Below, piece after piece: positions 1 to 64,000 of a stretch of 64,000 bases of DNA. The DNA is from Candidatus Binataceae bacterium (lineage in GTDB: Bacteria; Desulfobacterota; Binatia; Binatales; Binataceae). The notes below the pieces were generated by a model. The model was not told the DNA's origin and ran no database searches. It was given only the letters and a program-made list of their open reading frames with translations. The stretch is taken from contig JBEKJC010000008.1 in assembly GCA_050011435.1 (NCBI GenBank), positions 75,941 through 139,940 on the forward strand, given 5' to 3'. The number at the start of each line of letters is the position of its first letter. The stretch's first letter is position 1. The position numbers and the translations under genes were made by a program.

Positions 1-2
1 TG

Positions 3-767
3 CAGGAAGACGTCGTACTGAAGCTGCTGGAGGTCTCGTTTCGGCATCCGATTAAGCTGATTGCCAACGCGCTGGGCGTGCCCCCGCAATCGATGCTGGA
101 TTTGGGTCACAAGCACGGGGTTCCAGTGGCCGCGCTGATTGGCGCAAAAGAGCATGCGATCCGCCAGGTGAAAGCGGGCGTTGACATTATTATCGCGGAG
201 GGATGGGAGGCGGGCGGCCATTGCAGCGAGGTCTCGACGCTGGTGCTGATCCCGGAGGTGCTGCGCGCGATCAAACCGCTCCGCAACGTTCCGGTGCTGG
301 CCGCCGGCGGTATCGCGACCGGCCGCCAGATGGCGGCGTGCATGGCACTTGGTGCGGCCGGCGCATGGACCGGCTCGGTCTGGCTGACGACGGCGGAGTC
401 GGACCTTTCCGAGATACTTCGCGAAAAGATGTTCGCGGCCACCTCGCGCGATACCGTCAGATCGAAATGCCGCACCGGAAAATTTTCACGGCAACTCCGC
501 TCGGCGTGGACCGACGCGTGGGAAGGACCCGACAGCCCCGAGCCGTTGCCGATGCCATTCCAGACTATTCTCAGTGAACCGGCGCTGCGCGCGGCGCATC
601 GGGCCGCCGAAAGAGGCAACAAAAAAGCCCTCGAGCTTGTGACCTACTGGGTAGGCCAGTGCGTGGGCTTGGTGGACAGTGTGAAATCGACTCGCACGGT
701 GGTGACGGAATTCATGGAGGAATTCGCCGAGGCGATCGACGAAATGCAGGCGCTAACCGAGGAATAA
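3..767 (+). CDS. Nitronate monooxygenase family flavoprotein (5'-partial)
   Basis: Frame is open from the window start (QEDVVLKLLEVSFRHPIKLIANALG). Motifs EGWEAGGH, PVLAAGGIATGRQMAACMALGA and WTGSVWL. Confidence 0.85.
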   Translation, partial: QEDVVLKLLEVSFRHPIKLIANALGVPPQSMLDLGHKHGVPVAALIGAKEHAIRQVKAGVDIIIAEGWEAGGHCSEVSTLVLIPEVLRAIKPLRNVPVLAAGGIATGRQMAACMALGAAGAWTGSVWLTTAESDLSEILREKMFAATSRDTVRSKCRTGKFSRQLRSAWTDAWEGPDSPEPLPMPFQTILSEPALRAAHRAAERGNKKALELVTYWVGQCVGLVDSVKSTRTVVTEFMEEFAEAIDEMQALTEE

Positions 768-1082
768 ATCGATCGGTTTCACCAATGACGATGCCAGCGC
801 GAGTCAAGCCGATACTCAGTAGCTTGGATGGCTGATTTCTCATTCAGTAGTCCGAGCTGCTAGTGACTTTCCGCGAAGTATTCAGCAATCTCATTCGGTT
901 CGGGCCGTGATTTGCGGCCCCAAATGCGCTGGGGACGGCATTGACGCGAGTTAACGAGTATTAGAAGCTCGTCTCAGGAAGAGACTGAAGCCTTCACCTA
1001 TTCGGCGCGATATCTTTGACGCGATGTTAGACTATCCGGCAGCGATGAAGGTGGACGCGCACGGTTTCGGAGGTAACGAGTG

Positions 1083-1991
1083 ATGGCGGCACGACCGATT
1101 GCGAACGGCAATATCTCCTTTGGGTTGGTTTCCATTCCGGTAAAGCTATTTTCCGCCACCCGATCAAAATCGGTGAGTTTTAATTTGCTGCACGAGAAGG
1201 ACCGCAGCCGGATTCAGCAGAAGATCTACTGCCCGGTCGATGACGCGATAATCGACCGCAGCGAGTTGGTTCGAGGTTACGAGATCGAAAAAGGCCGCTA
1301 CGTCATTTTCACGGACGAGGAACTGAAGAACCTTGAAGCGTCGGGCTCCGATCACGCGATCGAAATCACGGAGTTCCTGCCGCTGCGTGAAGTGGACCCG
1401 GTTTATTTCGAAGAAGCATATTTTCTCGAAAGTGACCATGGCGCCGGCAAAGCCTACCGCCTATTGACCGAGGCGATGACGTCGACCGAGCGCGTTGCGC
1501 TTGGCCGCTACACGATGCGTGGCAAGGAGCATCTGGTACTGCTGCGACCGTACGCTAAAGGCCTGATGCTGCATACGCTGTACTATGCCGATGAGGTCAA
1601 GGCCGCCGACGAATTCGATCGCTCTCTGAATGAAGCGACCAAGGAAGCGGAACTCACGCTGGCCAAGCGTTTGATCGACGACCTTACGCACAAGAAGTTT
1701 GACCCTTCGCAATACCATGACACCTACCGCGAACGCGTGATCGAAGCGGCGCAGCAGAAGGTCGCTGGCGAAGAGGTTACCGCCGCGCCGAAGCCGGCCG
1801 AGCGCGGACAGGTGATCGACCTGATGGCGGCGTTGAAGGCGTCGCTGGAAAAGCGCGGTGCCGCGTCCAGGAAGTCCGCTGCGAGTGAAGCGGAGCCGGT
1901 CGAAGAAAAAGTCGCAGTCAACGCCCATCCGCAGCGGCGCGCAGCCGTGGATACAAGTGCCAAGGGCAGGCGAGTCGCGAGAAAGAAGTAG
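1083..1991 (+). CDS. ku: Ku NHEJ DNA end-binding protein
   Basis: ISFGLVSIPVKL N-terminus, VRGYEIEKGRYV, VIDLMAALKASL, basic tail. RBS GGAGGT upstream. Confidence 0.95.
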   Translation: MAARPIANGNISFGLVSIPVKLFSATRSKSVSFNLLHEKDRSRIQQKIYCPVDDAIIDRSELVRGYEIEKGRYVIFTDEELKNLEASGSDHAIEITEFLPLREVDPVYFEEAYFLESDHGAGKAYRLLTEAMTSTERVALGRYTMRGKEHLVLLRPYAKGLMLHTLYYADEVKAADEFDRSLNEATKEAELTLAKRLIDDLTHKKFDPSQYHDTYRERVIEAAQQKVAGEEVTAAPKPAERGQVIDLMAALKASLEKRGAASRKSAASEAEPVEEKVAVNAHPQRRAAVDTSAKGRRVARKK

Positions 1992-2019
1992 CCGAGAGAA
2001 TCTTCCAGACGGAAAGCGA

Positions 2020-4710
2020 CTAGGCGCTCTTCGTGCTGGATAGCAGTTTGATCGCCGCCGCGAGCGGGCGCTCGGCGTCACCATAATCCTTCCACGCGCT
2101 GCTCTGGGCAATCAGGCCGGGCGCCGTGCGAACTGTGTAGCGCCTGGGATCGAGACCGGCGCGAACCTGCGACCATCGGAGCAGCATCGATACCGTAGCC
2201 CCCTCGCGGGCGCGCGGTGAAAGCGGCGCGACCGCAGTCGCCATGCGGTCGTTGCGCAGATAGTCCAGGAAGATTTTTCCCGCACGCGCCTTCATCGCCA
2301 TGTTGACTAGATAGCGACCGGGGCTATCCGCGGCCATCCGCATACAGACTTCTCGCGCGAACGCCTTGGCTTGAGGCCACGAGACCGGATGTTTCTCGTC
2401 ATCCGCGAGCGGCGTTACCACGTGCAGACCTTTGCCGCCGGTCGTTTTGCAGAAGCTGATCAGGCCAAGCGATTCCAACCGGTCGTGGACTTCACGCGCG
2501 GCCTCAATCACCGCCGGGAACTCCAGGTCGGCCGCGGGATCTAGGTCGAAAACGAGACGCCCGGGCAAATCAGGATGTCCGGGCCGACAATTCCAGGGAT
2601 GCAGCTCCAAGGCCGCCACCTGGGCGATCGCTGCCAGACCTTCCACCCGGTCGATCTGAAGATACGGTTGTCGATCGCCGGAAACGGTCGTCAGGTCGAG
2701 TAATTTCGACATTCCCGCCATCGCGTGACGCTGAAAGAAATGTTCGCCGCCGATACCGTCGGGCGCGCGAATAATCGAGCACGGCCGACCCTTCACATGC
2801 TGGATGATCCACGGTCCGACCGCCTCGTAGTAATGCGCGAGATCAAGCTTCGTGACGGGCATGCCGTCGCCCGCGTCCGGCCACATCGCCTTGTCCGGAT
2901 TCGTGATGGTCACGCCCATCACCGCGGAATCGAAGGCTGTCTTTGATTTTTGCGCGGCCACAGTTATCGCCTTTGCGTTAGGTCGGGCGTCCGCCTGATC
3001 AGGCGCCGCAGCATCCGTCGCCGATCGTTCAGCCACGACTTCGGCCGCCGGTTTATCTTCGCGCAAGCCCTTGAAGGACGCCTGTCGCACCATGCCCTCG
3101 CCGGTCCAGCCGGCGAATTCGATCTCGGCCACGAGTTCGGGCTTTAGCCAGTGAATACTCGCAAGCTTGCGCGGCGCATTGTCACCACCGAATGGGCTCT
3201 TATCGGTGGTCAACGCTTTCAATCGTGGAAGAATTTGTTTTACGCCGTCCTGCCCGAAGCCCGTTCCTATGCGGCCGACATAAACAAGATTGTCGCCGCG
3301 GTACATCCCGGCGAGCAGGGAGCGGAATTTGCCGGCATTATCCGTCCACGCGCCAATCACAACTTCCTGGCTGGGGCGGCACTTGGTCTTGATCCAGCTG
3401 CTCTGAGTGCGCCCGGATCGATAGGGCGCGTCGAGGCGCTTGGAGACGATTCCCTCCAGCTCCATCGCGCGCGCCGACTCCAGCACCGCGTCACCGCCAT
3501 TGTCGAAGTGTTCGGCGTATCGGATCGGCGAATCCTCATCTTGCTGGGCTTCCAGCATCGCTCGCAGTCGCGCTTTGCGATCGGACAACGGCAAATCGCG
3601 CAAATCCTCCCGGCCCGCGAAAGGCAAATCGAACGCGAAGTAAATCAGGCCGTCGGTCTTGCCGTCAGCCAACGCGGCCTGCAGTGCCGCAAAGTCGGGC
3701 GCGCCATGCCGATCGAGAGCAACGACTTCGCCATCGATGATGCAGTCAGGCAAACCCGCTGCCGTACGGGCGATACCGGGAAACCGCGTGGTCCAGTCCA
3801 AACCGGTGCGGGTGCGCAGGATCGCATCGCCACGCTGCACGCGGATCTGAATGCGATATCCGTCGAACTTGATCTCGTGAACCCACGCCGCGCCGGACGG
3901 CGGCCGGTCGGCCAGACGGCAGAGTTGCGGCGCGATGAACTCGGGCAGGCGCTGAGTTGTTTTGCCCTTGATTCCCGGGCTCACCGACTTTGCCGAATCG
4001 CGGTCTCTGAAACTCGATGAGATCTTGCCGGTTTCCGGCCCGTCGCTCGGTTTAGAATTCCAGACCGCGTTGGTGCGCGCTATCTTTCGGCTCTCGAGCA
4101 TGAAGGGCTTTGGTCCGGAACCCTTGCCAGCCGCGATCTCGGCCATCGTTCGCTCCGACGCGACCGATCGATCCTCCGTCAGAAGCGCGTCCGTATCGTC
4201 GTCCCGCGCATACTCGTCGCGATGTTTAATCAGCAGCCAATTGGTTCTCTTGCCACGGTTGCGATCATGCTTCATCCGCACCAGAACCCAGCTTCCACGC
4301 AGCCGCTCACCAGCGAGGATGAATTTGAGCTCCCCGGCCGCGAGCGAATCCTGCGGCGATTTGTCGCCCTCCGGCATCCAATAGCCACGATCCCATAGCT
4401 GCACTGTACCGCCGCCATACTGACTCGTGGCAATCGTGCCCTCGAAATCTCCATAGTCGAGCGGGTGATCTTCCACTTCGACGGCCAACCGTTTGTCGCT
4501 GGGATTGAGCGAGGGGCCGCGCGTCACCGCCCAGGATTTGAACACGCCGTCGAGCTCAAGGCGCAGATCATAATGGAGCCGCGTTGCCGCGTGCTTCTGA
4601 ATCACGAAGCGCGGATATTTCGAGGCCGCTACCGCAATTTCGCCGCTGGGCTCAGCGGTTTTGCCGAAATCACGCTTTGCCCGATAGGTCGAAAGGCTCC
4701 TGCTCACCAT
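2020..4710 (-). CDS. ligD: NHEJ DNA ligase D (phosphoesterase-ligase-polymerase)
   Basis: [18 protein letters not shown] (PE), HEIKFDGYR and EGIVSKR (LIG), RLVFDLDP and [10 protein letters not shown] (POL). Confidence 0.97.
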
Positions 4711-4904
4711 CACCTGGTCCCCATCGCTATATGCATGTTGGCAGCCGCGATCGCCCCTGCACAGTCGTTACAATGAACTTCGCGCGCCGTGCAAAACCCG
4801 TCGATGCCCGATAGCTGCACGAAGGCACCATCGATTATTGAGGAGTGATCGGATATTCCATACCTATCGGCGCTCGCAGAGCCGAATTTCAGGAGATAGA
4901 TTCT

Positions 4905-6113
4905 ATGGCGGCGACAGCCTCCTCGACCAAACGGGACTTTCTGCAAGGCCCCTCGATGAGCGTGTCAGACATTTACGCGAATGCGCGCGCACTGAGCGGC
5001 TATTTCAAGGAGAAGGCGGCCGAGATCGACGAGGCGCGGCGCCTGCCGGCTGACGTAGTCGCGCGCGTGCGTGACGCAGGGCTTTTCCGGCTCACCATGC
5101 CGAAAATCTGGGGAGGCCCCGAGTTCAGCACAATCGAACAGGTCGAAGTTATCGAGGAGCTTTCGCGGGCCAATTCCGCAGTCGGCTGGTGTGTCATGAT
5201 CGGCTGCGACTCCGGGATTTACTCCGGCTATATCGACGACGACGCCGGGCGGAAACTCTATCCGCGACTCGACATGTGTACCGCGGGCTGGGTTTGGCCG
5301 GCCGGCCGGGCTGATCGGGTCGATGGCGGCTATCGAGTCTCGGGTCAGTGGATGTTTGGCTCCGGCATCTCCCATGCGGACGTGGTTTCAGCCGGCTGCA
5401 TCGTGCATGAGAACGACGCGCCCGTAAGGGACAAGGCGGGCATCCCGAACTGGCGGATAATGCTCGCGCCGGCCTCCGCTTATGAAATTCAGGACACCTG
5501 GTACACCACCGGTTTACGCGGCACTGGCAGCAATGACTACCGCGTAAAGGACCTCTTCATCCCGGAGCAGAACAGCTTCAGCTTTGTGGAACCGGCGAAG
5601 CGTGATGGCCCGTTGTGGCGGCGCAACAATGCAATCCTGCCGAAAGGCGCGGGCGTTCCCCTAGGGGTCGCGCGCTCGACCATCGATCTGTTCCTCGAGG
5701 TGATACAAGGCAAGGTCGAGGCTCCAAGCGGGCGGCTCTACAAGAATATCGGGCGGGTACAGAGCGCGATTGCCGACGCCGAGATGCTGCTGGGAGCGGC
5801 CCGCTCGTATACCTTCGCGTCGATCGAGCGACATTGGAAAAGGCTTGAGAAAAACGAGCAGCCGACTGCGCAGGAGCGGGCGGATCTCTGGCTGTCCAAC
5901 ATCAACACGTGTCAATCGTCGCGGCAGATCATCCGGATGCTCTTTGACGCCGTAGGCGGCCGCGCGATCTATTCCAGGAAAAGCGCCCTCGATCGCGCCC
6001 TGCGCGATGCGGAGACCTGGTGCCAGCACATCATCGGCCAGCGCCGTACGCTTGAAATGGTTGGCGCGATGTTGCTCAAATCCGACGATGCGCGACTGTC
6101 ACCGCTGCTCTGA
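4905..6113 (+). CDS. Acyl-CoA dehydrogenase-fold flavin monooxygenase (HsaA/HpaB-like oxygenase)
   Basis: GGYRVSGQWMFGSG, DTWYTTGLRGTGSND, LDRALRDA. RBS AGGAG before the ATG at 4905. Confidence 0.85.
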   Translation: MAATASSTKRDFLQGPSMSVSDIYANARALSGYFKEKAAEIDEARRLPADVVARVRDAGLFRLTMPKIWGGPEFSTIEQVEVIEELSRANSAVGWCVMIGCDSGIYSGYIDDDAGRKLYPRLDMCTAGWVWPAGRADRVDGGYRVSGQWMFGSGISHADVVSAGCIVHENDAPVRDKAGIPNWRIMLAPASAYEIQDTWYTTGLRGTGSNDYRVKDLFIPEQNSFSFVEPAKRDGPLWRRNNAILPKGAGVPLGVARSTIDLFLEVIQGKVEAPSGRLYKNIGRVQSAIADAEMLLGAARSYTFASIERHWKRLEKNEQPTAQERADLWLSNINTCQSSRQIIRMLFDAVGGRAIYSRKSALDRALRDAETWCQHIIGQRRTLEMVGAMLLKSDDARLSPLL

Positions 6114-6128
6114 AGCGTCGCTCACAGA

Positions 6129-7115
6129 TCACGAGGAGAATTGCGGCATGATGTCGCCGACCAGAAGTTCGTGGGACTCCGCGGTGGTCGGGAAGACGAT
6201 GAAGTACGACATGCCGAACTCCTCGACGCGCTCGCGCAACTCGCGGCGGACCTCGTCGGGGGTTCCCATAAGCAGCACCGGGGATTTTCGCGCGGCTTCG
6301 TCGCTCGCGAAGCCCATGCTCGAAGCCGTAGCTTTGACGGCCGCATCGACGACGCGCTGGTCGCGCGCGATGGTCAGCATTACGATGCCACTGATTTCCA
6401 CGGACGCCGGATCGCGTCCCGCCTCCTTGGTAAAGCCGCGCAGCATCCCGATTCGCCGTTTAATTTCCTCCTTGTCGAATTTCACCGCAGCTGCTGGATC
6501 CTGGACGAAATCCTTGCCGTTGATTATTGGCGGAATCAGATTGGCAAGTTGGGCTTGCGCTCCAGCGATCTGCAGAACCTTCTTTCCGGAGCCGCCAATC
6601 ATGATCGGCGGATGCGGCTTTTGCACTGGCCGCGGGTGGTTGTACGCTTTTTCGATCGAGAAATATCGACCCCGGTAAGTGGGCTCATCCTGGGTCCACA
6701 TCGCCTTGATCAGCTTGATGCCATCGTTCAGCTGATCGAGCCGCTCCACGTTGGAAGGATACGGGTAGCCGTGCGCGTCGTATTCGGAACGCTGCCATCC
6801 GGCACCCAGTCCGAGGATCAGCCGCCCGTTGCTGATTTGATCGAGGGTCGAGGTAATTTTGGCGAGCATCGGGGGAGAGCGGAAAGACATGGCGGTGACG
6901 GTCGGCACGAGACGAACGTTTTTGGTGACGGCGGCAATCGCACTCAGGGTCGAAAAGCATTCGAGTTGTGGAATCTGGCCCGACCCGAACGGCGAGAAGA
7001 AGTGGTCGTTGATCGAAACGGAATAAAAGCCGTGCTCATCGGCCCACACGGCAGCGTCGCGCGCCTGCACGAAATCACCGGTGGGGAGGAATAATCCGAA
7101 CTTGATTGGTGGCAT
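6129..7115 (-). CDS. LLM-class flavin/F420-dependent oxidoreductase
   Basis: DHF, TLDQISNGRLILGLGAGW, PRPVQKPHPPIMIGGSG. Confidence 0.9.
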   Translation of the reverse strand: MPPIKFGLFLPTGDFVQARDAAVWADEHGFYSVSINDHFFSPFGSGQIPQLECFSTLSAIAAVTKNVRLVPTVTAMSFRSPPMLAKITSTLDQISNGRLILGLGAGWQRSEYDAHGYPYPSNVERLDQLNDGIKLIKAMWTQDEPTYRGRYFSIEKAYNHPRPVQKPHPPIMIGGSGKKVLQIAGAQAQLANLIPPIINGKDFVQDPAAAVKFDKEEIKRRIGMLRGFTKEAGRDPASVEISGIVMLTIARDQRVVDAAVKATASSMGFASDEAARKSPVLLMGTPDEVRRELRERVEEFGMSYFIVFPTTAESHELLVGDIMPQFSS

Positions 7116-7349
7116 CTTCCAGTCTTCTCCGGCCGCTTTTTTGGTGCGCTTAATTCATCGACCAGCGTGCTTGAATAAGCGCGGTTTCCCTGTCGATCCC
7201 CGAAACTAGTCCGCGACACGGGTTTTGTCGAACAGGCGCAGACGGGGGGCGTGGCGTCATCGAATGAAGCCGGCTGCGCTGGAACTGTAGAATCTGGCTC
7301 ATCCACGCGTTATCGTTCGGGGTTCCAATTCGACGATGGAGTCCCCACG

Positions 7350-8540
7350 ATGATTGATTTCTCCCTGCCGGATGATGTGATTGCGCTGCGCGATAGATAC
7401 GAAGCATTCATCAGGGACGTAATCGTTCCGCTCGAACGCGATCCCCGGCAGGGTCCCCATGGACCGGACGAGGCCTTGCGACTGGAGATGGTGCGTGAGG
7501 CGCGCGCCGCAAAGCTGCTCTCACCGCATGGGCCGCGCGAATGGGGCGGGCTGGGCCTCGATCATCGAAGCATGGCGGTAGTGTTCGAAGCGGCGGGGTG
7601 GTCTCCGCTGGGTCCGCTCGCGGTTAATATCCAGGCGCCTGACGAAGGCAATACCAACCTGCTCAATCGGGTCGCCACGCCGGCACAAAAGGAACGATGG
7701 CTGGGACCGCTGGTGCGAGGAGAAATTCGCACGGTTTTCTCGATGACGGAACCCGATGGCGGCGCCGGTTCCGATCCAACGTTGTTGAAAACCACCGCGC
7801 GCCGCGTAGGGGACGAGTTTATAATCAACGGGCGCAAGTGGCTAATCACGGGTGCGCCCGGAGCCGCACTTAACATCGTAATGGCGCGAACCGAAGACTC
7901 GAGCGGCCACGATCTGGGAGCCACGATGTTGCTGGTGGACATGGACGCACCCGGCTTTTTGATCAAGCGGATACTCAATACGCTCGATAGCAATTCGCCG
8001 GGCGGTCATGCGGAAGTTGAATTTCATGACGTCCGGGTTGCGCACGATCGCGTTCTGGGCGAAGTCGGCAAGGGCTTCCGCTATGCACAGATACGGCTGG
8101 CGCCTGCACGCCTGACGCATTGCATGCGATGGCTCGGTGCGGCTCGCCGCTGTCATTCGATTGCACTCGACTACGCACGTCATCGGCAGGCCTTTGGACG
8201 CGCAATCGGGGAGCATCAGGGAGTCGGGTTCATGCTTGCGGATAATGAAACCGACATCAACTTATGCCGGTTGGCAATCTGGCATGCCGCCTGGCTCTTG
8301 GATCAGGGCGAGCAGGCTCGTCAGGAGACCAGCATGTACAAGGTGTACTGTTCGGAAGCGCTAGGGCGCGTGGTCGATCGATCGCTGCAAATCCTGGGTG
8401 GAATGGGTATCACCGATGATACGGTGGTCGAGCGAATCTATCGGGACATCCGGGCGTTTCGGATCTACGACGGCCCTTCGGAAGTGCACCGTTTCGCGAT
8501 CGCGCGTGCCGCATTGGGCCGGGATCCTTCTGCTCGATAG
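7350..8540 (+). CDS. Acyl-CoA dehydrogenase
   Basis: APDEGN, FSMTEPDGGAGSDP, INGRKWLITGA, RIYDGPSEVH. Confidence 0.93.
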   Translation: MIDFSLPDDVIALRDRYEAFIRDVIVPLERDPRQGPHGPDEALRLEMVREARAAKLLSPHGPREWGGLGLDHRSMAVVFEAAGWSPLGPLAVNIQAPDEGNTNLLNRVATPAQKERWLGPLVRGEIRTVFSMTEPDGGAGSDPTLLKTTARRVGDEFIINGRKWLITGAPGAALNIVMARTEDSSGHDLGATMLLVDMDAPGFLIKRILNTLDSNSPGGHAEVEFHDVRVAHDRVLGEVGKGFRYAQIRLAPARLTHCMRWLGAARRCHSIALDYARHRQAFGRAIGEHQGVGFMLADNETDINLCRLAIWHAAWLLDQGEQARQETSMYKVYCSEALGRVVDRSLQILGGMGITDDTVVERIYRDIRAFRIYDGPSEVHRFAIARAALGRDPSAR

Positions 8541-8638
8541 ATTACGGCGTCTCTCTCATGAATTCTCAAATCTGAGGTAGTGGCAACTTCCGATCGGTCA
8601 GAGTCAATTCGCCGGGAAATGGGGGATGCCGGCCATCG

Positions 8639-9217
8639 TCAATGCGGCAGGAATTTGTTAGCGCTTGCCTCAATGTTGTAAATGAAATTTCCCAGGAGCG
8701 AATGACGATATCCCAGAATCGCGACGACGAGGGCCAGCGCCAACACCGCCATTATCAGTAGCGGACGCCGGCCACGCGGGACCTTTTCCATTTGGGCGCG
8801 GGGCGGAGTGATGAGGATGCAAAGGTCGTCGTAAATTGCCGGATGAGCGTCGCGCACTTCGTTGATCAGGAGATTGCGCACCTGTTCCGGCCGCTCGATT
8901 CCCGCGGGAGTGAACGTCGCAATCTGTTCAAACTGATTAAGGCTCTCCTCGGCGTGGTTGGCAGCGATTTCGAGGATGCCTGAAGGAACGCGCGACAAGT
9001 TTGAAGCGGCGATTTGTCGGTAAAAACTAAGGGTGCGCTCGAAGAATGGAATGCCCGCACGAAAATTCAACTGAGGGCCCAACGCATCCTCGCGAATCAG
9101 ATCGGTCGGCCTGATCTTGCTCAGTTTATCAAGGCTGGTGCTGAGTCGTTCGCGTATTTCCTTCGCTGAGTTCAAGAGGGTTTCTGCTCCGATCTGTGCC
9201 GAAGTGCGAGAGCCCAA
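8639..9217 (-). CDS. Hypothetical protein with C-terminal transmembrane helix
   Basis: 192-aa ORF filling the gap; hydrophobic stretch LLIMAVLALALVVAILGY. Confidence 0.6.
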   Translation of the reverse strand: MGSRTSAQIGAETLLNSAKEIRERLSTSLDKLSKIRPTDLIREDALGPQLNFRAGIPFFERTLSFYRQIAASNLSRVPSGILEIAANHAEESLNQFEQIATFTPAGIERPEQVRNLLINEVRDAHPAIYDDLCILITPPRAQMEKVPRGRRPLLIMAVLALALVVAILGYRHSLLGNFIYNIEASANKFLPH

Positions 9218-9266
9218 TTTTAATAACGCAGGGGGAAGACCTGCCGCAAGGTGCGAACTCGCGTTG

Positions 9267-10166
9267 TCAGCTTGAAGGAGCCTCCGAGCGAGGTCCGATC
9301 AGCCCCCTCAGTCGAATTGGAAGGGGACTCCGAAACTCCATTGGTGCGTCTGAAACCGGATGCCGGAATTTCAACTCGCACGAATGGAGCGCCAGCCGCT
9401 GCGCGAAATCCGCGCGCACTCCGTATTTGCGATCGCCGACGATCGGATGGCCAAGTAAGGCGAGTTGTACCCGGATCTGGTGCTTGCGTCCGGTTTCGAG
9501 TGTTAGTTCCAGCAGCGATTTGTCGCCGTATCGGCCAATCACACGATATTGCGTGATGGCTAGCTCGCCGCCGTGGGCGACGCGATGAACTACCAACGAT
9601 TTGCTCTCGGCGAGCTGGTCTTTGAGTATTCCGTCAGCGGGGTTAGGGACACCGATCACCACAGCAAGGTACCTCTTCGTAACTTGCTTCCAGCCTTGTT
9701 GCATTGTCGCCTGAATGGTTTCGGTTCTCGCGAATATCATCAGACCGGAGGTTTCCCGATCAAGTCGATGGACGATAAAGGCCTGTTGCTGGCGTGATTT
9801 CGTCGACGCCTTCAGATATTCATTAAGAATTCGGTGCGCCGTCCGTTCCTTCTCGCGTTCTGAGCCCATAGATAATAGCCCTGAGGGTTTCTCGACTACT
9901 ACTATGGCATCGTCAAGGTGAACGATTTTGAGACCATTTCTTATGAGTACTGAGTCGCGGGGCTGCCTCCGTAACGCGATGGTAACGAGGTCGCCCGCCT
10001 GCAACCTGGTATCATGTCGTACCGGTGTCTTGTGCGGCACTTTCACCGCATGAAAGCGCAGAAGGTCTTTAGCCTGTTTGCGGGACAGGCCAAGTGGCAG
10101 ACTGAGCAAGAATGGTAAAAGCTCGCATTTCGATGCTACGCGGAACTGGCGATCCTCCATCGTCAT
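9267..10166 (-). CDS. RluA-family pseudouridine synthase
   Basis: KPSGL, IVHRLDRETSGL, TGRKHQIR, GHPIVGD, LALH. Confidence 0.95.
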   Translation of the reverse strand: MTMEDRQFRVASKCELLPFLLSLPLGLSRKQAKDLLRFHAVKVPHKTPVRHDTRLQAGDLVTIALRRQPRDSVLIRNGLKIVHLDDAIVVVEKPSGLLSMGSEREKERTAHRILNEYLKASTKSRQQQAFIVHRLDRETSGLMIFARTETIQATMQQGWKQVTKRYLAVVIGVPNPADGILKDQLAESKSLVVHRVAHGGELAITQYRVIGRYGDKSLLELTLETGRKHQIRVQLALLGHPIVGDRKYGVRADFAQRLALHSCELKFRHPVSDAPMEFRSPLPIRLRGLIGPRSEAPSS

Positions 10167-10214
10167 AGTAGATGACCTTACCGGCAGGTATCGGATTTGC
10201 GCCAGTGGTTGATC

Positions 10215-11486
10215 CTAGCGCTTGCCGATTATGACGCCGTCGGCGACGATTTCGGCGCAATCTGAGCCTTCGGATTCAAACGCGCCGTTGATCTTTGCGG
10301 CAGAAAAAGAAACGGCTCCGTCGGCGCGGAAGCCGCTACCCAAAATGACATCGCGGCCGATCGATGCGCCTTCCGCTGAAAGCGCCAAGCCACCCGAGTT
10401 TTCGAATCTGCCGCCGCTACAATTCAGAGTGCCGCCGATCGTTGCACGGTCCAGCCGCACGGCCCCCTGCGCCAAAAACCTGGTGTGCATGCGCACGCTG
10501 CCGTCCACCTTGATACCGTTGGCGAATATCGCGTCGCCGTCCGCATTCTGAAAGATGCCGCCGACGCAGTGGAGGTCCCCGGCGATCCGGGCATCGGCCA
10601 GACGCACAGCGCCTTTCGCGCTAAACCATTCAACGAGAAAGGCGCGACCGCCAATTCCTGCGCCGTCAGCGGAAAAGGCATTGCCGCCGGGGTTTCTGAA
10701 AGTTCCATGCGCGCAATACAAATGCCGCCGGAGCCGCGCGCCGCGTAAGCTCACTTCGCCGGCAGCAGTGAACCCATTGCTCATTACCATATTCCCGTTG
10801 ACGGTGACTTGATCGGCGGCGAGCGCAACGCCGCCGGAATTTTCGAACCTGCCGTGCGAGCAGTAGAAGAGTCCGCCGATTCGTACGCGCCGGACGCTTA
10901 CCTCGCTCGCAGCGCTGAATCCATTACTCATGAGGAGATGGCCGCCGATCACCGCGTCATCCGCGAGGACCGCGAAACCGCCATAGCCATTCAGAGTCGC
11001 ACCGTTGAAGGAGAGGTTACCGTCAATCGTCGCGTGATCGAGTCGGATCGTTCCAAGGACGTGAAATCCGTCGCAGAGCTGGACCTCCGAGCTTGCGCGC
11101 AGCGAACGTGCGTCCAAACCGGGGAAAGTGCTGCCCCCGAGGAAAACCGATTTCACCGATGCATTACGCAGGGACAGCTCGGAGTCGAAGCAGCATTTAA
11201 CAAATGCGATCGGAAACCGGATCTCCGCATCCGCGAGATCGAGGACGCCGGTAATTCTTGCGCCTGCAATCCGTAATCCGATGGGTCGTATTTTCCATGA
11301 GGGATTGCTCCCGGTTGCCAGCGCGTGAACAACTTGCGCGGAAACGGATCGCTGAGGGCTCCACGATACACCACCGGCGGGATCGTCTTCCGCCGAATCG
11401 ATCATGCTGAAGTCGGCGACCTCGCCCTTCGCGGCGGCATCGATTAACCGTAGTTCGGGGGTGGTCAGTATCGGAGCGCCGCTCAC
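10215..11486 (-). CDS. Repeat-rich hypothetical protein (beta-solenoid-like)
   Basis: Tandem ~49-aa units of the form F-x-N-x-G-G-x-A-L-x-A-D...GF-x-A-x-G-x-V-x-L-x-x-A-x-I-x-G-x-L-x-C. Confidence 0.75.
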   Translation of the reverse strand: MSGAPILTTPELRLIDAAAKGEVADFSMIDSAEDDPAGGVSWSPQRSVSAQVVHALATGSNPSWKIRPIGLRIAGARITGVLDLADAEIRFPIAFVKCCFDSELSLRNASVKSVFLGGSTFPGLDARSLRASSEVQLCDGFHVLGTIRLDHATIDGNLSFNGATLNGYGGFAVLADDAVIGGHLLMSNGFSAASEVSVRRVRIGGLFYCSHGRFENSGGVALAADQVTVNGNMVMSNGFTAAGEVSLRGARLRRHLYCAHGTFRNPGGNAFSADGAGIGGRAFLVEWFSAKGAVRLADARIAGDLHCVGGIFQNADGDAIFANGIKVDGSVRMHTRFLAQGAVRLDRATIGGTLNCSGGRFENSGGLALSAEGASIGRDVILGSGFRADGAVSFSAAKINGAFESEGSDCAEIVADGVIIGKR

Positions 11487-11732
11487 TTTGAATCAGCCTC
11501 CACGACATTATATCGCGAGATTGCCGCAATGATCGTACTTCGCAAAGAAATCTGGCGTGCCCATCTTTTCCATGAGACCTGAGAATTTCGCAGACGCGTC
11601 GCGATTGCGGAAAGCCGCAGGAGTTGCTAGGCGGAGAAAGGGAATGGTGAGCCAATCGAAAATCCGTAACCCACGCGTGTATTTTGCCGAGCGGCGATAC
11701 GCGTGATCGATTCGAGAAGAGAGGGCCAGAGG

Positions 11733-12659
11733 ATGGCGACAATACCAGTCAGCGCAGTGGAAGTGTTCGGACGCGGTGTATCGAAAGCCGAAGGCGTTGT
11801 GGTCGACAAGGACAACAATGTTTACGGAGGCGGCCGCAACGGCGTGATGTACAAAGTGACCCCGGATGGCAAAGTCAGCGAACTGGCGACGCTGCCGACG
11901 GGATCGATTCCCAACGGTGTAACGATGGATCGTAACGGCGACCTCGTTTACTGCGATCTCGGCAAGGAGGCCGTGGTTCGCGTGACCCAGAGCGGTAAAG
12001 TATCGATGATTGCCGATCGTGCCGGCGACCTGCACCTGAGCCTACCCAACTTCGCGAGCTATGACGCCGAAGGAAATCTGTACGTCTCCAATTCGAGCAC
12101 CAGCAATATCAGCCAGATCCTGCCGGAGCTGATGAAGCCCTCGCCGAAGGGAGCCTTGGTGCGCATCCGGCCCAATGGCAAGGGTGAGGTGATTGCGACG
12201 GGTCTCTATCTCGCCAACGGCACCGCGATCGATCCGAAAGAGGAAGCGGTCTATGTACTGGAATCGACGCGATATGACTGCCTTCGCATTCAGATAAAAA
12301 AGGATGGAACGTTCGGCAAGCCCGAAGTCTATTCGAAAGATTTTCCAGCGATTCCCGATGGAATGGCCTTCGATCTCGACGGAAATTTATTCGTGACATT
12401 GCCCGGAAAAGCCAAGAAGGAAGGTGAGCCGCCGCTGGATAAGATACTCCTGCCCGCAAATCAAATCCTCAAAGTGGATAGCAGCGGGAAGTGGACGATG
12501 TTGATCGACGACCCCGCTAGCGAAAGGCTCGACCATCCGACTAACTGTGCATTTGGCGGTCCCGGATTGCAGGACCTCTATTTTGCGAACCTCGAGGGCG
12601 AACATTTCAGCCGTGTCCACACGAATTTCCGCGGCCATCCGCTATACCATCAACGATGA
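11733..12659 (+). CDS. SMP-30/gluconolactonase family beta-propeller
   Basis: AEGV, PNG, ANG, PDGMAFD, PTNCAFGG. Confidence 0.9.
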   Translation: MATIPVSAVEVFGRGVSKAEGVVVDKDNNVYGGGRNGVMYKVTPDGKVSELATLPTGSIPNGVTMDRNGDLVYCDLGKEAVVRVTQSGKVSMIADRAGDLHLSLPNFASYDAEGNLYVSNSSTSNISQILPELMKPSPKGALVRIRPNGKGEVIATGLYLANGTAIDPKEEAVYVLESTRYDCLRIQIKKDGTFGKPEVYSKDFPAIPDGMAFDLDGNLFVTLPGKAKKEGEPPLDKILLPANQILKVDSSGKWTMLIDDPASERLDHPTNCAFGGPGLQDLYFANLEGEHFSRVHTNFRGHPLYHQR

Positions 12660-12722
12660 GCCGCATGGGGTGCGTTGCAGTCGGATTGACGCACAAGTAG
12701 CTAATCGCAAAGAGGTAACTTA

Positions 12723-13178
12723 ATGCTCGGCCCGGTGGCTCACATTGGGATTACTGTGCGCGACATGAATGCCGCGCTGGCCTTTTACGTCGATGTCCTC
12801 GGAATGGAAAAGCTCGGCGAAGCAACGTTTTCGGGCGAGGAAGCGAGTCGACTCACGCGGCTGCCGGGAACCATCTTGCGTGCGGTCTACCTGCGGGGCG
12901 GTAAGCAGATAAAGGGACCTCCACTCGAGCTGCTGCACTTCGTCGAACCCGCGACCGATGCTGCAAAGGCTTACGCAGGAGTGAGTAATCCCGGAATCAC
13001 AGAAGTTGCGTTCTGGGTGGACGACATCGAAAAAGCTTATGCTGATTTGCGGGCGAAGGGAGTGGAGTTCTACTCACCGCCGCAACTCTTTCAATTTGCC
13101 GGGTACAAAGCCAAAGCGGTGTATTTCTGGGGTCCGGATGGAACAACGCTGGAGCTGATTCAAAACGTTCGCGATTAA
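12723..13178 (+). CDS. VOC (glyoxalase) family protein
   Basis: HIGITVRD...FY..VLG and YFWGPDGTTLELIQ. Confidence 0.9.
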   Translation: MLGPVAHIGITVRDMNAALAFYVDVLGMEKLGEATFSGEEASRLTRLPGTILRAVYLRGGKQIKGPPLELLHFVEPATDAAKAYAGVSNPGITEVAFWVDDIEKAYADLRAKGVEFYSPPQLFQFAGYKAKAVYFWGPDGTTLELIQNVRD

Positions 13179-13204
13179 TCAGTGTCGTGATACGGGGCAA
13201 ACCA

Positions 13205-14620
13205 ATGGAAGCGGACGCACTCTGTTACCTGTCTCTCCAGGATCTCTCGGCGCAAATGCGCACGGGCAAGCTTTCTTCGGTCGAAGTTACTCGCTGCATT
13301 CTTGACCGGATCCACCGGATGAACCCGCATTTGCATGCTTACCTTACTGTGCTGGACGACTCGGCCCTGCGCCGTGCTGCCCAGGCCGATGAGGAAATTC
13401 GCGCTGGGCACTGGCGCGGACCGCTCCATGGAGTGCCGATTGCGGTCAAGGATCTTTGCCAGACGAAAGGAGTATTGACGACCTGCGCGAGTCGCCTGCT
13501 GCGCAATTGGCGCCCTGACTCGAACGCTACAGTCGTTGAGCGCCTCGAAGTCTCGGGTGCGGTGCTCTTGGGCAAGCTCAACCTGACCGAATTTGCGGTT
13601 GCCTGGTACCACCCTGAGATGCCGACGCCTCTGAATCCCTGGGATACGTCGCTCTGGCCCGGGGCTTCATCGAGCGGTTCGGGAGTGGCAACGGCTGCTG
13701 GACTTTGCTTCGCGTCGATCGGTACAGATACCGGCGGCTCTATCCGATTCCCGTCCGCAGCTTGCGGTGTAGTCGGCCTGAAACCGACCTGGGGCCGAGT
13801 AAGCCGTTACGGCGTATTCCCCTTGGGCGAATCACTGGATCATATCGGCCCGATAACCAGAACTGTCGCAGATGCGGCCTTGGTACTTCGGGCTATAGCA
13901 GGACATGATTCTGCCGACGAAACCTCCCTTGCGGCTCCGGTGGACAATTACGCAGTCGCCTTGGAGGCTGGTGTGAGTGGAATACGCATCGGGATGGACG
14001 AAAGATATGTCGCGCAGGCGGCGGCACCGGAGGTAGCTGCCGCGGTCGCTGACGCGATTCGAGTGCTCGAGAGCCTCGGCGCGAGAATCATGAAAGTTGC
14101 GCTTCCTGAGGTTGAAGCAGGTATCGCCGCGTGGACAACGCTCTGTACCGCGGACGCCATGGCGGCGCACGAGTCCACCTTTCCGGCGCAGGCGTCCGAG
14201 TACGGACCCGGCTTCCGCTCGTTCCTTGAATTGGGGGCGTCGGTTCGTGGCCAGGACTATGCCAAAGCCCAAATGGTTCGAGAACGATTCGCTAATCGCT
14301 TTCAGGATCTCTTTGACCAGGTCGATGTCGTCGCCTGCCCGTCGATGCCCTTCGCTTCCCTACCCGGAACTGGGATGCCGTCGGACGCCCGCGCATTGAC
14401 CGGTTCGAACTCGCTGCTGCACTTCACGGCGCCCTTTAATCTGAGTCGAAATCCAACGCTGTCCCAGCCTTGCGGACAGAGTCCGTCGGGACCCCCTCCG
14501 AGCCTGCAGTTGGTGGGCCGCCGCCTTGGCGAAGCCACCCTGTTACAGGTGGGCGCGGCGTTTGAGCGGGCTACTGGATCGCATCAGCAGAGACCTGCGA
14601 TGCGTAATATGTTTCATTGA
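13205..14620 (+). CDS. Amidase (amidase-signature family)
   Basis: GPLHGVPIAVKD, PGASSSGS, GTDTGGSIRFPS. Confidence 0.95.
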   Translation: MEADALCYLSLQDLSAQMRTGKLSSVEVTRCILDRIHRMNPHLHAYLTVLDDSALRRAAQADEEIRAGHWRGPLHGVPIAVKDLCQTKGVLTTCASRLLRNWRPDSNATVVERLEVSGAVLLGKLNLTEFAVAWYHPEMPTPLNPWDTSLWPGASSSGSGVATAAGLCFASIGTDTGGSIRFPSAACGVVGLKPTWGRVSRYGVFPLGESLDHIGPITRTVADAALVLRAIAGHDSADETSLAAPVDNYAVALEAGVSGIRIGMDERYVAQAAAPEVAAAVADAIRVLESLGARIMKVALPEVEAGIAAWTTLCTADAMAAHESTFPAQASEYGPGFRSFLELGASVRGQDYAKAQMVRERFANRFQDLFDQVDVVACPSMPFASLPGTGMPSDARALTGSNSLLHFTAPFNLSRNPTLSQPCGQSPSGPPPSLQLVGRRLGEATLLQVGAAFERATGSHQQRPAMRNMFH

Positions 14621-14630
14621 GGTTCCAATC

Positions 14631-15437
14631 GTGAAGCCTGTCACCTTCGCTGATTACGCGAATAAATATGACTACATTACGATGGATCGAAAGGATGGGA
14701 TCCTTCTTTTATCAATCCATTCAAAAGGTGCGATAGACACGCCCTGCGTGTGGAGCGCAAAACCGCACGAGGAATTATCCTTCGCGTTCTACGATGTGGC
14801 GCGCGATCGGGAAAATCAGTGCGTTATCATCACCGGTGCCGGCGATGCATTTTGCGCCGAGATGCATCCATCTATCAGTGGTCTGGCACGTTACAGTGAG
14901 GGACATGTCACGGGCGAGATGCACGAAAAGATGGATCAGGCAGGTCACGACGGCCGGTATTTACTGTTCAATCATTTAAATATTGAGGTCCCGATGATCG
15001 CGGCGGTCAACGGGCCCGCATTTATCCATGCCGAGCTGGCGTTGTTGTGCGATATTGTCCTCGCCTCCGAGAACGCCGAATTTCAGGATGCACCACATTT
15101 TCCCAGCGGGCTGGTTCCCGGTGATGGCGTGCACGTTGTTTGGCCAATGCTGCTCGGCCCGAACCGTGGGCGGTATTTTCTGCTGACCGGTCAAAAGCTA
15201 TCCGCACGCGAGGCTCTGAATCTTGGCGTCCTGAACGAAGTTCTGCCGCGGGATAAACTGCTGCCAAGAGCATGGGAACTGGCTCGTGAAATCTGCAAGC
15301 GGCCGACGCTCGCGCGTCGGTATGCGCGGGTCGCGATGACTCAGATGCTCAAGCAAGCGATGCTCGAGGGGCTTGGTTATGGAATCGCGCTCGAGAGTCT
15401 CGGAATGATGGCGGGTGTAGGCACCAAAAAGGAATAG
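14631..15437 (+). CDS. Crotonase, 6-oxocamphor hydrolase (CamK)-like
   Basis: [22 protein letters not shown] and [14 protein letters not shown] match the CamK/beta-diketone hydrolase signature. GTG start after GAGG. Confidence 0.85.
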   Translation: MKPVTFADYANKYDYITMDRKDGILLLSIHSKGAIDTPCVWSAKPHEELSFAFYDVARDRENQCVIITGAGDAFCAEMHPSISGLARYSEGHVTGEMHEKMDQAGHDGRYLLFNHLNIEVPMIAAVNGPAFIHAELALLCDIVLASENAEFQDAPHFPSGLVPGDGVHVVWPMLLGPNRGRYFLLTGQKLSAREALNLGVLNEVLPRDKLLPRAWELAREICKRPTLARRYARVAMTQMLKQAMLEGLGYGIALESLGMMAGVGTKKE

Positions 15438-15473
15438 CTAATCGAAATGTCGTGAAGGTGCTGCCGGCAGGCA

Positions 15474-15890
15474 CTACTGTTCCTGCACGCAGCACGACTG
15501 AATCTCCGACTGTGCCTTGTCACTGTCGATCGGGTTTAGATGTGGATGGCCGGTGAGAACGCCCCATCCGATCTCTTCTTTGATGTAGTAAGCATGAGGC
15601 TCGGCGTTAAGCTCCACGACATCGGCGGTTTCGGTCTGCACGCTACAAACCACATGCCCGGTCGAAACGATAAAGGCGTGATAGCCCCCGGGGCCGATCC
15701 GCGCAGTGTCTTCGCCGCAAGTTACCGATGGCCGGAGCAGCGACCCGGCGTAGTTGTATGGCCGATAGACGTAAATTACGGCTCTGTCAGGTGCTACCGG
15801 AGCTTTCTCAAAGGGGAGTCCTTGAACGGCACATCCGATAGCGAGGAGTGCTGCGGCAAAAATCGCGATCGCCAAAAGCCGGCGGTCCAT
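15474..15890 (-). CDS. DUF2846-like lipoprotein
   Basis: Lipobox LAIGC, AVIYVYRP, GGYHAFIVSTG. Confidence 0.75.
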   Translation of the reverse strand: MDRRLLAIAIFAAALLAIGCAVQGLPFEKAPVAPDRAVIYVYRPYNYAGSLLRPSVTCGEDTARIGPGGYHAFIVSTGHVVCSVQTETADVVELNAEPHAYYIKEEIGWGVLTGHPHLNPIDSDKAQSEIQSCCVQEQ

Positions 15891-16436
15891 CTATCGATCG
15901 GACCCGGTTGCGGCTGGGCCATGAGAGGCCACCGCCGCGGCCAATTGAGCCGCATCGCGGTACAGCTTCTGATCGATCGTTTTTCGGACCGCGGTACGCG
16001 CCGCTCGCTCCAGTTCCTGATGAGTCGGTTCTGAGTAGAGGCTGTACGACTTCGTGACGTGTGCTTTCGCGGTATAGTCTCTCACTACCCGGTCGCCGTC
16101 GACGATCGACAAGGAGGCGAACGCCGTCACTCCATAATCGCCTAAGGGAGCGCCGACGTATGTCACCGGATCGAATGCCGACACGATGAGCGGGATGTGG
16201 TATTCATCGTGGCTTAATTCCTCGCGATAAGCGAATGTAACCGTCGAGGTGTGTGACAGCGACATCGCGACGGCGGGTGGTAGTTCGCTGGGATCGCCGT
16301 CAATCAACCGACCCTTGAACGGCAATGGCTGTGCCGGTGCTTCCGCTACCTGGGGCGCGAGGTTGGGTTGTTGAATGGTGCAACCGAGCACGACGGTCGA
16401 GGCGAGTAATGCCACAAGTGCGATTGTCAATCTCAT
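15891..16436 (-). CDS. Hypothetical lipoprotein
   Basis: Signal peptide with VLGC lipobox; abuts the downstream lipoprotein gene. Confidence 0.7.
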   Translation of the reverse strand: MRLTIALVALLASTVVLGCTIQQPNLAPQVAEAPAQPLPFKGRLIDGDPSELPPAVAMSLSHTSTVTFAYREELSHDEYHIPLIVSAFDPVTYVGAPLGDYGVTAFASLSIVDGDRVVRDYTAKAHVTKSYSLYSEPTHQELERAARTAVRKTIDQKLYRDAAQLAAAVASHGPAATGSDR

Positions 16437-16909
16437 GACTGTGCCCTGTTAATCTGCTGAAGATTCCGCTTCACATCTCTCGATCGCATGGACACAAAAC
16501 GCTGCCTGGATGTGCGGATCGAACTCGCTTTATGCCCGTCTCAAGCCTGCGAACAACTGCCGGCACCGATGCGCGCGCTGGGTCGATTACCAAATTACCA
16601 CAGAACCATGATATCAGAGGGCGCAGTCTCTTTTGCAGTCGCCCGGGTGGGCCCGGCAGGAGGTATTTTCGCGAGATATTCGTTTCGGCTTCGCCGGGAA
16701 TAGCGCAAAGTTGAGTTTTTCGGCCTTTTGTGGAACTTCTGAGGCTGCAGAGAAAGGGAGACCGTAAAGGGGCAACCTGACGCGAGTCGTAATGGCCGGT
16801 AATTGAAATGCGCTGACGATTTCATAGCTCGCGACGGGATGTCTGGGCGGTGATTATAAGACAGACGCTCGAACCCGAGAGCGCCGCACAGAGAAAAGGA
16901 TTGACGGCA

Positions 16910-17749
16910 ATGGCTATAATCAAAATCGATGACTATTCGAGTAAGTATAGCTGTATCAAAATGGAGCGCCGCGAAGGCATCCTCCAGATGACGCTCCATA
17001 CGAAGGGTGCGGAGCTGCAGTGGGGCATATCCGCGCACGAGGAACTGTCATACGCCTTCTATGACGTCGCCCGCGATCGTGAAAACCGTTGCGTCATCCT
17101 GACTGGCGCCGGCGATAGTTTTTGCGCGGAATTCGAGGGCGGCGGCGGTCCGGCAGGTATCAATATCACGGGAAGAGGCGAACCGCAGCCGGCCGGTCTC
17201 AAGTCGCCCGCTTGGGATCACATTTATTCCGACGCGAAGTACCTCCTGATGAATCATCTGAATATCGAAGTGCCAATCATTGCGGCCGTTAATGGACCCG
17301 CGTTGATTCATGCCGAACTGGCCGTGCTGTGCGACATCGTGATTGCCGCCGATCACGCCGAATTTCAGGACGCCCCTCATTTTCCCAACGGCATTGTTCC
17401 TGGCGACGGTGTCCACATCGTATGGCCGTTGGTGCTCGGTCCCAACAGGGGACGCTATTTTCTACTTACAGGACAAAAGCTTTCGGCTGCTGATGCGCTG
17501 AATTTAGGAGTGGTGAGCGAAGTCCTGCCGCGCGACAAACTGATCGCTCGCGCATGGGAACTCGCGCGCCAGATTGTCATCAGACCCTCACTTGCGGTGC
17601 GCTACGCGAGAGTCGCGATCACGCAACAACTGAAGCAGATGATGCTCGACAATCTGGGCTACGGGCTCGCTCTGGAAGGTCTTGGCGCCGTGCAATCGTG
17701 GCCCGGCGCTCTACCGGAGAAGGAGACCAGCGGTTCCCATTTACGGTAG
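16910..17749 (+). CDS. Crotonase, 6-oxocamphor hydrolase-like (paralog 2)
   Basis: [39 protein letters not shown]. Confidence 0.85.
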
Positions 17750-17874
17750 TCATACCTTTCTGGGTTGCCGGGAAAATACGAGGCGCAAGACGCTGGATTT
17801 TCGAATGTTGATGACCAGGGAACAATACCTTTCCATATCGGCGACGACTGAGAGTCAGGCATGGAGGCAATTCA

Positions 17875-19101
17875 ATGACCGCCAATGTTCGTAAACCTCT
17901 ACTCGATGGGTACAAAGTCCTCGACTTTACGCAGTATGTCGCCGGACCTACGGTTACCAAGTTGATGGCGGAGATGGGCGCTGAGATTATCAAGATCGAA
18001 CTCGCTCCTATCGGTGACCTATCTCGTAAGTTTCCGTATATACGAGACCAGCGCAGTGCCTACTTCGTTCAACAGAATCGCGGCAAGATGAGCTTGTGCG
18101 TCGACATAAAGACGCCAGCCGCGAAAGCTATCGTGCGCGCGCTCATACCGAAGGTCGATGTGCTGGTTCAGAATTACGCACCCGGCGTGATCGGACGCAT
18201 GGGCTTCGATTATGAGAGTGTCAGCAAACTCAATCCGAAGATTGTCATGTGTTCGGTTTCAACTTTCGGTCAAACCGGTCCGCTATCACCGGATCCGGGC
18301 TACGATTTCATCGGGCAAGCCTATGCAGGCGTGACATCGCTCAGCGGGGAGGAAGACGGACCTTATTATCCACCGGCGCTCGCTCTCGGCGACGTATCAA
18401 CCGGGGTGCATGCGTATGCTGCTGTGGCCACCGCGTTACTACATCGCGAGCGTACCGGCGAAGGACAGCATCTCGACATTTCGCTGCTCGATTCGTACTT
18501 CCATTATCACGATATGGCTGTGGCAATGGTAAGTGCGAGCCACGGTGAGGCGAGGGTGCGGCGTATGGGTAATCAGATCGGAGCACTTTCCCCGGCGGGC
18601 ATTTTCAAGACGAAGACGGGCTCGCTCTGGATCTTCGCCTTTCAGGACAACCATTGGGCGAAGCTATGCGAGGTGATGGGGCGAGAGGATCTTGCGCGAT
18701 CCGAAAATTGCATCGACAACCCTGCCAGAGTTGCTAATCGCAAGGTAGTCAATCAGGCGATAGACGCGTGGCTGGCGACCTTGCAGGGGACGGACGCGGC
18801 GCTCGCGATTCTGCGCGAAGCGCGGATTCCGCACGCACCGGTGTTGACGGTGGAGGAGGCAATGCAGCATCCTCATCTACTGGAACGCGGAACCGTGCGC
18901 ACCATTCACGATCGCATTCTCGGAGATTTCCAGATTCCCGGATTGCCGCTGCGCTTTTCCGCATTCCCGGAGCCGCTCGAACTTGACGCGCCCTTTCTCG
19001 GTGAGCACAATCGCCGGATTCTTTCTGACTACCTCGGATTCTCCGATGAGCGGATTACTCAACTTGAACGAGAGCGGGTGCTCTGCAGTGCGCCACATTG
19101 A
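17875..19101 (+). CDS. Class III CoA-transferase (CaiB/BaiF)
   Basis: VLDFTQYVAGP, GAEIIKIE, NRGK, ALGDVSTG (catalytic Asp present). Confidence 0.93.
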   Translation: MTANVRKPLLDGYKVLDFTQYVAGPTVTKLMAEMGAEIIKIELAPIGDLSRKFPYIRDQRSAYFVQQNRGKMSLCVDIKTPAAKAIVRALIPKVDVLVQNYAPGVIGRMGFDYESVSKLNPKIVMCSVSTFGQTGPLSPDPGYDFIGQAYAGVTSLSGEEDGPYYPPALALGDVSTGVHAYAAVATALLHRERTGEGQHLDISLLDSYFHYHDMAVAMVSASHGEARVRRMGNQIGALSPAGIFKTKTGSLWIFAFQDNHWAKLCEVMGREDLARSENCIDNPARVANRKVVNQAIDAWLATLQGTDAALAILREARIPHAPVLTVEEAMQHPHLLERGTVRTIHDRILGDFQIPGLPLRFSAFPEPLELDAPFLGEHNRRILSDYLGFSDERITQLERERVLCSAPH

Positions 19102-19181
19102 GCCAATGCCGTGACACTGCGACACGATGTCGTAGCAAAGTCTTGAGGGAGATGCGCGGAATAGTTCGAGCTCCTGATATT

Positions 19182-19859
19182 ATGCATACCAATAAGCGGC
19201 GCAGCTCTGCGTCAGCATGGGTACTGTTCGGGCTCATAATAGCCACTGGATCACTATTAACGCGAGATGCGAACGGACAAGTTCGCGAATCCTCGGCGAG
19301 GACGCCGACCAAATTGAGCGCGACTGGCCCCAGCGCAGTCCTGGCCGGCGGTTGCTTTTGGGGCGTGGATGCGGTCTTCAAGCACGTAAAAGGAGTGACA
19401 AGTGTAATCTCGGGCTATGCGGGCGGAACCCGAGAGAGCGCGCAATACGAAACCGTCAGCACCGGCACGACCGGGCACGCAGAATCCGTCAAGATTACTT
19501 ACGATCCGTCCAGGATTTCGTATTTGGAATTGCTTAAGATATTCTTTTTCGTTGCGCACAATCCAACTGAGTTGAATCGCCAAGGCCCCGACGAAGGTAC
19601 TCAGTATCGATCGGTAATCTTCTACGAGAGCGCCGAGCAACAGAATATTGCCAAGAGTTATATCAAGCAACTCAATCACGATAAGGCGTTTACGGCTCCG
19701 ATTGTCACCCAGGTCGTTCCGCTAAAGGGCTTTTATCCGGCCGAGGAATACCATCAGAACTATCTGGAGCGTAATCCTGAGAATCCATATATCGTTTTCA
19801 ATGATATGCCGAAGCTCGACCAACTGAGAAAGCAATTCCCCGCCTTCTACACTCCGTAA
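19182..19859 (+). CDS. msrA: Peptide-methionine (S)-S-oxide reductase, probably exported
   Basis: AGGCFWG, TGHAE, RQGPDEGTQYRS, AEEYHQ; signal-like N-terminus. Start codon uncertain. Confidence 0.93.
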   Translation: MHTNKRRSSASAWVLFGLIIATGSLLTRDANGQVRESSARTPTKLSATGPSAVLAGGCFWGVDAVFKHVKGVTSVISGYAGGTRESAQYETVSTGTTGHAESVKITYDPSRISYLELLKIFFFVAHNPTELNRQGPDEGTQYRSVIFYESAEQQNIAKSYIKQLNHDKAFTAPIVTQVVPLKGFYPAEEYHQNYLERNPENPYIVFNDMPKLDQLRKQFPAFYTP

Positions 19860-20294
19860 ACGGTCCGTGAGAGGGCGCTACGCTTTTGGCGGGAGTTGGC
19901 GCTGCACTCAGCGGTCGACGCAGGCCTCTCTCGCGATTCGTTCAGGTGGCGTCGGTCGAGGAACTGCTACGCTCAAGCTGGCAATCGCGCGCCCATACTG
20001 GTTGGTTTATAGAGTGGTATACGTAGTCGCCGATTTTGTGTTGACCGTCACGGAATTACCGCACACTGATCCCACTGTTGGCGAGATTATGTTGTCGATT
20101 GCGCCATCAGTTCCGCATCTCAGGGTGACAGATTCACCCTGCGGTGACGACGCCTGGAGGGTTGGGATTTTGCGTCTACCGAAACGTCACGGTCCTTGCT
20201 ATAAGGCATCTTTCGTCTCGCAAGGGTGGAATCAGGTTGAAAGTAAGTCTAAAGCTTTGCTCAGAGCGAACCGGAGTCGGAAGGAAATCAACCA

Positions 20295-22694
20295 ATGGAT
20301 AATGGCAGCGGTGAAAATCGTAGGAGTTTCGCTAGATACGTCCTCGACTATCGAAAGCCTATCGGGTTGTTGCTTATCGGTATCACAATCTTTATGAGTT
20401 ACTGGGCGATCCACCTGCCCATTGCGACCCGCTTCGAAGATCTGTTCCCGGCAACGCACCCAAACACGCTGCTCTATCGCGAATTTCGGCGCCAATACGG
20501 CGGCGCTCAAACATTAGTCCTGATGGTGCGTGTGAATAAGGGCGATATCTTTAATTTCAAAACGCTGCACGATATCCAAGACATCACCAACGACGTCGAC
20601 AAGATGCCTGGCGTCAATCACAATGAGGTGTTTTCGCTTGCTTCCTACCGTTTGCTGTATGCGCGGGCCCTTCCGGGTGCACTGGTCTCGACGCCCTTTA
20701 TGTACCCGAAGGTGCCGCAAACGCAGGCAGAGGTCGATGAGCTTAAAAATAATGTTCTTGCAAATAGCCAACAGTTAGCCGCCTTCGTCACGCACGATCA
20801 GAAGGGCGCCTTAATCATCGCGAGCTTCAATGAGCAAGGACTGAGTTACAAGGATCTTTTTGATAGCGTCCAACGGATCATTCGTGAGCACCAGGACAGC
20901 AATACGCAGATCTATGCCAGCGGCGCCGTCATGTTTTCGGCCTGGGGATATCATTACCTGGGGCGAATTCAGATCATCTTCATCTTCTCGATCGTCCTGA
21001 TGCTGGTGATTCTGTATTTGAGCCTCGGTCGCTATAGCGGATGGTGGGTGCCAATTTTGACCGGCATCTCCGCGGCAATCTGGGGCCTCGGATTCGTCAG
21101 CCTGATGGGCTTCAACTTCGATCCTATTATGCTGGTGATTCCGTTTATCATGACGGCGCGCGACCTGGGCCATGGCATTCAATGGCAGGGCCGCTACTAC
21201 GATGAGCTTGATCGGACTGCAAACAAAATCGAGGCGTGTGTTGCAACTGCCGATCGCATGTTGATTCCGGGATTGCTGGCGGTATGCGCCAACATCGCCG
21301 GAATAATCTTTATTACCGTTGGGAATATTCCGGTGCTGCGGCAAATTGGTATCGGCGGAGCGGTTTGGATGGGAGCGAGTGTGGCGATGGTATTTGTCTT
21401 CCAGCCGATTCTGATGAGTTATCTGCCACGCCCGCAACTTCGCGATCGAACCTGGTTGAGCCAGCTCGGAAAATCTCCATTTGGCGAGCGTTCCCGCGGC
21501 TTTGTTGAATGGCTGGTAACGCTTCCGACCACAGGCGCATCCGCACGTAACGTGCTGTTGGTGATCGGGGCGTTCGCGATCGTCGTCGGGTTCGCGTCGG
21601 AGTGGCAGGTGCGCATCGGCTATCAGACTGCCGGTACTCCAATTTACCGGGCGGACGCGAAGATCAACCAGGATACCGCGGAAATCGGCAAGTTTGTACC
21701 GACGAATATTGGATGGATCGTTTTGGAGACACCGGAGTTTCCGAGCTCGCAATCGGGTGTTGGGATAGACACTTTGCGAATGTCCGATGACCTGGCCGAC
21801 TATCTGATGAGTCGGGGCGACGTGGTTGCAGTCTTGGGTTTCAGCACCTTGGCATCGAAGCCGATGAACATGCTTCTACATAACGGCCAGCCAAAATATT
21901 ATGCCGTCCCCGATAGCGATTCGTTAAGCGCGAGTCTTTGGGGATTTTTCTTTGCGGCCTCTGCGCCGGGCGAAGCGGAAAGCTACTTCGCAATCGCACA
22001 ATCGATGAAAAATTCTTGTATCCGAGTGATGTTGCCCGATCACACTTACGCGCGACTGAAGCGGTTGCGTCAAGATATTGATCATTTTATCCAGGAACGA
22101 GTGACCGCCGATCCCGGACTCAGTCAGGTCAAGCTGCGATACCTCGGCGGCGAAGCGGGCTTATATCTCGCCACCGACGATGTAATCGGGCGGCTGAATG
22201 TCGTTAACCTGTCACTGACCCTGCTGGCAATAGGTCTTGCTTGTGCCATAGCCTTTCGGTCACTGGTTGCCGGAGTGCTCTTCGCGCTGTCCTGCATTGC
22301 TGCAAATTTCGTCGCTTTCGCGTACATGAACCTTCACAAAATTGGACTCACCGTTGACACGCTTCCAGTGATCTCGCTGGGTATCGGTCTCGGGGTTGAC
22401 TACGGTATTTATACAGTCGCGCGGATCCGGGATGAGATGGCCAGCGGTGTGAAGCTGAATGACGCGATCGTCACCGGCTTGCGCAGCACGGGTGCTTGGG
22501 TATTCTGTACATTCGCGGTGATGGTGGGGGGTATCTTCGCATGGGTATTTTCGCCGCTCTTGTTTCATAGTGAAATGAGTATTCTTCTGATCCTACTTAT
22601 GGGAGCTAATATGCTTGCCGGCTTGTTGATACTTCCGGCGCTCATAGCGTTGAGGCGCCCGCGCTTCCTCACGCGCTACGAGAGCGCCGCGTAA
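20295..22694 (+). CDS. MMPL/RND-family transporter
   Basis: About 12 TM segments with two extracytoplasmic domains; GIGLGVDYGIY. Confidence 0.9.
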   Translation: MDNGSGENRRSFARYVLDYRKPIGLLLIGITIFMSYWAIHLPIATRFEDLFPATHPNTLLYREFRRQYGGAQTLVLMVRVNKGDIFNFKTLHDIQDITNDVDKMPGVNHNEVFSLASYRLLYARALPGALVSTPFMYPKVPQTQAEVDELKNNVLANSQQLAAFVTHDQKGALIIASFNEQGLSYKDLFDSVQRIIREHQDSNTQIYASGAVMFSAWGYHYLGRIQIIFIFSIVLMLVILYLSLGRYSGWWVPILTGISAAIWGLGFVSLMGFNFDPIMLVIPFIMTARDLGHGIQWQGRYYDELDRTANKIEACVATADRMLIPGLLAVCANIAGIIFITVGNIPVLRQIGIGGAVWMGASVAMVFVFQPILMSYLPRPQLRDRTWLSQLGKSPFGERSRGFVEWLVTLPTTGASARNVLLVIGAFAIVVGFASEWQVRIGYQTAGTPIYRADAKINQDTAEIGKFVPTNIGWIVLETPEFPSSQSGVGIDTLRMSDDLADYLMSRGDVVAVLGFSTLASKPMNMLLHNGQPKYYAVPDSDSLSASLWGFFFAASAPGEAESYFAIAQSMKNSCIRVMLPDHTYARLKRLRQDIDHFIQERVTADPGLSQVKLRYLGGEAGLYLATDDVIGRLNVVNLSLTLLAIGLACAIAFRSLVAGVLFALSCIAANFVAFAYMNLHKIGLTVDTLPVISLGIGLGVDYGIYTVARIRDEMASGVKLNDAIVTGLRSTGAWVFCTFAVMVGGIFAWVFSPLLFHSEMSILLILLMGANMLAGLLILPALIALRRPRFLTRYESAA

Positions 22695-22909
22695 ACACCG
22701 GAAGTTGACACCAATAAGCTGGGATGTTCGGAGGGTCCCAGTCGGCGGACGAGCGCGAAGGCTTCGATGGAAATGAGCCGCCGTTTTCTGCTCACTTGTC
22801 GCGGAGTGGCGCACATCGGATAAGTGCGCGCGGGTTTGAATCTTGGGCCTCGGTATCGCTATGCTGCCGAGCATAGCGCTTCGCGCCGCTACGATGGAGG
22901 GAATTTCAA

Positions 22910-24109
22910 ATGCCAGCGTCACATTTCTTTGCCGAGCGTCCACAAGAGATCGGATTGAATCCGGACAAAGTCCAAGCCCTCTTCGATCGGGCGGAACGTG
23001 AGATCAAGGAAGGATTGTTGCCGGCGTGCCAACTGGCGATTGCGCGCGACGGCAAAATCGGCGCAATGCATACCTTCGGCAGCGCTGTGCAGGGTGCCAG
23101 GAAAGGGCCCGCTACCAATGAGACTTTTTTCGACATTATGTCCTGCACCAAGGCGATTACGTCGGCCGCCATCTGGATATTAATTCAAGATAAAAAGCTG
23201 CGGGCGCAGGATACTGTGGCGAAATACGTTCCTGAGTTCGGGACTAACGGCAAAGAAGCGGTGACTATCGAGCACCTGCTCACGCACACTTCCGCGATTC
23301 CAACGGCGCCGGGTGCTCAGAAAGAATGGGGCGATAAAAAGCGGCGTCTCGCACGGTTTTCGCAATGGCGATTGGAACATCCGCCAGGTGCCAAATTCAC
23401 CTATCATATTGCCGCGAATTTTTGGCCGGCTGCGGAAATCATCGAACGTATCAGCGGCCAGGACTATCGGGATTTTGTGCGCACGCAGATCGCTGAACCC
23501 CTCGGATTGCCGGACTTGAGGGTCGGGTTGCCACGCTCATTGCATAGCCGCATGGCCGACATACTCTGGGTCGGAGAGCCGGCGCGCGCCGAGGAGTACG
23601 AAAAGCTCGGAGTTACGCCGCCCCGTGTCGCCATGTCGTCGATCAACGAATCCATGATTCTCGAATTCAACGAGCCGGAAACGCGTGAAGCTGGTTCGCC
23701 CGCGGGCGGCGGCATTACCACCGCCGGCGATCTCGCGCTCTTCTACCAGGCGCTTCTGCACCAAGGCCGCTCGTACGATGGAAAGCAGATTTGGCAACCC
23801 GAAATGCTCAAGGATGCGTTTACCATCCGCAATCCCGGATTCAAGGATCCCCTGCGCGGATTCGCCGCTAACCGGTCGCTGGGTATTGTTATCGCCGGCG
23901 ATGACGGCAAGGCCAACCTGCGCGGATTCGGCAGAACGAATTCGCCCGCAACCTTCGGCCATCCCGGCTTCGGCGGTCAGCTTGCATGGGCGGATCCCGC
24001 GACCGGAATTTCGTTCGCGTATTTGACCAACGGTTTCGATCGTAACGACCTCCGTGAAGGCCGGCGCAGTGTCGCGCTCTGCAGTCTTGCGGGTTCATGC
24101 GCCGCATGA
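22910..24109 (+). CDS. Serine hydrolase (beta-lactamase class C-like esterase)
   Basis: SCTK (SxxK), HLLTHTS, FTYH, FGHPGFGG. Confidence 0.9.
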   Translation: MPASHFFAERPQEIGLNPDKVQALFDRAEREIKEGLLPACQLAIARDGKIGAMHTFGSAVQGARKGPATNETFFDIMSCTKAITSAAIWILIQDKKLRAQDTVAKYVPEFGTNGKEAVTIEHLLTHTSAIPTAPGAQKEWGDKKRRLARFSQWRLEHPPGAKFTYHIAANFWPAAEIIERISGQDYRDFVRTQIAEPLGLPDLRVGLPRSLHSRMADILWVGEPARAEEYEKLGVTPPRVAMSSINESMILEFNEPETREAGSPAGGGITTAGDLALFYQALLHQGRSYDGKQIWQPEMLKDAFTIRNPGFKDPLRGFAANRSLGIVIAGDDGKANLRGFGRTNSPATFGHPGFGGQLAWADPATGISFAYLTNGFDRNDLREGRRSVALCSLAGSCAA

Positions 24110-24211
24110 CGTCGTCTCCTGAGCGAAGCTCTGAGATTTCGCCCGTGTACGAATAACCGTGCTCGGCTTGCGTGCTCGACACCTCCCGCTGAGTTAGCGG
24201 CCGCGATAGGA

Positions 24212-25819
24212 ATGACCTGCATGTCGTCTGATCGACTAGCGGCTGCCTACGACACCATAATCGTCGGCGCCGGTTCGAGCGGCGCGGTCCTGGCGGCACG
24301 TCTCTCCGAGGACCGTTCGCATTCCGTCCTCCTGCTCGAGGCGGGCCCGGATTATCGCGCAGCGGATACGCCGCGGGAAATGCAAATCCCGAATCCCGGA
24401 CCGATCATCCTTGGAGCGCCGCGCTACCAATGGCCCCGTCTAAAGGCATATCGTACTGACTATCAACGGCCGATTGTCTATTGGCGCGGCTGCGGACTGG
24501 GCGGCAGCTCCGCCATCAACGGGCAGATCGCGATTCGTCCTCCGCTCGAGGATTTCGACATCTGGGCCGCCGGCGGATGCGCCGGATGGTCAGCGGCCGA
24601 GGTCCTTCCCGCGTTCATCAAACTCGAAGACGACGACGCCTTTGGCGACCGTCCCTACCATGGCCGCGGCGGACCGATCCCGATTTATCGCGCGCCTCGC
24701 GAGCAATGGGGCGCGGTCGATCGAGCTCTCGCCGAGGCCGCAGTTGCGTCCGGCTACGGCTGGTGCGACGATCACAACGCGCCGACCGGCACCGGCGCAT
24801 CGCCCTACGCAATCAACAGCCGCAAGCACGTTCGCGTCTCGACCAACGACGCTTATCTCGAACCCGCGCGCGACCGCCCCAATCTTTCGATCGTCGGCGA
24901 CGCGATGGTCGATCGCGTTGAATTCGACGGATCGCGTGCGGTTGCCGTGCGGGTCCGGATCGGCCGCGAATGGCGCCGTATTGATGGCGGCGAAATCATT
25001 CTCAGCGCAGGCGCGATTCATTCACCGGCCATCTTGATGCGATCGGGCATTGGGCCGGCCGACGAACTTCGCGCAATCGAAATCCCGGTTCGCGCCGACG
25101 CCCCGGTCGGGCGCAATCTGCTTGATCACCCGCAACTCTCTATTCAGCTCGATCTCAAAGCCGAGGCGCGCGCTGCAGCCCTCGATGCGCGTCACACCAA
25201 TTGCTGCGTGCGATACACCTCCGGCCTGGCAGGCGCCGGAGCCAACGACATGATCTTCATCGCTTTCAATCTGCTGGGCGCCCGGCCGAACGATCTTCGT
25301 TACGGCTATGTCTGGGCGTCGGTTTACCAGAGCTTTTCGCGCGGAGCCCTAACCATTAATTCTGCCGATCCTGACGCCGATCCGGAAATACGCTTCAAAA
25401 TGCTCTCCGATCCCCGGGATCTGCTGCGGATGCGAGATGCGGTGCGGCGGTTGCTTGATCTCACAAAGCATTCCGCGATTCGTGCAATCGCCAAATCTCT
25501 AAGCCTCGGCCGGACACCCGATCTTCCTGACTTCAATTCAGAGCATGGTCCAATCGCCGTACCGACGGACCAATGGATGCTGGAGCATTGCTTCGACGTT
25601 CAGCACGCCGCGGGCACCTGCCGCATGGGCGCGGTAACCGATCGCAACGCGGTCGTCGATCCGTTGTGCCACGTAATTGGTGTCCAGGGCCTTCGCGTGA
25701 TTGATGCCTCCATTGTGCCCGAAATGGTCCGCGCGAATACTCACTTGACGGCGGTGATGATCGGCGAGCATATGGCGGCGAGAATCCGTGTGGGTGGCGT
25801 GGGCTCAGCCACCGCCTAA
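24212..25819 (+). CDS. GMC oxidoreductase
   Basis: IIVGAGSSG, GLGGSSAING, SAGAIHSP, HAAGTCRMG, ANT. Confidence 0.93.
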   Translation: MTCMSSDRLAAAYDTIIVGAGSSGAVLAARLSEDRSHSVLLLEAGPDYRAADTPREMQIPNPGPIILGAPRYQWPRLKAYRTDYQRPIVYWRGCGLGGSSAINGQIAIRPPLEDFDIWAAGGCAGWSAAEVLPAFIKLEDDDAFGDRPYHGRGGPIPIYRAPREQWGAVDRALAEAAVASGYGWCDDHNAPTGTGASPYAINSRKHVRVSTNDAYLEPARDRPNLSIVGDAMVDRVEFDGSRAVAVRVRIGREWRRIDGGEIILSAGAIHSPAILMRSGIGPADELRAIEIPVRADAPVGRNLLDHPQLSIQLDLKAEARAAALDARHTNCCVRYTSGLAGAGANDMIFIAFNLLGARPNDLRYGYVWASVYQSFSRGALTINSADPDADPEIRFKMLSDPRDLLRMRDAVRRLLDLTKHSAIRAIAKSLSLGRTPDLPDFNSEHGPIAVPTDQWMLEHCFDVQHAAGTCRMGAVTDRNAVVDPLCHVIGVQGLRVIDASIVPEMVRANTHLTAVMIGEHMAARIRVGGVGSATA

Positions 25820-26781
25820 CGGAACGTGAGCTCGGCCCGTCGCACTCGTTCGATTGTGGATGCCGGAATTCGCGACACCAACCGCGGGTTAGGCACCACT
25901 GTTACCATCCCATCTTCCATTCCGAATTCGATCATTCCCGGATGAAATCGGTGCTCTTTAACTTCTGTGGCGATCTTTAGAAACGCCCGAGCAGTTGACG
26001 TTACCGCGCTTGCCAGCACGGCGTCCGGCGCAACGTCGTTTTGATTTCGGATCGCTCCGAAGGCAAAAATATGCGCCTGCGAAGCCGCCTGAAAGACCCC
26101 TAAGCCGGCGGCGTCCGCGTCGTGAATGAGAACGTCAGCCCCTTGATTTATCTGGGCCAGCGCAGCCTCCTTCGCAGCTCCCACATCGTCGAATTTGCCC
26201 GTGTAGCTGATCAGGATGCGTCCCTTTGGCTGCACCGAAAGAAAGCCGCGCTTGAAGCCGTCGAAGGTCAGCTTGATTGAAGGTAATTCAATTCCACCGA
26301 TTGCGCCCACTACGCCGGATTTGGAAACGCCGCCCGCGATTATACCTTCAATAAAAGCCGCATCGTCGACTTTGAAGCTGACCGACGCCACATTTTTCGA
26401 AGCTTCGCTTCCGGAACTTACAACGAAATAGGTATTTGGAAAGTCACGCGCAACGCTGATTGCCGAATCGGTATATTCGTATCCGTGAGCAAAAATCAGA
26501 TTGAAGCCTCGCGCGGCAAAATCCCGTAACCCATCTTCGAAATCGCTGGGCGATCGAGTCTGCACCATTGCGGTCTCAGCCCCGAGTTTGGCTTTGATCA
26601 GCTGTAAACCGTCGAACGCTGCCGCATTCCAGCCCGCATCGCTGACCGGCCCCGGTGTCAGTAATGCGACGCGAAAATGCGAGGAGTTGACGGTCTCTGC
26701 AAGATCGCCGGTGCACGCCGTGATCGCTCCCGTCACTATCAGCACGAGCGCTGCAAGCCACGTCCTGTATTTTCGGTTCAT
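25816..26781 (-). CDS. BMP-family substrate-binding lipoprotein
   Basis: ITAC lipobox, GPVSDAGWN, GADVLIH. Confidence 0.9.
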   Translation of the reverse strand: MNRKYRTWLAALVLIVTGAITACTGDLAETVNSSHFRVALLTPGPVSDAGWNAAAFDGLQLIKAKLGAETAMVQTRSPSDFEDGLRDFAARGFNLIFAHGYEYTDSAISVARDFPNTYFVVSSGSEASKNVASVSFKVDDAAFIEGIIAGGVSKSGVVGAIGGIELPSIKLTFDGFKRGFLSVQPKGRILISYTGKFDDVGAAKEAALAQINQGADVLIHDADAAGLGVFQAASQAHIFAFGAIRNQNDVAPDAVLASAVTSTARAFLKIATEVKEHRFHPGMIEFGMEDGMVTVVPNPRLVSRIPASTIERVRRAELTFR

Positions 26782-26848
26782 ATCGGTAATGGCTGAAACC
26801 TTCAGCCGCCCACCGGCTCATCACTACACTGGAAGCGACCTTCGGTAT

Positions 26849-27613
26849 CTAAGCGTCTTTCTGCGCTGAAATGATCATCCGCCGAGTGTCGATTGCGTAT
26901 GGTTCGCTATCGAAGCCGCCGAATGCTCCCGTCACTCTGAGGCCCGCAAGCGACAACATCCGCGTGATCTCGGTGAGCGTGTACAGCCGGATGTCATGAC
27001 CGATCGAGTCGCGCCGGCCGCCTTCCGCACCAACAATAATGAAGCGGACGCGCATGCGGCTCGTCGCGAGATCGAGCTCCCGGCGTTCGACGTACAACGT
27101 GCCGTCAGGACCGCTGTGCCAGTCGTTTTGTACGTAGTTCGCGACTGCCCATTCACGATTCAGCATGTCTAGCAAAAGACGGCCACCAGGCTTTAGTGCC
27201 TTGGCCACCGATTCCAGGACCCGAGCGTCGTCAGCCTCGGACTCCAGATACCCGAAAGAGGAGTACATATTCACGATGGCGTCGAAATAGTCCTGAAAGG
27301 GAATACTGCGCATATCGGCCGAGACGGTGTCGAGTTCTACCTGGTGACTTTGGGCGGCCCGTTGTGCGAGATCGAGGTATGCTGGACTGAGATCGAGAGC
27401 AGTTACGCGATAGCCATGTTGAGCGAGCGGCACACTGTGCCGGCCCTGGCCACAGCATAAATCGAGTACGCGAGCGCCCGGCTCGAGTTCCAGTACTCGT
27501 TCCGCAAAGCTGACCTCCTGTGCAGATCGCTCGGCCGTGAAGATGTGTTGATAGATGTTTAGGTAGTCGTGGCCGAAAAAATCCACGTACCACGCCCGGT
27601 CCTGGGTTGCCAT
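26849..27613 (-). CDS. Class I SAM-dependent methyltransferase
   Basis: VLDLCCGQGRH, SSFGY, LKPGG. Confidence 0.92.
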   Translation of the reverse strand: MATQDRAWYVDFFGHDYLNIYQHIFTAERSAQEVSFAERVLELEPGARVLDLCCGQGRHSVPLAQHGYRVTALDLSPAYLDLAQRAAQSHQVELDTVSADMRSIPFQDYFDAIVNMYSSFGYLESEADDARVLESVAKALKPGGRLLLDMLNREWAVANYVQNDWHSGPDGTLYVERRELDLATSRMRVRFIIVGAEGGRRDSIGHDIRLYTLTEITRMLSLAGLRVTGAFGGFDSEPYAIDTRRMIISAQKDA

Positions 27614-27903
27614 CGCGGTCCTTTGAATGCTGCCCGCAAGAAAGTTAAAGCAAAAAAGTTAAAGGTTGTCCCGCTCCTGAGGTTCGGCAGGATCGCATAT
27701 TCCGCCTTGAAGATCGAACTAATCGTAGCATGGGATACCTCAAAGGTGTACGATTTCCGCAGTGCCCCTCGAGCGCCGGTGCGATCCTCAACCTCCGCGT
27801 TCAAAACGCCGACGGGCGGCTCGACCCATTTCTGATCTTCGACTCGGCGCTTGTTCTTCGAACTTGGCGTTTTTAGATTAACTCGATAACTGGGAGACAT
27901 AGT

Positions 27904-28614
27904 TTGGACAGAATCGCGGTCTTGACGAGCGGCGGCCTGGACAGTTCCGTTTTGCTGGCAGAGGAAGCGAAGGCCGCAGAAGTGTATCCCATCTATGTAC
28001 GCTGCGGGCTCGCGTGGGAAGACGCAGAGCGCAAGGCACTCGACTCATTCCTTAGCGCCCTGAACGACCCCAATGTAAGGCCCGTGACGACGCTCTCGGC
28101 TCCGGTTCGACCGATGTACGGCGACCATTGGAGCGTTGGCGCGGACGGCGTGCCCGGCGCCGACGAGCCGGATACTTCAGTGTTTTTGCCGGGCCGCAAT
28201 ATCCTGCTGATCGGGCTGGCCTCGGTCTGGTGCAGTACGCATAACGTTTCTCGCATCGGTATTGGATCCCTCGGCGGCAATCCTTTTCCTGACGCCACGC
28301 CCGATTTCTTTCAGAAGTTCGCATCCGCTCTCACCAGCGGACTCGATCATGTCATCGAGGTTAAGGCGGCGTTTCGGGAATTGCACAAATCGGATGTAAT
28401 TAAACGCTTTCATAATTTGCCGCTGGAGTTGACCTTGACCTGCATGGCTCCACTGGATGGAATTCACTGCGGGCAGTGCAACAAATGTCGCGAGCGCCAG
28501 GTGGCGTTTGATCGTTCCGGAGTCCCGGATGCGACGATCTATGCCGGCGCAGCAGCGAGCCTCGGGCTTCAGCATGTTTCGCCGGAGCCATTCCTGAAAA
28601 AGTGGAATAGCTAA
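27904..28614 (+). CDS. queC: 7-cyano-7-deazaguanine synthase
   Basis: SGGLDS PP-loop, PGRN, FPDA, TC...HCGQCNKCRER zinc site. TTG start with RBS GGAG. Confidence 0.88.
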   Translation: MDRIAVLTSGGLDSSVLLAEEAKAAEVYPIYVRCGLAWEDAERKALDSFLSALNDPNVRPVTTLSAPVRPMYGDHWSVGADGVPGADEPDTSVFLPGRNILLIGLASVWCSTHNVSRIGIGSLGGNPFPDATPDFFQKFASALTSGLDHVIEVKAAFRELHKSDVIKRFHNLPLELTLTCMAPLDGIHCGQCNKCRERQVAFDRSGVPDATIYAGAAASLGLQHVSPEPFLKKWNS

Positions 28615-28640
28615 TCGGTATTCTGCTGGAGGCATCCGCA

Positions 28641-29459
28641 ATGGAACTTCGCGAACTTGGCAAAACCGGCACGATGGTCCCCGAGATCGGCGTAGGTGTC
28701 TGGCGCTACGGCGGCGGGGTCGAACCTCTGCACCTTGCGATTAAGTCGGGCGCGTCGTTCATCGATACTGCGGAGGCGTACGGAACGGAAAACGTCGTCG
28801 GCCAGGCGGTCAAGAGTATCCGCGATCAGGTCTTCATAGCGACCAAGGTGTCGGGTAGCCATCTTCATCACGACGAGGTACTGAAGGCCGCCGACGCCAG
28901 TCTGCGCCGACTCGGTACAGACTATATCGATCTCTATCAGATTCACTGGCCGAATTCGCTCGTGCCGATCAAGGAGACCGTGGGTGCGATGGAGGAACTT
29001 GTCGATCGCGGCTTGGTGAAATACATCGGAGTCAGTAATTTCTCTACCGCCGAACTGCGGGAGGCGCAGGCGGCTATGAGCAAATACCCGATCGTCTCCA
29101 ACCAGGTTTTGTACAATTTGAATCGCCGGCAGATTGAAGCCGAGTTGATGCCGTATTGTCAGGCGAACCGGATAACGATCATCGCCTACACGCCGCTGGA
29201 TAGCGGCCATCTAACTAAGGGCTCGGCACTTTCATCGCACCCGGAGCGCATCGAGGTAATGGAATTGGTTGCGGCGCAAACGCAAAAAACCCTCGCGCAA
29301 GTTGCCTTGAACTGGTGCATTTCGCAGCCCGGTGTAATTGCGATACCCAAGTCCGATCGTACGGCGAGGGTCGCCGAGAATTGTCAGGCATCCGGATGGC
29401 GCCTCTCTCCCGCGCAGATGCAACTTCTGGATAATGCATTTCCGGCCGCTCGGTCGTAA
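28641..29459 (+). CDS. Aldo/keto reductase
   Basis: IDTAEAYG, IATKV, DLYQIHWP, IGVSNF, IPKS. Confidence 0.95.
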   Translation: MELRELGKTGTMVPEIGVGVWRYGGGVEPLHLAIKSGASFIDTAEAYGTENVVGQAVKSIRDQVFIATKVSGSHLHHDEVLKAADASLRRLGTDYIDLYQIHWPNSLVPIKETVGAMEELVDRGLVKYIGVSNFSTAELREAQAAMSKYPIVSNQVLYNLNRRQIEAELMPYCQANRITIIAYTPLDSGHLTKGSALSSHPERIEVMELVAAQTQKTLAQVALNWCISQPGVIAIPKSDRTARVAENCQASGWRLSPAQMQLLDNAFPAARS

Positions 29460-29545
29460 TCCGGGCCTTCGCAAATAGCTAGTCCTTTTTGGAAAGAACT
29501 ACGCGAAATCATTGTTAATAACGGAAGTGACGTGGCTGCGCGGAC

Positions 29546-30721
29546 TCACACGGCCTGCCCCGCGCACCATCCGCTCGACCAGGCCCACTGAAAATTATAT
29601 CCGCCCAGCCATCCGGTCACATCGACCGCTTCGCCGATCATATAGAGACCCGGCACGGCGCGAGTCTCCATCGTCTTGCTGGAGAGTTCCGCCGTATCGA
29701 TTCCGCCCACGGTCACCTCGGCCTTCGCCCATCCTTCCGATCCCGACGGTCGCACCTGCCAATGCTTCAGTCGTGCGGCCATCGCCGTAAGCGTGCTGTC
29801 GGGCAGGTTCGCGATCGTAACTCTTTGCGGAACTGTCTCGGCCATCGCATGAGCCAGGCGCGTCGGCAGTATCTCTGCGAGCACGGTCTTAAGTTCCGCC
29901 TTCGGACGGGTGCGCTTGCGTTCCCTGAGAAAATTCTCCGCGTCTAACGTCGGCCCCAAGTCGATCGTGAGCGCGTCGCCCGCCCGCCAGTACGACGAAA
30001 TCTGGAGGATCGCCGGACCCGACAGCCCGCGATGGGTAAATAGTATGTTTTCGCGAAAGCTTTTCCGGCCGAGAGTGACTATGGCGTCGGCGGAGACCCC
30101 AGCTAATTCTTGACATAGCGCTAGGGTTTCTCCGGTGAACTTTAACGGCACCAGCCCCGGTTGCGGCTCGATAACCGCGAGACCGAAGAGGCGTGCCACC
30201 GCGTAAGCGAATCCGCTCGCCTTAAGCTTTGGAAGCGACAGGCCACCCGTCGCCAGCACCACCGCCGTCGCAGCAAAGCTGCCTCTGCCGGTCTCAACCC
30301 GGAAACGGTCGCTGCGGCTGACTTCGACGATATTGTGGCCGAGACGCAGGTCGACCCGGGCCGCCGCGCATTCCGCCAACAGCATCGCCAGGATCTCGCG
30401 CGCGGATCCGTCGCAGAATAATTGCCCCAGCGTTTTCTCGTGATACGCGATCCCATGCCGCTCCACCAGGCCAATAAAATCCCGCTGGGTATAGCGGCTG
30501 AGAGCGGACTTGCAGAAATGCGGATTGCCCGATAGAAAGCGCTCCGGCACCACGTTGAGATTCGTAAAGTTGCAGCGTCCACCGCCCGAAATCAAAATCT
30601 TCGCGCCCGGCCGCTCAGCGTGATCGAGCAACAATACGCGCCGCCCGCGGTTTCCGGCGGTAATCGCGCACATCAACCCGGCCGCTCCGGCTCCCAGGAT
30701 CACGACGTCGAACGCTTCCAT
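29546..30721 (-). CDS. HI0933/BaiN-family FAD-dependent oxidoreductase
   Basis: GAGAAG, SGGGRCNFTN, LFTHRGLSGP, GGYNFQWA. Confidence 0.93.
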   Translation of the reverse strand: MEAFDVVILGAGAAGLMCAITAGNRGRRVLLLDHAERPGAKILISGGGRCNFTNLNVVPERFLSGNPHFCKSALSRYTQRDFIGLVERHGIAYHEKTLGQLFCDGSAREILAMLLAECAAARVDLRLGHNIVEVSRSDRFRVETGRGSFAATAVVLATGGLSLPKLKASGFAYAVARLFGLAVIEPQPGLVPLKFTGETLALCQELAGVSADAIVTLGRKSFRENILFTHRGLSGPAILQISSYWRAGDALTIDLGPTLDAENFLRERKRTRPKAELKTVLAEILPTRLAHAMAETVPQRVTIANLPDSTLTAMAARLKHWQVRPSGSEGWAKAEVTVGGIDTAELSSKTMETRAVPGLYMIGEAVDVTGWLGGYNFQWAWSSGWCAGQAV

Positions 30722-30927
30722 GCCCGAGCACATTAGGCGCTGCCGCAGCCGGTGGTGCAAGTCGCTGCCCGCACCAATGAAACTCGTGTGAGGGGGGCCA
30801 TCCGCCGATGCGGCGCTCGCCGATTCGTGGTAATTCAGGATCGCGGCATGCCACCGCGGACTTAGGCGACGCGGTCGTGCTAAGGCTTTCAGAGCCGTTC
30901 CGTGATCATGTAGCCAGAGGTGAGCCG

Positions 30928-32526
30928 ATGAATTCGGAAGCCAATTCGCAAACCATCGCGGCTGAGAAAAAGGCCAGTGCTGCCGTGCGCATCCTCCCGT
31001 CGGCCGTGTGGGATAAGGTGCTCGCGCAAACCCGCGCCCTGGTGCCCGAAGCCTTCAACTCCGAACGGCGCATCCTCAACCTGATCGGCCGGATCTGGCA
31101 GGAGCCCGGCTACGATCGTCCCTACAAGACCCCCAACGACGGCACCATGCTCGGCGCGCTGCCATTTATTTCCTACGAAGTCGCTCGCAACGCCGTCCAG
31201 TTCGCTGCCACCGAGCAAGCCGAGTGGGCGCGCGTCGATCTCGACCAACGGCGCCGCTGCGTCCAGCAGTGCCTCGACGATATGAAGCTGAATCGCGATA
31301 TTCTGATCTCGCTGCTGATGTGGGAAATCGGCAAGCCCTTTAAAATCGCCGAAGCGGACGTCGATCGCTGTATCTCCGGCGTCGAATGGTACATCGCGAA
31401 AATTGAAACGATGCTCGGCAACCGCCAGCCGCTCGGCATGGTGTCGAATATCGCCTCCTGGAACTATCCACTATCGGCATTGTTTCATGCCGTCCTGGTC
31501 CAGGTGCTCGCCGGCAACAGTGCGATTATCAAAACCCCGACGGACGGCGGCCTCTACGCACTCACCGTTGCGGCGGCCTTTGCGCGCCGCGCGGGACTGC
31601 CGGTGTCGCTCATCAGCGGACCTGGGGGAGACTTGAGCCGCGCGCTGGTTTCCGATCCCGCGGTCTCGTGTTTATCTTTCATCGGCGGCAAGGAGACCGG
31701 CAACGCCATCGCCGAACGGATGGAGATGCGCGGCGTGCCTTACATGCTCGAAATGGAGGGCATCAACGCCTACGGCGTCTGGGAATTTTCCAACTGGACT
31801 GAGCTTGAGAAACAGATCAAGAAGGGCTTCGAATACGGCAAGCAGCGCTGTACCGCTTACGTTCGGTTCGTCGTTCAGCGCAAACTGTTCCCGCGTTTTC
31901 TCGATACCTACTTGAAGGTCGTAAAGTCGCTGCGCTTCGGCCATCCGGTCGCGGTCTCCGGCGACGCGCAAGGGCCGCCGGCGTTGGACTTCGGGCCGCT
32001 CATCAGTCCGGGCAAAGCGGCCGAGCTGCGCGCCGACGTCAACGAGGCGATGCAGCGCGGCGCTACCTGTCTGTTTGAAGGTCAGTTCGACGACAACCAT
32101 TTCTTGCCCGGTCAGGATCGTTCAGCCTACTTTGCGCCGGTCGCGCTGCTCGACATTCCCAAACACTGCACGCTCTACCATCTTGAGCCGTTCGGGCCGG
32201 TCGATACGTTTTTGGTCGTCGATCGCATCGACGAGTTGATTCATGAAATGAACGTCTCCAATGGTTCGCTCGTTTCGTCGATCGCCTGCGACGACACTTC
32301 GCTGGTCACGAAAATCGCCGCCCAGTTGCGCTCCTACAAGGTCGGCATCAATACGGTACGCTCCCGCGGAGATCGCGACGAAACCTTCGGCGGGCTCGGA
32401 CAATCATGGAAAGGATGTTTCGTCGGTGGCCGCCTGCTGGTGGAAGCAGTGACCCGCGGAGCGGGACCGGAGGAACAGCCGTTCGGCAACTTCAGCGAAT
32501 ACACGCGCCTGCCCGATCAACGCTGA
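30928..32526 (+). CDS. Aldehyde dehydrogenase family protein
   Basis: SWNYP, LEMEG, GKQRCTA (catalytic Cys), EPFGP. Confidence 0.88.
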   Translation: MNSEANSQTIAAEKKASAAVRILPSAVWDKVLAQTRALVPEAFNSERRILNLIGRIWQEPGYDRPYKTPNDGTMLGALPFISYEVARNAVQFAATEQAEWARVDLDQRRRCVQQCLDDMKLNRDILISLLMWEIGKPFKIAEADVDRCISGVEWYIAKIETMLGNRQPLGMVSNIASWNYPLSALFHAVLVQVLAGNSAIIKTPTDGGLYALTVAAAFARRAGLPVSLISGPGGDLSRALVSDPAVSCLSFIGGKETGNAIAERMEMRGVPYMLEMEGINAYGVWEFSNWTELEKQIKKGFEYGKQRCTAYVRFVVQRKLFPRFLDTYLKVVKSLRFGHPVAVSGDAQGPPALDFGPLISPGKAAELRADVNEAMQRGATCLFEGQFDDNHFLPGQDRSAYFAPVALLDIPKHCTLYHLEPFGPVDTFLVVDRIDELIHEMNVSNGSLVSSIACDDTSLVTKIAAQLRSYKVGINTVRSRGDRDETFGGLGQSWKGCFVGGRLLVEAVTRGAGPEEQPFGNFSEYTRLPDQR

Positions 32527-32552
32527 TCGCGCGGTGCGGCGAGCGATTTAAG

Positions 32553-32813
32553 ATGACTATGTTTGAAGATCAGACTATCGATATTCTCTGTCCCAGGTGC
32601 AGCCGCGTGAATTCGGTAGCGGTCCGCAATTTCGAGGAACACACCGAGAGCCACGTGGTCTGCGTGGGCTGCAAGGCCGGCATCAAGATCGAGGCGCATG
32701 AGTTTCGCCAACGCCTGGAAGAAGTGCGCAAGGAACTCGAGGAATTCGAACAGGAAGCGACGCGCGAATCGCGGCCAGGCAAACGGCCGCGAAAAGGCGA
32801 CTTTCAGATTTGA
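32553..32813 (+). CDS. Small zinc-ribbon/coiled-coil protein
   Basis: CPRC...CVGC followed by an acidic helix. Confidence 0.7.
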   Translation: MTMFEDQTIDILCPRCSRVNSVAVRNFEEHTESHVVCVGCKAGIKIEAHEFRQRLEEVRKELEEFEQEATRESRPGKRPRKGDFQI

Positions 32814-32920
32814 ACCTGGAACCGGAGCATGGCTCCGGAACCACGCTCCAGTCTCCGTACGCTATTGCCTGCACCTCTGACGCGCTGCCCTCGCTCTCAC
32901 GCAAGCTCGCCCGGCGCAAA

Positions 32921-33364
32921 TCAGGCACTCGAGATCGCGTCCAGTCCGGCCTGCGCGCACGCGATATCCTGCTCGACGGACGCGCCACTGACGCCAATAC
33001 CGCCGACCACTGCGCCGTCGATTTTTATCGGAAGACCGCCGCCGAAAACGGCGATGCGCGAAATGTGCGGAACGCCGGCGAGCAGCGCCGGGTCGTCCTT
33101 GATCCGATTGAAAAAATCCTGCGAAGGTGCGCCCAGCAGCGCCGTATATGCCTTATTCTGAGCCACTTCGATACTGATCAGTGGCGCGCCGTCCATTCGG
33201 CAAAACCCTTTCAGCAGTCCGCTCTCATCCAGGATCGCGACGACTTGCGGTACACCCAGCGAGTTAGCCTTGGCGACTGCGGCTTCGATCATCTTCGCCG
33301 CCAGCACGGCCGTGACAGTGCGTTTCGTAAAGGTCTTTTCCATGGTCTGCTCCTTCTGAGTCAT
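32921..33364 (-). CDS. GlcG/HbpS heme-binding protein
   Basis: RMDGA, AQNKAYTA, GGLP, GGIGVSG. Confidence 0.9.
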   Translation of the reverse strand: MTQKEQTMEKTFTKRTVTAVLAAKMIEAAVAKANSLGVPQVVAILDESGLLKGFCRMDGAPLISIEVAQNKAYTALLGAPSQDFFNRIKDDPALLAGVPHISRIAVFGGGLPIKIDGAVVGGIGVSGASVEQDIACAQAGLDAISSA

Positions 33365-33469
33365 CTCGAGGCGAGCTAGCGAGCCGCGTTAACGAGTTCG
33401 CGAGGTGTGTTTAGTTTCCTGGTTGGCCTACTGGCACGGCGAGCGCGTGAACCCACTGGCCGTTAGTCA

Positions 33470-34864
33470 CTACCGCATGATCATATTGAGCCCGCTCGGC
33501 GTCGAGTACCGGGTAATATCCAGAAAGTCCTTCGGCAGCTGTTCGTTGACGTAAAACGGATGGCTATTGTCAGTCGGGTCCGCGATTATCGACGCATGCT
33601 TGTTCTGAATATCCCAGAACTCGTAAAGCAGGCTCCCCGAAGCATCGACCGGCCCGACGTTCGGTACATCGACCGTGCGCAGGAACAGTCCGCCGATCTT
33701 CCACAGCTTCCCGGCGGGATCGTACAACTCCTCCCACAATGGAGCGGAATCGGGCTTGTCCACGTACATGACGCGTTTGCCGTAGCAATAACCTGAGGCT
33801 TGCGCTGAAAGTTTGGATGCGCTGATTAGGTCAACGTCACGCACTTGCCATTTCCCCCAGGAGGGCTCGGGCCAGCCCAGCGGCATGTCATAGCCCGCGG
33901 GGAACTTGCTGTCCGGCATCTTTGAGAGAATCAACGCCAGGACCTTTTTTTCGTCAACATAGTCAACGTTGAATTGGGTCAGATTCGAATTGAAGCCCGA
34001 CCGATAGTCATCCTGGTTGATATCCATTCCGCTGGTCTGGCCGCAGCGCGCGGCTGCGGAAACCGCCTGGTAACGGCGGAGCGACGGAATGAACGCGTAG
34101 ATATCCTGCTGGCGCTTCAGATCGTTATACGCGATCGTCAGCGACGCCGTGTAGCGATCCTGCTCGGGCTCCAGAATCATGAACCATTGCGTAAAGAACC
34201 TGCCCTCGGTATCGGGCGGGTCGCCGGCGACGCCCGGATCGGTATTGTAGCTGAGTTGCCGGTACACCACGTTTCCGGTCGAGCAGTTGATATTGCCGGT
34301 GCTGTTGACCGTGCATCCGCTCGCGTTGCTGATGTACGACAGATGCGGAATGTAGCGGTACCAGACGTCGGCGAGAATCTTCCAACCCTTGTGCGGCTCC
34401 TGCGGGTCGGGGAAGGGCAAGCCACCGTGGTAGCCATCGAGCGTCAGGCCGCCATCCGGAAGTTCGACGACTTTCACCTGCCCCGAATACTTTTCGGTCG
34501 CCTCCTGATAATTCTTCGGCGCGGGATTTACGACGGTTGGTCCGACCTCCATCTTCACGTCGGCCGGCATCTTCCAGAAATACTTCCCGGCAAAAAGCGC
34601 TGCTACCCCGTCTGACATGAACTGCTGATACTGCTGCCAATTCTGCATCGTAATCACGGTGCCGACCGGAATTCCTTCTGCGGTGGGGCGCACCGGATTG
34701 GCCGGCTGCGCCATCGCTGCCGCGGATGTGGCCGTGCCCGTTCCCGTCGCGTTTCCCGCGGCTGCTGCGGGGGTTGAAGCAGTTGCCGATGGCTGTTGCG
34801 CGTCGGCTGGCGTCTGGCTCAGTGCCAGCGCGAGGACCAGTGATAGTTGAAAAAAAAGCTTCAT
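33470..34864 (-). CDS. DUF1329 domain exported protein
   Basis: Signal peptide MKLFFQLSLVLALAL, VITMQNWQQY, GLPFPDP, FIPSLRR, YGKRVMYVDK. Confidence 0.85.
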   Translation of the reverse strand: MKLFFQLSLVLALALSQTPADAQQPSATASTPAAAAGNATGTGTATSAAAMAQPANPVRPTAEGIPVGTVITMQNWQQYQQFMSDGVAALFAGKYFWKMPADVKMEVGPTVVNPAPKNYQEATEKYSGQVKVVELPDGGLTLDGYHGGLPFPDPQEPHKGWKILADVWYRYIPHLSYISNASGCTVNSTGNINCSTGNVVYRQLSYNTDPGVAGDPPDTEGRFFTQWFMILEPEQDRYTASLTIAYNDLKRQQDIYAFIPSLRRYQAVSAAARCGQTSGMDINQDDYRSGFNSNLTQFNVDYVDEKKVLALILSKMPDSKFPAGYDMPLGWPEPSWGKWQVRDVDLISASKLSAQASGYCYGKRVMYVDKPDSAPLWEELYDPAGKLWKIGGLFLRTVDVPNVGPVDASGSLLYEFWDIQNKHASIIADPTDNSHPFYVNEQLPKDFLDITRYSTPSGLNMIMR

Positions 34865-35143
34865 GCGGTACACCACGATCGAACCTTTGAAAATCTGAAT
34901 ATTCGGCGCCGGTCGATCGGAGTTTCGCATACGGCTGCCGATTGACGTTGGCATATATCTCAGACGGCTGGTCTTTGCACGGGGTGGAAGCAGTTTTTTG
35001 GCGCCATGTCCTTTCCGTGGCCGCACGAAACGATCTGGTTGAGCCCGATGCGCACGCGTTGAACTTTTCACTAACGCCAGTCTGGTCGGGCGGTTATGGT
35101 TTGTGCGATTCTTCAGCGGCGCAATTGGCGCCCGTCTGTCATC

Positions 35144-36424
35144 ATGCCGCAGGAAATCAAGCTTGACGCACTCGATCTCGCCGCTATCATCCGTGACGGC
35201 GACCACATTGTGTGGGGGCAAGGCGCCGGCGAACCGGCCACATTGGTCGAGCAGCTGCTAGAGCAGCGTCATCGGATCGGCCATGCCAGCGTGTTCCTTG
35301 GCGGCGTGCGCTCGCGGCGCACGCTCCAGCACGAGCACGCCGACGTCCTGACCTTCACCAGCCTCAGCGCCATCGGCAGCCTGCGGGGCTTCGCCCGCGA
35401 CGGCTTGTTGCGAATTGTGCCGTGTCATCTCTCGCAGATTCCCGGCTACTTCGAGCAGGGAATTTTTCCCGCCGACGTCGTGTTCGTGCAACTCAGTGAA
35501 CCCGATGAGCGCGGTGAGTACAGTTTTGCGCTGGGTCACGATTTCCAATCGGCCGCGATGAAACGGGCGCGCGTGGTGATCGCAGAGGTGAACGATCAGG
35601 TGCCGTGGACCTGGTGCGACGGAGGTGTGGACTTGTCGCGCGTCGACTATATCGTGCGGACCTCGCGCCCACCGGTCCAGATCCGGGCGCAACCGTTGGG
35701 CGCGGTCGAGTTGGCGATCGCGGGCCACGTCGGCCGCTATATCGACGACGGCACCACTATCCAGATTGGCGTCGGCGCTATTCCGGACGCGGTGCTGGCG
35801 AGCGTCGGCGATCGACGCGACCTGGGTTTCCATTCCGGATTGATCAGCGACCGCGTTGCCGATCTGATGGAACAGGGCGCGATGACCAACGCGCGCAAGC
35901 CGCTCGACACCGGGATCGCCGCGGCGGGATGCCTGGTGGGGACCCGGCGATTGTATGATTTCACCCACCGGAACTCATCGGTGCGCCTGTTCACGCCAGC
36001 CCATATTCACAATCCGCTGGTGCTGGGCCGGCTGGGGAAGATCGTCGCGCTCAATTCGGCGATCGAGGTTGACCTGACCGGGCAGATCAACGCCGAGATG
36101 GCGGCAGGCGCCTATATCGGTGCGGTCGGCGGTCAGGTGGATTTCGTGCGCGGCGTGCAAATGGCGGAGGGTGGACGTTCGGTAATCGCATTGCCCGCCA
36201 CGGCACGCGATGACACGGTTAGCCGAATCGTCGCGCGGCTTGAAGACGGGGTAGTGACGACCGCGCGCAGCGACGCGGACGTAATCGTGACGGAGTTTGG
36301 GGCGGCGGAATTGCGTGGTCAGCCGCTTGCCGAGCGGGTGCGGCGGATGGTGGCGATCAGTCATCCGCAGCATCGGGAGGCGCTCGAGCGGGAGGCGTAC
36401 GAGATCGTTCGGCGGGGCGGTTGA
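35144..36424 (+). CDS. Acetyl-CoA hydrolase/transferase family
   Basis: IAEVN, IQIGVGAIP, NSAIEVDLTGQ, GGQVDF, VTEFG. Confidence 0.93.
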   Translation: MPQEIKLDALDLAAIIRDGDHIVWGQGAGEPATLVEQLLEQRHRIGHASVFLGGVRSRRTLQHEHADVLTFTSLSAIGSLRGFARDGLLRIVPCHLSQIPGYFEQGIFPADVVFVQLSEPDERGEYSFALGHDFQSAAMKRARVVIAEVNDQVPWTWCDGGVDLSRVDYIVRTSRPPVQIRAQPLGAVELAIAGHVGRYIDDGTTIQIGVGAIPDAVLASVGDRRDLGFHSGLISDRVADLMEQGAMTNARKPLDTGIAAAGCLVGTRRLYDFTHRNSSVRLFTPAHIHNPLVLGRLGKIVALNSAIEVDLTGQINAEMAAGAYIGAVGGQVDFVRGVQMAEGGRSVIALPATARDDTVSRIVARLEDGVVTTARSDADVIVTEFGAAELRGQPLAERVRRMVAISHPQHREALEREAYEIVRRGG

Positions 36425-36455
36425 GAGCGGGAGTTTGCTGCAAAGGCCGCAAAAA

Positions 36456-36471
36456 TGTTTCACGTGAAACA
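36456..36471. promoter_or_regulatory. parS: parS centromere-like site (ParB binding)
   Basis: Perfect TGTTTCACGTGAAACA (extends to an 18-bp palindrome), intergenic between convergent genes. Confidence 0.92.
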
Positions 36472-36511
36472 TCTTCGCCGGGTGTTTGCGGGGAAGACCT
36501 TCACCCATTGG

Positions 36512-36549
36512 GAGAAGTATTTCACCCTCGCTCCAGAGAAGTATTTCAC
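36512..36549. repeat. 14-bp direct repeat GAGAAGTATTTCAC x2 (24-bp period)
   Basis: Exact copies at 36512 and 36536; degenerate copy GGGAAGACCTTCAC at 36491. Confidence 0.75.
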
Positions 36550-36598
36550 TCTTGACGCGCGGACGGGCTCGATCGGGTAGCTGAGGCCTGCCGCGGCG

Positions 36599-38077
36599 TC
36601 ATTGGGCGGCGAGAGCGTCGATAATTCGTTCCATCGCGATGCCGCGCGATCCCTTGACCAGGAGGACATCGCCCGGGCGCACGAGGGCGCGCACGGCGGC
36701 GGCAGCCGCGGTGCTGTCGGCCGCGAATTGTATCACGGGCGGGCGCGCCGGTGCGCCGGAGCCGATTTCGGTCGCACCGGAATCGACCGCGCGAGCCGCC
36801 GCGGCCATTTCGGGGCCGACCAGGACGCAGGCGTCGGGCCGTGCTTGAAAGAGGTCGCGCACAGCCTCGGCATGCATCGCGGGCGCGAGCGCGCCGAGTT
36901 CGAGCATGTCGCCGAGCGCAACGACGAGCCGCGCGCGGAGGCCGTCGGCGGTCTCGCGCGCGGCCTCGAGCGCGACCCGCACCGAGCGCGGATTGGCGTT
37001 GTAGGTGTCGTCGATAACGACGACACCTACAAGCTCGCGCGTCGAGAGCCTGCCGGGGACGGGCTCAACGGCGGCGAGCGCGCGCGCGATCGCGGCGAGG
37101 TCGGCGCGGCCGAGCGGCCGCGGAGACGCGGCGCTGACGGCGGCGACGGCCGCCGCCGCATTCATGGCGGAAGCGGCGCCGAGCATCCCGAGGTTGGCTT
37201 CGAGCGCCGCGTCGACGCCGTCGGCGGTGAGCGCAGGCGTGAGCGCGAGCGCGATGCGCTGGCGGCCGGGCGCGACCACGACGCGGCTGGCGAGGCGGAC
37301 GCCGGCGTCGGCGGTCGCGCCGAACGTCAACGTGCGCGTCGGGGTGCGCATCTGGGCAGGAACGCGCGCCAGCAGCATCGATTCGGCGGTGCCGACGATC
37401 GCGATGCGGGCGGTCTTGAACAATTCCGCCTCTTCGTCGGCGATACCCTCGAGTGAGCCGAGCCCTTCGGTATGTTCGATGTCGACGTTGAGCACCAGCG
37501 CGACATCGGGAGTCACGATTTGGGCCAGGCGCGCGATCTCGCCGCGCCGGTTGGTGCCGCATTCGAGGACGGCTGCACGATGCGCGTCGGTGAGCGTCAG
37601 GATGGTCATCGGCACGCCGATCAAATTATTGAGATTGCCGGGGGTCGCGAGAATGTCGCCGAAGAGCGCGCGGGCGAGCGCCGCGGTCATTTCCTTGGTC
37701 GTGGTCTTGCCGGCCGCGCCGCCAATCGCGATGGTCGGCACGGGCCGCAGCGCACGCATCCGCTCGAGATGAAAGCGGGCGAGCGCGCCGAGTGCAGCCA
37801 GCGTATCGTCAACCTCGAAGCAGGGGAGGGCAGGATCGGTGCGTCCGCGTTCGACGATCGCGGCGGCAGCGCCACGCGCAGCAGCCTCGCGTACGAATTC
37901 ATGACCGTCGCGCACGCCGCGCAAAGCGATGAAAAGCGCGCCCGGCGCGATCGAGCGGGTGTCGATGCTGACACCAGTAAGCGAGAGGTCCGGTGGCCCG
38001 GAAAAAGCAGCGCCAGTCGCGCGCATAATTTCGGCGGGATTAAACCGGCATCGGTTGATCGGAATCGGCGTCGCCAT
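36599..38077 (-). CDS. murF: UDP-N-acetylmuramoyl-tripeptide--D-Ala-D-Ala ligase
   Basis: IDTR, GKTTTKE, NLNNLIGVP, DDTYNANP, LGDMLELG, LVKGSRG. Confidence 0.93.
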   Translation of the reverse strand: MATPIPINRCRFNPAEIMRATGAAFSGPPDLSLTGVSIDTRSIAPGALFIALRGVRDGHEFVREAAARGAAAAIVERGRTDPALPCFEVDDTLAALGALARFHLERMRALRPVPTIAIGGAAGKTTTKEMTAALARALFGDILATPGNLNNLIGVPMTILTLTDAHRAAVLECGTNRRGEIARLAQIVTPDVALVLNVDIEHTEGLGSLEGIADEEAELFKTARIAIVGTAESMLLARVPAQMRTPTRTLTFGATADAGVRLASRVVVAPGRQRIALALTPALTADGVDAALEANLGMLGAASAMNAAAAVAAVSAASPRPLGRADLAAIARALAAVEPVPGRLSTRELVGVVVIDDTYNANPRSVRVALEAARETADGLRARLVVALGDMLELGALAPAMHAEAVRDLFQARPDACVLVGPEMAAAARAVDSGATEIGSGAPARPPVIQFAADSTAAAAAVRALVRPGDVLLVKGSRGIAMERIIDALAAQ

Positions 38078-38127
38078 CGGGAGATTGTCCACGCTCCGGC
38101 AGGGCGGTGAAAGAGAGGAGGAGGGAA

Positions 38128-38537
38128 GTTGTTGAGAAGCATGGAATGGGAGAAAAAGAAGTTGTCAAGGAACAAAAACCCGTAGCCTTTTTAAGAAACT
38201 GAAACCTCATAGAGGTTTCAGACTTCCCGTTGGTAAAAGATGCGGGCTACGCCCTGTAAAAATCTCATAATCGTTGGTGCTTGCGTTACTCGGTTCCCGC
38301 AGGACTTGGCCGATTACCCGAGCATCGCGAGCGTCAATGATGATGAGGTTTCAGACTTCCCGTTTGGAAGATGCGGGCTGCGCCCTGTGAAAAATCCCAT
38401 GATCGCTGGTGGGTTGCGTTACTCGGTTGCCGCAGGACTTAGCCGACTACCCGAGCATCGCGAGCGTCAATTCATGATGGGAAGCCTGAAACCTTGTGAG
38501 GTTTCAGAAGAATATAAGTTTTGAGTTCCTCAACAAC
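38128..38537. repeat. Modular palindromic element copy A (inverted ends, tandem 133-bp unit)
   Basis: Palindromes at 38199-38221 and 38486-38507, half site at 38345. Ends are GTTGTCAAGGAAC and GTTCCTCAACAAC. Confidence 0.9.
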
Positions 38538-38637
38538 TGGACCTATGCGCGGAGGGCCGTTGGGGCGGCTTGACAAGGCCGCATCGGGGCAGCAGCCTCG
38601 TTGCGATTGTAGCAACCGCGATGGAGGTGGCCTTTAG

Positions 38638-39192
38638 ATGACTTTGGCGGAATCACCGCTGGTCGGTGTGATCATGGGCAGCAAGAGCGACTGGGAGTAT
38701 ATGGCCGCCGCCGCTGAGGTCATGAGTGAACTGCAAATAGCGCATGAGGTGCGGGTGCTGTCGGCCCATCGGACGCCCGATCTAACATTGGAGTACGCGG
38801 CGAACGCGGCGGGCCGCGGCCTGCGTGCGATAATCGCGGGGGCCGGCGGCGCGGCTCATCTGGCGGGGGTCGTCGCGGCCAAGACGCTGCTGCCGGTGAT
38901 AGGAGTGCCGATGCCGACCACTATCCTGAACGGCATGGACTCGCTGCTATCGATCGTGCAGATGCCCAAAGGGGTGCCGGTCGCGACGATGGCGATCGGC
39001 AAGCCGGGGGCGGCGAATGCGGGACTGTTCGCGGCGGCGATAATCGCGCTCGGCGATGCGCAGTTGGCGGATCGTTTGAAGAATTGGCGGGCGGCGCGGG
39101 TGATCGAGTTACTGGAGCAGAAGCTACCTCAAACCAAGGAAGCATCGGTACCAGTTGTCAAATCATCTCAGAGAAAACTCAAGATTAAATGA
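38638..39192 (+). CDS. purE: N5-carboxyaminoimidazole ribonucleotide mutase
   Basis: IMGSKSD, SAHRTP, AGAGGAAHLAG, SIVQMPKGVPVAT. Confidence 0.97.
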   Translation: MTLAESPLVGVIMGSKSDWEYMAAAAEVMSELQIAHEVRVLSAHRTPDLTLEYAANAAGRGLRAIIAGAGGAAHLAGVVAAKTLLPVIGVPMPTTILNGMDSLLSIVQMPKGVPVATMAIGKPGAANAGLFAAAIIALGDAQLADRLKNWRAARVIELLEQKLPQTKEASVPVVKSSQRKLKIK

Positions 39193-39205
39193 GCGATTAA
39201 CCTGT

Positions 39206-39240
39206 AGCAGGCTGTTGAAAAAGGCTTTTCACAGCCTGCT
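39206..39240. terminator. Hairpin after purE; resembles IS/MITE ends
   Basis: AGCAGGCTGTTGAAAA-AGGC-TTTTCACAGCCTGCT, 14 nt past the purE stop. Confidence 0.55.
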
Positions 39241-39336
39241 TCCCCTCACTCGCTCTCTCCCCAGTAGGGGCGAGAAGATAAGGAAAGAAGCCATTTTTCA
39301 CGCAGGGTGTTGAGTTGAAATTTCTAATTGGCAGAC

Positions 39337-40134
39337 ATGCTTAGCGCGTTAGCCAGGTTCGGATTAATCGCTCTCGCGATGGTTGCCGTTGCGGCGCCGC
39401 GCGCGCTGGCGCTCGAGATTCGCACGGCGGGCAAAATCAGCATGCCGGCCGACGTGCAGGTGGTGCCGTTTTCGACCGATGCGCTGGTGGCCGACCGGTT
39501 GCGGCAGGACTTCGAAGCCGAGCATCGATTGGCGGGCATCAGTGCGGCGTCGCCGTTAACGCTGTCAGTTTCGATCACCGAGAGTCCGCTGAGACCGGGC
39601 GTGTCGCTGCAGGATCTGGCACCGGGAGATCCCAATATCGAAGGGTTGATCAAAGCGGCCGGCGCAACACCGCCGCCGCTGGGCGATACGGGGACCGAGG
39701 TCGACGAGGCGGCGCTGGCGCGCGCTCGCGCGCAGAACCACATGCTGCCGCCGGGCGCGACGCCGATGCAGAATGTGTGGAATCAGATTCAGACCCATGG
39801 CGATCTCGGTCCACCGCTGGCGGATCCGGCCGGATGCGTTCCCGGGATGCCATGCGTTGCGACGGGGACGGCGCCGCCGCCATTGCCGCAACCCGGCAGC
39901 GAAGGCGCGACCGGGGACACGCAGGACTACATGTTGCAGGGCTACGAAGGAGCGGGCCGCCGCGCGCGGCGCCAGTTGGCCGCTTCGGACTTCGACAACG
40001 TGATCGTCGCGCGGGTTTCGATGAGCGGATCGGACGACAAGATGACAATTGTCGCCGTGACCCATCCGGGCGAGGACACCCATCAGGCGAAGAAGCTGAT
40101 CGCGGAGGAGATCGTCAACGACGTGCTGCATTGA
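39337..40134 (+). CDS. Hypothetical secreted Pro-rich protein
   Basis: Signal peptide; GC-rich codon usage like the neighbouring genes. Confidence 0.7.
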   Translation: MLSALARFGLIALAMVAVAAPRALALEIRTAGKISMPADVQVVPFSTDALVADRLRQDFEAEHRLAGISAASPLTLSVSITESPLRPGVSLQDLAPGDPNIEGLIKAAGATPPPLGDTGTEVDEAALARARAQNHMLPPGATPMQNVWNQIQTHGDLGPPLADPAGCVPGMPCVATGTAPPPLPQPGSEGATGDTQDYMLQGYEGAGRRARRQLAASDFDNVIVARVSMSGSDDKMTIVAVTHPGEDTHQAKKLIAEEIVNDVLH

Positions 40135-40166
40135 GGATCAGCGGACGGAGAAGAGAAAGGGGAAAT

Positions 40167-40309
40167 TTGTCGAGGAACGCGGAATTGGAGGGAAAAGAAG
40201 TTGTCAAGGAACAAAAACCTTTAGCTTTTTTAAGAAACTGAAACCTCGTGGAGGTTTCAGACTTCCCGTTGGTAAGATGCGGGCTGCGCCCTGTAAAAAC
40301 TCATAATCG
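40167..40309 (+). repeat. Modular palindromic element copy B (single end)
   Basis: Palindrome at 40238-40260, then ACTTCCCGTTGGTAAGATGCGGGCTGCGCCCTG; near copy of the A left end. Confidence 0.9.
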
Positions 40310-40334
40310 ATTAACGCCACAGGACCCGGCTCGC

Positions 40335-40742
40335 CTAGGGTCTCTTCAGTTGCGGGCGGTTGCGTTTGGCGTCGAACATCCGCACGGCCAAGTATCCGGC
40401 GACTATGTAAAACGCGGCGAAGCCGACCTCGATCACGCTGATGCGCTTATCGGTACTCCATCGGGCGGCGGCGACAAACGCGGTGCCCAGCACGAGGAAC
40501 GCGGTCATCTTTGGAATGAAGCCGCGCAGGGGCGAATTCGGATTGTCGGAAGCGCGCGCCGCGAGTACCACCCATAGCATCGCGACCGCGAACGACATCC
40601 CGAGGCAGATCGGGCCGCGCGCGTCGAGACGCTGATCGTTGAACCACAGCGCCAGGAAAAACAGAGCCGCGGCGAGCGGGCCGAAGACGAGCGCGCGCCA
40701 GGTCATCGTGAGTTCGCCGGCAGTGTAATGGTCGTCCTTCAT
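40335..40742 (-). CDS. Hypothetical 4-TM membrane protein
   Basis: Four hydrophobic segments; lies between repeat copies B and C. Start may be the later ATG (MTWRAL). Confidence 0.65.
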   Translation of the reverse strand: MKDDHYTAGELTMTWRALVFGPLAAALFFLALWFNDQRLDARGPICLGMSFAVAMLWVVLAARASDNPNSPLRGFIPKMTAFLVLGTAFVAAARWSTDKRISVIEVGFAAFYIVAGYLAVRMFDAKRNRPQLKRP

Positions 40743-40802
40743 GCGCCGTCAGTATCCGCAAGCAGAGCCGCTATCCGCAAGCGGCGCGCAGAAGGGGAGA
40801 TG

Positions 40803-41212
40803 GTGGTCAAGGAACTCAAAATTATAGTTTTTCAGGAAACTGAAACCTCACGAGGTTTCAGACTTCCCGTTGGGAAGATGCGGGCTTCGCCCTGGAAAAA
40901 TCTCATGATCGCTGGTGGCTTGCGCTACTCGGTTGCCGCAGGACTTAGCCGCCTACCCGAGCATCGCGAGCGCCAACCCATGATGAGGTTTCACGGCATT
41001 CCATGCCGCCGGTGGGCCACGAGCAGCCCAACAGTCTTGACCTGATTTTTCGGACTGCTCGCGATGCTCGATCGCGCGATAAGCGTATCGGCGCGCGTAG
41101 CGAACTGCATTTCTACCGAGGTTTTGACAGGGCGAAGCCCGCATCTTACAAATGGGAAGTTTGAAACCTGAGTGAGGTTTCAATGATATGAAGTTTTGAG
41201 TTCTTCGACCAC
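40803..41212. mobile_element. Modular element copy C, MITE/REPIN-like with ~95-bp imperfect terminal inverted repeats
   Basis: 40803-40903 is an imperfect reverse complement of 41118-41212. Palindromes at 40840-40861 and 41161-41183, half site at 40985. Mobility is inferred. Confidence 0.8.
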
Positions 41213-41240
41213 ATAGATACGCAACATCGTGGAGGAAGTT

Positions 41241-42020
41241 ATGTATCAATCATTCGAATATTCGCTCGACGACGGAATCGCGCTGGTGCGGCTGAACCGG
41301 CCCAACAAGCTCAACGCGATCGACCACACGATGGTGCGGGAGTTTGGCGAACTGGCCGCGAATATCCGGGCGGACAAGAACGTGCGTGTGGTGATCTTCA
41401 CGGGCATCGGGCGCGCGTTTTGCGCGGGCGCCGATATCGCGAGCCTCAACAGTATCGAGACCAGCGGTGACTTCATGACGCATATCGAGACGATTCAGAA
41501 GACCTTCAATGCGCTTGACGATCTCGACCGTCCGACGATCGCGGCGATCAACGGACTGGCGTTCGGCGGAGGCTGCGAGCTGTCGCTGGTGTGCGATTTC
41601 CGCATCATGGCCGAGGAAGCGTCGCTGGGCGTGCCGGAAATCCTGATCGGGGTATTACCGGGAGCGGGCGGTACGCAGCGGCTGGCCAAGATGCTGCCGC
41701 CGGCGATCGCGAAGCAGATGATTTATCTCGGCGAACCGCTCACGGCGGCGCAGGCGTTCCATTTCGGGCTGGTCAACCAGGTGGTGCCGGCGGCGCAGGT
41801 GCTGGAAGCCGCGATGGAGCTCGCGCGGCGGCTGCTGAAGATGCCGCCGCTGGGAGTGCGCTGCGCGAAGCTGCTGGTGCATACGGGGATGAACGCGGAT
41901 CTGAAGACCGGGATTGAGGCGGAGCGGCAAGCGATGGGGTTTTTGTTCGGGACCGCGGATCGCGTCGAGGGCATGGGTGCGTTTCTGGCGAAGCGTCCGG
42001 CGGCGTTCAAGGGGCGGTGA
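41241..42020 (+). CDS. Enoyl-CoA hydratase/isomerase
   Basis: LNRPNKLNA, FCAGADI, FGGGCEL, PEILIGVLPGAGGTQRL. Confidence 0.93.
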   Translation: MYQSFEYSLDDGIALVRLNRPNKLNAIDHTMVREFGELAANIRADKNVRVVIFTGIGRAFCAGADIASLNSIETSGDFMTHIETIQKTFNALDDLDRPTIAAINGLAFGGGCELSLVCDFRIMAEEASLGVPEILIGVLPGAGGTQRLAKMLPPAIAKQMIYLGEPLTAAQAFHFGLVNQVVPAAQVLEAAMELARRLLKMPPLGVRCAKLLVHTGMNADLKTGIEAERQAMGFLFGTADRVEGMGAFLAKRPAAFKGR

Positions 42021-42066
42021 TGGATGGGGAGGGGTGGCGGTGCTCCGCGCTAAAGAGGCGGGGATG

Positions 42067-42192
42067 ATGGTAGAGGAACTCAAAATTATAGTTTTTCAGG
42101 AAACTGAAACCTCACGAGGTTTCAGCGGCATTCCATGCCGTCGGTGGGCCACGCTCGCGATGCTCGGGGAGTTCGCCAAGTCTTGCGGCAAC
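42067..42192 (+). repeat. Modular element copy D
   Basis: 52 bp (42074-42125) identical to 40810-40861; lacks the 133-bp unit; followed by an inverted R module. Confidence 0.9.
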
Positions 42193-42215
42193 ATGATTGC
42201 TCAAGGGCCTGGATA

Positions 42216-42270
42216 ACGCGCGGAGGACCGCGCGGGTTTGTTCACTTCGTTCAGGATGACGGAGGGGGGC
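42216..42270. repeat. CGTC-type REP-like half repeat
   Basis: ACGCGCGGAGGACCGCGCG...TTCGTTCAGGATGACGGAGGGGGGC; homologs at 46518 and, inverted, at 53416. Confidence 0.7.
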
Positions 42271-42303
42271 GGACACACGGGCGAATGGCGGGATCGGGAA
42301 ATA

Positions 42304-43035
42304 CTAGTCGGGATCGAATTCCGCTTCATTGGATGAGCAGGGATCGCGGTCGGAGTCGGAATCCGGGTCGGTGGGGCGGCGGAAACCGAGCAGGGTGGAC
42401 ACCCGATCGAGAATGAAATCGTGCCACGCGCGACTACCGATCAGATCGGGCCGCAGGGTATCGAGATGGGCGAGGCCCATGATCGTCACCTGTAAGAACA
42501 GGGCGGCGAAATCGGGATCGAGGTTGGGGTCGACAGTTCCGCTCTTTTGTGCGGCCGAGACACTGCGGGAGATGACGCGCGCGGCTTCCTCGTTGACCTT
42601 GGACAGCAGGGCCATCGCGTCGTGGGCGCGGCTGCCGGCATCATGAATTTCGAGCGAGAGCTGCCGAATCAGCTTGTACTCCGGAGTGGTATAGCTGGCG
42701 GCGAATTCCGGCAGATCGGAGGCGTCGAGTTGGGCGGGTTCGAGGACGCGAACGCTGGTCGGCAAAGTTGCCAAGGCGTAGCGGACGACCTCGACCAGCA
42801 ATTGCGCCTTGCTCTCGAAATGGCGATAGATGGCGCCGGGAGTAATGCCGCTGCGCTTGGCAATCGCGGGCATCGAGGTGTGCGCGAAGCCGTGGGTGGC
42901 GAAGAGCTGGGCGGCGGAGATCAGGATGCGGTCGCTGGTGGCGGCCTGCGCGGAGGGGTCGCCGAGCGGCTGGCCCGGGAGAGCGTTTGCGCGCGCGCGC
43001 CTGGGGGCTTTGGAACCTGATGCCGACTTTTTCAC
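42304..43035 (-). CDS. TetR-family regulator
   Basis: HTH ILISAAQLFATHGFAHTSMPAIAKRSGITPGAIYRHFESK. Confidence 0.9.
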   Translation of the reverse strand: MKKSASGSKAPRRARANALPGQPLGDPSAQAATSDRILISAAQLFATHGFAHTSMPAIAKRSGITPGAIYRHFESKAQLLVEVVRYALATLPTSVRVLEPAQLDASDLPEFAASYTTPEYKLIRQLSLEIHDAGSRAHDAMALLSKVNEEAARVISRSVSAAQKSGTVDPNLDPDFAALFLQVTIMGLAHLDTLRPDLIGSRAWHDFILDRVSTLLGFRRPTDPDSDSDRDPCSSNEAEFDPD

Positions 43036-43160
43036 TTTTTCACTATCTCACAGGCCCTCAGAGTTTCCGAAAGCCGAGGTTGATTCAAGAGTCGCGAGCA
43101 CGCAGCACGACGCGCCGGAGCAGGCGCCCGCGAAGGGTTTTGGCGCGATGCCGATTATCC

Positions 43161-43189
43161 TTGACAAGTAAATGGACATTCACTAGGTT
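43161..43189 (+). promoter_or_regulatory. Sigma70-type promoter with overlapping palindromic (TetR-like) operator
   Basis: TTGACA-17bp-TAGGTT; the spacer holds the imperfect palindrome AGTAAATG-GA-CATTCACT; divergent TetR gene adjacent. Confidence 0.6.
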
Positions 43190-43471
43190 TCGGAAGAGTA
43201 CTACTGACACCTCAATTTACTGTTGTTGGAAGGGGACCCCAATGACGGAAATAAACCAGCGCTTGCGCCGAGGCGGTCCATAACCGCGACCTCAAGAGGG
43301 GATGCCCGTCAAGCGGACGTCCGTGGAGGACCGATCGCGGTCGTCGCGGATGCGCGTTCGGTGGATTGACTAGTATAGTTGCGGCGCCAGCACGCGGTCG
43401 CGGGTTTGAGCTTCGGAAATTCAAAATCCCTCACCGGGCAGGGAACACCCGATGAGGACGGAGGATCCAAT

Positions 43472-45187
43472 ATGGCCGAATTTGACGTAGTAATCAGTGG
43501 CGGAATGGTGGTCGACGGTACGCGGTTGCCGCGTTACCAGGCCGACGTCGGAATCAAGGATGGCAAGGTTGCGAAGATCGGCAACCTCAAGAAGCATAGT
43601 GCCGATAAGAGGATCGATGCGACGGGGAAGATCGTCGCGCCGGGCTTCGTCGACCTGCACACGCATTACGATGCGCAGCTCTTCTGGGATCCGTATTGTT
43701 CGATCTCGAGCTGGCACGGTGTGACTTCGCTGGTGATCGGCAATTGCGGCTTCGGCTTCGCGCCGGTCAAGCCCGATTTTCGCGAGCGTGCGATGTTAAC
43801 GATGACGCGGACCGAGGCGATACCCTATGCGTCGATGAAGGCGGGTCTGCCGTGGGACTGGGTAACTTATCCGGAGTTCCTCGACAGCGTTGAGCGCCGT
43901 CCCAAGGGCGTCAACCTGCTGCCGTTCGTGCCGATGGCACCGGTGATGGTGTGGGCGATGGGACTGGAGGCGGCCAAGTCGGGCCGCATGCCGACCGAGG
44001 CCGAGACCAATGAGATGAAGCGCATCGTCAACGAGGCGATGGACCATGGCGCGTGCGGATGGTCGGCGCAGCGCTTTGGCCAGAATAGCGTGCAGGCCGA
44101 TTACGACGGCACCCCGATGGTGACGGACCTGATGCACGACGAGACCGCATTGGCGCTGGCGAGCGTGCTCGGCGAGCGCAACGAAGGCTTCATCCAGATG
44201 TCGTATGTTCCGGATGCCAGCAAGTACGAGGGCGACGGACAGAGCCATTCGGAGAAGCATTACGAGGAACTGGCGCTGGTGAGCGGCCGTCCGATTCTGT
44301 ACAACGCGATCGCCGTCAATGACATGTATCCGGAACGCTACAAGCATCAACTCAAGTGGCTTGAAAGCTGCGCCAAGCGCGGTATCCGGGTGCTCGGTCA
44401 GAGCGTGACGCTGGAACTGAACTTCGCGTTCACCTTCAAGGACTGGAACCTGTGGGACGACATGCCGGCGTGGCGTGAGTGCACGGTTGGACCGATCGAA
44501 GATCGGCTGATGAAGCTGTCGGATCCGGAGCGCCGTCCGGAGTTGCGCAAGGTCGTGCAGACCGGACTGATCACGAACAAGATCGACGAGATCATCGTGC
44601 TCGAGTGCAAGCGCGAGGACTTGAAGAAGTACGAGAATAAGACGATCGGCGAGATCGCGAAGGCCGAGAACAAGCACGTCGTCGATGCGATGCTCGATAT
44701 CGCATGCGCGGACGGGCTCAACACGGACTTCTACACGCCGCCGACCAACATGAACGTGAAGAACATGGCCGAGATGATCCATTCGGACTCGCAGGTGATC
44801 TTCGGGGTTTCCGATGGCGGCGCGCATACCAAGTTCTTCACCGGCGGCCGTTATCCGTCGGAGGCGCTGATCAAATGCGTGCGCGACAATCCGGTAATGT
44901 CGCTGGAGGAAGCGCATTTCCGCCTGAGCGCCCAGCCAGCGATGTGCGCGGGGTTCAAGAATCGCGGCACGCTGGTGGAAGGCGCCGCGGCCGACGTCGT
45001 GGTTTACGACTTCGATAACCTGAAGATTCTGCCGATGGAAATCGTGCACGACTTCCCGGGTGGCGAATGGCGCCGGGTGCAGCGGGCCGAAGGTTACAAG
45101 GCGGTGCTCGTCAACGGTCAGGCGATTATCGAGGACGACAAGGAGACCGGAGCGTTCCCGGGACGCCTGCTGCGTAACGGCGGCTGA
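43472..45187 (+). CDS. N-acyl-D-amino-acid deacylase family amidohydrolase
   Basis: APGFVDLHTHYD, GNCGFGFAP, SDGGAH. RBS GGAGG. Confidence 0.92.
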   Translation: MAEFDVVISGGMVVDGTRLPRYQADVGIKDGKVAKIGNLKKHSADKRIDATGKIVAPGFVDLHTHYDAQLFWDPYCSISSWHGVTSLVIGNCGFGFAPVKPDFRERAMLTMTRTEAIPYASMKAGLPWDWVTYPEFLDSVERRPKGVNLLPFVPMAPVMVWAMGLEAAKSGRMPTEAETNEMKRIVNEAMDHGACGWSAQRFGQNSVQADYDGTPMVTDLMHDETALALASVLGERNEGFIQMSYVPDASKYEGDGQSHSEKHYEELALVSGRPILYNAIAVNDMYPERYKHQLKWLESCAKRGIRVLGQSVTLELNFAFTFKDWNLWDDMPAWRECTVGPIEDRLMKLSDPERRPELRKVVQTGLITNKIDEIIVLECKREDLKKYENKTIGEIAKAENKHVVDAMLDIACADGLNTDFYTPPTNMNVKNMAEMIHSDSQVIFGVSDGGAHTKFFTGGRYPSEALIKCVRDNPVMSLEEAHFRLSAQPAMCAGFKNRGTLVEGAAADVVVYDFDNLKILPMEIVHDFPGGEWRRVQRAEGYKAVLVNGQAIIEDDKETGAFPGRLLRNGG

Positions 45188-45220
45188 TCTGCGCTAGTTT
45201 TCAGACAACTGTTGGTAACA

Positions 45221-45260
45221 GACGAGGGCCGGCAATCGCCGGCCCTCGTCGTTTTCTGTT
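45221..45260 (+). terminator. Rho-independent terminator
   Basis: GACGAGGGCCGGC-AATC-GCCGGCCCTCGTC 13-bp stem followed by GTTTTCTGTT. Confidence 0.85.
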
Positions 45261-45282
45261 ACAGGAAAGAGAAGGGGGGAGG

Positions 45283-45494
45283 GTTGTTGAGGAACGCGGA
45301 ACCTTTGGTTTCTTTCTGAAACCTCATAGAGGTTTCAGACTTCCCGTTTGATGGAAGAGGGTAGCGATATGCGCAGGATACCGCCCTTCCCGCAGGACTT
45401 AGCCGACTACCCGAGCATCGCGAGCGTCAATCATGATGAGGTTTCAGACTTCCCGTTGGGGTGAGGTCATCGATTGGCGCTCGCGATGCTCGGG
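45283..45494 (+). repeat. Modular element copy E
   Basis: Palindrome at 45316-45338, half site at 45438, R module inverted pair at 45410-45432 and 45472-45494. Confidence 0.9.
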
Positions 45495-45518
45495 CTGATC
45501 TGCTAACCGGAGTGGACC

Positions 45519-46271
45519 ATGCTGCGATGGGGTCGCGTTCTCATTGGGTGCGGAGTTGGGGTTGTCGCCCTCTTCGCCTACGTGCGGTTCTTCGGCTGTC
45601 AGACCGAGCTGGCGGTAGACGCATGGTATTTGGGTTGGAAATACCCAATCCTCTGGAAAGTGCCCGCAGAACTTAGCGACCAGTCAATTTCCAACTCTCC
45701 GGGCCGACGATTTTCTTATCTCGGCTACGACTTCGAGGTGCCTTGGGACGACTTGGACAAAGAGCACACGAAGCCCATACGAACTTGGCTGGTAATCAAC
45801 TTTCAGTCTGGAAAAACGATCGTATTCATGGGTCACCAACCGGACGGCCTTCTGAAGGCATTCAGGCGTGAAGAAGTTATCCGAGAGCGATATGGTGATG
45901 ACTATGCCACCCTTCGCCAGATACTCGACGCTTCCCCTGATAAACTCACACCGTTTACGTCGCGACGGGAGGCAATCGGCGAGTTCTGGTCCCTGAATTT
46001 CAAGCAGGCATTCATGATAAACGGGGAGTCAGGTGTCTTTCTGATCGGAACGCCAGACTTCCGAGGCTTCCAATACGGGAACCCAAAGACCGGTAATCGC
46101 GAGATTAGGGACGAGCTTTACTCTGAGCAGGGTAGTATCGGGTTTATGTTCCGAAGCAGGAACTCGGTCTCCATCTCGCAAGCGGAAATCAATCGCGTAA
46201 TACAGAGCGTCCGGCGAACGGGCGACCAAAGCCTGGGATCTAATACTACCGGCGCACAGCCGGCCCACTAA
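45519..46271 (+). CDS. Orphan hypothetical protein with N-terminal membrane anchor
   Basis: 250-aa ORF; visibly more AT-rich codons than its neighbours; bracketed by repeat copies E and F. Confidence 0.7.
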   Translation: MLRWGRVLIGCGVGVVALFAYVRFFGCQTELAVDAWYLGWKYPILWKVPAELSDQSISNSPGRRFSYLGYDFEVPWDDLDKEHTKPIRTWLVINFQSGKTIVFMGHQPDGLLKAFRREEVIRERYGDDYATLRQILDASPDKLTPFTSRREAIGEFWSLNFKQAFMINGESGVFLIGTPDFRGFQYGNPKTGNREIRDELYSEQGSIGFMFRSRNSVSISQAEINRVIQSVRRTGDQSLGSNTTGAQPAH

Positions 46272-46424
46272 GCCGAATTCTGGATCTCAGCGTTATAACC
46301 TAGCGGGCGCGGAGCCTGTCCTCGGCGAGGCGCCGCCCGCGATGACGGAAGCGTCGCGAGCCGGTTAGCGTAAGGTGAGCGTGTGGCCGTCACGCGACGA
46401 GAGTCAATCGTCACGAAGTTCTAG

Positions 46425-46510
46425 CAGGGCGAAGCCCGCATCTTACCAAAAGGGAAGTCTGAAACCTCTATGAGGTTTCAGAGACCTATAAGTTTTGGGT
46501 TCCTCAACAA
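46425..46510 (-). repeat. Modular element copy F (inverted end)
   Basis: CAGGGCGAAGCCCGCATCTTACCAAAAGGGAAGT, palindrome at 46459-46481, then GTTCCTCAACAA. Confidence 0.9.
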
Positions 46511-46517
46511 ATGGAAT

Positions 46518-46612
46518 ACGCGCGGGGGACCGCGCGAGATCCTTCGACTCCGGCAGCCTTCGCTCAGGATGACGGAGGGGGGCAGCCGGTAATCAGGATG
46601 ACGGGAGGGGGC
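46518..46612. repeat. CGTC-type REP-like half repeat with duplicated tail
   Basis: ...AGATCCTTCG...CTTCGCTCAGGATGACGGAGGGGGGC; the TCAGGATGACGG tail occurs twice. Confidence 0.7.
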
Positions 46613-46621
46613 GCCCGGCGA

Positions 46622-47713
46622 TCACGCCGACGGCTTGGCGGGCAGCGACTCGAACCACGGCAGCACCAGCCGTTCGTTGATCGAATAGGGGAAGGCGTGG
46701 CCCCATTCGGGCAATTCCTCGTAGGTCGCGTTGTAGCCGATCTGGGTGAGCAGGTTGCAGGTCTGGCGCGTGAAGGCGACCGGAAAGATGAAGTCGTGGA
46801 CGCCGTGGACGACGAAGATGGGGGTGTCCTTGCCGCGCCCCTCGCGCAACATCTGGTCGACCACGAGATGCAGCGCGCCGGCGACCGGGGCAAGGCCGCG
46901 AAACAGTCGGCTCTGCTCGAGCCCGAGGATGTAGGTGAAGATGCCGCCGTCGGACAGGCCGCTCAGATAGACGCGCGCGGGATCGATGGAGTACTCGCGG
47001 GTGACTTCCTCGAACATGCGCGTCACGGAGCGAGTATCGCGGCTCGGCACCGTCATGTCCCAGGTGTTGCCCCATGACTTGGGCGCGAGGATCGCATAGC
47101 CGCCGCTGCGCGCCGGCCGCAGCCACGTCCATACGTACTCCGAGCCCTGGCCGTAGCCGCCGTGGAGCGCGACGATCAGCGGGAGGGGACGGTCAGACGA
47201 ATAATCCTCCGGAATGTAGAGCGTGTAATCCGAGCGCTGGTCGTTGCGCTCGCGCTGGATGAATCCGGTGGCGGCGGCGCCGGGTATCGCGGGCGCGGCG
47301 GGCGCCTGCGCCCCGGGTATCAGGAAGTACGCGGCGACGATCGGGAGTTGGTCGCGCAATTCGTAGAGCTGGTAGAGGCCGCGGCAAAACGCGCCGCGGC
47401 TGTAGAGAAAAGCGACCGTCCAATCGCGGCTGGGTTTGGTCATAAAGAGGTTGCACGCCTTGCCCAGTTCGGTGATGGCGGAGCACAGCCGCTGATGCAG
47501 ATCCGCCATCGCGGCGGGCGGCGTCAACGGCGCGAAGGTCGAATCGAAGCGGCGAAAGGTATCGCCGACGGCGGCCACCAGTTGCGCCTGGCTCTCGGCC
47601 ACGGCGCCGAGCCGCAGGTCTTCCTGGATGGTCTCGAAGGCGCGCAGGAAGGTCAGGATTTCATGCTGAAGCGTCGTCAGCGTCTGCGTGTAGGTGCGGT
47701 CGTCGTGTGCCAT
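46622..47713 (-). CDS. Alpha/beta-hydrolase (esterase-like) with helical N-terminal domain
   Basis: PLIVALHGG, YLSGLSDGG nucleophile elbow, VHGVHD, WGH. Confidence 0.8.
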   Translation of the reverse strand: MAHDDRTYTQTLTTLQHEILTFLRAFETIQEDLRLGAVAESQAQLVAAVGDTFRRFDSTFAPLTPPAAMADLHQRLCSAITELGKACNLFMTKPSRDWTVAFLYSRGAFCRGLYQLYELRDQLPIVAAYFLIPGAQAPAAPAIPGAAATGFIQRERNDQRSDYTLYIPEDYSSDRPLPLIVALHGGYGQGSEYVWTWLRPARSGGYAILAPKSWGNTWDMTVPSRDTRSVTRMFEEVTREYSIDPARVYLSGLSDGGIFTYILGLEQSRLFRGLAPVAGALHLVVDQMLREGRGKDTPIFVVHGVHDFIFPVAFTRQTCNLLTQIGYNATYEELPEWGHAFPYSINERLVLPWFESLPAKPSA

Positions 47714-47926
47714 TGCCGGATCCTCGTGGCGCGACAATAGCCGAATCGATGCGCGACGGGATAGCAATTCGGGCGCGGAAAACGACGGCGGCGCCGACCG
47801 TGGCGCGGCGCATTGCGAAGTTTGTATGGAGTGGATTAGAAGATGAATCAAGGCGTGTTTGCGCTGAATTAGCCGGGGCGACAGCCGATCGACCAAAGTT
47901 CGAGTTAAATGACGATCGCGGAGTTC

Positions 47927-47974
47927 TTGACAAGATTGCGGGAGTTTCCTATAAACCAAGCAAGCGTTTGTTTT
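47927..47974 (+). promoter_or_regulatory. Sigma70 promoter plus TetR-type operator
   Basis: TTGACA-17bp-TATAAA overlapped by the imperfect palindrome AAACCAAGCAAGCGTTTGTTTT. Confidence 0.65.
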
Positions 47975-48037
47975 AGACCGAAGCCTGAAAGCTGTATTTC
48001 CGGGGCAGCGGTACTAACGACTCAGGAGATCATTTAA

Positions 48038-49051
48038 ATGTTCGAGACCGAACATCACGTACAGAGCGAATACGAAACGATCTATCAGCGCGATTATTCG
48101 GTGCATGCGCCCGATATGCGCCGCCTCTATGAGAACGCCAAGCGCGATCAGTGGAATGTGTCGAAGGATATCGACTGGTCGATGCCGGTGGATCTCGACA
48201 AGGGGATTTTCGCCGAAGGCATGATCGACGGCTACGGCAGTCCGCTGTACGAGAAGCTCGACGCCAAGACCAAGCGCGAACTCAACGTGGAATTCTCCTG
48301 CTGGCGGCTGTCGCAACTGCTGCACGGCGAGGAGGGTGCGATGCTCGCGTGCAGCCAGTTGGTCGATATGGTGCCGACCAACGACGCGAAGTTTTTTCAG
48401 TGCACGCAGGTGGTGGACGAGGCGCGGCATGCCGAGGTTTTGAGCCGCTACCTGGCGGAGAAGTGCGACGGCCGCGTCTATCCGATGAGCAAGAATATTA
48501 AAGTACTGTTCGACTACCTGCTCGGCCAGGGCAAATGGTTTATCAAGACCGCGGGTCTGCAGTTGGTTGCGGAGACTTTCGCGGTCGGACTGTTCCGCAT
48601 GCTCGCGGAGACCTCGCAGGATCCGCTGTTGAAGACCATCAGCAAGAAAATCCTGCAGGACGAATCGCGGCACATGGGCTTTTCGGTAATCGGGCTGCCC
48701 GAAATGATCGCGTCGTTGAGCCCGAGCGACTTCACGGAACTTGAGGATTTCACCGCGGAGGCCTGCCGCCTCGTATTGCGCGGACAGTTCCCGCGGCCGG
48801 CGTTCGAGAAGGTCGGCTTCAACCAGACCGAGATCGACGAGATCCAGCGCTATCGTATCGAAAACGCGAAGAGCAACGATTACGTTTATTTCCGTCAGAT
48901 ATTCCGGCGCGAGATGTACACGCAGGTCGTATCGAACATGAAGAAGGTCGGCCTGATGAGCGAACGCACCAAAGAAAATCTGCGCAAGCTCGGTATCGAC
49001 CCGAATATCGATGGACGTGCGGCGACGCTCGAACAGCAGCCCGGCGCATGA
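48038..49051 (+). CDS. Ferritin-like di-iron oxygenase/desaturase
   Basis: HGEEGA...DEARH...AE...DESRH di-iron ligands. RBS AGGAG. Confidence 0.85.
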   Translation: MFETEHHVQSEYETIYQRDYSVHAPDMRRLYENAKRDQWNVSKDIDWSMPVDLDKGIFAEGMIDGYGSPLYEKLDAKTKRELNVEFSCWRLSQLLHGEEGAMLACSQLVDMVPTNDAKFFQCTQVVDEARHAEVLSRYLAEKCDGRVYPMSKNIKVLFDYLLGQGKWFIKTAGLQLVAETFAVGLFRMLAETSQDPLLKTISKKILQDESRHMGFSVIGLPEMIASLSPSDFTELEDFTAEACRLVLRGQFPRPAFEKVGFNQTEIDEIQRYRIENAKSNDYVYFRQIFRREMYTQVVSNMKKVGLMSERTKENLRKLGIDPNIDGRAATLEQQPGA

Positions 49052-49103
49052 TGCCGTCAAATAAGGGTGGGGTGAACCGGTTGCACGGATGACTCGTTAA
49101 CCG

Positions 49104-49700
49104 ATGCCCAACTCGCCGGCTCAAGCGCTTCGTGCGCCTCGGCAAGACAACCGCCGCGCCCAGTTACTGGACGCGGCGGCGCGTCTTTTCCGTGAGCGCG
49201 GTTTCCATGCGACCTCGATGCGCGATATCGCCAAGGGGGTCGGGATGCTCTCGGGGTCGATCTACTACCACTTCGATTCGAAGGAGGAGATGCTGCTCGC
49301 CGTTTACCAGGAGGGCGAGCGGCGGGTGGCCGAAGCGGTGGATGCGGCAGTCGCGGGCGAGACCGAGCCGTGGCGGCGGCTCGAGGCGGCATGCGCTGCG
49401 CATCTGCGCGCGCTAATCACGCATCGCGACTACTCGCAGGTGATGATCCAGACGTCGCCGCGCGAAGCGGCGGGGGCGGCGGAAGCGCACATCCGCGAAT
49501 TGCGACGGGATTACGAGCAGCGGTTTCGACGGCTAATCGACGATCTCAAGCTGCCACCCGAAATCGATCGGCATTATCTGCGGCTGCTGCTGTTCGGCGC
49601 GCTGAACTGGTCGCCGGTCTGGTACCGCACGGGCGGCGATTCGCCGGAAATCGTCGCACGCCGGTTTCTGGATACGCTGCGCAAACAACTCGAGGTTTAG
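49104..49700 (+). CDS. TetR-family regulator (AtuR/KstR2-like)
   Basis: AARLFRERGFHATSMRDIA..GSIYYHF; C-terminal GALNW..VWY. Confidence 0.9.
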   Translation: MPNSPAQALRAPRQDNRRAQLLDAAARLFRERGFHATSMRDIAKGVGMLSGSIYYHFDSKEEMLLAVYQEGERRVAEAVDAAVAGETEPWRRLEAACAAHLRALITHRDYSQVMIQTSPREAAGAAEAHIRELRRDYEQRFRRLIDDLKLPPEIDRHYLRLLLFGALNWSPVWYRTGGDSPEIVARRFLDTLRKQLEV

Positions 49701-49747
49701 CGGAGGGCGCTCGCCCGAGGTGGTCGCGTTCGCGTTCGCGAATACGA

Positions 49748-50155
49748 TCACTCTTTGGGCTTTTCGATCTCGACCGGGCCGCCGGCTTCTTTCCATGCAC
49801 GGAAGCCGCCCTCGATGTGGCAGACCGGCTCGAGTCCCATTTGCTGTACGGCCTGCGTCGCGAGTGCCGAGCGCAAGCCGCCGGCGCAGAAGAACACGAA
49901 TTTTTTACCCGTCCCGAAGATATTCTTGTAGTAGGGGCTTTCCGGATCGACCCAGAACTCAAGCATCCCGCGCGGGGCGTGGAAGGCGCCCGGGATGCGG
50001 CCGTCGCGCGCGAGTTCGCGGATGTCGCGGAGATCCACCAGCACGACGTTGGGATCGTCCTTGAGCGGAATCGCGTCGCGCGCCTGCAGCGTCTCGATTT
50101 CCTTGTAGGCGTCGGCGACGAGTTGCTTGATGCCCTTTTTCAGTTTCAGCGCCAT
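49748..50155 (-). CDS. Rhodanese-like protein
   Basis: VDLRD, PRGMLEF, FCAGGLRS, GGFRAW. Confidence 0.92.
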   Translation of the reverse strand: MALKLKKGIKQLVADAYKEIETLQARDAIPLKDDPNVVLVDLRDIRELARDGRIPGAFHAPRGMLEFWVDPESPYYKNIFGTGKKFVFFCAGGLRSALATQAVQQMGLEPVCHIEGGFRAWKEAGGPVEIEKPKE

Positions 50156-50207
50156 GATCGTGACCTCGGTTTACTCCGCTTGGCGGCCCGGAGCGGGAAG
50201 GGGGAGA

Positions 50208-50558
50208 GAGAACCGTTGAAACCTTTGAAAGGTTTCAAACTTCCAACAGTGAACAAGATTGATAGGTCTTGCGTGCGATATCATTGAGACCTTTCACGGG
50301 TGCGCAAGCGGAGGTTGGCCCTTTCCAGGCTGACAGAGGAGCGGGGATTCTCGAGCTCTAAGGGTCCCGCTCCGTCGCGGCGGTCCCGCAGATTGCGCAT
50401 CTAATTCCAGAGGGCATTATTACTGTCACCCCTACGGAAAACCTATCACCAAATTGCTGATGGCAGCCAGGACAACGGCATTTCAACTCGCGCGATTCAG
50501 ACCATCATGTTTATTCATTGTGGGAAGTTTGAAACCTTTCGAAGGTTTCAAGTTTCTC
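50208..50558. repeat. Modular element copy G: divergent variant, inverted pair around ~220 bp of unique interior
   Basis: TTGAAACCTT-N3-AAGGTTTCAA at 50216-50238 and 50529-50551; ~60-bp imperfect inverted arms. Confidence 0.8.
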
Positions 50559-50721
50559 GCTCCCTGCATCCCCACCGGGTCGCACGATTCTCAAAAAATG
50601 CGGTTGTGCGCTATAGTCCGCGCCGGATCATCCGAATCGTCAGAATTCGATTGAGTTCGATGCGGACTGCTCCGAAGCTCCGATCGTGGAAGGAAACGCC
50701 CATTTGGAAGGAGGTGCCCAC

Positions 50722-51930
50722 TTGCCCAACCGTGCGCTGAGCGATTTGCGAGTGGTCGAATATGCCGAGATGGTCTCGGGGCCGATGTGCGGCAAGATGT
50801 TCGCCGACATGGGCGCCGAAGTGATCAAGCTCGAGGCTCCGGGGCGGGGCGACGAGGCCCGCAGCCATCCGCCATATCCGGGCGACGTCCCACATCCCGA
50901 AAAGAGCGGCTTCTTTTTGTATCTCAACACCAGCAAGAAGAGCCTGACGCTCGATCCGGCCACGCCGCGCGGTGCAGAAATCTTCAAGCGGCTGATTGCG
51001 GACGCCGACATCCTGATCGAGAACCATCGGCCGGGCTACCTCGCGAGTATCGGGCTCGGATTCGAGACGCTGCACGGGCTGAATCCGCGGCTGATCGTGA
51101 CGTCGATAACGCCGTTCGGGCAGACCGGTCCGTATCGCGACTGGAAGGGCACCGACCTGATCGAATGGGCGATGAGTCTTACCGGCTACAACACGCCGAC
51201 GCTGGTCGATGACGTGGCGAAGGAAAATCCGCTGCGCGCGCCCGGTCATGCCGCCGAGATGATGGGCGCGACCAACGCCGCGGCGGCCTCGATGATGGCG
51301 CTGTTCCATCGCGACGCGACCGGCGAGGGCGAATGGGTTGACGCGCCGTGCTGGCAGGCGACGGTGAACACGTCGAAGCTCGAAATGGCGGCGTACTCCT
51401 ACGTCGGCATCCCGTTCAGCCGGCAACGCGCCAACGTGCAGGTCGGGCTGGAGCCGCTGCCGTGCCGCGACGGCTACATCTATACGTTGTGGGCGGCCGA
51501 CGCTCATTGGAAGGCGCTCAAAACGCTGCTCGGCAATCCGGCGGAACTTGCCAACGCGATTTTCGACACCCATGCGGGCCGTCACGAGAACGACGATATT
51601 TTGCGCACGCTGATACGCGAGGAACTCGCGCAGCACGACATGGATCATCTCGTGACCGAAGGGCAGCGGCTGGGTCTGACGATCGGGCCGGTGCATACGG
51701 TGGCGCAGGCGGCGCACAATCCGCATCTGCGGGCGCGCGGCGCATTCGTCGAGATCGATCATCCGGTGGCAGGGCGTTTCGAGTATCCGCGATCGCTCGT
51801 GCAGATGAGCGGGACGCCGCCTCATTCGACACGCGCGCCGCTGCTCGGTGAGCATAACGTCGAGATACTCGGCCGGCTGGGCTACAGCAGCAAGGATCTG
51901 CCGGGACTTCGCGCGGCCGGCGCAATTTAG
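50722..51930 (+). CDS. Class III CoA-transferase subunit (Glu at the apparent catalytic Asp position)
   Basis: RVVEYAEMVSGP, GAEVIKLE, NTSKKS. TTG start after AAGGAGGT. Confidence 0.88.
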   Translation: MPNRALSDLRVVEYAEMVSGPMCGKMFADMGAEVIKLEAPGRGDEARSHPPYPGDVPHPEKSGFFLYLNTSKKSLTLDPATPRGAEIFKRLIADADILIENHRPGYLASIGLGFETLHGLNPRLIVTSITPFGQTGPYRDWKGTDLIEWAMSLTGYNTPTLVDDVAKENPLRAPGHAAEMMGATNAAAASMMALFHRDATGEGEWVDAPCWQATVNTSKLEMAAYSYVGIPFSRQRANVQVGLEPLPCRDGYIYTLWAADAHWKALKTLLGNPAELANAIFDTHAGRHENDDILRTLIREELAQHDMDHLVTEGQRLGLTIGPVHTVAQAAHNPHLRARGAFVEIDHPVAGRFEYPRSLVQMSGTPPHSTRAPLLGEHNVEILGRLGYSSKDLPGLRAAGAI

Positions 51931-51958
51931 CGGGACGCCGGGAAACTATGAAAAGAGA

Positions 51959-52076
51959 TTGCTGGGGAACGCAAAACTATTATTTCCCGACACTGAAACC
52001 TCAATGAGGTTTCAGACTTCCCATAAGCATGATTGATGCTCGCGCTGCCCGGGTGGGCGGCCAAGTCCTGCGGAAC
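51959..52076 (+). repeat. Modular element copy H
   Basis: Palindrome at 51993-52015 plus an inverted R module; resembles the reverse complement of the A right end. Confidence 0.85.
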
Positions 52077-52150
52077 AGAGCGAGCGCTTTGAGGCAGACT
52101 TCATCTTAGGGAACGGGCTGGGGGTCAGGTTTTAGCAAGGAAGTGAAAAA

Positions 52151-53368
52151 ATGAGTCTTCCGCTTGAAGGAATCAGGGTCGCGGATTTCAGTTGGATCAT
52201 CAACGGGCCGCAGATCGCGCAATGGCTCGCGACCATGGGCGCCGAGGTGATCAAGATCGAGTCGCAAGTCTATATCGATATCGGACGCACCAATCCGGCG
52301 GGGATGGCCGATCGCGTCGCGGGGGTGAATCGCAGCGGCTTCTACCACGCGCTCAACTACGGCAAGAAGGCGATCAGCCTCAACCTGGGACATCCGAAGG
52401 GGCGCGAACTGGCGCATGAAATCGTGCGCCGCAGCGATTTCGTGCTGGAATGTTTTCCCGCTCCGACCGCCGAAAAACTCGGTCTGACATACGCCGAGAT
52501 GAAAAAGCTCAAGTCCGACATCATCATGATCTCGGTCTCGCTGCTGGGCAAAACCGGACTGGAACCGTCGAAGTGGGTCGGATGGGGTCCGATGGCTTGC
52601 TGCTTCGTCGGCATGTTCGACGCGCAAGGCTATCCGGGCGGACCGCCGCGCCAGACCGGCGGGACCTGGCCCGACTATGCAATTGCGTCATCGGTGGTGT
52701 TTCACGCGCTGGCCGCATTACGCTATCGCAATCGCACGGGCGAGGGCCAATGGATCGACGCGAGCATGGGCGAGACGGTGATCGGCCAGATGCACGAATG
52801 GTTCACTGACTATTTCATGAATGGGCATGATCGGCGCCAATGGGGTAATCGCGACGACGTGATGGCGCCGCACAATACCTATCGCTGCAAGGGCGATGAC
52901 TATTGGATTGCGATAGCGGTCGCCAATCAGGTCGAATGGGAGGCGCTGTGCGGCGCGATGGGAAATCCGGCGTGGAGCAGCGACGCCAAGTACGCCGATC
53001 AGCTCAGCCGCTGGAAGAATCGCGACGATCTCGATAGCCATATCGCGGCGTGGACGCGCGATCAGGAACATCTTGAACTGGCGGCGCGGCTGCAGCAGGC
53101 CGGAGTCGCGGCGGGCCCGGTGCTCGACAGCACCGAGCTGCACAACGACCCGCATCTGTGGAAATGGGGTTACTGGTGGAAGATGAACCATCATGAAGTC
53201 GGCGAGCGGATTCTGCCGGGGATGCCGGTGAAACTGAGTAATGTGCCGCAGCTCAACTACTCATATCCGCCCGATCTGGGTGAGCATAATCATGAAGTCT
53301 TCGGCGGCTTGCTCGGTCTCAGCGACGCCGAAATCAAGATGCTGATCGAGGAAAAGGTCATTTACTAG
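52151..53368 (+). CDS. Class III CoA-transferase subunit
   Basis: RVADFSWIINGP, GAEVIKIES, NYGKK, WPDY (Asp present). Confidence 0.9.
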   Translation: MSLPLEGIRVADFSWIINGPQIAQWLATMGAEVIKIESQVYIDIGRTNPAGMADRVAGVNRSGFYHALNYGKKAISLNLGHPKGRELAHEIVRRSDFVLECFPAPTAEKLGLTYAEMKKLKSDIIMISVSLLGKTGLEPSKWVGWGPMACCFVGMFDAQGYPGGPPRQTGGTWPDYAIASSVVFHALAALRYRNRTGEGQWIDASMGETVIGQMHEWFTDYFMNGHDRRQWGNRDDVMAPHNTYRCKGDDYWIAIAVANQVEWEALCGAMGNPAWSSDAKYADQLSRWKNRDDLDSHIAAWTRDQEHLELAARLQQAGVAAGPVLDSTELHNDPHLWKWGYWWKMNHHEVGERILPGMPVKLSNVPQLNYSYPPDLGEHNHEVFGGLLGLSDAEIKMLIEEKVIY

Positions 53369-53415
53369 TGTCCTGAGTCGTAAATTGGCTTACCAACGTT
53401 CAACACCCGAATTCA

Positions 53416-53617
53416 CCGTCATCCCGAACGCAGTGAAGGGTCTCGCGCGGCCCTCCGTGCGTAATTCAGTTGTTGAGGAGCGCAAAACTTTAGCTTCACT
53501 GAAACCTCATGGAGGTTTCAGACTTCCCGTTTGTAAGATGCGGGCTTCGCCATCATGATTGGCGCTCGCGTTGCTCGATCGCGCGATAGGCGCGCGGGGA
53601 CGCTCGCGATGCTCGGG
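53416..53617 (+). repeat. Modular element copy I with attached CGTC-type half repeat
   Basis: CCGTCATCCCGAACG... (53416-53462), then GTTGTTGAGGAGC, palindrome at 53499-53521, Q module and two inverted R fragments. Confidence 0.88.
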
Positions 53618-53695
53618 TGAGTGGTCACGCGGACGAGCTTGAGACGCGCCAGACTAGATATAGTGAGACAGCTTTGCAAGAGAGAGGAGTGACTA

Positions 53696-54880
53696 ATGGA
53701 CTCGCTAAAGGATAAGGCTTGCATCGTTGGCGTGGGCGAAAGCGCCTTCACGCGCGGGTCGGGCAAGACCGAACTGGGCCTGATGCTGGAGGCGTCCACG
53801 CGGGCGATTGCGGATGCGGGACTGAAGCCGCACGATATCGACGGCATCATCGGGCCGCCGCTGGGCGCGACCGCGGAGCATTTCGCGGCCAACCTGGGGA
53901 TCGAGGATTTGCGCTACGCGACCAGCGTGCACATGGGCGGCGCGAGTCCGGTGGTCGCACTGCAGAGTGCCGCGATGGCGGTAGCATCGGGGATCGCGAC
54001 CAACGTGCTGATTCCGTGCGGCTGGAATGGCTATTCGTCGAATCCGGTGCGCGGCGGCGGCGCCCGCGCGGAGACCGGTGAGAAGCCGATGCCGGCGCCC
54101 AATCCGTTGCAGAACACCATCAATGCGTTTTACCTGCCGTACGGCGCGACCGTGCCGGTGCAATGGTACGCGTGGCTGGCGACCCGCCATAAGCATCTGT
54201 ACGGCACGCCGTTCGAGGCGATGGGCGCGATCGCAGTGGCGGAGCGCAAGCACGCGCAGCTCAACGAGAAGGCGATGATGCGCGGGCGTCCGCTGACGCT
54301 CGACGACTACCTGGCGGCGCGCTGGGTCTCATATCCGTTCCGGCTCTACGACTGCTGCCTCGAGACCGACGCCGCCTGCGCGATCGTGGTGACCTCGCCC
54401 GAGCGCGCGAAAGACCTGAAGCATACGCCGGTGTATATTTCGGGCGTGGCCGAGGGCCATCCGTATCCGGCCGACGACATTCCGGCGCGACCCGACCCGT
54501 TTGTAATCGGGCTCACGTTTGCGGCGCCGAAGGCGTTCGCGATGGCGGGGGTCGCCCACAAGGATATCGACTTTCTGGAAGTTTACGACTGCTTCACCTA
54601 CGTCGTGATGCTGCAGATCGAGGCGATGGGATTCTGCAAGCGCGGCGAGGTCAAGGACTTCGTCACGGGCGGGCGGATCGAACTGGGCGGTGAGCTGCCG
54701 CTGAATACGCACGGCGGACTGCTCTCGGAAGCGCACGTCTGGGGCACCAATCATATCGTCGAGGCGGCGCGCCAGTTGCGCCATGAATGCGGCGCGCGCC
54801 AGGTGGCGGATGCGGAGGTCGGCCTGGTGACCGGTTGGGGCGATTTCGGCGACGGCGGACTCGCGATATTGAGGAGATAA
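53696..54880 (+). CDS. SCP-x/Ltp2-type thiolase-like protein
   Basis: [27 protein letters not shown]. Confidence 0.88.
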
Positions 54881-54885
54881 GCGGT

Positions 54886-55302
54886 ATGGCCGAAAAAATG
54901 TACAAGCTTCCGTTGCCGCGCGTCGGTGGACACTCGGCGGAGTTCTACAAGTTCTGCAAGCAACACGAGTTGCGTTTCCAGCGTTGCACGGATTGCCGCG
55001 CGTGGCGCCATATCCCGCGCGACATGTGCGCGAAGTGCGGCTCCTTTGCGTGGGAATGGGCGCGATCGTCGGGGCGCGGCAAGGTCTTTTCGTGGACCAC
55101 CGCGATGCAGCCGATGATGCCGCAGTTCGCCGACAAAATCCCGTACAGCCCGGTGATCGTCGAGCTCGAAGAGGGCGTGCGCATGGTTACGTGGCTTACG
55201 GACGTGAAGCCCGACGAACTGAAGCTCGAGATGGCGGTCGAAGTCGTGTTCGACGACGTCACGCCGGAGGTCTCGCTGCCGAAATTTCGCCGCGCCGCGT
55301 AA
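54886..55302 (+). CDS. DUF35 Zn-ribbon/OB-fold protein
   Basis: QRCTDC...PRDMCAKC, SGRGKVFSWT, VELEEG. Confidence 0.9.
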   Translation: MAEKMYKLPLPRVGGHSAEFYKFCKQHELRFQRCTDCRAWRHIPRDMCAKCGSFAWEWARSSGRGKVFSWTTAMQPMMPQFADKIPYSPVIVELEEGVRMVTWLTDVKPDELKLEMAVEVVFDDVTPEVSLPKFRRAA

Positions 55303-55340
55303 TACTGCCAGCCGAACTGCGGACCACCAGGAGAGCGGCG

Positions 55341-56036
55341 ATGGCGATCCAGATGTACGATCTGGCGGGTGCCGAAAGCGACCGGCGCTTCAGCCCGTTC
55401 TGCTGGCGGACCAGGATGGCGCTGGCGCACAAGGGCCTCGAAGTCGAAACGATACCGTGGCGCTACGCCGACAAGCCGAAGCTCGTCGCGCTGGCGAATT
55501 GGGAGCGCGTGCCGGTGATCGTCGATCGCGGCCGGCCGGTGGCAGATTCCTGGGCGATCGCAAATTATCTGGAGGGCGCTTATCCCGATCGCCCGTCGTT
55601 GTTCGGCGGCGAAGTGGGCGTCGCGGGTGCGCGCTTCGTCAATAGCTGGACGGACGCGGTGCTCAACGCTGCCACCTCGCGCGTGGTCCTGCTCGATATA
55701 TTGAATCATCTGGAAGAAGGCGACCGCGCTTACTTTCGCGAGTCACGCGAGAAACGGTTCGGCATGACGCTCGAGGCATACGGAGCCGATCGCGACAGAC
55801 ATATTGCGGCACTGAAGCAGACGCTCGAACCGCTGCGCCTGACACTGGCGGGGCAACCGTATCTGGGCGGCGCGGCGCCGCTCTACTCCGACTATATCGT
55901 GTTCGGCACGATGCAGTGGGCGCGATCGATTTGTCCAGTGCGGCTCATCGATACGTCCGATCCGATCGACGAGTGGCGCAAGCGGCTGCTCGACGCGTTC
56001 GGGGGCCTCGCGCGCAAAGCGCCCGGCTACTGGTAG
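55341..56036 (+). CDS. Glutathione S-transferase, LigE/beta-etherase-like
   Basis: YDLAGA..RRFSPFCWRTRMALAHKG, VPVIVD, DSWAIANYL. Confidence 0.88.
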   Translation: MAIQMYDLAGAESDRRFSPFCWRTRMALAHKGLEVETIPWRYADKPKLVALANWERVPVIVDRGRPVADSWAIANYLEGAYPDRPSLFGGEVGVAGARFVNSWTDAVLNAATSRVVLLDILNHLEEGDRAYFRESREKRFGMTLEAYGADRDRHIAALKQTLEPLRLTLAGQPYLGGAAPLYSDYIVFGTMQWARSICPVRLIDTSDPIDEWRKRLLDAFGGLARKAPGYW

Positions 56037-56040
56037 GCCG

Positions 56041-59000
56041 ATGCGCTGCCAGCAATGCTCGGCGGACAATCCTGCGGGCGCGAAATTCTGCATTCAATGC
56101 GCGACCCCGTGCCTGCGCGTATGCGAGAAGTGCGGGTTCGAGAATCCGTCTGGAGCCAGATTCTGTGCGCAATGCGCCACGCCACTGGACGACGTGGCGC
56201 CAATTCATGCGAAGCCTGGAACGGGTGACGCCGGACTGACCGGGGAGCGGCGGCATCTGACTGTGCTGTTCTCCGACCTGGTGGGCTCGACAGCAATCGC
56301 CGCTCAACTCGACCCCGAGCAATGGCGCGAGACGGTGGCGGGGTACCATCGCGCAGCGGCGGAAGCGATCGTCCGCTTCGGCGGTTACGTTGCGAAATAT
56401 CTTGGCGACGGTGTGATGGCTTACTTCGGCTGGCCCGCGGCGCACGACAACGACGCCGAGCGCGCCGCCCGCGCGGGCCTCGCGATTCTCGACGCGATCG
56501 CGAAGCTCAACCAGCAGCCCGGCCATGCGAAGCTGTCCGCACGGGTCGGCATCGATTCGGGCACGGTCGTGATCGCCAAGGGCGCGAGCAAGGCACAGCC
56601 GCGATCACCGACGCGACGCATCGGCTGGTGTCGGGTCTGTTCGTAGTCGTGGATTCCGGTGCGCACGAACTCAAGGGCATCGAACGGCCAATTGAGATTT
56701 ACCGGGTGGTACGGCCGAGCGGGATGCGCGGGCGCTTCCCGGCGGTGGCGGCGATGCGCGGCATGACTTCGTTCGTTGGGCGCGAGGACGAGTTGCGCCT
56801 GCTGATGAACCGTTGGGAGCGCGTGCGTGAGGGCGAAGGTCAGGTCGTCACGGTTATCGGCGAAGCCGGGATCGGCAAGTCGCGCCTGGTGCAACGCTTT
56901 CAGGAAGAGATCGCAGCGAATCCGAATACCTGGCTGGAATGCGCGACGGCGCCATTTTTCCAGAACACGCCTTTTTACGCGGTCGCCGACATGCTGCAGC
57001 AGAGCTTTCATTGGGACGCCAATCAGGAAGTGGATCGGCGCCTGGCGGCCTTGGAAGCTTCGCTCGGACTGGCCGGACTCGACCCGAACGAGGCGGTACC
57101 GCTGATCGCGCCGCTCTTGGAACTGCCGGTTGGCGAGAAGTATCCGCCCTCGTCGATGGCGCCCGAGCAGCAGCGCAAGCGACTGCTCGCCACGCTCGTC
57201 GCGTGGACCTTCGGTGCCGCGAGAGCCCAACCAGTGGTACTTGCGGCCGAAGATTTACATTGGGCGGATCCCTCGACGCTGGAGTTGATTCAACTGCTGG
57301 TCGAGCAGGGCGCGACGGCGCGGCTGCTGCAAATCTACACGGCGCGGCCCGAGTTCCGCGCGCAATGGCCAATGCGGGCGCATCATACGCAAATCAATCT
57401 CAACCGGCTCAACTCGGGAAACGTGCGCACGATGGTGGCGCAAGTGGCCGCGAAGATTGCTTTGTCAGCCGAAACCATCGCGACGGTGGTCGAGCGCACC
57501 GGCGGGGTGCCGCTGTTCGTCGAGGAATTGACGCGAGCGGTGCTCGAAAGTGGTGACGCCAAGCTCATTGGCCGAGAGATTCCGGCCACCTTGCATGATT
57601 CGCTGATGGCGCGACTGGATCGGTTGGGACCGGCGAAAGAAATCATCCAGATTGGGGCAGTAATCGGTAGCGAATTTTCCTACGAATTGTTAAGTGCGGT
57701 CCATCCGATCGGCGAACTGGAACTGCAAGGGGCGTTGCGCATCTTGACCGACGCCGAATTGCTGTACGTGCGCGGCATCGCGCCGGACGCGACCTATCAG
57801 TTCAAACACGCGCTCATTCAGGATGCGGCCTACGAAGCGCTCCTCAAAAGCCGTCGCAAAGAGCTGCATCTCATTGTCGCCCGCACCATCGATGAGAAGT
57901 TCCCCGCAATCAAGGAGACTCATCCTGAGTTGCTCGCGCGCCACTGGACAGAAGCGGGCGAAATCGGACACGCGATCGCCGAATGGTCAAGGACCGGCAA
58001 AACCGCAAAAGCGCGAAATGCGTTTAGGGAGGCGCTTGAGGGCTACCAGCAGGCCGCGACTGTGCTGAACCTCTTACCTCAGTCGGCCGAACGTGACGAC
58101 CGTGAACTGGAACTCAGGCAATCGGTCGTCTCGATGCTTTCCATTACGAAAGGATATGCTGCGCCGGAAACGATTGAGGCTACCGAGCGAGCCACGGCGC
58201 TCGCCGAACGGAGCGGCAACTTCAAGCAGCTTGCCAATTGGCTGACCCAGAGAGGTTCCGCTCTCCTCGTCTCGAGCGAATTATCAGCCGCCGGTGCGCT
58301 TGCCGACCAGGCGCTAGAGCTTGCCATTAGGCAAGGGGATCCGATGAATCTCGGCCCGATCCATCAACTCCAAACATAACGCGTTACTGGCGCGGCGATC
58401 TCGACGGTGTTGAGAAGCATTTTGCAGCATGGCTCGCGTTCTTCAGTGATCGTCGCTTCGCCGAGTCGCCCCCATTAACACTGAACAATGCCGTAAACGC
58501 CCTCGCTTTCGCAAGCTACAATGCCTGGCTGCTCGGCCGAGTGGATGTTGCACGCCAGCGCGAGGCGCAGATGATCGCTGTTGCGAACCGAGGCAGCGTA
58601 TTTGAAATAGCGAACTCGGGATACCTCACACTCGCAATCTCCCTTGGACAGTACGAACGCGCCGAAGCTCTGGCAACTAGAACGATTCAACTAGCGGAGA
58701 AAAATCACTTTCCCAATCCTGTGGCCCGGTCACTAACTGTTCTTGGTCTGGCGCGAGCCCGTCTCGGACGCGCAAGCGAAGGTGTAGCGTTGATCCGGCG
58801 GGGCATAGCGGGCTTGCGCGAGATCGGAACTCGCATGGGGATTACCCAGACTATGGCACGCCTCGCCGAGGCACAGGGACTTGAAGGGAACATTCCAGAG
58901 GCGCTCGAGTCTATAGAAATAGGCCTTCAGGCGCTCCCTGACGAAGTAGTATTTCGACCTGAGATGCTTCGGCTCCGCGGTGAACTGCGCCTCATGCAGG

Positions 59001-59236
59001 GCGACGCGAAACTGGCCGAGGCCGACTTCCGCGAGGCAGTTGCGCTCGCGCAATCGATGAGTGCGAAGGCGTGGGAATTGCGCGCCACCACCAGTCTCGC
59101 GCGGCTGCTCGACAAACAGGGCAATCGCGACGAAGCCCGCACGATGCTCGCCGCGATTTACAACTGGTTCACCGAGGGCTTCGATACCGCCGATTTGAAG
59201 GACGCCAAGGCCCTGCTCGACCAGTTCAGCGGATAG
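56041..59236 (+). pseudogene. Double Zn-ribbon/adenylate cyclase/AAA ATPase/TPR protein, disrupted
   Basis: GERRHLTVLFSDLVGST, GDGVMAYFG, Walker A GEAGIGKS, WFTEGFDTADL. Split over three ORFs with breaks at ~56593 and ~58375. Confidence 0.85.
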
Positions 59237-60071
59237 TGAGCGGCGTGGTTTTTTTGAATTCGAGGGCGACCTCGCTCATGGTCCTGAAGGTTACGCCGTT
59301 GCGATTGCGCATGTGATCGACCAGCCGTTCGAGCATCAGGAGCCGATGGCCGCGGCCGATGCATTGGGGATGCATGGTCAGGATGAAAACGCCTTCCCCC
59401 AGCCGGTCATACAGGTAGTCGAAGTCGCCGACCCAGATTTCGTACATCTGCGAGGGTGAGTGAAGGCCGGGGATGACGCCGTGGTGGGTCATCACGAACT
59501 CGAAGGCGGGGAAGTCGTCGAGTCCCCAGGTGAAAGGCATTTCCACGAGGTTGGTCTCGCGGCCCCAGACAAAGGGGCCGTCGGCGGGCGCCTGGTCGCC
59601 GACGCGGCAGTAGTAGGGCGAGAAGTCGTTGCCCATCATGCTGCTGTCGTAGAGGAAATTACGTTGGAGGAGGCAATCGAGGGTAGCGGACGTCAGACCG
59701 GCGGCCGGCGATCGATAGCCGACGGGTTCGCGGCCGGTCACGCGCTTGAGCGCGGCGGTCGCGCGATCGAAATCGAGCGTTTCGTCGGCGGGCGTTTTGG
59801 CCTGTTCGTGGAAGTAGCCGTGATGGGCAATCTCGTGGCCCTCTTCGGCAATTTTGGCGACGGTGGTGGGAAAGGCGTCGGCGGTATGGCCGGGCACGAA
59901 CCAGGTCGAGCGGATACCCCATTCGCGCAACATCCGCAGCAGCCGCTCGGTGCCAACGCGGCCAAACTCGCCGCGCGAGATTGCGCTCGGAGACTTGGCG
60001 TGGAAGGTGCCGATCCAGACCGACATCGCGTCGAAGTCAAAAGTGAGACAGACCGAAATTCTTTTTTCCAT
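59226..60071 (-). CDS. Polysaccharide deacetylase (PuuE-like)
   Basis: LTFDFD, HEIAHHGYFH, GYRSP, YDSS, TMHP. Confidence 0.9.
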   Translation of the reverse strand: MEKRISVCLTFDFDAMSVWIGTFHAKSPSAISRGEFGRVGTERLLRMLREWGIRSTWFVPGHTADAFPTTVAKIAEEGHEIAHHGYFHEQAKTPADETLDFDRATAALKRVTGREPVGYRSPAAGLTSATLDCLLQRNFLYDSSMMGNDFSPYYCRVGDQAPADGPFVWGRETNLVEMPFTWGLDDFPAFEFVMTHHGVIPGLHSPSQMYEIWVGDFDYLYDRLGEGVFILTMHPQCIGRGHRLLMLERLVDHMRNRNGVTFRTMSEVALEFKKTTPLTIR

Positions 60072-60672
60072 GGCGGATCCCCCGAGGTCGCGCGGCGCAT
60101 AAATGAGGCGTCCCATCGTCTCTACAGCGATTGGCCGGAACGCGCAAAGTGCGCGGACGATGGCGCCCGGCAGGCCCATTGCGGGGGGTGCGGGTGAGCA
60201 GTCGCAAACGCTGTCGAAGAGGCCGGCGATCGAGTTCGCGCTCCGCAGTGTGCCGTTGAGAAAATCCATGGTGCACAAAGGTTTTGTCGAGTTTCGAGGC
60301 CGGCGCTAATACGACAGCGGCAGGTGAATAAGCGTTTACCGCGAACGCGATTAGGAATCGTTTTGCGGGCGGCGCGGGGTCGACTCCGCTCGCGGCAGAT
60401 TCGCTTGACAGGCGCGGCAACCATGTTGTAAGCCCTTGCAGAACTTTGGACCGGGGGTTTCAGGGAGGCTATTGAGATGCCTCGCCAAAGTGGCGAAACG
60501 GCACGGGCGCAACGGTGTCCTAACGGCGGCGCCACGGGCTGCGTCGCGCGTTATTACAGGTTTCCCGGCGGTTACGTTTTTGGAGTCGCGGAGGCGGCAG
60601 CGAATCTGACGGCGGCATCCGTGACTTCGCGCCCGCAGGCCTGATGGGGATCAAAGAGGCAGTAGAGGATTG

Positions 60673-61689
60673 ATGCATCGCAACAAATTCAAGACTTGGG
60701 CAATTGCCGTAGCCGGCCTGCTTGCGGTGGTGGCGGCGGGCGCGGCCGGAGCGCGGGCGGCGGTCGAAGGCGCAGCTCGAACGGGAGCGCCGGCGTGGCT
60801 GAGCCTGTTCGGCGTGGCGATTCGGCCCGACAACAACATTTTCATCGTTGGTTCCAAGGGCTTGCTGATGACGTCGAGCGATCAGGGCAAGAGCTGGTTG
60901 CAGCGCACCGTGAAGGAACGCGCAGGTTCGGATCTGTTTCAGGATCGCGACCTCTACGGGATTCGATTCAGCCCGGCAGGAAAGGCCGGATGGATCGTCG
61001 GTGAAGACGGCATCGTGATGAAGACCGACGACAGCGGGGCGACTTGGACCAGGCAGGAAACGGGAACCAAGAAGAACCTGTTCAACATCTTCGCCATCGA
61101 CGATCAGCAGGTGGTAGCGGTAGGCGCCGATGGCACGATCCTGCGGACAACGAACGGCGGCGACCACTGGGACGTGGAGAAGTCGCCCAAGGCGGTGTCG
61201 CTATTCGGAATCGTGTTCCTGGACAAGAATACGGGATTTGCGGTGGGTGAGTTCTCGACGATTCTCGCCACGACCGACGGCGGCCAGAGCTGGAGGTTGG
61301 CGTATGGCGGCAATACCACGGATTTTACCGTGGGACCGTATTTCTCGATCGCCTTCAGCGATCCGCAGCATGGCATTGCGTGTGGTCTCGCCGGCGATCT
61401 ATTGGTCACTGCGGACGGGGGCAAGAGCTGGCAGGTACAAAAGCTTCCCGATACGGTTGCGGCATACATCGTGACCGAGGATACGACGTCGAAGAAGTTG
61501 TGGGCCGCGGGAGCCGGAGGCCGGATGTTCGATTCATCGCAGCCGGGGCAATGGCAATCGCTGGATCGGACGGCCTTTTACGACATTACCGATTTGACAT
61601 TTGCGGGTAATCTGGGAGTTGCCGTGGGTTTGAACGGCACCATTTTGCTGACGAATAACGCGGGAGTTCAATGGCAAGCAGTTCAGTAA
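60673..61689 (+). CDS. YCF48/BNR-repeat beta-propeller protein
   Basis: Signal peptide and repeated Asp-boxes (SSDQGKSW, TDDSGATW, TTDGGQSW, TADGGKSW). Confidence 0.9.
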   Translation: MHRNKFKTWAIAVAGLLAVVAAGAAGARAAVEGAARTGAPAWLSLFGVAIRPDNNIFIVGSKGLLMTSSDQGKSWLQRTVKERAGSDLFQDRDLYGIRFSPAGKAGWIVGEDGIVMKTDDSGATWTRQETGTKKNLFNIFAIDDQQVVAVGADGTILRTTNGGDHWDVEKSPKAVSLFGIVFLDKNTGFAVGEFSTILATTDGGQSWRLAYGGNTTDFTVGPYFSIAFSDPQHGIACGLAGDLLVTADGGKSWQVQKLPDTVAAYIVTEDTTSKKLWAAGAGGRMFDSSQPGQWQSLDRTAFYDITDLTFAGNLGVAVGLNGTILLTNNAGVQWQAVQ

Positions 61690-64000
61690 ATTTCTCGTCC
61701 CTGCGGATCGGCGACTTCGTCCTTCGCTTCAGGGCAATAATCGGCGGAATCCTGCTACTGATCAGCGCGATCCTGGGCTACTACTGCACGCAGGTCACGG
61801 TCGCGACCAAGTTTGACGATTTCTTTCCAACTTACCATCAGAACGTCAAGCTCTACCACGAGTGGCAGAAATACGGCGGTGCGCAAACGCTGTCGGTGAT
61901 GATTCAGGTCAAGAACGGGGACATCTTCAATTATGACACGCTGAAGAAGATCCAGGGCATTCAGTACGACGTCGACAAGTTGCCCGGGGTTGACCACAAC
62001 GAGGTGCTGTCACTGGCCTCGTATCGCGTGAGCTACTCCGAAGCGACGCCCGGTTCCCTGAACATCAAGCCCTTCATGTTCCCGGAGGTGCCGAAGACTC
62101 CGGAGGGCATCGCGACGCTCAAAAAGTTCGTTTTGGCGAACCTGTCAAACATCTCACAATATGTCAGTTCAGACCTGAAGAGCGCGGTGGTCAAGGCGTC
62201 GTTCAACGAGCGGGGCCTGGACTACAAGACGCTGTTCACCCAGGTCCAGGATATCGTCCACAGATACGAGGATGCGAACGTAGATATCCTGATCGCGGGC
62301 GAGCCGATCATCCGCGGCTACGGTTACTATTATGAACCGACCGTCGGCGTGCTGTTCCTGATTGCAGTCGGGGTCATGATTCTGATCCTGTGGCTGACCG
62401 GCGGCCAACGGAGCCGCTGGTGGGCGCCGATCGTGACTGGAGCGCTGTCGGCGGTGTGGGGCCTCGGGTTTGTCGGGGTAATGAAGTACGACTTCGATCC
62501 GGTGATGCTGGTTATTCCATTCATCTTGACCGCCCGTGACATGAGTCATGGTATTCAGTGGCAGGGCCGCTATCACGATGAGCTGGATCGGCTGGGGGAC
62601 AAATACGCCGCCTGTGCGGCGACCACCGACTTCATGTTGCCGCCGGGACTGCTGTCGATTCTGGCGGACATCAGCGGCATCATCTTTATCTCGTTCGGCG
62701 GTATTCCGGTGCTGCAGCACATCGCGTTGGCCGGTACGGTATGGCTCGCCGGTTCGCTCACGATGGTATTCATCTTCCAGCCTATCTTGATGAGCTACCT
62801 GCCGATACCGGAGGTCAAGCACAAGCATGCGGGTAAGCCGAGCGGGATGAGGAAGTCGATCGGGGACGGGCTCGAATGGTTTGTGCATGTCCCGACGAAT
62901 CCGGGCACGCTGCGCAAGGTTCTGCTGGGGGCGGCGGCCTTTTTCCTGGTCTATGGGGTGATCGCGGGGGCGAAGGCAAGGATCGGCTATGCCAGTTCAG
63001 GCACGCCGCTCTACAAACAAAATGCGAAGGTGAATCAGGATATCCGCGCGGTTGGCAAGAAGTTCCCGCTCGAAGAGGCATGGGTAATCCTGAAGACGCC
63101 GCCGTATCCGGACAAACAGTCGGTTCTGGGTCCTGAAGTATTGCGCATGGTTGATGATATGCGCGCCTACCTTTTCCAGAATCCGAAGGTGGCCGAGGTC
63201 GAGGAATTCTCATCAACGGTTTCGGCGTCGCTCAACCAGAAGTTCCATTACGGCTATCCAAAATACCTGGCGATGCCGGATTCGCAAGAGATGTCGGGTA
63301 ATCTCTGGTTCCTGTTCATTAACGGATCGGCACCGGGCGAGCTGGAGCGCTATATCTCGAACCGTCTGAGCGATGACACCTGTATTCGGATTTTGCTGAA
63401 GGATCACACGTACGACACGCTGAACGAAATTCGCGAAAACATCAAAACTTTCGTCGCGCAGCGAGTCAGCAGTGATCCGGCGCTGAGCAATGTTAAGGTG
63501 CTCTACGTTGGCGGTATTGCCGGCCTGTACCTTGGCGCCAACGACGTGCTCAAGCAGCTCGACTTCCTCAACATCACGTTCGTGCTGGCAGTGGTCTGGA
63601 TGTTCTGCCTGTTCTCCTTCCGATCCTTTGTGGCGGCCTTCATGTTCCTGTTCGCCTGCGTCTTGGCCAACTTCGGCGCGTTCATTTACATGAACATCCG
63701 CGGTATCGGACTGACTATCGATACCATCCCGGTCATTTCTCTGGGTATCGGACTGGGCGTTGACTACGGCATCTATATGATTGCCCGAATTCGCGACGAA
63801 GTGATGGGCGGCATGGAGGTCGATGACGCCGTCGTACTCGCGCTCAAGTCCACGGGGGTCGCGGTGTTCAACACCTTCCTGGTCATGATCGGCGGCATCT
63901 TCCCGTGGATCTTCTCGCCGCTTCTGTTCCACAGCCAGATGAGCACGCTACTGATCTTCCTGATGGGCACGAACATGATCGCCGGTTGTATCATCCTGCC
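61671..64000 (+). CDS. MMPL/RND-family transporter (3'-partial), paralog of 20295-22694
   Basis: Not in the ORF track because it runs off the window end. MASSSVNFSSLRIGD..., ATKFDDFFP, HGIQWQGRY, GIGLGVDYGIY. Confidence 0.9.
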   Translation, partial: MASSSVNFSSLRIGDFVLRFRAIIGGILLLISAILGYYCTQVTVATKFDDFFPTYHQNVKLYHEWQKYGGAQTLSVMIQVKNGDIFNYDTLKKIQGIQYDVDKLPGVDHNEVLSLASYRVSYSEATPGSLNIKPFMFPEVPKTPEGIATLKKFVLANLSNISQYVSSDLKSAVVKASFNERGLDYKTLFTQVQDIVHRYEDANVDILIAGEPIIRGYGYYYEPTVGVLFLIAVGVMILILWLTGGQRSRWWAPIVTGALSAVWGLGFVGVMKYDFDPVMLVIPFILTARDMSHGIQWQGRYHDELDRLGDKYAACAATTDFMLPPGLLSILADISGIIFISFGGIPVLQHIALAGTVWLAGSLTMVFIFQPILMSYLPIPEVKHKHAGKPSGMRKSIGDGLEWFVHVPTNPGTLRKVLLGAAAFFLVYGVIAGAKARIGYASSGTPLYKQNAKVNQDIRAVGKKFPLEEAWVILKTPPYPDKQSVLGPEVLRMVDDMRAYLFQNPKVAEVEEFSSTVSASLNQKFHYGYPKYLAMPDSQEMSGNLWFLFINGSAPGELERYISNRLSDDTCIRILLKDHTYDTLNEIRENIKTFVAQRVSSDPALSNVKVLYVGGIAGLYLGANDVLKQLDFLNITFVLAVVWMFCLFSFRSFVAAFMFLFACVLANFGAFIYMNIRGIGLTIDTIPVISLGIGLGVDYGIYMIARIRDEVMGGMEVDDAVVLALKSTGVAVFNTFLVMIGGIFPWIFSPLLFHSQMSTLLIFLMGTNMIAGCIIL

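What the first reader, a model, noticed from the sequence alone, without database searches (positions are those of the whole stretch)
38128..53617. Locally confined modular palindromic repeat family filling intergenic gaps next to parS
Seen: nine elements (A-I) built from shuffled modules. X is GTTGT(T/C)(G/A)AGGAAC-AAAA; P is CTGAAACCTC-N2/3-GAGGTTTCAG; Q is ACTTCCCGTT..AAGATGCGGGCTNCGCCCTG; R is CCGCAGGACTTRGCCGA..CCCGAGCATCGCGAGCG. Full P copies start at 38199, 38486, 40238, 40840, 41161, 42104, 45316, 46459, 50216, 50529, 51993 and 53499; half copies at 38345, 40985 and 45438. All are intergenic, even between tandem CoA-transferase genes, and I found none in 1-38 kb or 54-64 kb. No transposase, RAYT or recombinase gene is in the window. 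Inference: an unrecognised non-autonomous REPIN/MITE-like system spreading locally, or an origin-proximal array of protein-binding sites.
Basis: partly seen in the sequence, partly recalled or inferred. Interest (0 to 1): 0.85.

Follow-up and report, generated by a model that had tools for sequence, protein, structure and literature searches.

The report
Genome-wide mosaic palindromic repeat family
The nine elements are the densest local patch of a repeat family that is scattered over the whole genome of an uncultured peat bacterium and comes and goes between related species, so it is an ordinary kind of selfish intergenic repeat; its one unusual feature is that the neighbouring "parS" site belongs to a similar scattered repeat.

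Summary
The motifs and coordinates are real: 8 exact P palindromes against 0 expected, plus the degenerate and half copies. "Locally confined" is wrong. The window's genome holds about 256 P sites in 320 repeat clusters on most large contigs. The window patch is simply the densest, with 13 P in 16 kb against a mean of 0.88.

The family is a mosaic built on a conserved double hairpin, P plus Q, with covarying stems. Modules X, R, S, T, V and W attach to that core.

Copy number ranges from 0 to 176 among 13 congeners. Syntenic gaps are filled in this genome and empty in relatives. Independent metagenomes reproduce the gene–repeat junctions, so the copies are not assembly artefacts.

No RAYT was found in any of the 13 congeners. 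No other nuclease or transposase I tested tracks the family. Rfam has no match.

Best reading: a BIME/BOX/MITE-like, non-autonomous, RAYT-independent repeat family of Candidatus Binataceae.

The "parS" beside it is one of 29 perfect copies. Twenty-five of them are dispersed inside their own repeat, while the true parS–parB locus lies on another contig.

The parts
36425..36560 (.). Module Y. It is a parS-bearing palindromic repeat, with the perfect parS 16-mer at 36456-36471, flanking inverted GCGAAGA/TCTTCGC and CCGCAAA/TTTGCGG arms, and then TTCACCC-type units.
   Evidence: It is one of about 45 Y places and 29 perfect parS copies in the genome. It is absent from the orthologous gap in G001 and G007.
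38128..38562 (.). Element A, two-ended, in the divergent murE|purE gap. Order: degenerate X, X, P, Q, R, half-P, Q, R, P, X' and a W-like end. The Q-R-half-P unit of 133 bp is repeated in tandem.
   Evidence: (D1, D4, D5, D7, D13). The gap is a short repeat-free spacer in G001, G010 and G007.
40166..40310 (+). Element B, one-ended: degenerate X, X, P, Q. It lies in the convergent gap after ORF 39328-40134.
   Evidence: (D7, 91% identical to the left end of A).
40790..41215 (.). Element C, a two-ended foldback: leader, X, P, Q, R, half-P, S ... R', Q', P, X'. It fills the divergent gap and ends 27 bp before the ATG of the enoyl-CoA hydratase gene at 41242.
   Evidence: Folded as single-stranded DNA it gives -122.8 kcal/mol, z = -11.8. 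The gap is 161-208 bp and module-free in G004, G005, G007 and G010.
42054..42270 (+). Element D: leader, X, P, S-start, R', W', V'. It lies in the convergent ECH|TetR gap.
   Evidence: (D9, D11, D17). The gap is empty in G007 (151 bp) and G004 (100 bp).
45221..45262 (+). Canonical intrinsic terminator of the amidohydrolase gene. It is not part of the repeat and lies just before element E.
   Evidence: The same terminator is conserved in G005.
45262..45510 (+). Element E: polypurine leader, X, P, Q-like, R, half-P, R'.
   Evidence: G005 has an orthologous but decayed leader-X-P at the same place.
45519..46271 (+). ORF of 250 aa with an N-terminal hydrophobic segment and no Pfam family. It lies between the inverted arms of E and F and may be cargo or a co-insertion.
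   Evidence: single copy. It is absent from this gap in G004, G005, G007 and G010, where the gap is 188-338 bp against 1435 bp here. Homologues at 39-54% identity occur only in other genera.
46400..46615 (-). Element F: Q', P, X', W', V', V'. It faces the 3' end of the hydrolase gene (46622-47959, minus strand).
   Evidence: (D11, D13, D14).
50190..50575 (.). T-type two-ended element: polypurine, TTGAAACCTT-type P, module T, about 170 bp of unique interior, P, polypyrimidine. It occupies the place where relatives carry a second enoyl-CoA hydratase gene.
   Evidence: D6; the P-T part is repeated about 35-68 times; the interior is unique. The ECH2 gene is present at this position in 5 of 5 relatives.
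51955..52085 (+). Element G: X, P, R'. It lies between the tandem CoA-transferase genes.
   Evidence: The gap is 40 bp and empty in G007. G005 has Q'-P-X' there in the opposite orientation, and G010 has a degenerate copy.
53410..53640 (+). Element H: V, W, X, P, Q, R', R'. It lies between CoA-transferase 2 and the thiolase-like gene.
   Evidence: The gap is 44 bp in G004 and 71 bp in G007, with no module, against 327 bp here.

Best explanation
The nine elements are local members of a lineage-restricted, genome-wide family of mosaic palindromic intergenic repeats. It resembles the BIME, BOX or foldback-MITE kind of repeat.

The conserved core is a double hairpin. P has a 10-bp stem and a 2-3 nt centre. 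It is followed by ACTTCCC and, about 10 nt later, by a 4-bp G+C hairpin (Q). In this genus the outer side of P carries a linear motif X (GTnGTyGAGGAAC-n-CAAAAC) preceded by a polypurine leader. The inner side carries interchangeable modules Q, R, S or T. Beyond X there may be a GC hairpin W and a module V.

One arm can stand alone. Two arms facing each other form a long foldback.

Shown: the elements are non-coding, sit in intergenic DNA with a preference for convergent gaps, have no orientation preference relative to transcription, and are gained, lost and re-oriented between congeneric species.

Inferred: they propagate as non-autonomous DNA. A trans-acting activity that is not a RAYT would recognise the P/Q hairpins. 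Mosaic diversity would arise from recombination or nested insertion at P, with some local copying or gene conversion. That local copying would help explain why this 16-kb stretch is the densest patch. Any effect on neighbouring genes, such as 3'-end hairpins or a displaced promoter of the hydratase gene, would be a side effect.
For: Genome-wide spread: 198 relaxed P palindromes on 36 contigs. Profile searches give 256 P, 244 R, 213 X, 150 Q and 66 S sites in 320 clusters totalling 39.7 kb, plus 55 W and 42 V hits.

Architecture: the commonest forms are X-P-Q (26), X-P-Q-R' (19) and X-P-R (18). 32 of the 50 adjacent facing X pairs span 635 bp or less. The minimal element is leader-X-P-X'-leader', 84-91 bp between X ends. 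A two-ended element folds with z = -11.8.

Structural constraint: of 288 sites with exact GAAACC...GGTTTC, the outer stem pair is C-G in 160, T-A in 46 and G-C in 38, Watson-Crick in 246 of 288. The inner pair is C-G in 185 and T-A in 77, Watson-Crick in 262 of 288. There is no pairing beyond 10 bp. An alignment fold of 91 X-P-Q units supports only the P and Q helices. The Q stem reads GGGC/GCCC in this genus and GCGC/GCGC, changed on both sides, in genus g27 and in 5 of 44 copies from named species.

Cores are conserved while linkers diverge. Copies are old: the median best-match identity of arms is 0.80, and 2 of 189 reach 0.95.

Mobility-like turnover: exact P cores number 176 in this genome, then 62, 36, 31, 28, 8, 4 and 2 in seven congeners, 0 in five congeners and 0 in 18 genomes of other genera. 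P-Q without X occurs in genus g27.

In a 16-gene syntenic block, G007 has no module, with gaps as short as 40-71 bp, while this genome has elements in most gaps. The same gap can hold differently oriented or composed elements in different species. One orthologous but decayed copy in G005 shows vertical inheritance followed by decay.

Context: elements occupy 69 of 526 convergent gaps, 108 of 1883 tandem gaps and 27 of 504 divergent gaps. Orientation in tandem gaps is 42 against 34. 4 of 213 X sites fall inside called genes.

Not an artefact: contigs from three independent metagenome runs cover 39323-40263, 41130-42103, 42171-43765, 45428-46478, 46554-52018 and 51993-53527 with 0 differences. 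They join unique genes to repeat ends.

Local copying: 14 of 189 arms have their closest arm within 10 kb, against 2.3 expected. Neighbouring pairs A/B and C/D are 91-96% identical.
Against: No mobilising enzyme was identified. No autonomous copy exists between inverted arms.

No clear target-site duplication could be read. The compared genomes are different species and their spacers barely align.

No near-identical copies exist, so there is no sign of current activity.

No filled/empty polymorphism within one population was seen. All joints have short sides and can come from other copies.

Strong conservation of the cores, covariation and the preference for 3' ends would also fit a host function.

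My gene map is a crude ORF-and-codon-score caller (77% coding), so the gap classes are approximate.
Confidence: 0.7

Rival explanations
1. These are host-maintained functional elements. The P and Q hairpins would act on RNA or DNA at gene ends (protection of mRNA 3' ends, attenuation of read-through, or binding of a nucleoid or regulatory protein), and that function would be why they persist.
For: Cores are conserved while linkers drift. Both stems covary. Occupancy is enriched about twofold in convergent gaps. The X side lies a median 32 nt from the stop codon where it faces a 3' end, in 135 of 212 cases. Read outward, P is followed by a T-rich tail in some copies and is picked up by the terminator scan. 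Copies are old yet keep perfect P.
Against: Orientation in tandem gaps is near random, 42 against 34. Copy number is 0 in five congeners and in 18 genomes of other genera that have the same genes. Orthologous gaps work without the elements. A canonical terminator already precedes element E. No sigma-70-like promoter was found in the arms.
Confidence: 0.15
2. This is a REPIN-RAYT system: REP doublets mobilised by a single-copy Y1 (HUH) transposase.
For: P is a short high-copy extragenic palindrome. Inverted doublets exist. Copy number differs between relatives, as the cited paper describes for REPs (PMC3733652 passages).
Against: The Y1_Tnp family PF01797 has 0 hits in the window's genome (100% complete by marker genes) and 0 hits in 13 of 13 genomes of the genus, while the control rang in 6 of 14 known genomes. 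There is no GTAG or CGTC tag next to the stem (consensus). Strand bias is weak, 85 against 53.
Confidence: 0.03
3. This is an array of binding sites for a partition or origin protein (ParB-like), placed near the origin next to parS.
For: A perfect parS lies 1.7 kb from the first P. P and parS share the hexamer TGAAAC. The two densest P patches each have a parS within 20 kb.
Against: P lies on 36 contigs. The parS in the window is one of 25 dispersed copies embedded in a repeat. The ancestral cluster of 4 parS, with the same spacing as in the P-free congeners, and the only ParB_N gene above cut-off are on contig C44. The half-site order in P is the reverse of parS, and P has a 2-3 nt spacer.
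Confidence: 0.03
4. This is an assembly or binning artefact: repeats collapsed or chimerically joined in a metagenome-assembled genome.
For: The genome is a 137-contig assembly with 2.81% contamination. k-mer contigs break inside the repeats.
Against: Three runs from three studies give identical contigs across the gene-repeat junctions. 18 runs hold 89-94% of the stretch's sampled words. The same modules occur in at least 11 independently assembled species records.
Confidence: 0.01

Closest known systems
BIMEs: bacterial interspersed mosaic elements built from REP/PU palindromes (enterobacteria, pseudomonads)
   Same: A short high-copy extragenic palindrome is combined in many arrangements with a small set of other conserved motifs. 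Locations are mostly at gene 3' ends. Elements occur as clusters and doublets. Copy number varies between relatives (BIME description from the abstract of PMC2817692 in the listing, and passages of PMC3733652).
   Different: There is no GTAG or CGTC tag and no RAYT. P is a perfect 10-bp palindrome rather than an imperfect, bulged one. A linear motif X and a polypurine leader form terminal inverted repeats. There is no sequence similarity to any Rfam family.
CGTC-type REPs, which lack a dedicated transposase
   Same: They are palindromic repeats with 8-9 bp stems and short loops, have no associated transposase gene, and show uneven abundance among relatives (PMC3733652, Table 1 and Discussion passages).
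   Different: P has no CGTC tag. According to that paper CGTC REPs rarely cluster, whereas this family is strongly mosaic and clustered.
BOX elements of Streptococcus pneumoniae and Correia/NEMIS elements of Neisseria (recalled, not checked in any call)
   Same: BOX has a modular build (boxA-boxB-boxC-like). Correia elements have foldback structure with terminal inverted repeats. Both number in the hundreds, are intergenic, and have no known transposase.
   Different: The sequences and hosts are unrelated. The TA target duplication of Correia elements was not seen here. This comparison rests on my recollection only.
Foldback MITEs derived from insertion sequences
   Same: Two-ended copies have terminal inverted repeats and fold into one long hairpin. 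They are non-coding and differ in presence between species.
   Different: No parent IS shares the ends. No target-site duplication was found. Most copies are one-ended arms.

Membership tests
REP / REPIN-RAYT | Short (20-40 bp) extragenic palindrome in high copy number | tested here: met
   There are 256 P sites, with a 10-bp stem and a 2-3 nt centre, and 4 of 213 X sites inside called genes.
REP / REPIN-RAYT | GTAG (or CGTC) tetranucleotide at one end, outside the stem (PMC3733652) | tested here: not met
   The consensus around P is ...GGAAA-[P]-ACTTCCC... No pairing and no conserved tag lies next to the stem. A YTAG lies 12-18 nt upstream in the X-P linker only.
REP / REPIN-RAYT | Cognate Y1 (IS200/IS605-type) transposase gene, usually flanked by the REPs | tested here: not met
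   PF01797 has 0 hits in the window's genome and 0 of 13 in the genus. The control rang in 6 of 14 known genomes.
BIME | REP-type palindrome combined with other conserved motifs in mosaic arrangements | tested here: met
   More than 45 distinct architectures of P with X, Q, R and S, plus T, V and W.
BIME | Binding of host proteins (IHF, gyrase, Pol I) | not testable with these tools
   No binding data are available for this uncultured organism.
MITE | Terminal inverted repeats | tested here: met
   Leader+X arms are inverted at both ends of 32 short pairs. The foldback has z = -11.8. Most copies, however, are one-ended.
MITE | Target-site duplication | tested here: inconclusive
   No direct repeat is evident at the ends. 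Filled/empty comparisons are between species whose spacers barely align.
MITE | Parent insertion sequence with the same ends | tested here: not met
   ORFs enclosed by arms are unrelated single-copy genes. The rve, IS110, DDE_Tnp_1 and IS1595 genes have no modules at their ends.
Any Rfam RNA family | Match to a curated covariance model | tested here: not met
   0 matches at E <= 1 in window 37000-55000, both strands.
Chromosomal parS centromere (for the site at 36456-36471) | 16-bp palindrome TGTTNCACGTGAAACA | tested here: met
   Perfect match.
Chromosomal parS centromere (for the site at 36456-36471) | Member of the conserved cluster beside parAB | tested here: not met
   The conserved cluster of 3-4 sites within 3 kb in the P-free congeners corresponds to C44:37575-40882, next to the ParB_N gene at C44:41886. 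The window copy is absent from the orthologous gap in G001 and G007.
Chromosomal parS centromere (for the site at 36456-36471) | Bound by ParB | not testable with these tools
   It would need ChIP or in-vitro binding.

The most novel reading that the evidence does not exclude
A RAYT-independent palindromic replicator system is active in one subclade of Binataceae. Its module repertoire includes the canonical parS centromere. In the same eight congeners that carry the P family, perfect parS 16-mers have multiplied from the ancestral 3-4 clustered sites to as many as 29. In this genome 25 of them are scattered over 23 contigs, inside a conserved repeat that in places abuts P, S and R modules. 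If the cell's ParB loads at these sites, mobile repeats are rewiring where ParB, and with it SMC, is loaded on the chromosome. If it does not, the cell must have a way to ignore perfect parS sites.
Probability: 0.2. Interest if true: 0.7.

Novelty: new member of a known kind. Interest (0 to 1): 0.4.

Why it matters
For the finding as given, not much. It adds a well-characterised mosaic repeat family to an uncultured phylum (Binatota/Binatia) where I found none described. My two searches of the paper library listed no paper that holds either lineage name together with the repeat terms. It also explains why assemblies of this organism break where they do.

Two points go further.

First, the family keeps perfect, covarying hairpin cores over long times without any RAYT. 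It is therefore a test case for how REP-like sequences persist without the known transposase.

Second, the canonical parS sequence itself behaves as a dispersed repeat in the same genomes. Origin-proximal confinement of parS is the rule in studied bacteria; that statement rests on my recollection of comparative surveys and was not checked in any call. A natural genome with about 25 extra perfect sites would be a ready-made experiment on ParB/SMC loading.

Tried and rejected
**Protein-coding reading of X-P.** Some copies carry an ATG or GTG and an open frame (for example 40800 onward). X-P linker lengths differ by non-multiples of three, the 133-bp Q-R-half-P unit shifts the frame, and other copies have stops. 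Rejected.

**Outward promoter in the arms.** The promoter scan found 2 sites against 4.8 expected, and neither is in an element.

**Strand-specific RNA signal.** Orientation in tandem gaps is 42 against 34.

**Integron attC-like sites.** I considered this because X starts with GTTGT and single genes are separated by repeats. I dropped it because the family is genome-wide, flanks large housekeeping-type genes, and X does not fit GTTRRRY.

**DNA uptake sequence.** Single half-sites are too few.

**Candidate mobilisers**
- No gene-carrying copy lies between arms.
- The rve-type transposases, 5+2 copies on small contigs, have no modules within 500 bp.
- IS110 gave 3 hits, DDE_Tnp_1 gave 9, DUF559 gave 2, and TnpB gave 0. 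Y2_Tnp gave 0, but its control rang in no genome, so that result is uninformative. None of these has modules nearby. A looser motif look found only isolated chance-level hits.
- A small GIY-YIG gene (C27:43721-44023) lies among modules and ends in a V module. It is present in the five P-free congeners and was not found in G001, G004, G007 and G010. Rejected.
- The IS1595-family transposase has 7 matches here. It was not found in G007 (36 P) and has 7 matches in G012 (0 P). Rejected as the P mobiliser.

**Viral carriage.** 0 matches in viral contigs.

**Reads**
- All four runs are k-mer contigs. No contig spans the interiors of A or C.
- The listed joints (for example 38262>38427 and 45433>46427) have sides of 46 letters or fewer and can come from other copies, so they show neither empty sites nor excision.
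- The RNA run X19 gave contigs on genes with 2-16 differences, so they come from a related strain. Some of its loose ends contain repeat modules. I draw no conclusion on expression, and parts without cover mean nothing.

**Habitat.** 18 peat or wetland runs hold the stretch. The two small-share RNA rows and the three 0.00 rows are no evidence.

**Leading-strand bias of X.** 85 against 53. It is weak, uses GC-skew sign as a proxy, and genes show 199 against 143. Not used.

**Not available.** ISfinder is not on hand, so 'no match to a described family' rests on Rfam and on two literature searches. Supplementary files of papers are closed. The additional files of PMC3733652 list REP families that I could not compare with P.

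**parS in print.** Searches for parS carried by repeats listed nothing relevant. I saw listings and abstracts only.

Full report
**1. The observation**

The exact pattern CTGAAACCTC-N2-3-GAGGTTTCAG occurs 8 times in the window, at 38199, 40238, 40840, 42104, 45316, 46459, 51993 and 53499. None is expected in shuffles. With one mismatch per half-site the other full copies (38486, 41161) and the half copies (38345, 40985, 45438) appear. The only hits outside 38-54 kb are three isolated single 10-mers, each with a mismatch.

Pfam names most neighbouring ORFs:
- Mur ligase (minus strand)
- PurE
- enoyl-CoA hydratase
- TetR (minus strand)
- amidohydrolase
- an alpha/beta hydrolase (minus strand)
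- an AurF-like oxygenase
- two family III CoA-transferases
- a thiolase-like protein

All elements lie between these ORFs. So the description of the window is accurate.

**2. Not locally confined**

The window is G000:C8:75941-139940, in a 4.65-Mb assembly of 137 contigs. A relaxed P pattern finds 198 full palindromes on 36 contigs. BLAST of four window elements against the genome shows every part repeated some 50-230 times.

Iterated profile searches give 256 P, 244 R, 213 X, 150 Q and 66 S sites. These fall into 320 clusters, with a median length of 101 bp, a maximum of 601 bp and a total of 39.7 kb. W has 55 hits and V has 42.

Within the window no module lies outside 38199-53650. The stretch starting at 38199 has 13 P in 16 kb. 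That is the highest count in the genome; the runner-up has 12 (contig C3), the mean is 0.88, and the Poisson tail for 12 or more is 2e-10.

**3. Anatomy**

The commonest architectures are one-ended: X-P-Q (26), X-P-Q-R' (19) and X-P-R (18). Solo R (41) and solo S (17) also occur. Of 50 adjacent facing X pairs, 32 span 635 bp or less. The shortest, at 84-91 bp between X ends, are leader-X-P-X'-leader', which is one long palindrome centred on P.

Aligned copies show a polypurine leader (…GGGAG) before X. Many also have a GC hairpin W (CGCGCGG-N4-CCGCGCG plus TAATCC) and then module V (…TCAGGATGAC…) further out. The window's elements read as follows:
- A: X, X, P, Q, R, half-P, Q, R, P, X'
- B: X, X, P, Q
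- C: X, P, Q, R, half-P, S … R', Q', P, X'
- D: X, P, S, R', W', V'
- E: X, P, Q-like, R, half-P, R'
- F: Q', P, X', W', V', V'
- a T-type two-ended element at 50190-50575
- G: X, P, R'
- H: V, W, X, P, Q, R', R'

The alignment of 189 X-P arms shows conserved cores (GTnGTyGAGGAAC-n-CAAAAC and the P arm) and free linkers.

**4. Structure**

I examined 288 sites with exact GAAACC…GGTTTC. The stem pair outside this core is C-G in 160, T-A in 46 and G-C in 38, Watson-Crick in 246 of 288. The pair inside is C-G in 185 and T-A in 77, Watson-Crick in 262 of 288. Nothing pairs beyond the 10-bp stem, and the centre is 2 or 3 nt of free sequence.

An alignment fold of 91 X-P-Q units supports only the P helix and a 4-bp G+C helix in Q. 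X is unpaired.

In genus g27 the element is just a short leader, P and Q. Its Q stem differs from this genus by a change on both sides, GGGC/GCCC to GCGC/GCGC. The same double change is seen in 5 of 44 copies from the named species records, and one-sided changes are rare.

A two-ended element folds as single-stranded DNA at -122.8 kcal/mol, z = -11.8. One-ended units fold little better than shuffles, z between -0.9 and -3.0.

Covariation shows that symmetry is maintained. It does not tell a hairpin from a dimer-binding site.

**5. Turnover between species**

All are from records titled Candidatus Binataceae, Candidatus Binatus, or 'delta proteobacterium'/'Deltaproteobacteria' metagenome-assembled genomes, and they belong to at least 11 species genomes.

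Among 31 relatives the exact P core occurs:
- 176 times in this genome
- 62, 36, 31, 28, 8, 4 and 2 times in seven congeners
- 0 times in five congeners
- 0 times in 18 genomes of other genera

A second sample of the family shows P-Q in genus g27 and weakly in g41.

At the purE locus 3 of 20 loci carry any module. In the three closest syntenic relatives the murE|purE gap is a short repeat-free spacer, where this genome has the 420-bp element A. G004 has a differently composed element there.

A 16-gene block is syntenic in five relatives. G007 has no module in it at all, with gaps of 40, 71, 151 and about 200 bp. The window's genome has elements in most gaps. The CoA-transferase gap holds X-P-R' here, Q'-P-X' in the opposite orientation in G005, and a decayed copy in G010.

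After the amidohydrolase gene G005 keeps the same terminator and polypurine leader followed by a decayed X-P. Some insertions are therefore shared by descent and then decay.

In this genome that gap also holds a single-copy 250-aa ORF between inverted arms. The ORF is absent there in four relatives. The second hydratase gene that 5 of 5 relatives carry before CoA-transferase 1 is replaced here by the T-type element.

**6. Context and age**

These figures use my crude gene map.
- Elements occupy 69 of 526 convergent gaps, 108 of 1883 tandem gaps and 27 of 504 divergent gaps.
- Orientation in tandem gaps is 42 against 34.
- The X end faces a gene's 3' end in 135 of 212 cases, at a median 32 nt. 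It faces a start in 77 cases, at a median 98 nt.
- Each arm's best match elsewhere in the genome has a median identity of 0.80. Only 2 of 189 reach 0.95, so there has been no recent burst.
- 14 of 189 arms have their closest relative within 10 kb, against 2.3 expected and a maximum of 10 in 500 permutations.
- The neighbouring pairs A/B and C/D share private variants at 91-96% identity. This indicates some local copying or conversion.

**7. Not an artefact**

18 peat or wetland metagenome runs filed under 18 studies hold 89-94% of the sampled words of 38100-47900. Contigs from three of them match the window with 0 differences from unique genes into the repeats. The covered stretches are 39323-40263, 41130-42103, 42171-43765, 45428-46478, 46554-52018 and 51993-53527. 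The contigs break only inside repeats, as k-mer assemblies must.

**8. What moves it**

This is unknown.
- Y1_Tnp (RAYT) has no hit in this genome or in any of the 13 genomes of the genus, and the control was positive.
- TnpB has none.
- IS110, DDE_Tnp_1, DUF559, GIY-YIG and rve genes exist. They have no modules at their ends, except for one small GIY-YIG gene among modules.
- That GIY-YIG gene, and an IS1595-family transposase found later, both fail the phyletic test against P counts.
- Rfam has no match at E <= 1.
- The viral contig collection has no exact match.

From passages of PMC3733652, RAYT-type REPs end in GTAG, and a second super-family ends in CGTC and lacks a dedicated transposase. 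P has neither tag. In lacking a transposase it behaves like the CGTC group.

**9. The parS next door**

The perfect parS at 36456-36471 is one of 29 perfect copies, plus 3 with one mismatch. They lie on 24 contigs that total about 2.5 Mb. None lies in a called gene. Nearly all sit inside a longer conserved palindrome, GCGAAGA-parS-TCTTCGC within CCGCAAA…TTTGCGG arms, flanked by TTCACCC-type units. Some abut S, R or P modules directly. A profile finds about 45 such places.

The five P-free congeners have 1-4 perfect parS. In four of them the 3-4 sites all lie within 3 kb on one contig. The eight P-bearing congeners have 5-29. These genomes are kin and not independent.

This genome's copy of the conserved cluster is C44:37575-40882, with the same spacing, next to the only ParB_N gene above cut-off at C44:41886.

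The orthologous gap downstream of murE has no parS in G001 or G007. None of the 19 G005 parS places listed is at the orthologous spot.

Three of five IS1595-family transposase paralogues here have a perfect parS 80-100 bp upstream of their start. It sits inside a roughly 230-bp stretch that is about 92% identical between copies, while the genes themselves are 63-70% identical.

So 'next to parS' does not mark the origin. parS itself is part of a dispersed repeat in these genomes.

**10. Verdict**

The finding is a real, well-structured repeat family. It is a new member of a known kind (mosaic REP/BIME/BOX/MITE-like elements). It is genome-wide and lineage-restricted, has no RAYT, and its mobiliser is unidentified. 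The most interesting open thread is the dispersal of perfect parS sites in the same genomes.

Noticed in passing
window 36456-36471 (module Y, 36425-36560); genome-wide list: The perfect parS 16-mer occurs 29 times in this genome, on 24 contigs. 25 of the copies lie outside the conserved parS-parB locus on contig C44, and they are embedded in a conserved palindromic repeat. P-free congeners have 1-4 copies and P-bearing congeners have 5-29.
   Followed up: yes
G000 C26:4263/4361-5284, C15:84573/84649-85605, C4:6773/5789-6682 (L135, L136): IS1595-family transposase paralogues (Pfam DDE_Tnp_IS1595 plus Zn ribbon) are 63-70% identical to each other. They carry a perfect parS 80-100 bp upstream, inside a roughly 230-bp upstream stretch that is about 92% identical between copies. 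G005 shows the same pairing at C14:60679/59656-60594.
   Followed up: partly
G000 C27:43721-44023 and the neighbouring ORF (L122:1417-1722 minus strand, L122:2009-2431 plus strand): A small GIY-YIG nuclease gene has a C-terminus (…DPSLRSG) that is the translation of a V-type repeat module. Next to it is an endonuclease VII-like ORF. The GIY-YIG gene is widespread in the family but does not track the P repeats.
   Followed up: partly
window 45519-46271: A single-copy 250-aa ORF with an N-terminal hydrophobic segment and no Pfam family sits between inverted repeat arms. It is absent from this gap in four relatives. Its homologues, at 39-54% identity, occur only in other genera.
   Followed up: partly
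window 50155-50686: A second enoyl-CoA hydratase gene is present between the orthologues of 49748-50155 and CoA-transferase 1 in 5 of 5 relatives. It is missing here and is replaced by a two-ended T-type repeat with a unique interior of about 170 bp.
   Followed up: partly
window about 40750-40786: A direct repeat of TATCCGCAAGC, present twice, lies just upstream of the minus-strand ORF 40335-40742. It is conserved in G010 and G007 and looks like an operator. Element C begins right after it and has displaced the spacer that relatives have upstream of the hydratase gene.
   Followed up: no
G000 small contigs C54, C61, C79, C82, C128 (and C53, C61): An rve-type DDE transposase of about 340 aa occurs in 5 copies at 86-89% DNA identity, plus 2 copies of a second type. 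All are on small contigs without repeat modules.
   Followed up: partly
G000 contig pairs such as C40/C44, C29/C40, C24/C51: Several kilobase-scale segments are 85-90% identical between contigs. This may mean a second related strain is co-binned in the assembly, whose contamination is given as 2.81%.
   Followed up: no
genome-wide: X-P arms are co-oriented with the GC-skew-inferred leading strand in 85 cases against 53, whichever way the neighbouring gene points. Genes show 199 against 143. The bias is weak and unexplained.
   Followed up: partly

Follow-up and report, generated by a model that had tools for sequence, protein, structure and literature searches.

Mosaic palindromic repeats with zero, one or two interior units in a Candidatus Binataceae genome, probably reshuffled at hairpins

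How does a 133-bp unit come to be present in two, one and no copies in related intergenic elements of one genome? The question was raised by a 64,000-nt stretch (the window) from Candidatus Binataceae bacterium, an uncultured peat bacterium (GCA_050011435.1, JBEKJC010000008.1, 75,941-139,940 of the forward strand). Its genome, G000 (4.65 Mb, 61% GC, 100% complete by markers), was compared with 12 other genomes of the genus and 18 genomes outside it. Loci are written as contig:position of G000 (C1:109k, C3:71k, C17:65935), and G002-G012 denote relatives.

Elements with two, one and no units

A hairpin, H, of about 22 bp has GAGGTTTCA, also written GAGGTTTCA(G), as its right arm. This arm sequence starts in the window at 38212, 38345, 38498, 40251, 40852, 40985, 41174, 42116, 45329 and 45438, so that the spacings are 133 in element A, 133 in element C and 109 in element E. 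Element A (38160..38538), located between a Mur-ligase gene (minus strand) and purE (plus strand), consists of an outer arm O, a full hairpin (38199-38221), the units A1 and A2, GGGAAGC with a second full hairpin (38479-38507) and an outer arm O'. A1 (38212..38344, plus strand) contains the half-site followed by Q, M, R and GATGAT, and A2 (38345..38478, plus strand) starts with a half-hairpin only, without the left arm and loop. Tandem Repeats Finder reported 38212-38479 with a period of 133, 2.0 copies and 88% matches. Element C (40803..41212) is composed of O, a hairpin (40840-40861), one unit (40852-40984), a half-site (40985-40993), S (40994-41021), T (41022-41057), inverted R (41058-41072), a low-copy stretch, inverted Q (41118-41160), a hairpin (41161-41183) and O'. 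In element D (42068..42264, plus strand), O and the hairpin (42104-42125) are followed by S (42126-42153), inverted R (42154-42168) and then Z-type and Y-type repeats; the unit and the 36-bp module T of C are both missing. Element E (45284..45495, plus strand) carries O, a hairpin (45317-45338), a 109-bp unit (45329-45437) with a different first half followed by R, a half-site (45438-45446), ACTTCCC and inverted R.

The series of two, one and no units described in the earlier note, with the 109-bp variant in E and GAGGTTTCA bounding each unit, was confirmed. D 42074-42125 is identical to C 40810-40861 at 52 of 52 bases, and the post-unit sequence of C (40994-41021) matches D 42126-42153 at 27 of 28 bases. 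The direct joining of D to this sequence therefore stood, apart from a minor deviation at the joint, where D reads GAGGTTTCAG+CGGCATT and C reads GAGGTTTCA+CGGCATT. A 120-nt contig over the A1/A2 junction (38250-38369) was recovered with zero differences from four of four public metagenome runs at the depth of the single-copy flanks; the junction is no assembly artefact. Unit-number heterogeneity, for which a search had been suggested before, left no sign in the contigs of these runs, although contigs cannot exclude rare forms and do not reveal circles.

Four further members of the family were found in the window. Element B (40197..40312, plus strand), between convergent genes, has O, a hairpin (40238-40260) and Q only, and lacks the right end. 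The others are located at 46417..46577 (inverted Q, hairpin 46459-46481, O', then Z and Y repeats), 51994..52072 (hairpin and inverted R) and 53441..53625 (Z, O, hairpin 53499-53521, Q and inverted R twice). All 8 of the 8 family loci sit between ORFs, in divergent, convergent and tandem contexts alike, both upstream and downstream of genes.

Plain replication slippage, by which A alone would have undergone a local tandem duplication and the 2/1/0 series would reflect differing paralogues with no common process, is an unlikely explanation, though one to be weighed. A is the sole array of the family reported genome-wide by Tandem Repeats Finder (period ≥60, score ≥50), C and D are paralogues at separate loci rather than alleles, and slippage is expected once direct repeats of 16-17 nt stand 133 nt apart. 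However, the identity of A1 to A2 is 88-92%, and units at other loci are as close to either of them or closer; A2 is nearest to the unit of C (92.5%). A1 shares two indels with the units at C1:109k and C3:71k that A2 lacks, and because A1 and A2 fall in different groups by these indels, A2 with the unit of C, the duplication is judged to be no fresh local one, a split that rests on five sequences and two indels. More diverged arrays are also present at C3:73760, C9:9120 and C21:10500 and in the relative G004, and the exchanges of flanking sequence described below require events between elements.

Composition of the unit and of the repeat family

The hairpin, with the form TGAAACCT-N2-8-AGGTTTCA, was found in 272 exact and 307 near-exact copies in G000, within the REP/BIME range of a 20-40-bp palindrome with more than 100 extragenic copies per genome. 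In the window, 14 matches to CTGAAACCTCNNNGAGGTTTCA (7 sites, both strands, at most two mismatches) were obtained, and 0.00 were expected from 100 shuffles. The hairpin is AT-richer than the 61% GC genome, and ACTTCCC is its normal extension (255 of 307 copies). A profile-HMM census of G000 gave 366 loci of a mosaic intergenic family in many module orders, with 213 copies of O, 151 of Q, 5 of M, 244 of R, 60 of S, 64 of T, 70 of K, 53 of Z and 41 of Y. Of the other genomes of the genus, 7 of 12 had matches to the family; of the 18 outside it, none did. When the exact hairpin with Q was searched in 185,579 species genomes, all 78 of the 78 matches listed were MAGs whose titles name Binataceae, Binatus or "delta proteobacterium". 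The best-hit identity within the family has a median of 89.6% and a maximum of 96.7%, with no identical pairs, and by these values the family looks old.

The canonical element, O - full hairpin H - Q - variable linker - R - GGGAAGT - full hairpin H - O', is as a whole a long imperfect palindrome. The elements measure 100-410 bp, and in A, C and the canonical copies O with the hairpin (about 60 nt) is inverted at both ends, which gives a small element with terminal inverted repeats. The purine-rich and pyrimidine-rich flanks are themselves inverted. As single-stranded DNA, element A folded at -70.5 kcal/mol versus -46.7 for shuffles (z -4.9) and element C at -121.9 versus -58.3 kcal/mol (z -13.4), whereas single units folded no better than shuffles (z +0.5 and -0.3).

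The 133-bp unit amounts to one hairpin arm plus the interior of such an element (Q+M+R). Each of Q and R is also found by itself and in either orientation, and only 5 copies of the linker M exist, so the unit is no module of its own. As a BLAST query it returned 195 pieces, most of which covered only positions 1-50 or 80-125. R follows Q in direct orientation 29 times and in inverted orientation 28 times. R is followed in 41 copies by GGGAAG and a full hairpin, in 17 by inverted Q and in 15 by a half-site junction, which continues into Q (10), S (3) or O' (2). Between two full hairpins there may be no interior (O-H-O', at C3:66985 and C14:29000), one (C6:112790, C27:39840 and C4:79250) or two (A). 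Removal of 19 nt (GGAAGYC, left arm and loop) from the normal right end gives the internal junction seen in A and C. The best non-self match of C (C9:99320-99690, 77% over 290 nt) has the module order of C but a full internal hairpin. Half-site-bounded units have four kinds of content: Q-M-R of 133 bp, the 109 bp of E, Q-R-T' of about 139 bp at C3:73760, and K-R of 159 bp, which was found in both G000 and G004. The arrays are scattered and hold at most 2-3 units.

The half-site as a joint between elements

To what extent the right arm acts as a crossover or insertion point that is regenerated with each unit, as the earlier note had proposed, was examined by comparing loci on both sides of AGGTTTCA. 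Three locus pairs were 94-98% identical on one side and 61-77% on the other. C7:7270 matched C21:10695 at 95% on the left and 61% on the right, and it matched C7:129218 at 74% on the left and 98% on the right. E matched C17:65935 at 97% over the 62 nt left of the half-site and at 65% right of it. At least three pairs have thus exchanged flanking sequence, so the half-site is a joint; this part of the proposal stood, as did the copy of the arm in each unit. The modules left and right of a hairpin or half-hairpin occur in many combinations. That breakpoints fall at this site alone was not borne out. Similarity breakpoints also cluster at the Q end, the R start and the R end, and 251 of 740 adjacent module pairs are joined without a hairpin. 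The junction itself has the variants CATGATG|AGGTTTCA, CATGAC|GGTTTCA and CATGATG|GTTTCA, which differ by 2 nt. The same junction with different partners, four unit contents and one half-site would also be expected of a site-specific process. The stretch that Q-type and S-type partners have in common right of the half-site measures only 9-10 nt, little for an exchange that depends on RecA.

The block formed by the R tail and the half-site is best read as copied rather than remade, because the junction block of A2 matched C17:65935 at 96.7% over 91 nt (the top pair among 128 segments) and the 15-mer CATGATGAGGTTTCA occurs 8 times in G000 and in 0 of the 12 relatives. In 5 of these 12 relatives the R core itself was found 30 times. 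None of the 307 hairpins in G000 has ACTTCCC on both sides, and this pattern is absent from G000 and from 11 of the 12 relatives, so that the long palindrome seems to be avoided. The postulated intermediate, in which a full hairpin would separate two Q-type interiors, was not found in any of 13 genomes, which fits its supposed instability and equally fits its never having existed.

These observations are probably best explained by a mosaic family with hairpin-based recombination, a mechanism drawn from the comparison of paralogues and not from an observed event. Recombination among hairpin-containing repeats, or template switching from one to another, would alter copy number and module content, and H with its ACTTCCC extension (16-23 bp) or R with its tail (40 bp or more) may serve as the direct repeat. 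Two interiors joined head to tail would create a perfect palindrome with 17-bp arms at the junction, and the presumed loss of one arm would leave the half-site. The R-tail/half-site block may then have spread within the species and recombined with various right-hand partners (Q, S, O'). A dedicated enzyme would be unneeded, and circles arising from deletion between two hairpins would be a by-product rather than the vehicle.

Site-specific excision and integration of a 133-bp minicircle, the process to which the series had first been ascribed, was not supported, given the composite unit, the 2-nt junction variants and the many joins elsewhere. In its more general, cassette-like form, a putative recombinase would cut at or next to GAGGTTTCA, and units would leave as small circles, re-enter any hairpin and remake the half-site. 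That units of four kinds all start with the half-site, in G000 as well as G004, agrees with this scheme, as do the three clean exchanges. The hairpin is also recognised by at least one transposase family, since 10 of 12 ends of IS1595-type elements lie in the hairpin centre, with the 8-bp centre duplicated. For NIMEs, a recombinase that acts on dRS3 has been put forward as a hypothesis (PMC1797815), and for boxB, excision as a circle followed by reinsertion was among the possibilities listed (PMC3049150). However, the usual right end keeps the full hairpin after R (41 copies versus 15 half-site junctions) and is thus not a product of right-arm integration. The junction variants, the hairpin-free joints and the apparent age of the family are further points against the scheme. 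No candidate recombinase linked to the elements was found, and Y1 transposase (PF01797) had no match in G000 or in any of the 13 genomes of the genus, in a search whose control matched 6 of 14 known genomes. IS1595 is present in G012, G008 and G002, which have no repeats, and there is none in G007, which has repeats. We consider the cassette-like scheme quite improbable. That the right arm is the crossover site of a putative hairpin-directed Binataceae system that carries non-coding units of 109-159 bp, as cassettes, from one element to another seems very doubtful. If true, such a system would be the mechanism hypothesised for Neisseria dRS3/NIME arrays, in a lineage without Y1 transposases. 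To our knowledge, that mechanism has long been hypothesised in Neisseria and never shown.

A role of the unit as a functional RNA or regulatory module, with selection tuning its number, is highly improbable. The positions of elements upstream and downstream of genes and the reported effect of BOX modules on expression (PMC3049150) would agree with it, but Rfam covariance models gave 0 matches at E up to 1 (window 37000-44000, both strands), unit folding did not exceed that of shuffles, and in the window divergent, convergent and tandem gene contexts are all represented. That the 124 nt between GAGGTTTCA copies are a small transposon in the hairpin arm, with GAGGTTTCA as a 9-bp target-site duplication, is scarcely credible: C versus D formally amounts to an insert plus a 9-bp direct repeat and transposases do target the hairpin, but the insert has no terminal inverted repeats and no more structure than shuffles, its first bases ACTTCCC are the normal hairpin extension, and IS1595 elements duplicate the hairpin centre and not the arm.

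Other mobile-element origins were also considered. The IS1595-type ends are unrelated to O. Among 9 listed O...O' pairs with spans of 0.5-5 kb, no autonomous insertion sequence with O arms came to light; the ORFs of 5 of the 9 were scanned, and they matched ordinary proteins (an alpha/beta hydrolase, a PNPOx-family protein and a short-chain dehydrogenase) or had no assignment, and none was a transposase. An origin as IS200/IS605-derived palindrome-associated elements, which combine subterminal hairpins with a Y1 transposase in the genome, is not supported, since no Y1 transposase was found in the 13 genomes, and the RAYT (Y1 HUH transposase) gene associated with REPs was missing from the same 13. 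The site orthologous to A is empty in 3 relatives, with flanks too diverged to place the ends or to read a target-site duplication.

Relation to known repeat systems

We consider the family to be a genus-restricted, non-coding, intergenic set of mosaic palindromic repeats that belongs to the REP/BIME/NIME kind and whose modules are probably rearranged through recombination at the hairpins. The assembly and reshuffling of mosaic intergenic repeats (BIMEs, NIMEs and BOX) is still unsettled. The Binataceae family offers a clean grammar, with 0, 1 or 2 interiors and a half-hairpin equal to the full hairpin minus one arm, and its partner exchanges can be located to within a few bases in a genus without RAYT in the 13 genomes searched. 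For the annotation of Binataceae MAGs, the repeats and the insertion sequences homing into them explain many contig breaks, and the repeats are not to be read as regulatory leaders or gene cassettes. Their biology is of an ordinary sort, probably selfish or neutral.

BIMEs of E. coli and relatives are described as mosaics of high-copy extragenic REP palindromes and other short motifs, in which the repeating part varies in copy number and insertion sequences enter the palindromes (PMC2817692, PMC3333891, PMC1525189). The Binataceae family is likewise a high-copy palindrome mosaic, with other short motifs, a variable number of repeating parts and insertion sequences in the palindrome, but no RAYT/Y1 transposase was found in the 13 genomes of the genus and the hairpin is not GC-rich. 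A GTAG or CGTC head tag of REPs is named in the title of one source (PMC3733652). REPINs, which RAYTs mobilise, and MITEs, which a resident IS mobilises, are non-autonomous intergenic elements of 100-400 bp with inverted ends and a long hairpin (PMC3116915, PMC3337134). The Binataceae elements share these traits, but no RAYT was found, nor any insertion sequence bearing O arms among the O...O' pairs listed.

The BOX elements of S. pneumoniae (boxA - boxB(n) - boxC) have fixed ends, variable tandem middle modules and an overall stem-loop, and both unequal crossover and circular excision with reinsertion were considered for changes in boxB number (PMC3049150). The Binataceae repeats resemble them as composites with fixed ends, a variable number of interiors and a stem-loop of the whole element. 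However, boxB is one module type, whereas the Binataceae interior forms a mosaic of its own (Q, M, N, R, T, K), and variation between strains is documented for BOX, whereas none was seen for the Binataceae repeats in four metagenome runs.

In NIMEs, a 20-bp dRS3 repeat with inverted ends bounds many families of 50-150-bp RS units, which lie between genes in arrays that differ in unit number, and dRS3 is the integration target of a filamentous phage (PMC1797815). The hairpin of about 22 bp likewise bounds units (109, 133, about 139 and 159 bp, delimited by the hairpin or its right arm) in intergenic arrays of variable number, and it hosts IS1595-type elements. The likeness is one of design only; the two systems have no sequence similarity and belong to different phyla. 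Unlike NIMEs, the Binataceae arrays are short with half-hairpins as internal boundaries, and the elements possess long inverted arms at their outer ends (O) and fold into a single long hairpin.

Unit series and composition of the repeat family

Tandem Repeats Finder scored an array at 38212-38479 with a period of 133, 2.0 copies and 88% matches, covering units A1 (38212-38344) and A2 (38345-38478) of element A (38160-38538). The half-site GAGGTTTCA, which is the right arm alone of a hairpin of about 22 bp, started at 38212 and 38345 in A, at 40852 and 40985 in element C (40803-41212), at 42116 in element D (42068-42264), and at 45329 and 45438 in element E (45284-45495), where the spacing was 109. 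Direct slice comparison showed that C 40810-40861 was identical to D 42074-42125 (52/52 bases) and that C 40994-41021 matched D 42126-42153 (27/28 bases), so 133 bases were missing from D; a 36-bp module present in C after the post-unit sequence was also absent. These results bore out the series of two, one and zero units in A, C and D, with a 109-bp variant in E, that had been described in the earlier note. The unit consisted of the half-site, the short modules Q, M and R, and CATGAT. M had only five copies: A1, A2 and C hold one each, and the other two sit in truncated elements on contigs C1 and C3 of the source genome. Within the window the full hairpin, CTGAAACCTC-NNN-GAGGTTTCA, was present at seven sites, where the expectation from shuffling was 0.00. 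The gene neighbours of the window elements were a Mur ligase (-), purE (+), two unassigned ORFs, an enoyl-CoA hydratase (+) and a TetR regulator (-), and the elements were found in divergent, convergent and tandem gene settings alike. A second, truncated copy of the purine-rich start of the outer AT-rich arm O (GGGAG.. with TTGTYGAGRA..) bordered the left arm on its outer side in A (38120-38160) and in element B (40197-40312; copy at 40150-40196).

The host genome (4.65 Mb, 61% GC, 137 contigs) contained 272 exact and 307 near-exact hairpin copies. BLAST with the unit of C returned 195 pieces, the majority spanning only positions 1-50 or 80-125. Recurring pieces were named, BLAST-seeded profiles were built and the genome was annotated with them, which gave O 213, Q 151, M 5, R 244, S 60, T 64, K 70, Z 53 and Y 41 in 366 loci. 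R followed Q in direct (29) or inverted (28) orientation, and inverted T followed R 25 times. Among 740 adjacent module pairs, a hairpin or half-hairpin lay in 489 and none in 251. Z and Y were usually together, adjoining S or the inverse outer arm O' (window 42190-42272 and 46564-46624); the Y-like sequence at 46564-46624 was a 29-bp tandem of 2.1 copies. The repeat family is confined to the genus, being present in 7 of its 12 other genomes and in none of 18 genomes outside it. Exact hairpin-plus-Q matches numbered at least 78 in species genomes, and among the matches listed all were titled Binataceae, Binatus or "delta proteobacterium" MAGs. Window 37000-44000 had no Rfam match, and no published account of the family was found in the literature on Binatia, Binatota or Binatus repeats, palindromes or MITEs.

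The full hairpin was nearly always flanked by O on one side, and by Q (72), inverted R (21), S (17) or O again (2) on the other; the remaining hairpins had one side without an annotated neighbour. With H for the hairpin, the canonical complete element read O-H-Q-linker-R-GGGAAGT-H-O' (for example C6:112790, C27:39840 and C4:79250), and the minimal element read O-H-O' (C3:66985 and C14:29000). Element A was the canonical element with its interior twice. Whole elements were long imperfect palindromes: as single-stranded DNA, C folded at -121.9 kcal/mol versus -58.3 for shuffles (z -13.4) and A at z -4.9, while single units folded no better than shuffles (z +0.5 and -0.3).

A second hairpin subfamily had the loop TTGAA or TTCAA followed by module K, with 56 exact hairpins and 49 hairpin-K pairs (window 50217-50310; C6:61102-61349 of the source genome; positions 1363-1700 of locus L124 in the relative G004). 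It built 159-bp tandem units with the same half-site as boundary in the source genome and a relative. The TTGAA-loop hairpin was considered as the end marker of a paralogous gene family or an insertion sequence and rejected; a conserved ORF ended there in none of 76 sites, and the subfamily is therefore a further set of non-coding modules.

The half-site and its junctions

Before every half-hairpin within a mosaic stood R or inverted T with GTCAATCATGATG at its end, or a variant form of R that ended in CTGAAAAAAG. Continuations of the R core were counted with a loose regular expression that matched 1,031 places; of these, 169 belonged to one of eight named classes and form the basis of the counts, and 862 were set aside. 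Within these classes the core led into GGGAAGT, a full hairpin and O' in 41 copies, inverted Q in 17, and the half-site followed by Q in 10, by S in 3 and by O' in 2. The right end of A read GTCAATTCATGATG-GGAAGCCTGAAACCTTGTG-AGGTTTCAG and its internal junction GTCAATGATGATG-AGGTTTCAG; the junction is 19 nt shorter, lacking the left arm, the loop and the complement of ACTTCCC. The best non-self match of C, at C9:99320-99690 of the source genome, had its modules in the same order, with R and S separated by a complete hairpin. The junctions themselves varied: the majority had CATGATG joined to AGGTTTCA, three junctions and the second junction of the array at C3:73760 had CATGAC joined to GGTTTCA, and one had CATGATG joined to GTTTCA. 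The variants are compatible with deletions, 2 nt apart, whose ends fall at a G or at GG microhomology.

For 12 half-sites, the flanking 62 nt on each side were compared between loci. C7:7270 and C21:10695 were 95% identical on the left and 61% on the right, where the partners were S and Q; C7:7270 and C7:129218 were 74% identical on the left and 98% on the right; and E and C17:65935 were 97% and 65% identical, respectively. Given these three clean mosaics, the half-site, or the shared R-tail of at least 40 nt to its left, has been a crossover point more than once. Breakpoints at the right arm had been proposed earlier. Of the similarity end-points along A, the half-site (38345) did collect 87 starts, but other clusters lay where Q ends (38393, 52 ends), where R begins (38294-38302) and where R ends (38338, 35 ends).

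The junction block between A1 and A2 was 96.7% identical to that at C17:65935. Of 128 comparable segments, no other pair was as close; the median best-hit identity over the set was 89.6%, and no segment reached 97%. The junction 15-mer occurred 8 times in the source genome and in none of the 12 other genomes of the genus; the R core was found 67 times in the source genome and 30 times in five relatives. The block therefore looks lineage-specific, like one invention that was then copied and recombined. By their indels, A1 grouped with the copies on contigs C1 and C3 and A2 with element C, so that the two units were not mutual closest kin and the array in A was not a fresh local slip. It was the only array of its kind that Tandem Repeats Finder scored genome-wide. 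Other units were bounded alike, namely a Q-R-T' unit of about 139 bp that made up 2.3 copies at C3:73760, those of additional arrays at C9:9120 and C21:10500, and a 159-bp K-R unit present twice in G004. Among the orthologues of the Mur-ligase/purE spacer (loci L017, L018, L019, L025 and L026), those of G010, G007 and G001 had no family module, that of G005 a solo O' and that of G004 a full element with different interior modules, so the same spacer is occupied differently in different species. Orthologous A loci in five relatives were too diverged to date the unit gain.

The metagenome contigs show that the A1/A2 junction and two other half-site forms exist and persist; rare variants may occur alongside them. 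A 120-nt contig over the A1/A2 junction was recovered with no differences and flank-like depth in 4/4 metagenome runs from 2017 to 2025. Twenty runs came from the same recurring peat and wetland sites. The junction 22-mer matched five JGI metagenome contigs. Four matched C7:125152 and C17:65935 at 100% over 1,222 bp, which leaves no variation at these two loci; the fifth came from another genome and held an R/half-site fragment only. JGI metagenome contigs contained no match to a 24-mer taken from A's right flank, although near-identical records possibly lie outside that set. No skip or step-back of 133 nt at A or C was seen among the 15 joints listed, with 58 further joints beyond these; the joints listed linked paralogous repeat copies, and no listed piece lay over the interior of C (40840-41130). 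Because rare variants are lost from contigs, this result is no evidence that unit-number heterogeneity is absent.

Insertion sequences and an unrelated repeat

IS1595-family elements inserted in the centre of the family hairpin: of 12 ends found, 10 were joined to CTCRYGAG followed by GTTTCA, with an 8-bp palindromic duplication, and one more was joined to CTCGCGAG outside a hairpin. The sites were in locus L105 (C6:173300-177250 of the source genome; about 195-3755 of the locus), at the contig ends of C3, C9, C12, C15, C36, C58 and C113, and at C2:198930. One complete copy of 3.5 kb encoded a DDE_Tnp_IS1595 transposase, a SocA/Panacea-domain gene and a Fic/DOC gene. IS1595 was rejected as the mobiliser of the repeats because its presence across the genus does not track that of the repeats. 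At 13 contig ends of the source genome (C4, C5 twice, C6, C7, C20, C27, C30, C31, C36, C48, C56 and C60) the assembly broke at the 3' end of an IS110-family element, recognised by Transposase_20 hits. This element abutted other repeat modules, namely inverted T, Z and a "gcgaagaatcccgg" repeat, and therefore appears to target repeats as well. Between purE and the next gene, an element of about 117 bp (39205-39321) with two internal hairpins was unrelated to the family. Ten or more additional copies, 98-100% identical, lay in different unique flanks, and its depth in the metagenome runs was about 10 times that of its flanks. Its near-identical copies look like a recent spread, in contrast to the old mosaic family.

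Origin of the units

Recombination or template switching between repeats that carry the hairpin would alter both the number of units and the module content. If two Q-type interiors were joined head to tail, a perfect palindrome with 17-bp arms would arise and then lose one arm, and the resulting junction block may have spread within the species. ACTTCCC stood on both sides of the hairpin in 0 of the 307 hairpins of the source genome. The long-palindrome pattern of the predicted intermediate was absent from this genome and from 11 of 12 relatives; G005 had two sites, neither between units.

The earlier note had taken the right arm as the point at which a 133-bp minicircle is excised and reintegrated. 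The three partner exchanges uphold the arm as a crossover point, but the circle itself is improbable. It would fit the recurrent half-site boundary, whereas the dominant full-hairpin right end, the junction variants and the many hairpin-free module joints are not predicted by it. It also has no enzyme: no Y1 transposase was found in the source genome or any of the 13 genus genomes, and no transposase between paired O arms. Recombination between hairpin-bearing repeats is the reading we prefer. Ideas of the circle type have been published for dRS3 (PMC1797815) and boxB (PMC3049150). The elements described here make up a family of mosaic repeats of the REP/BIME/NIME/BOX type, in which the hairpin bounds segments, the interior occurs zero, one or two times, and partners are exchanged at the half-site.
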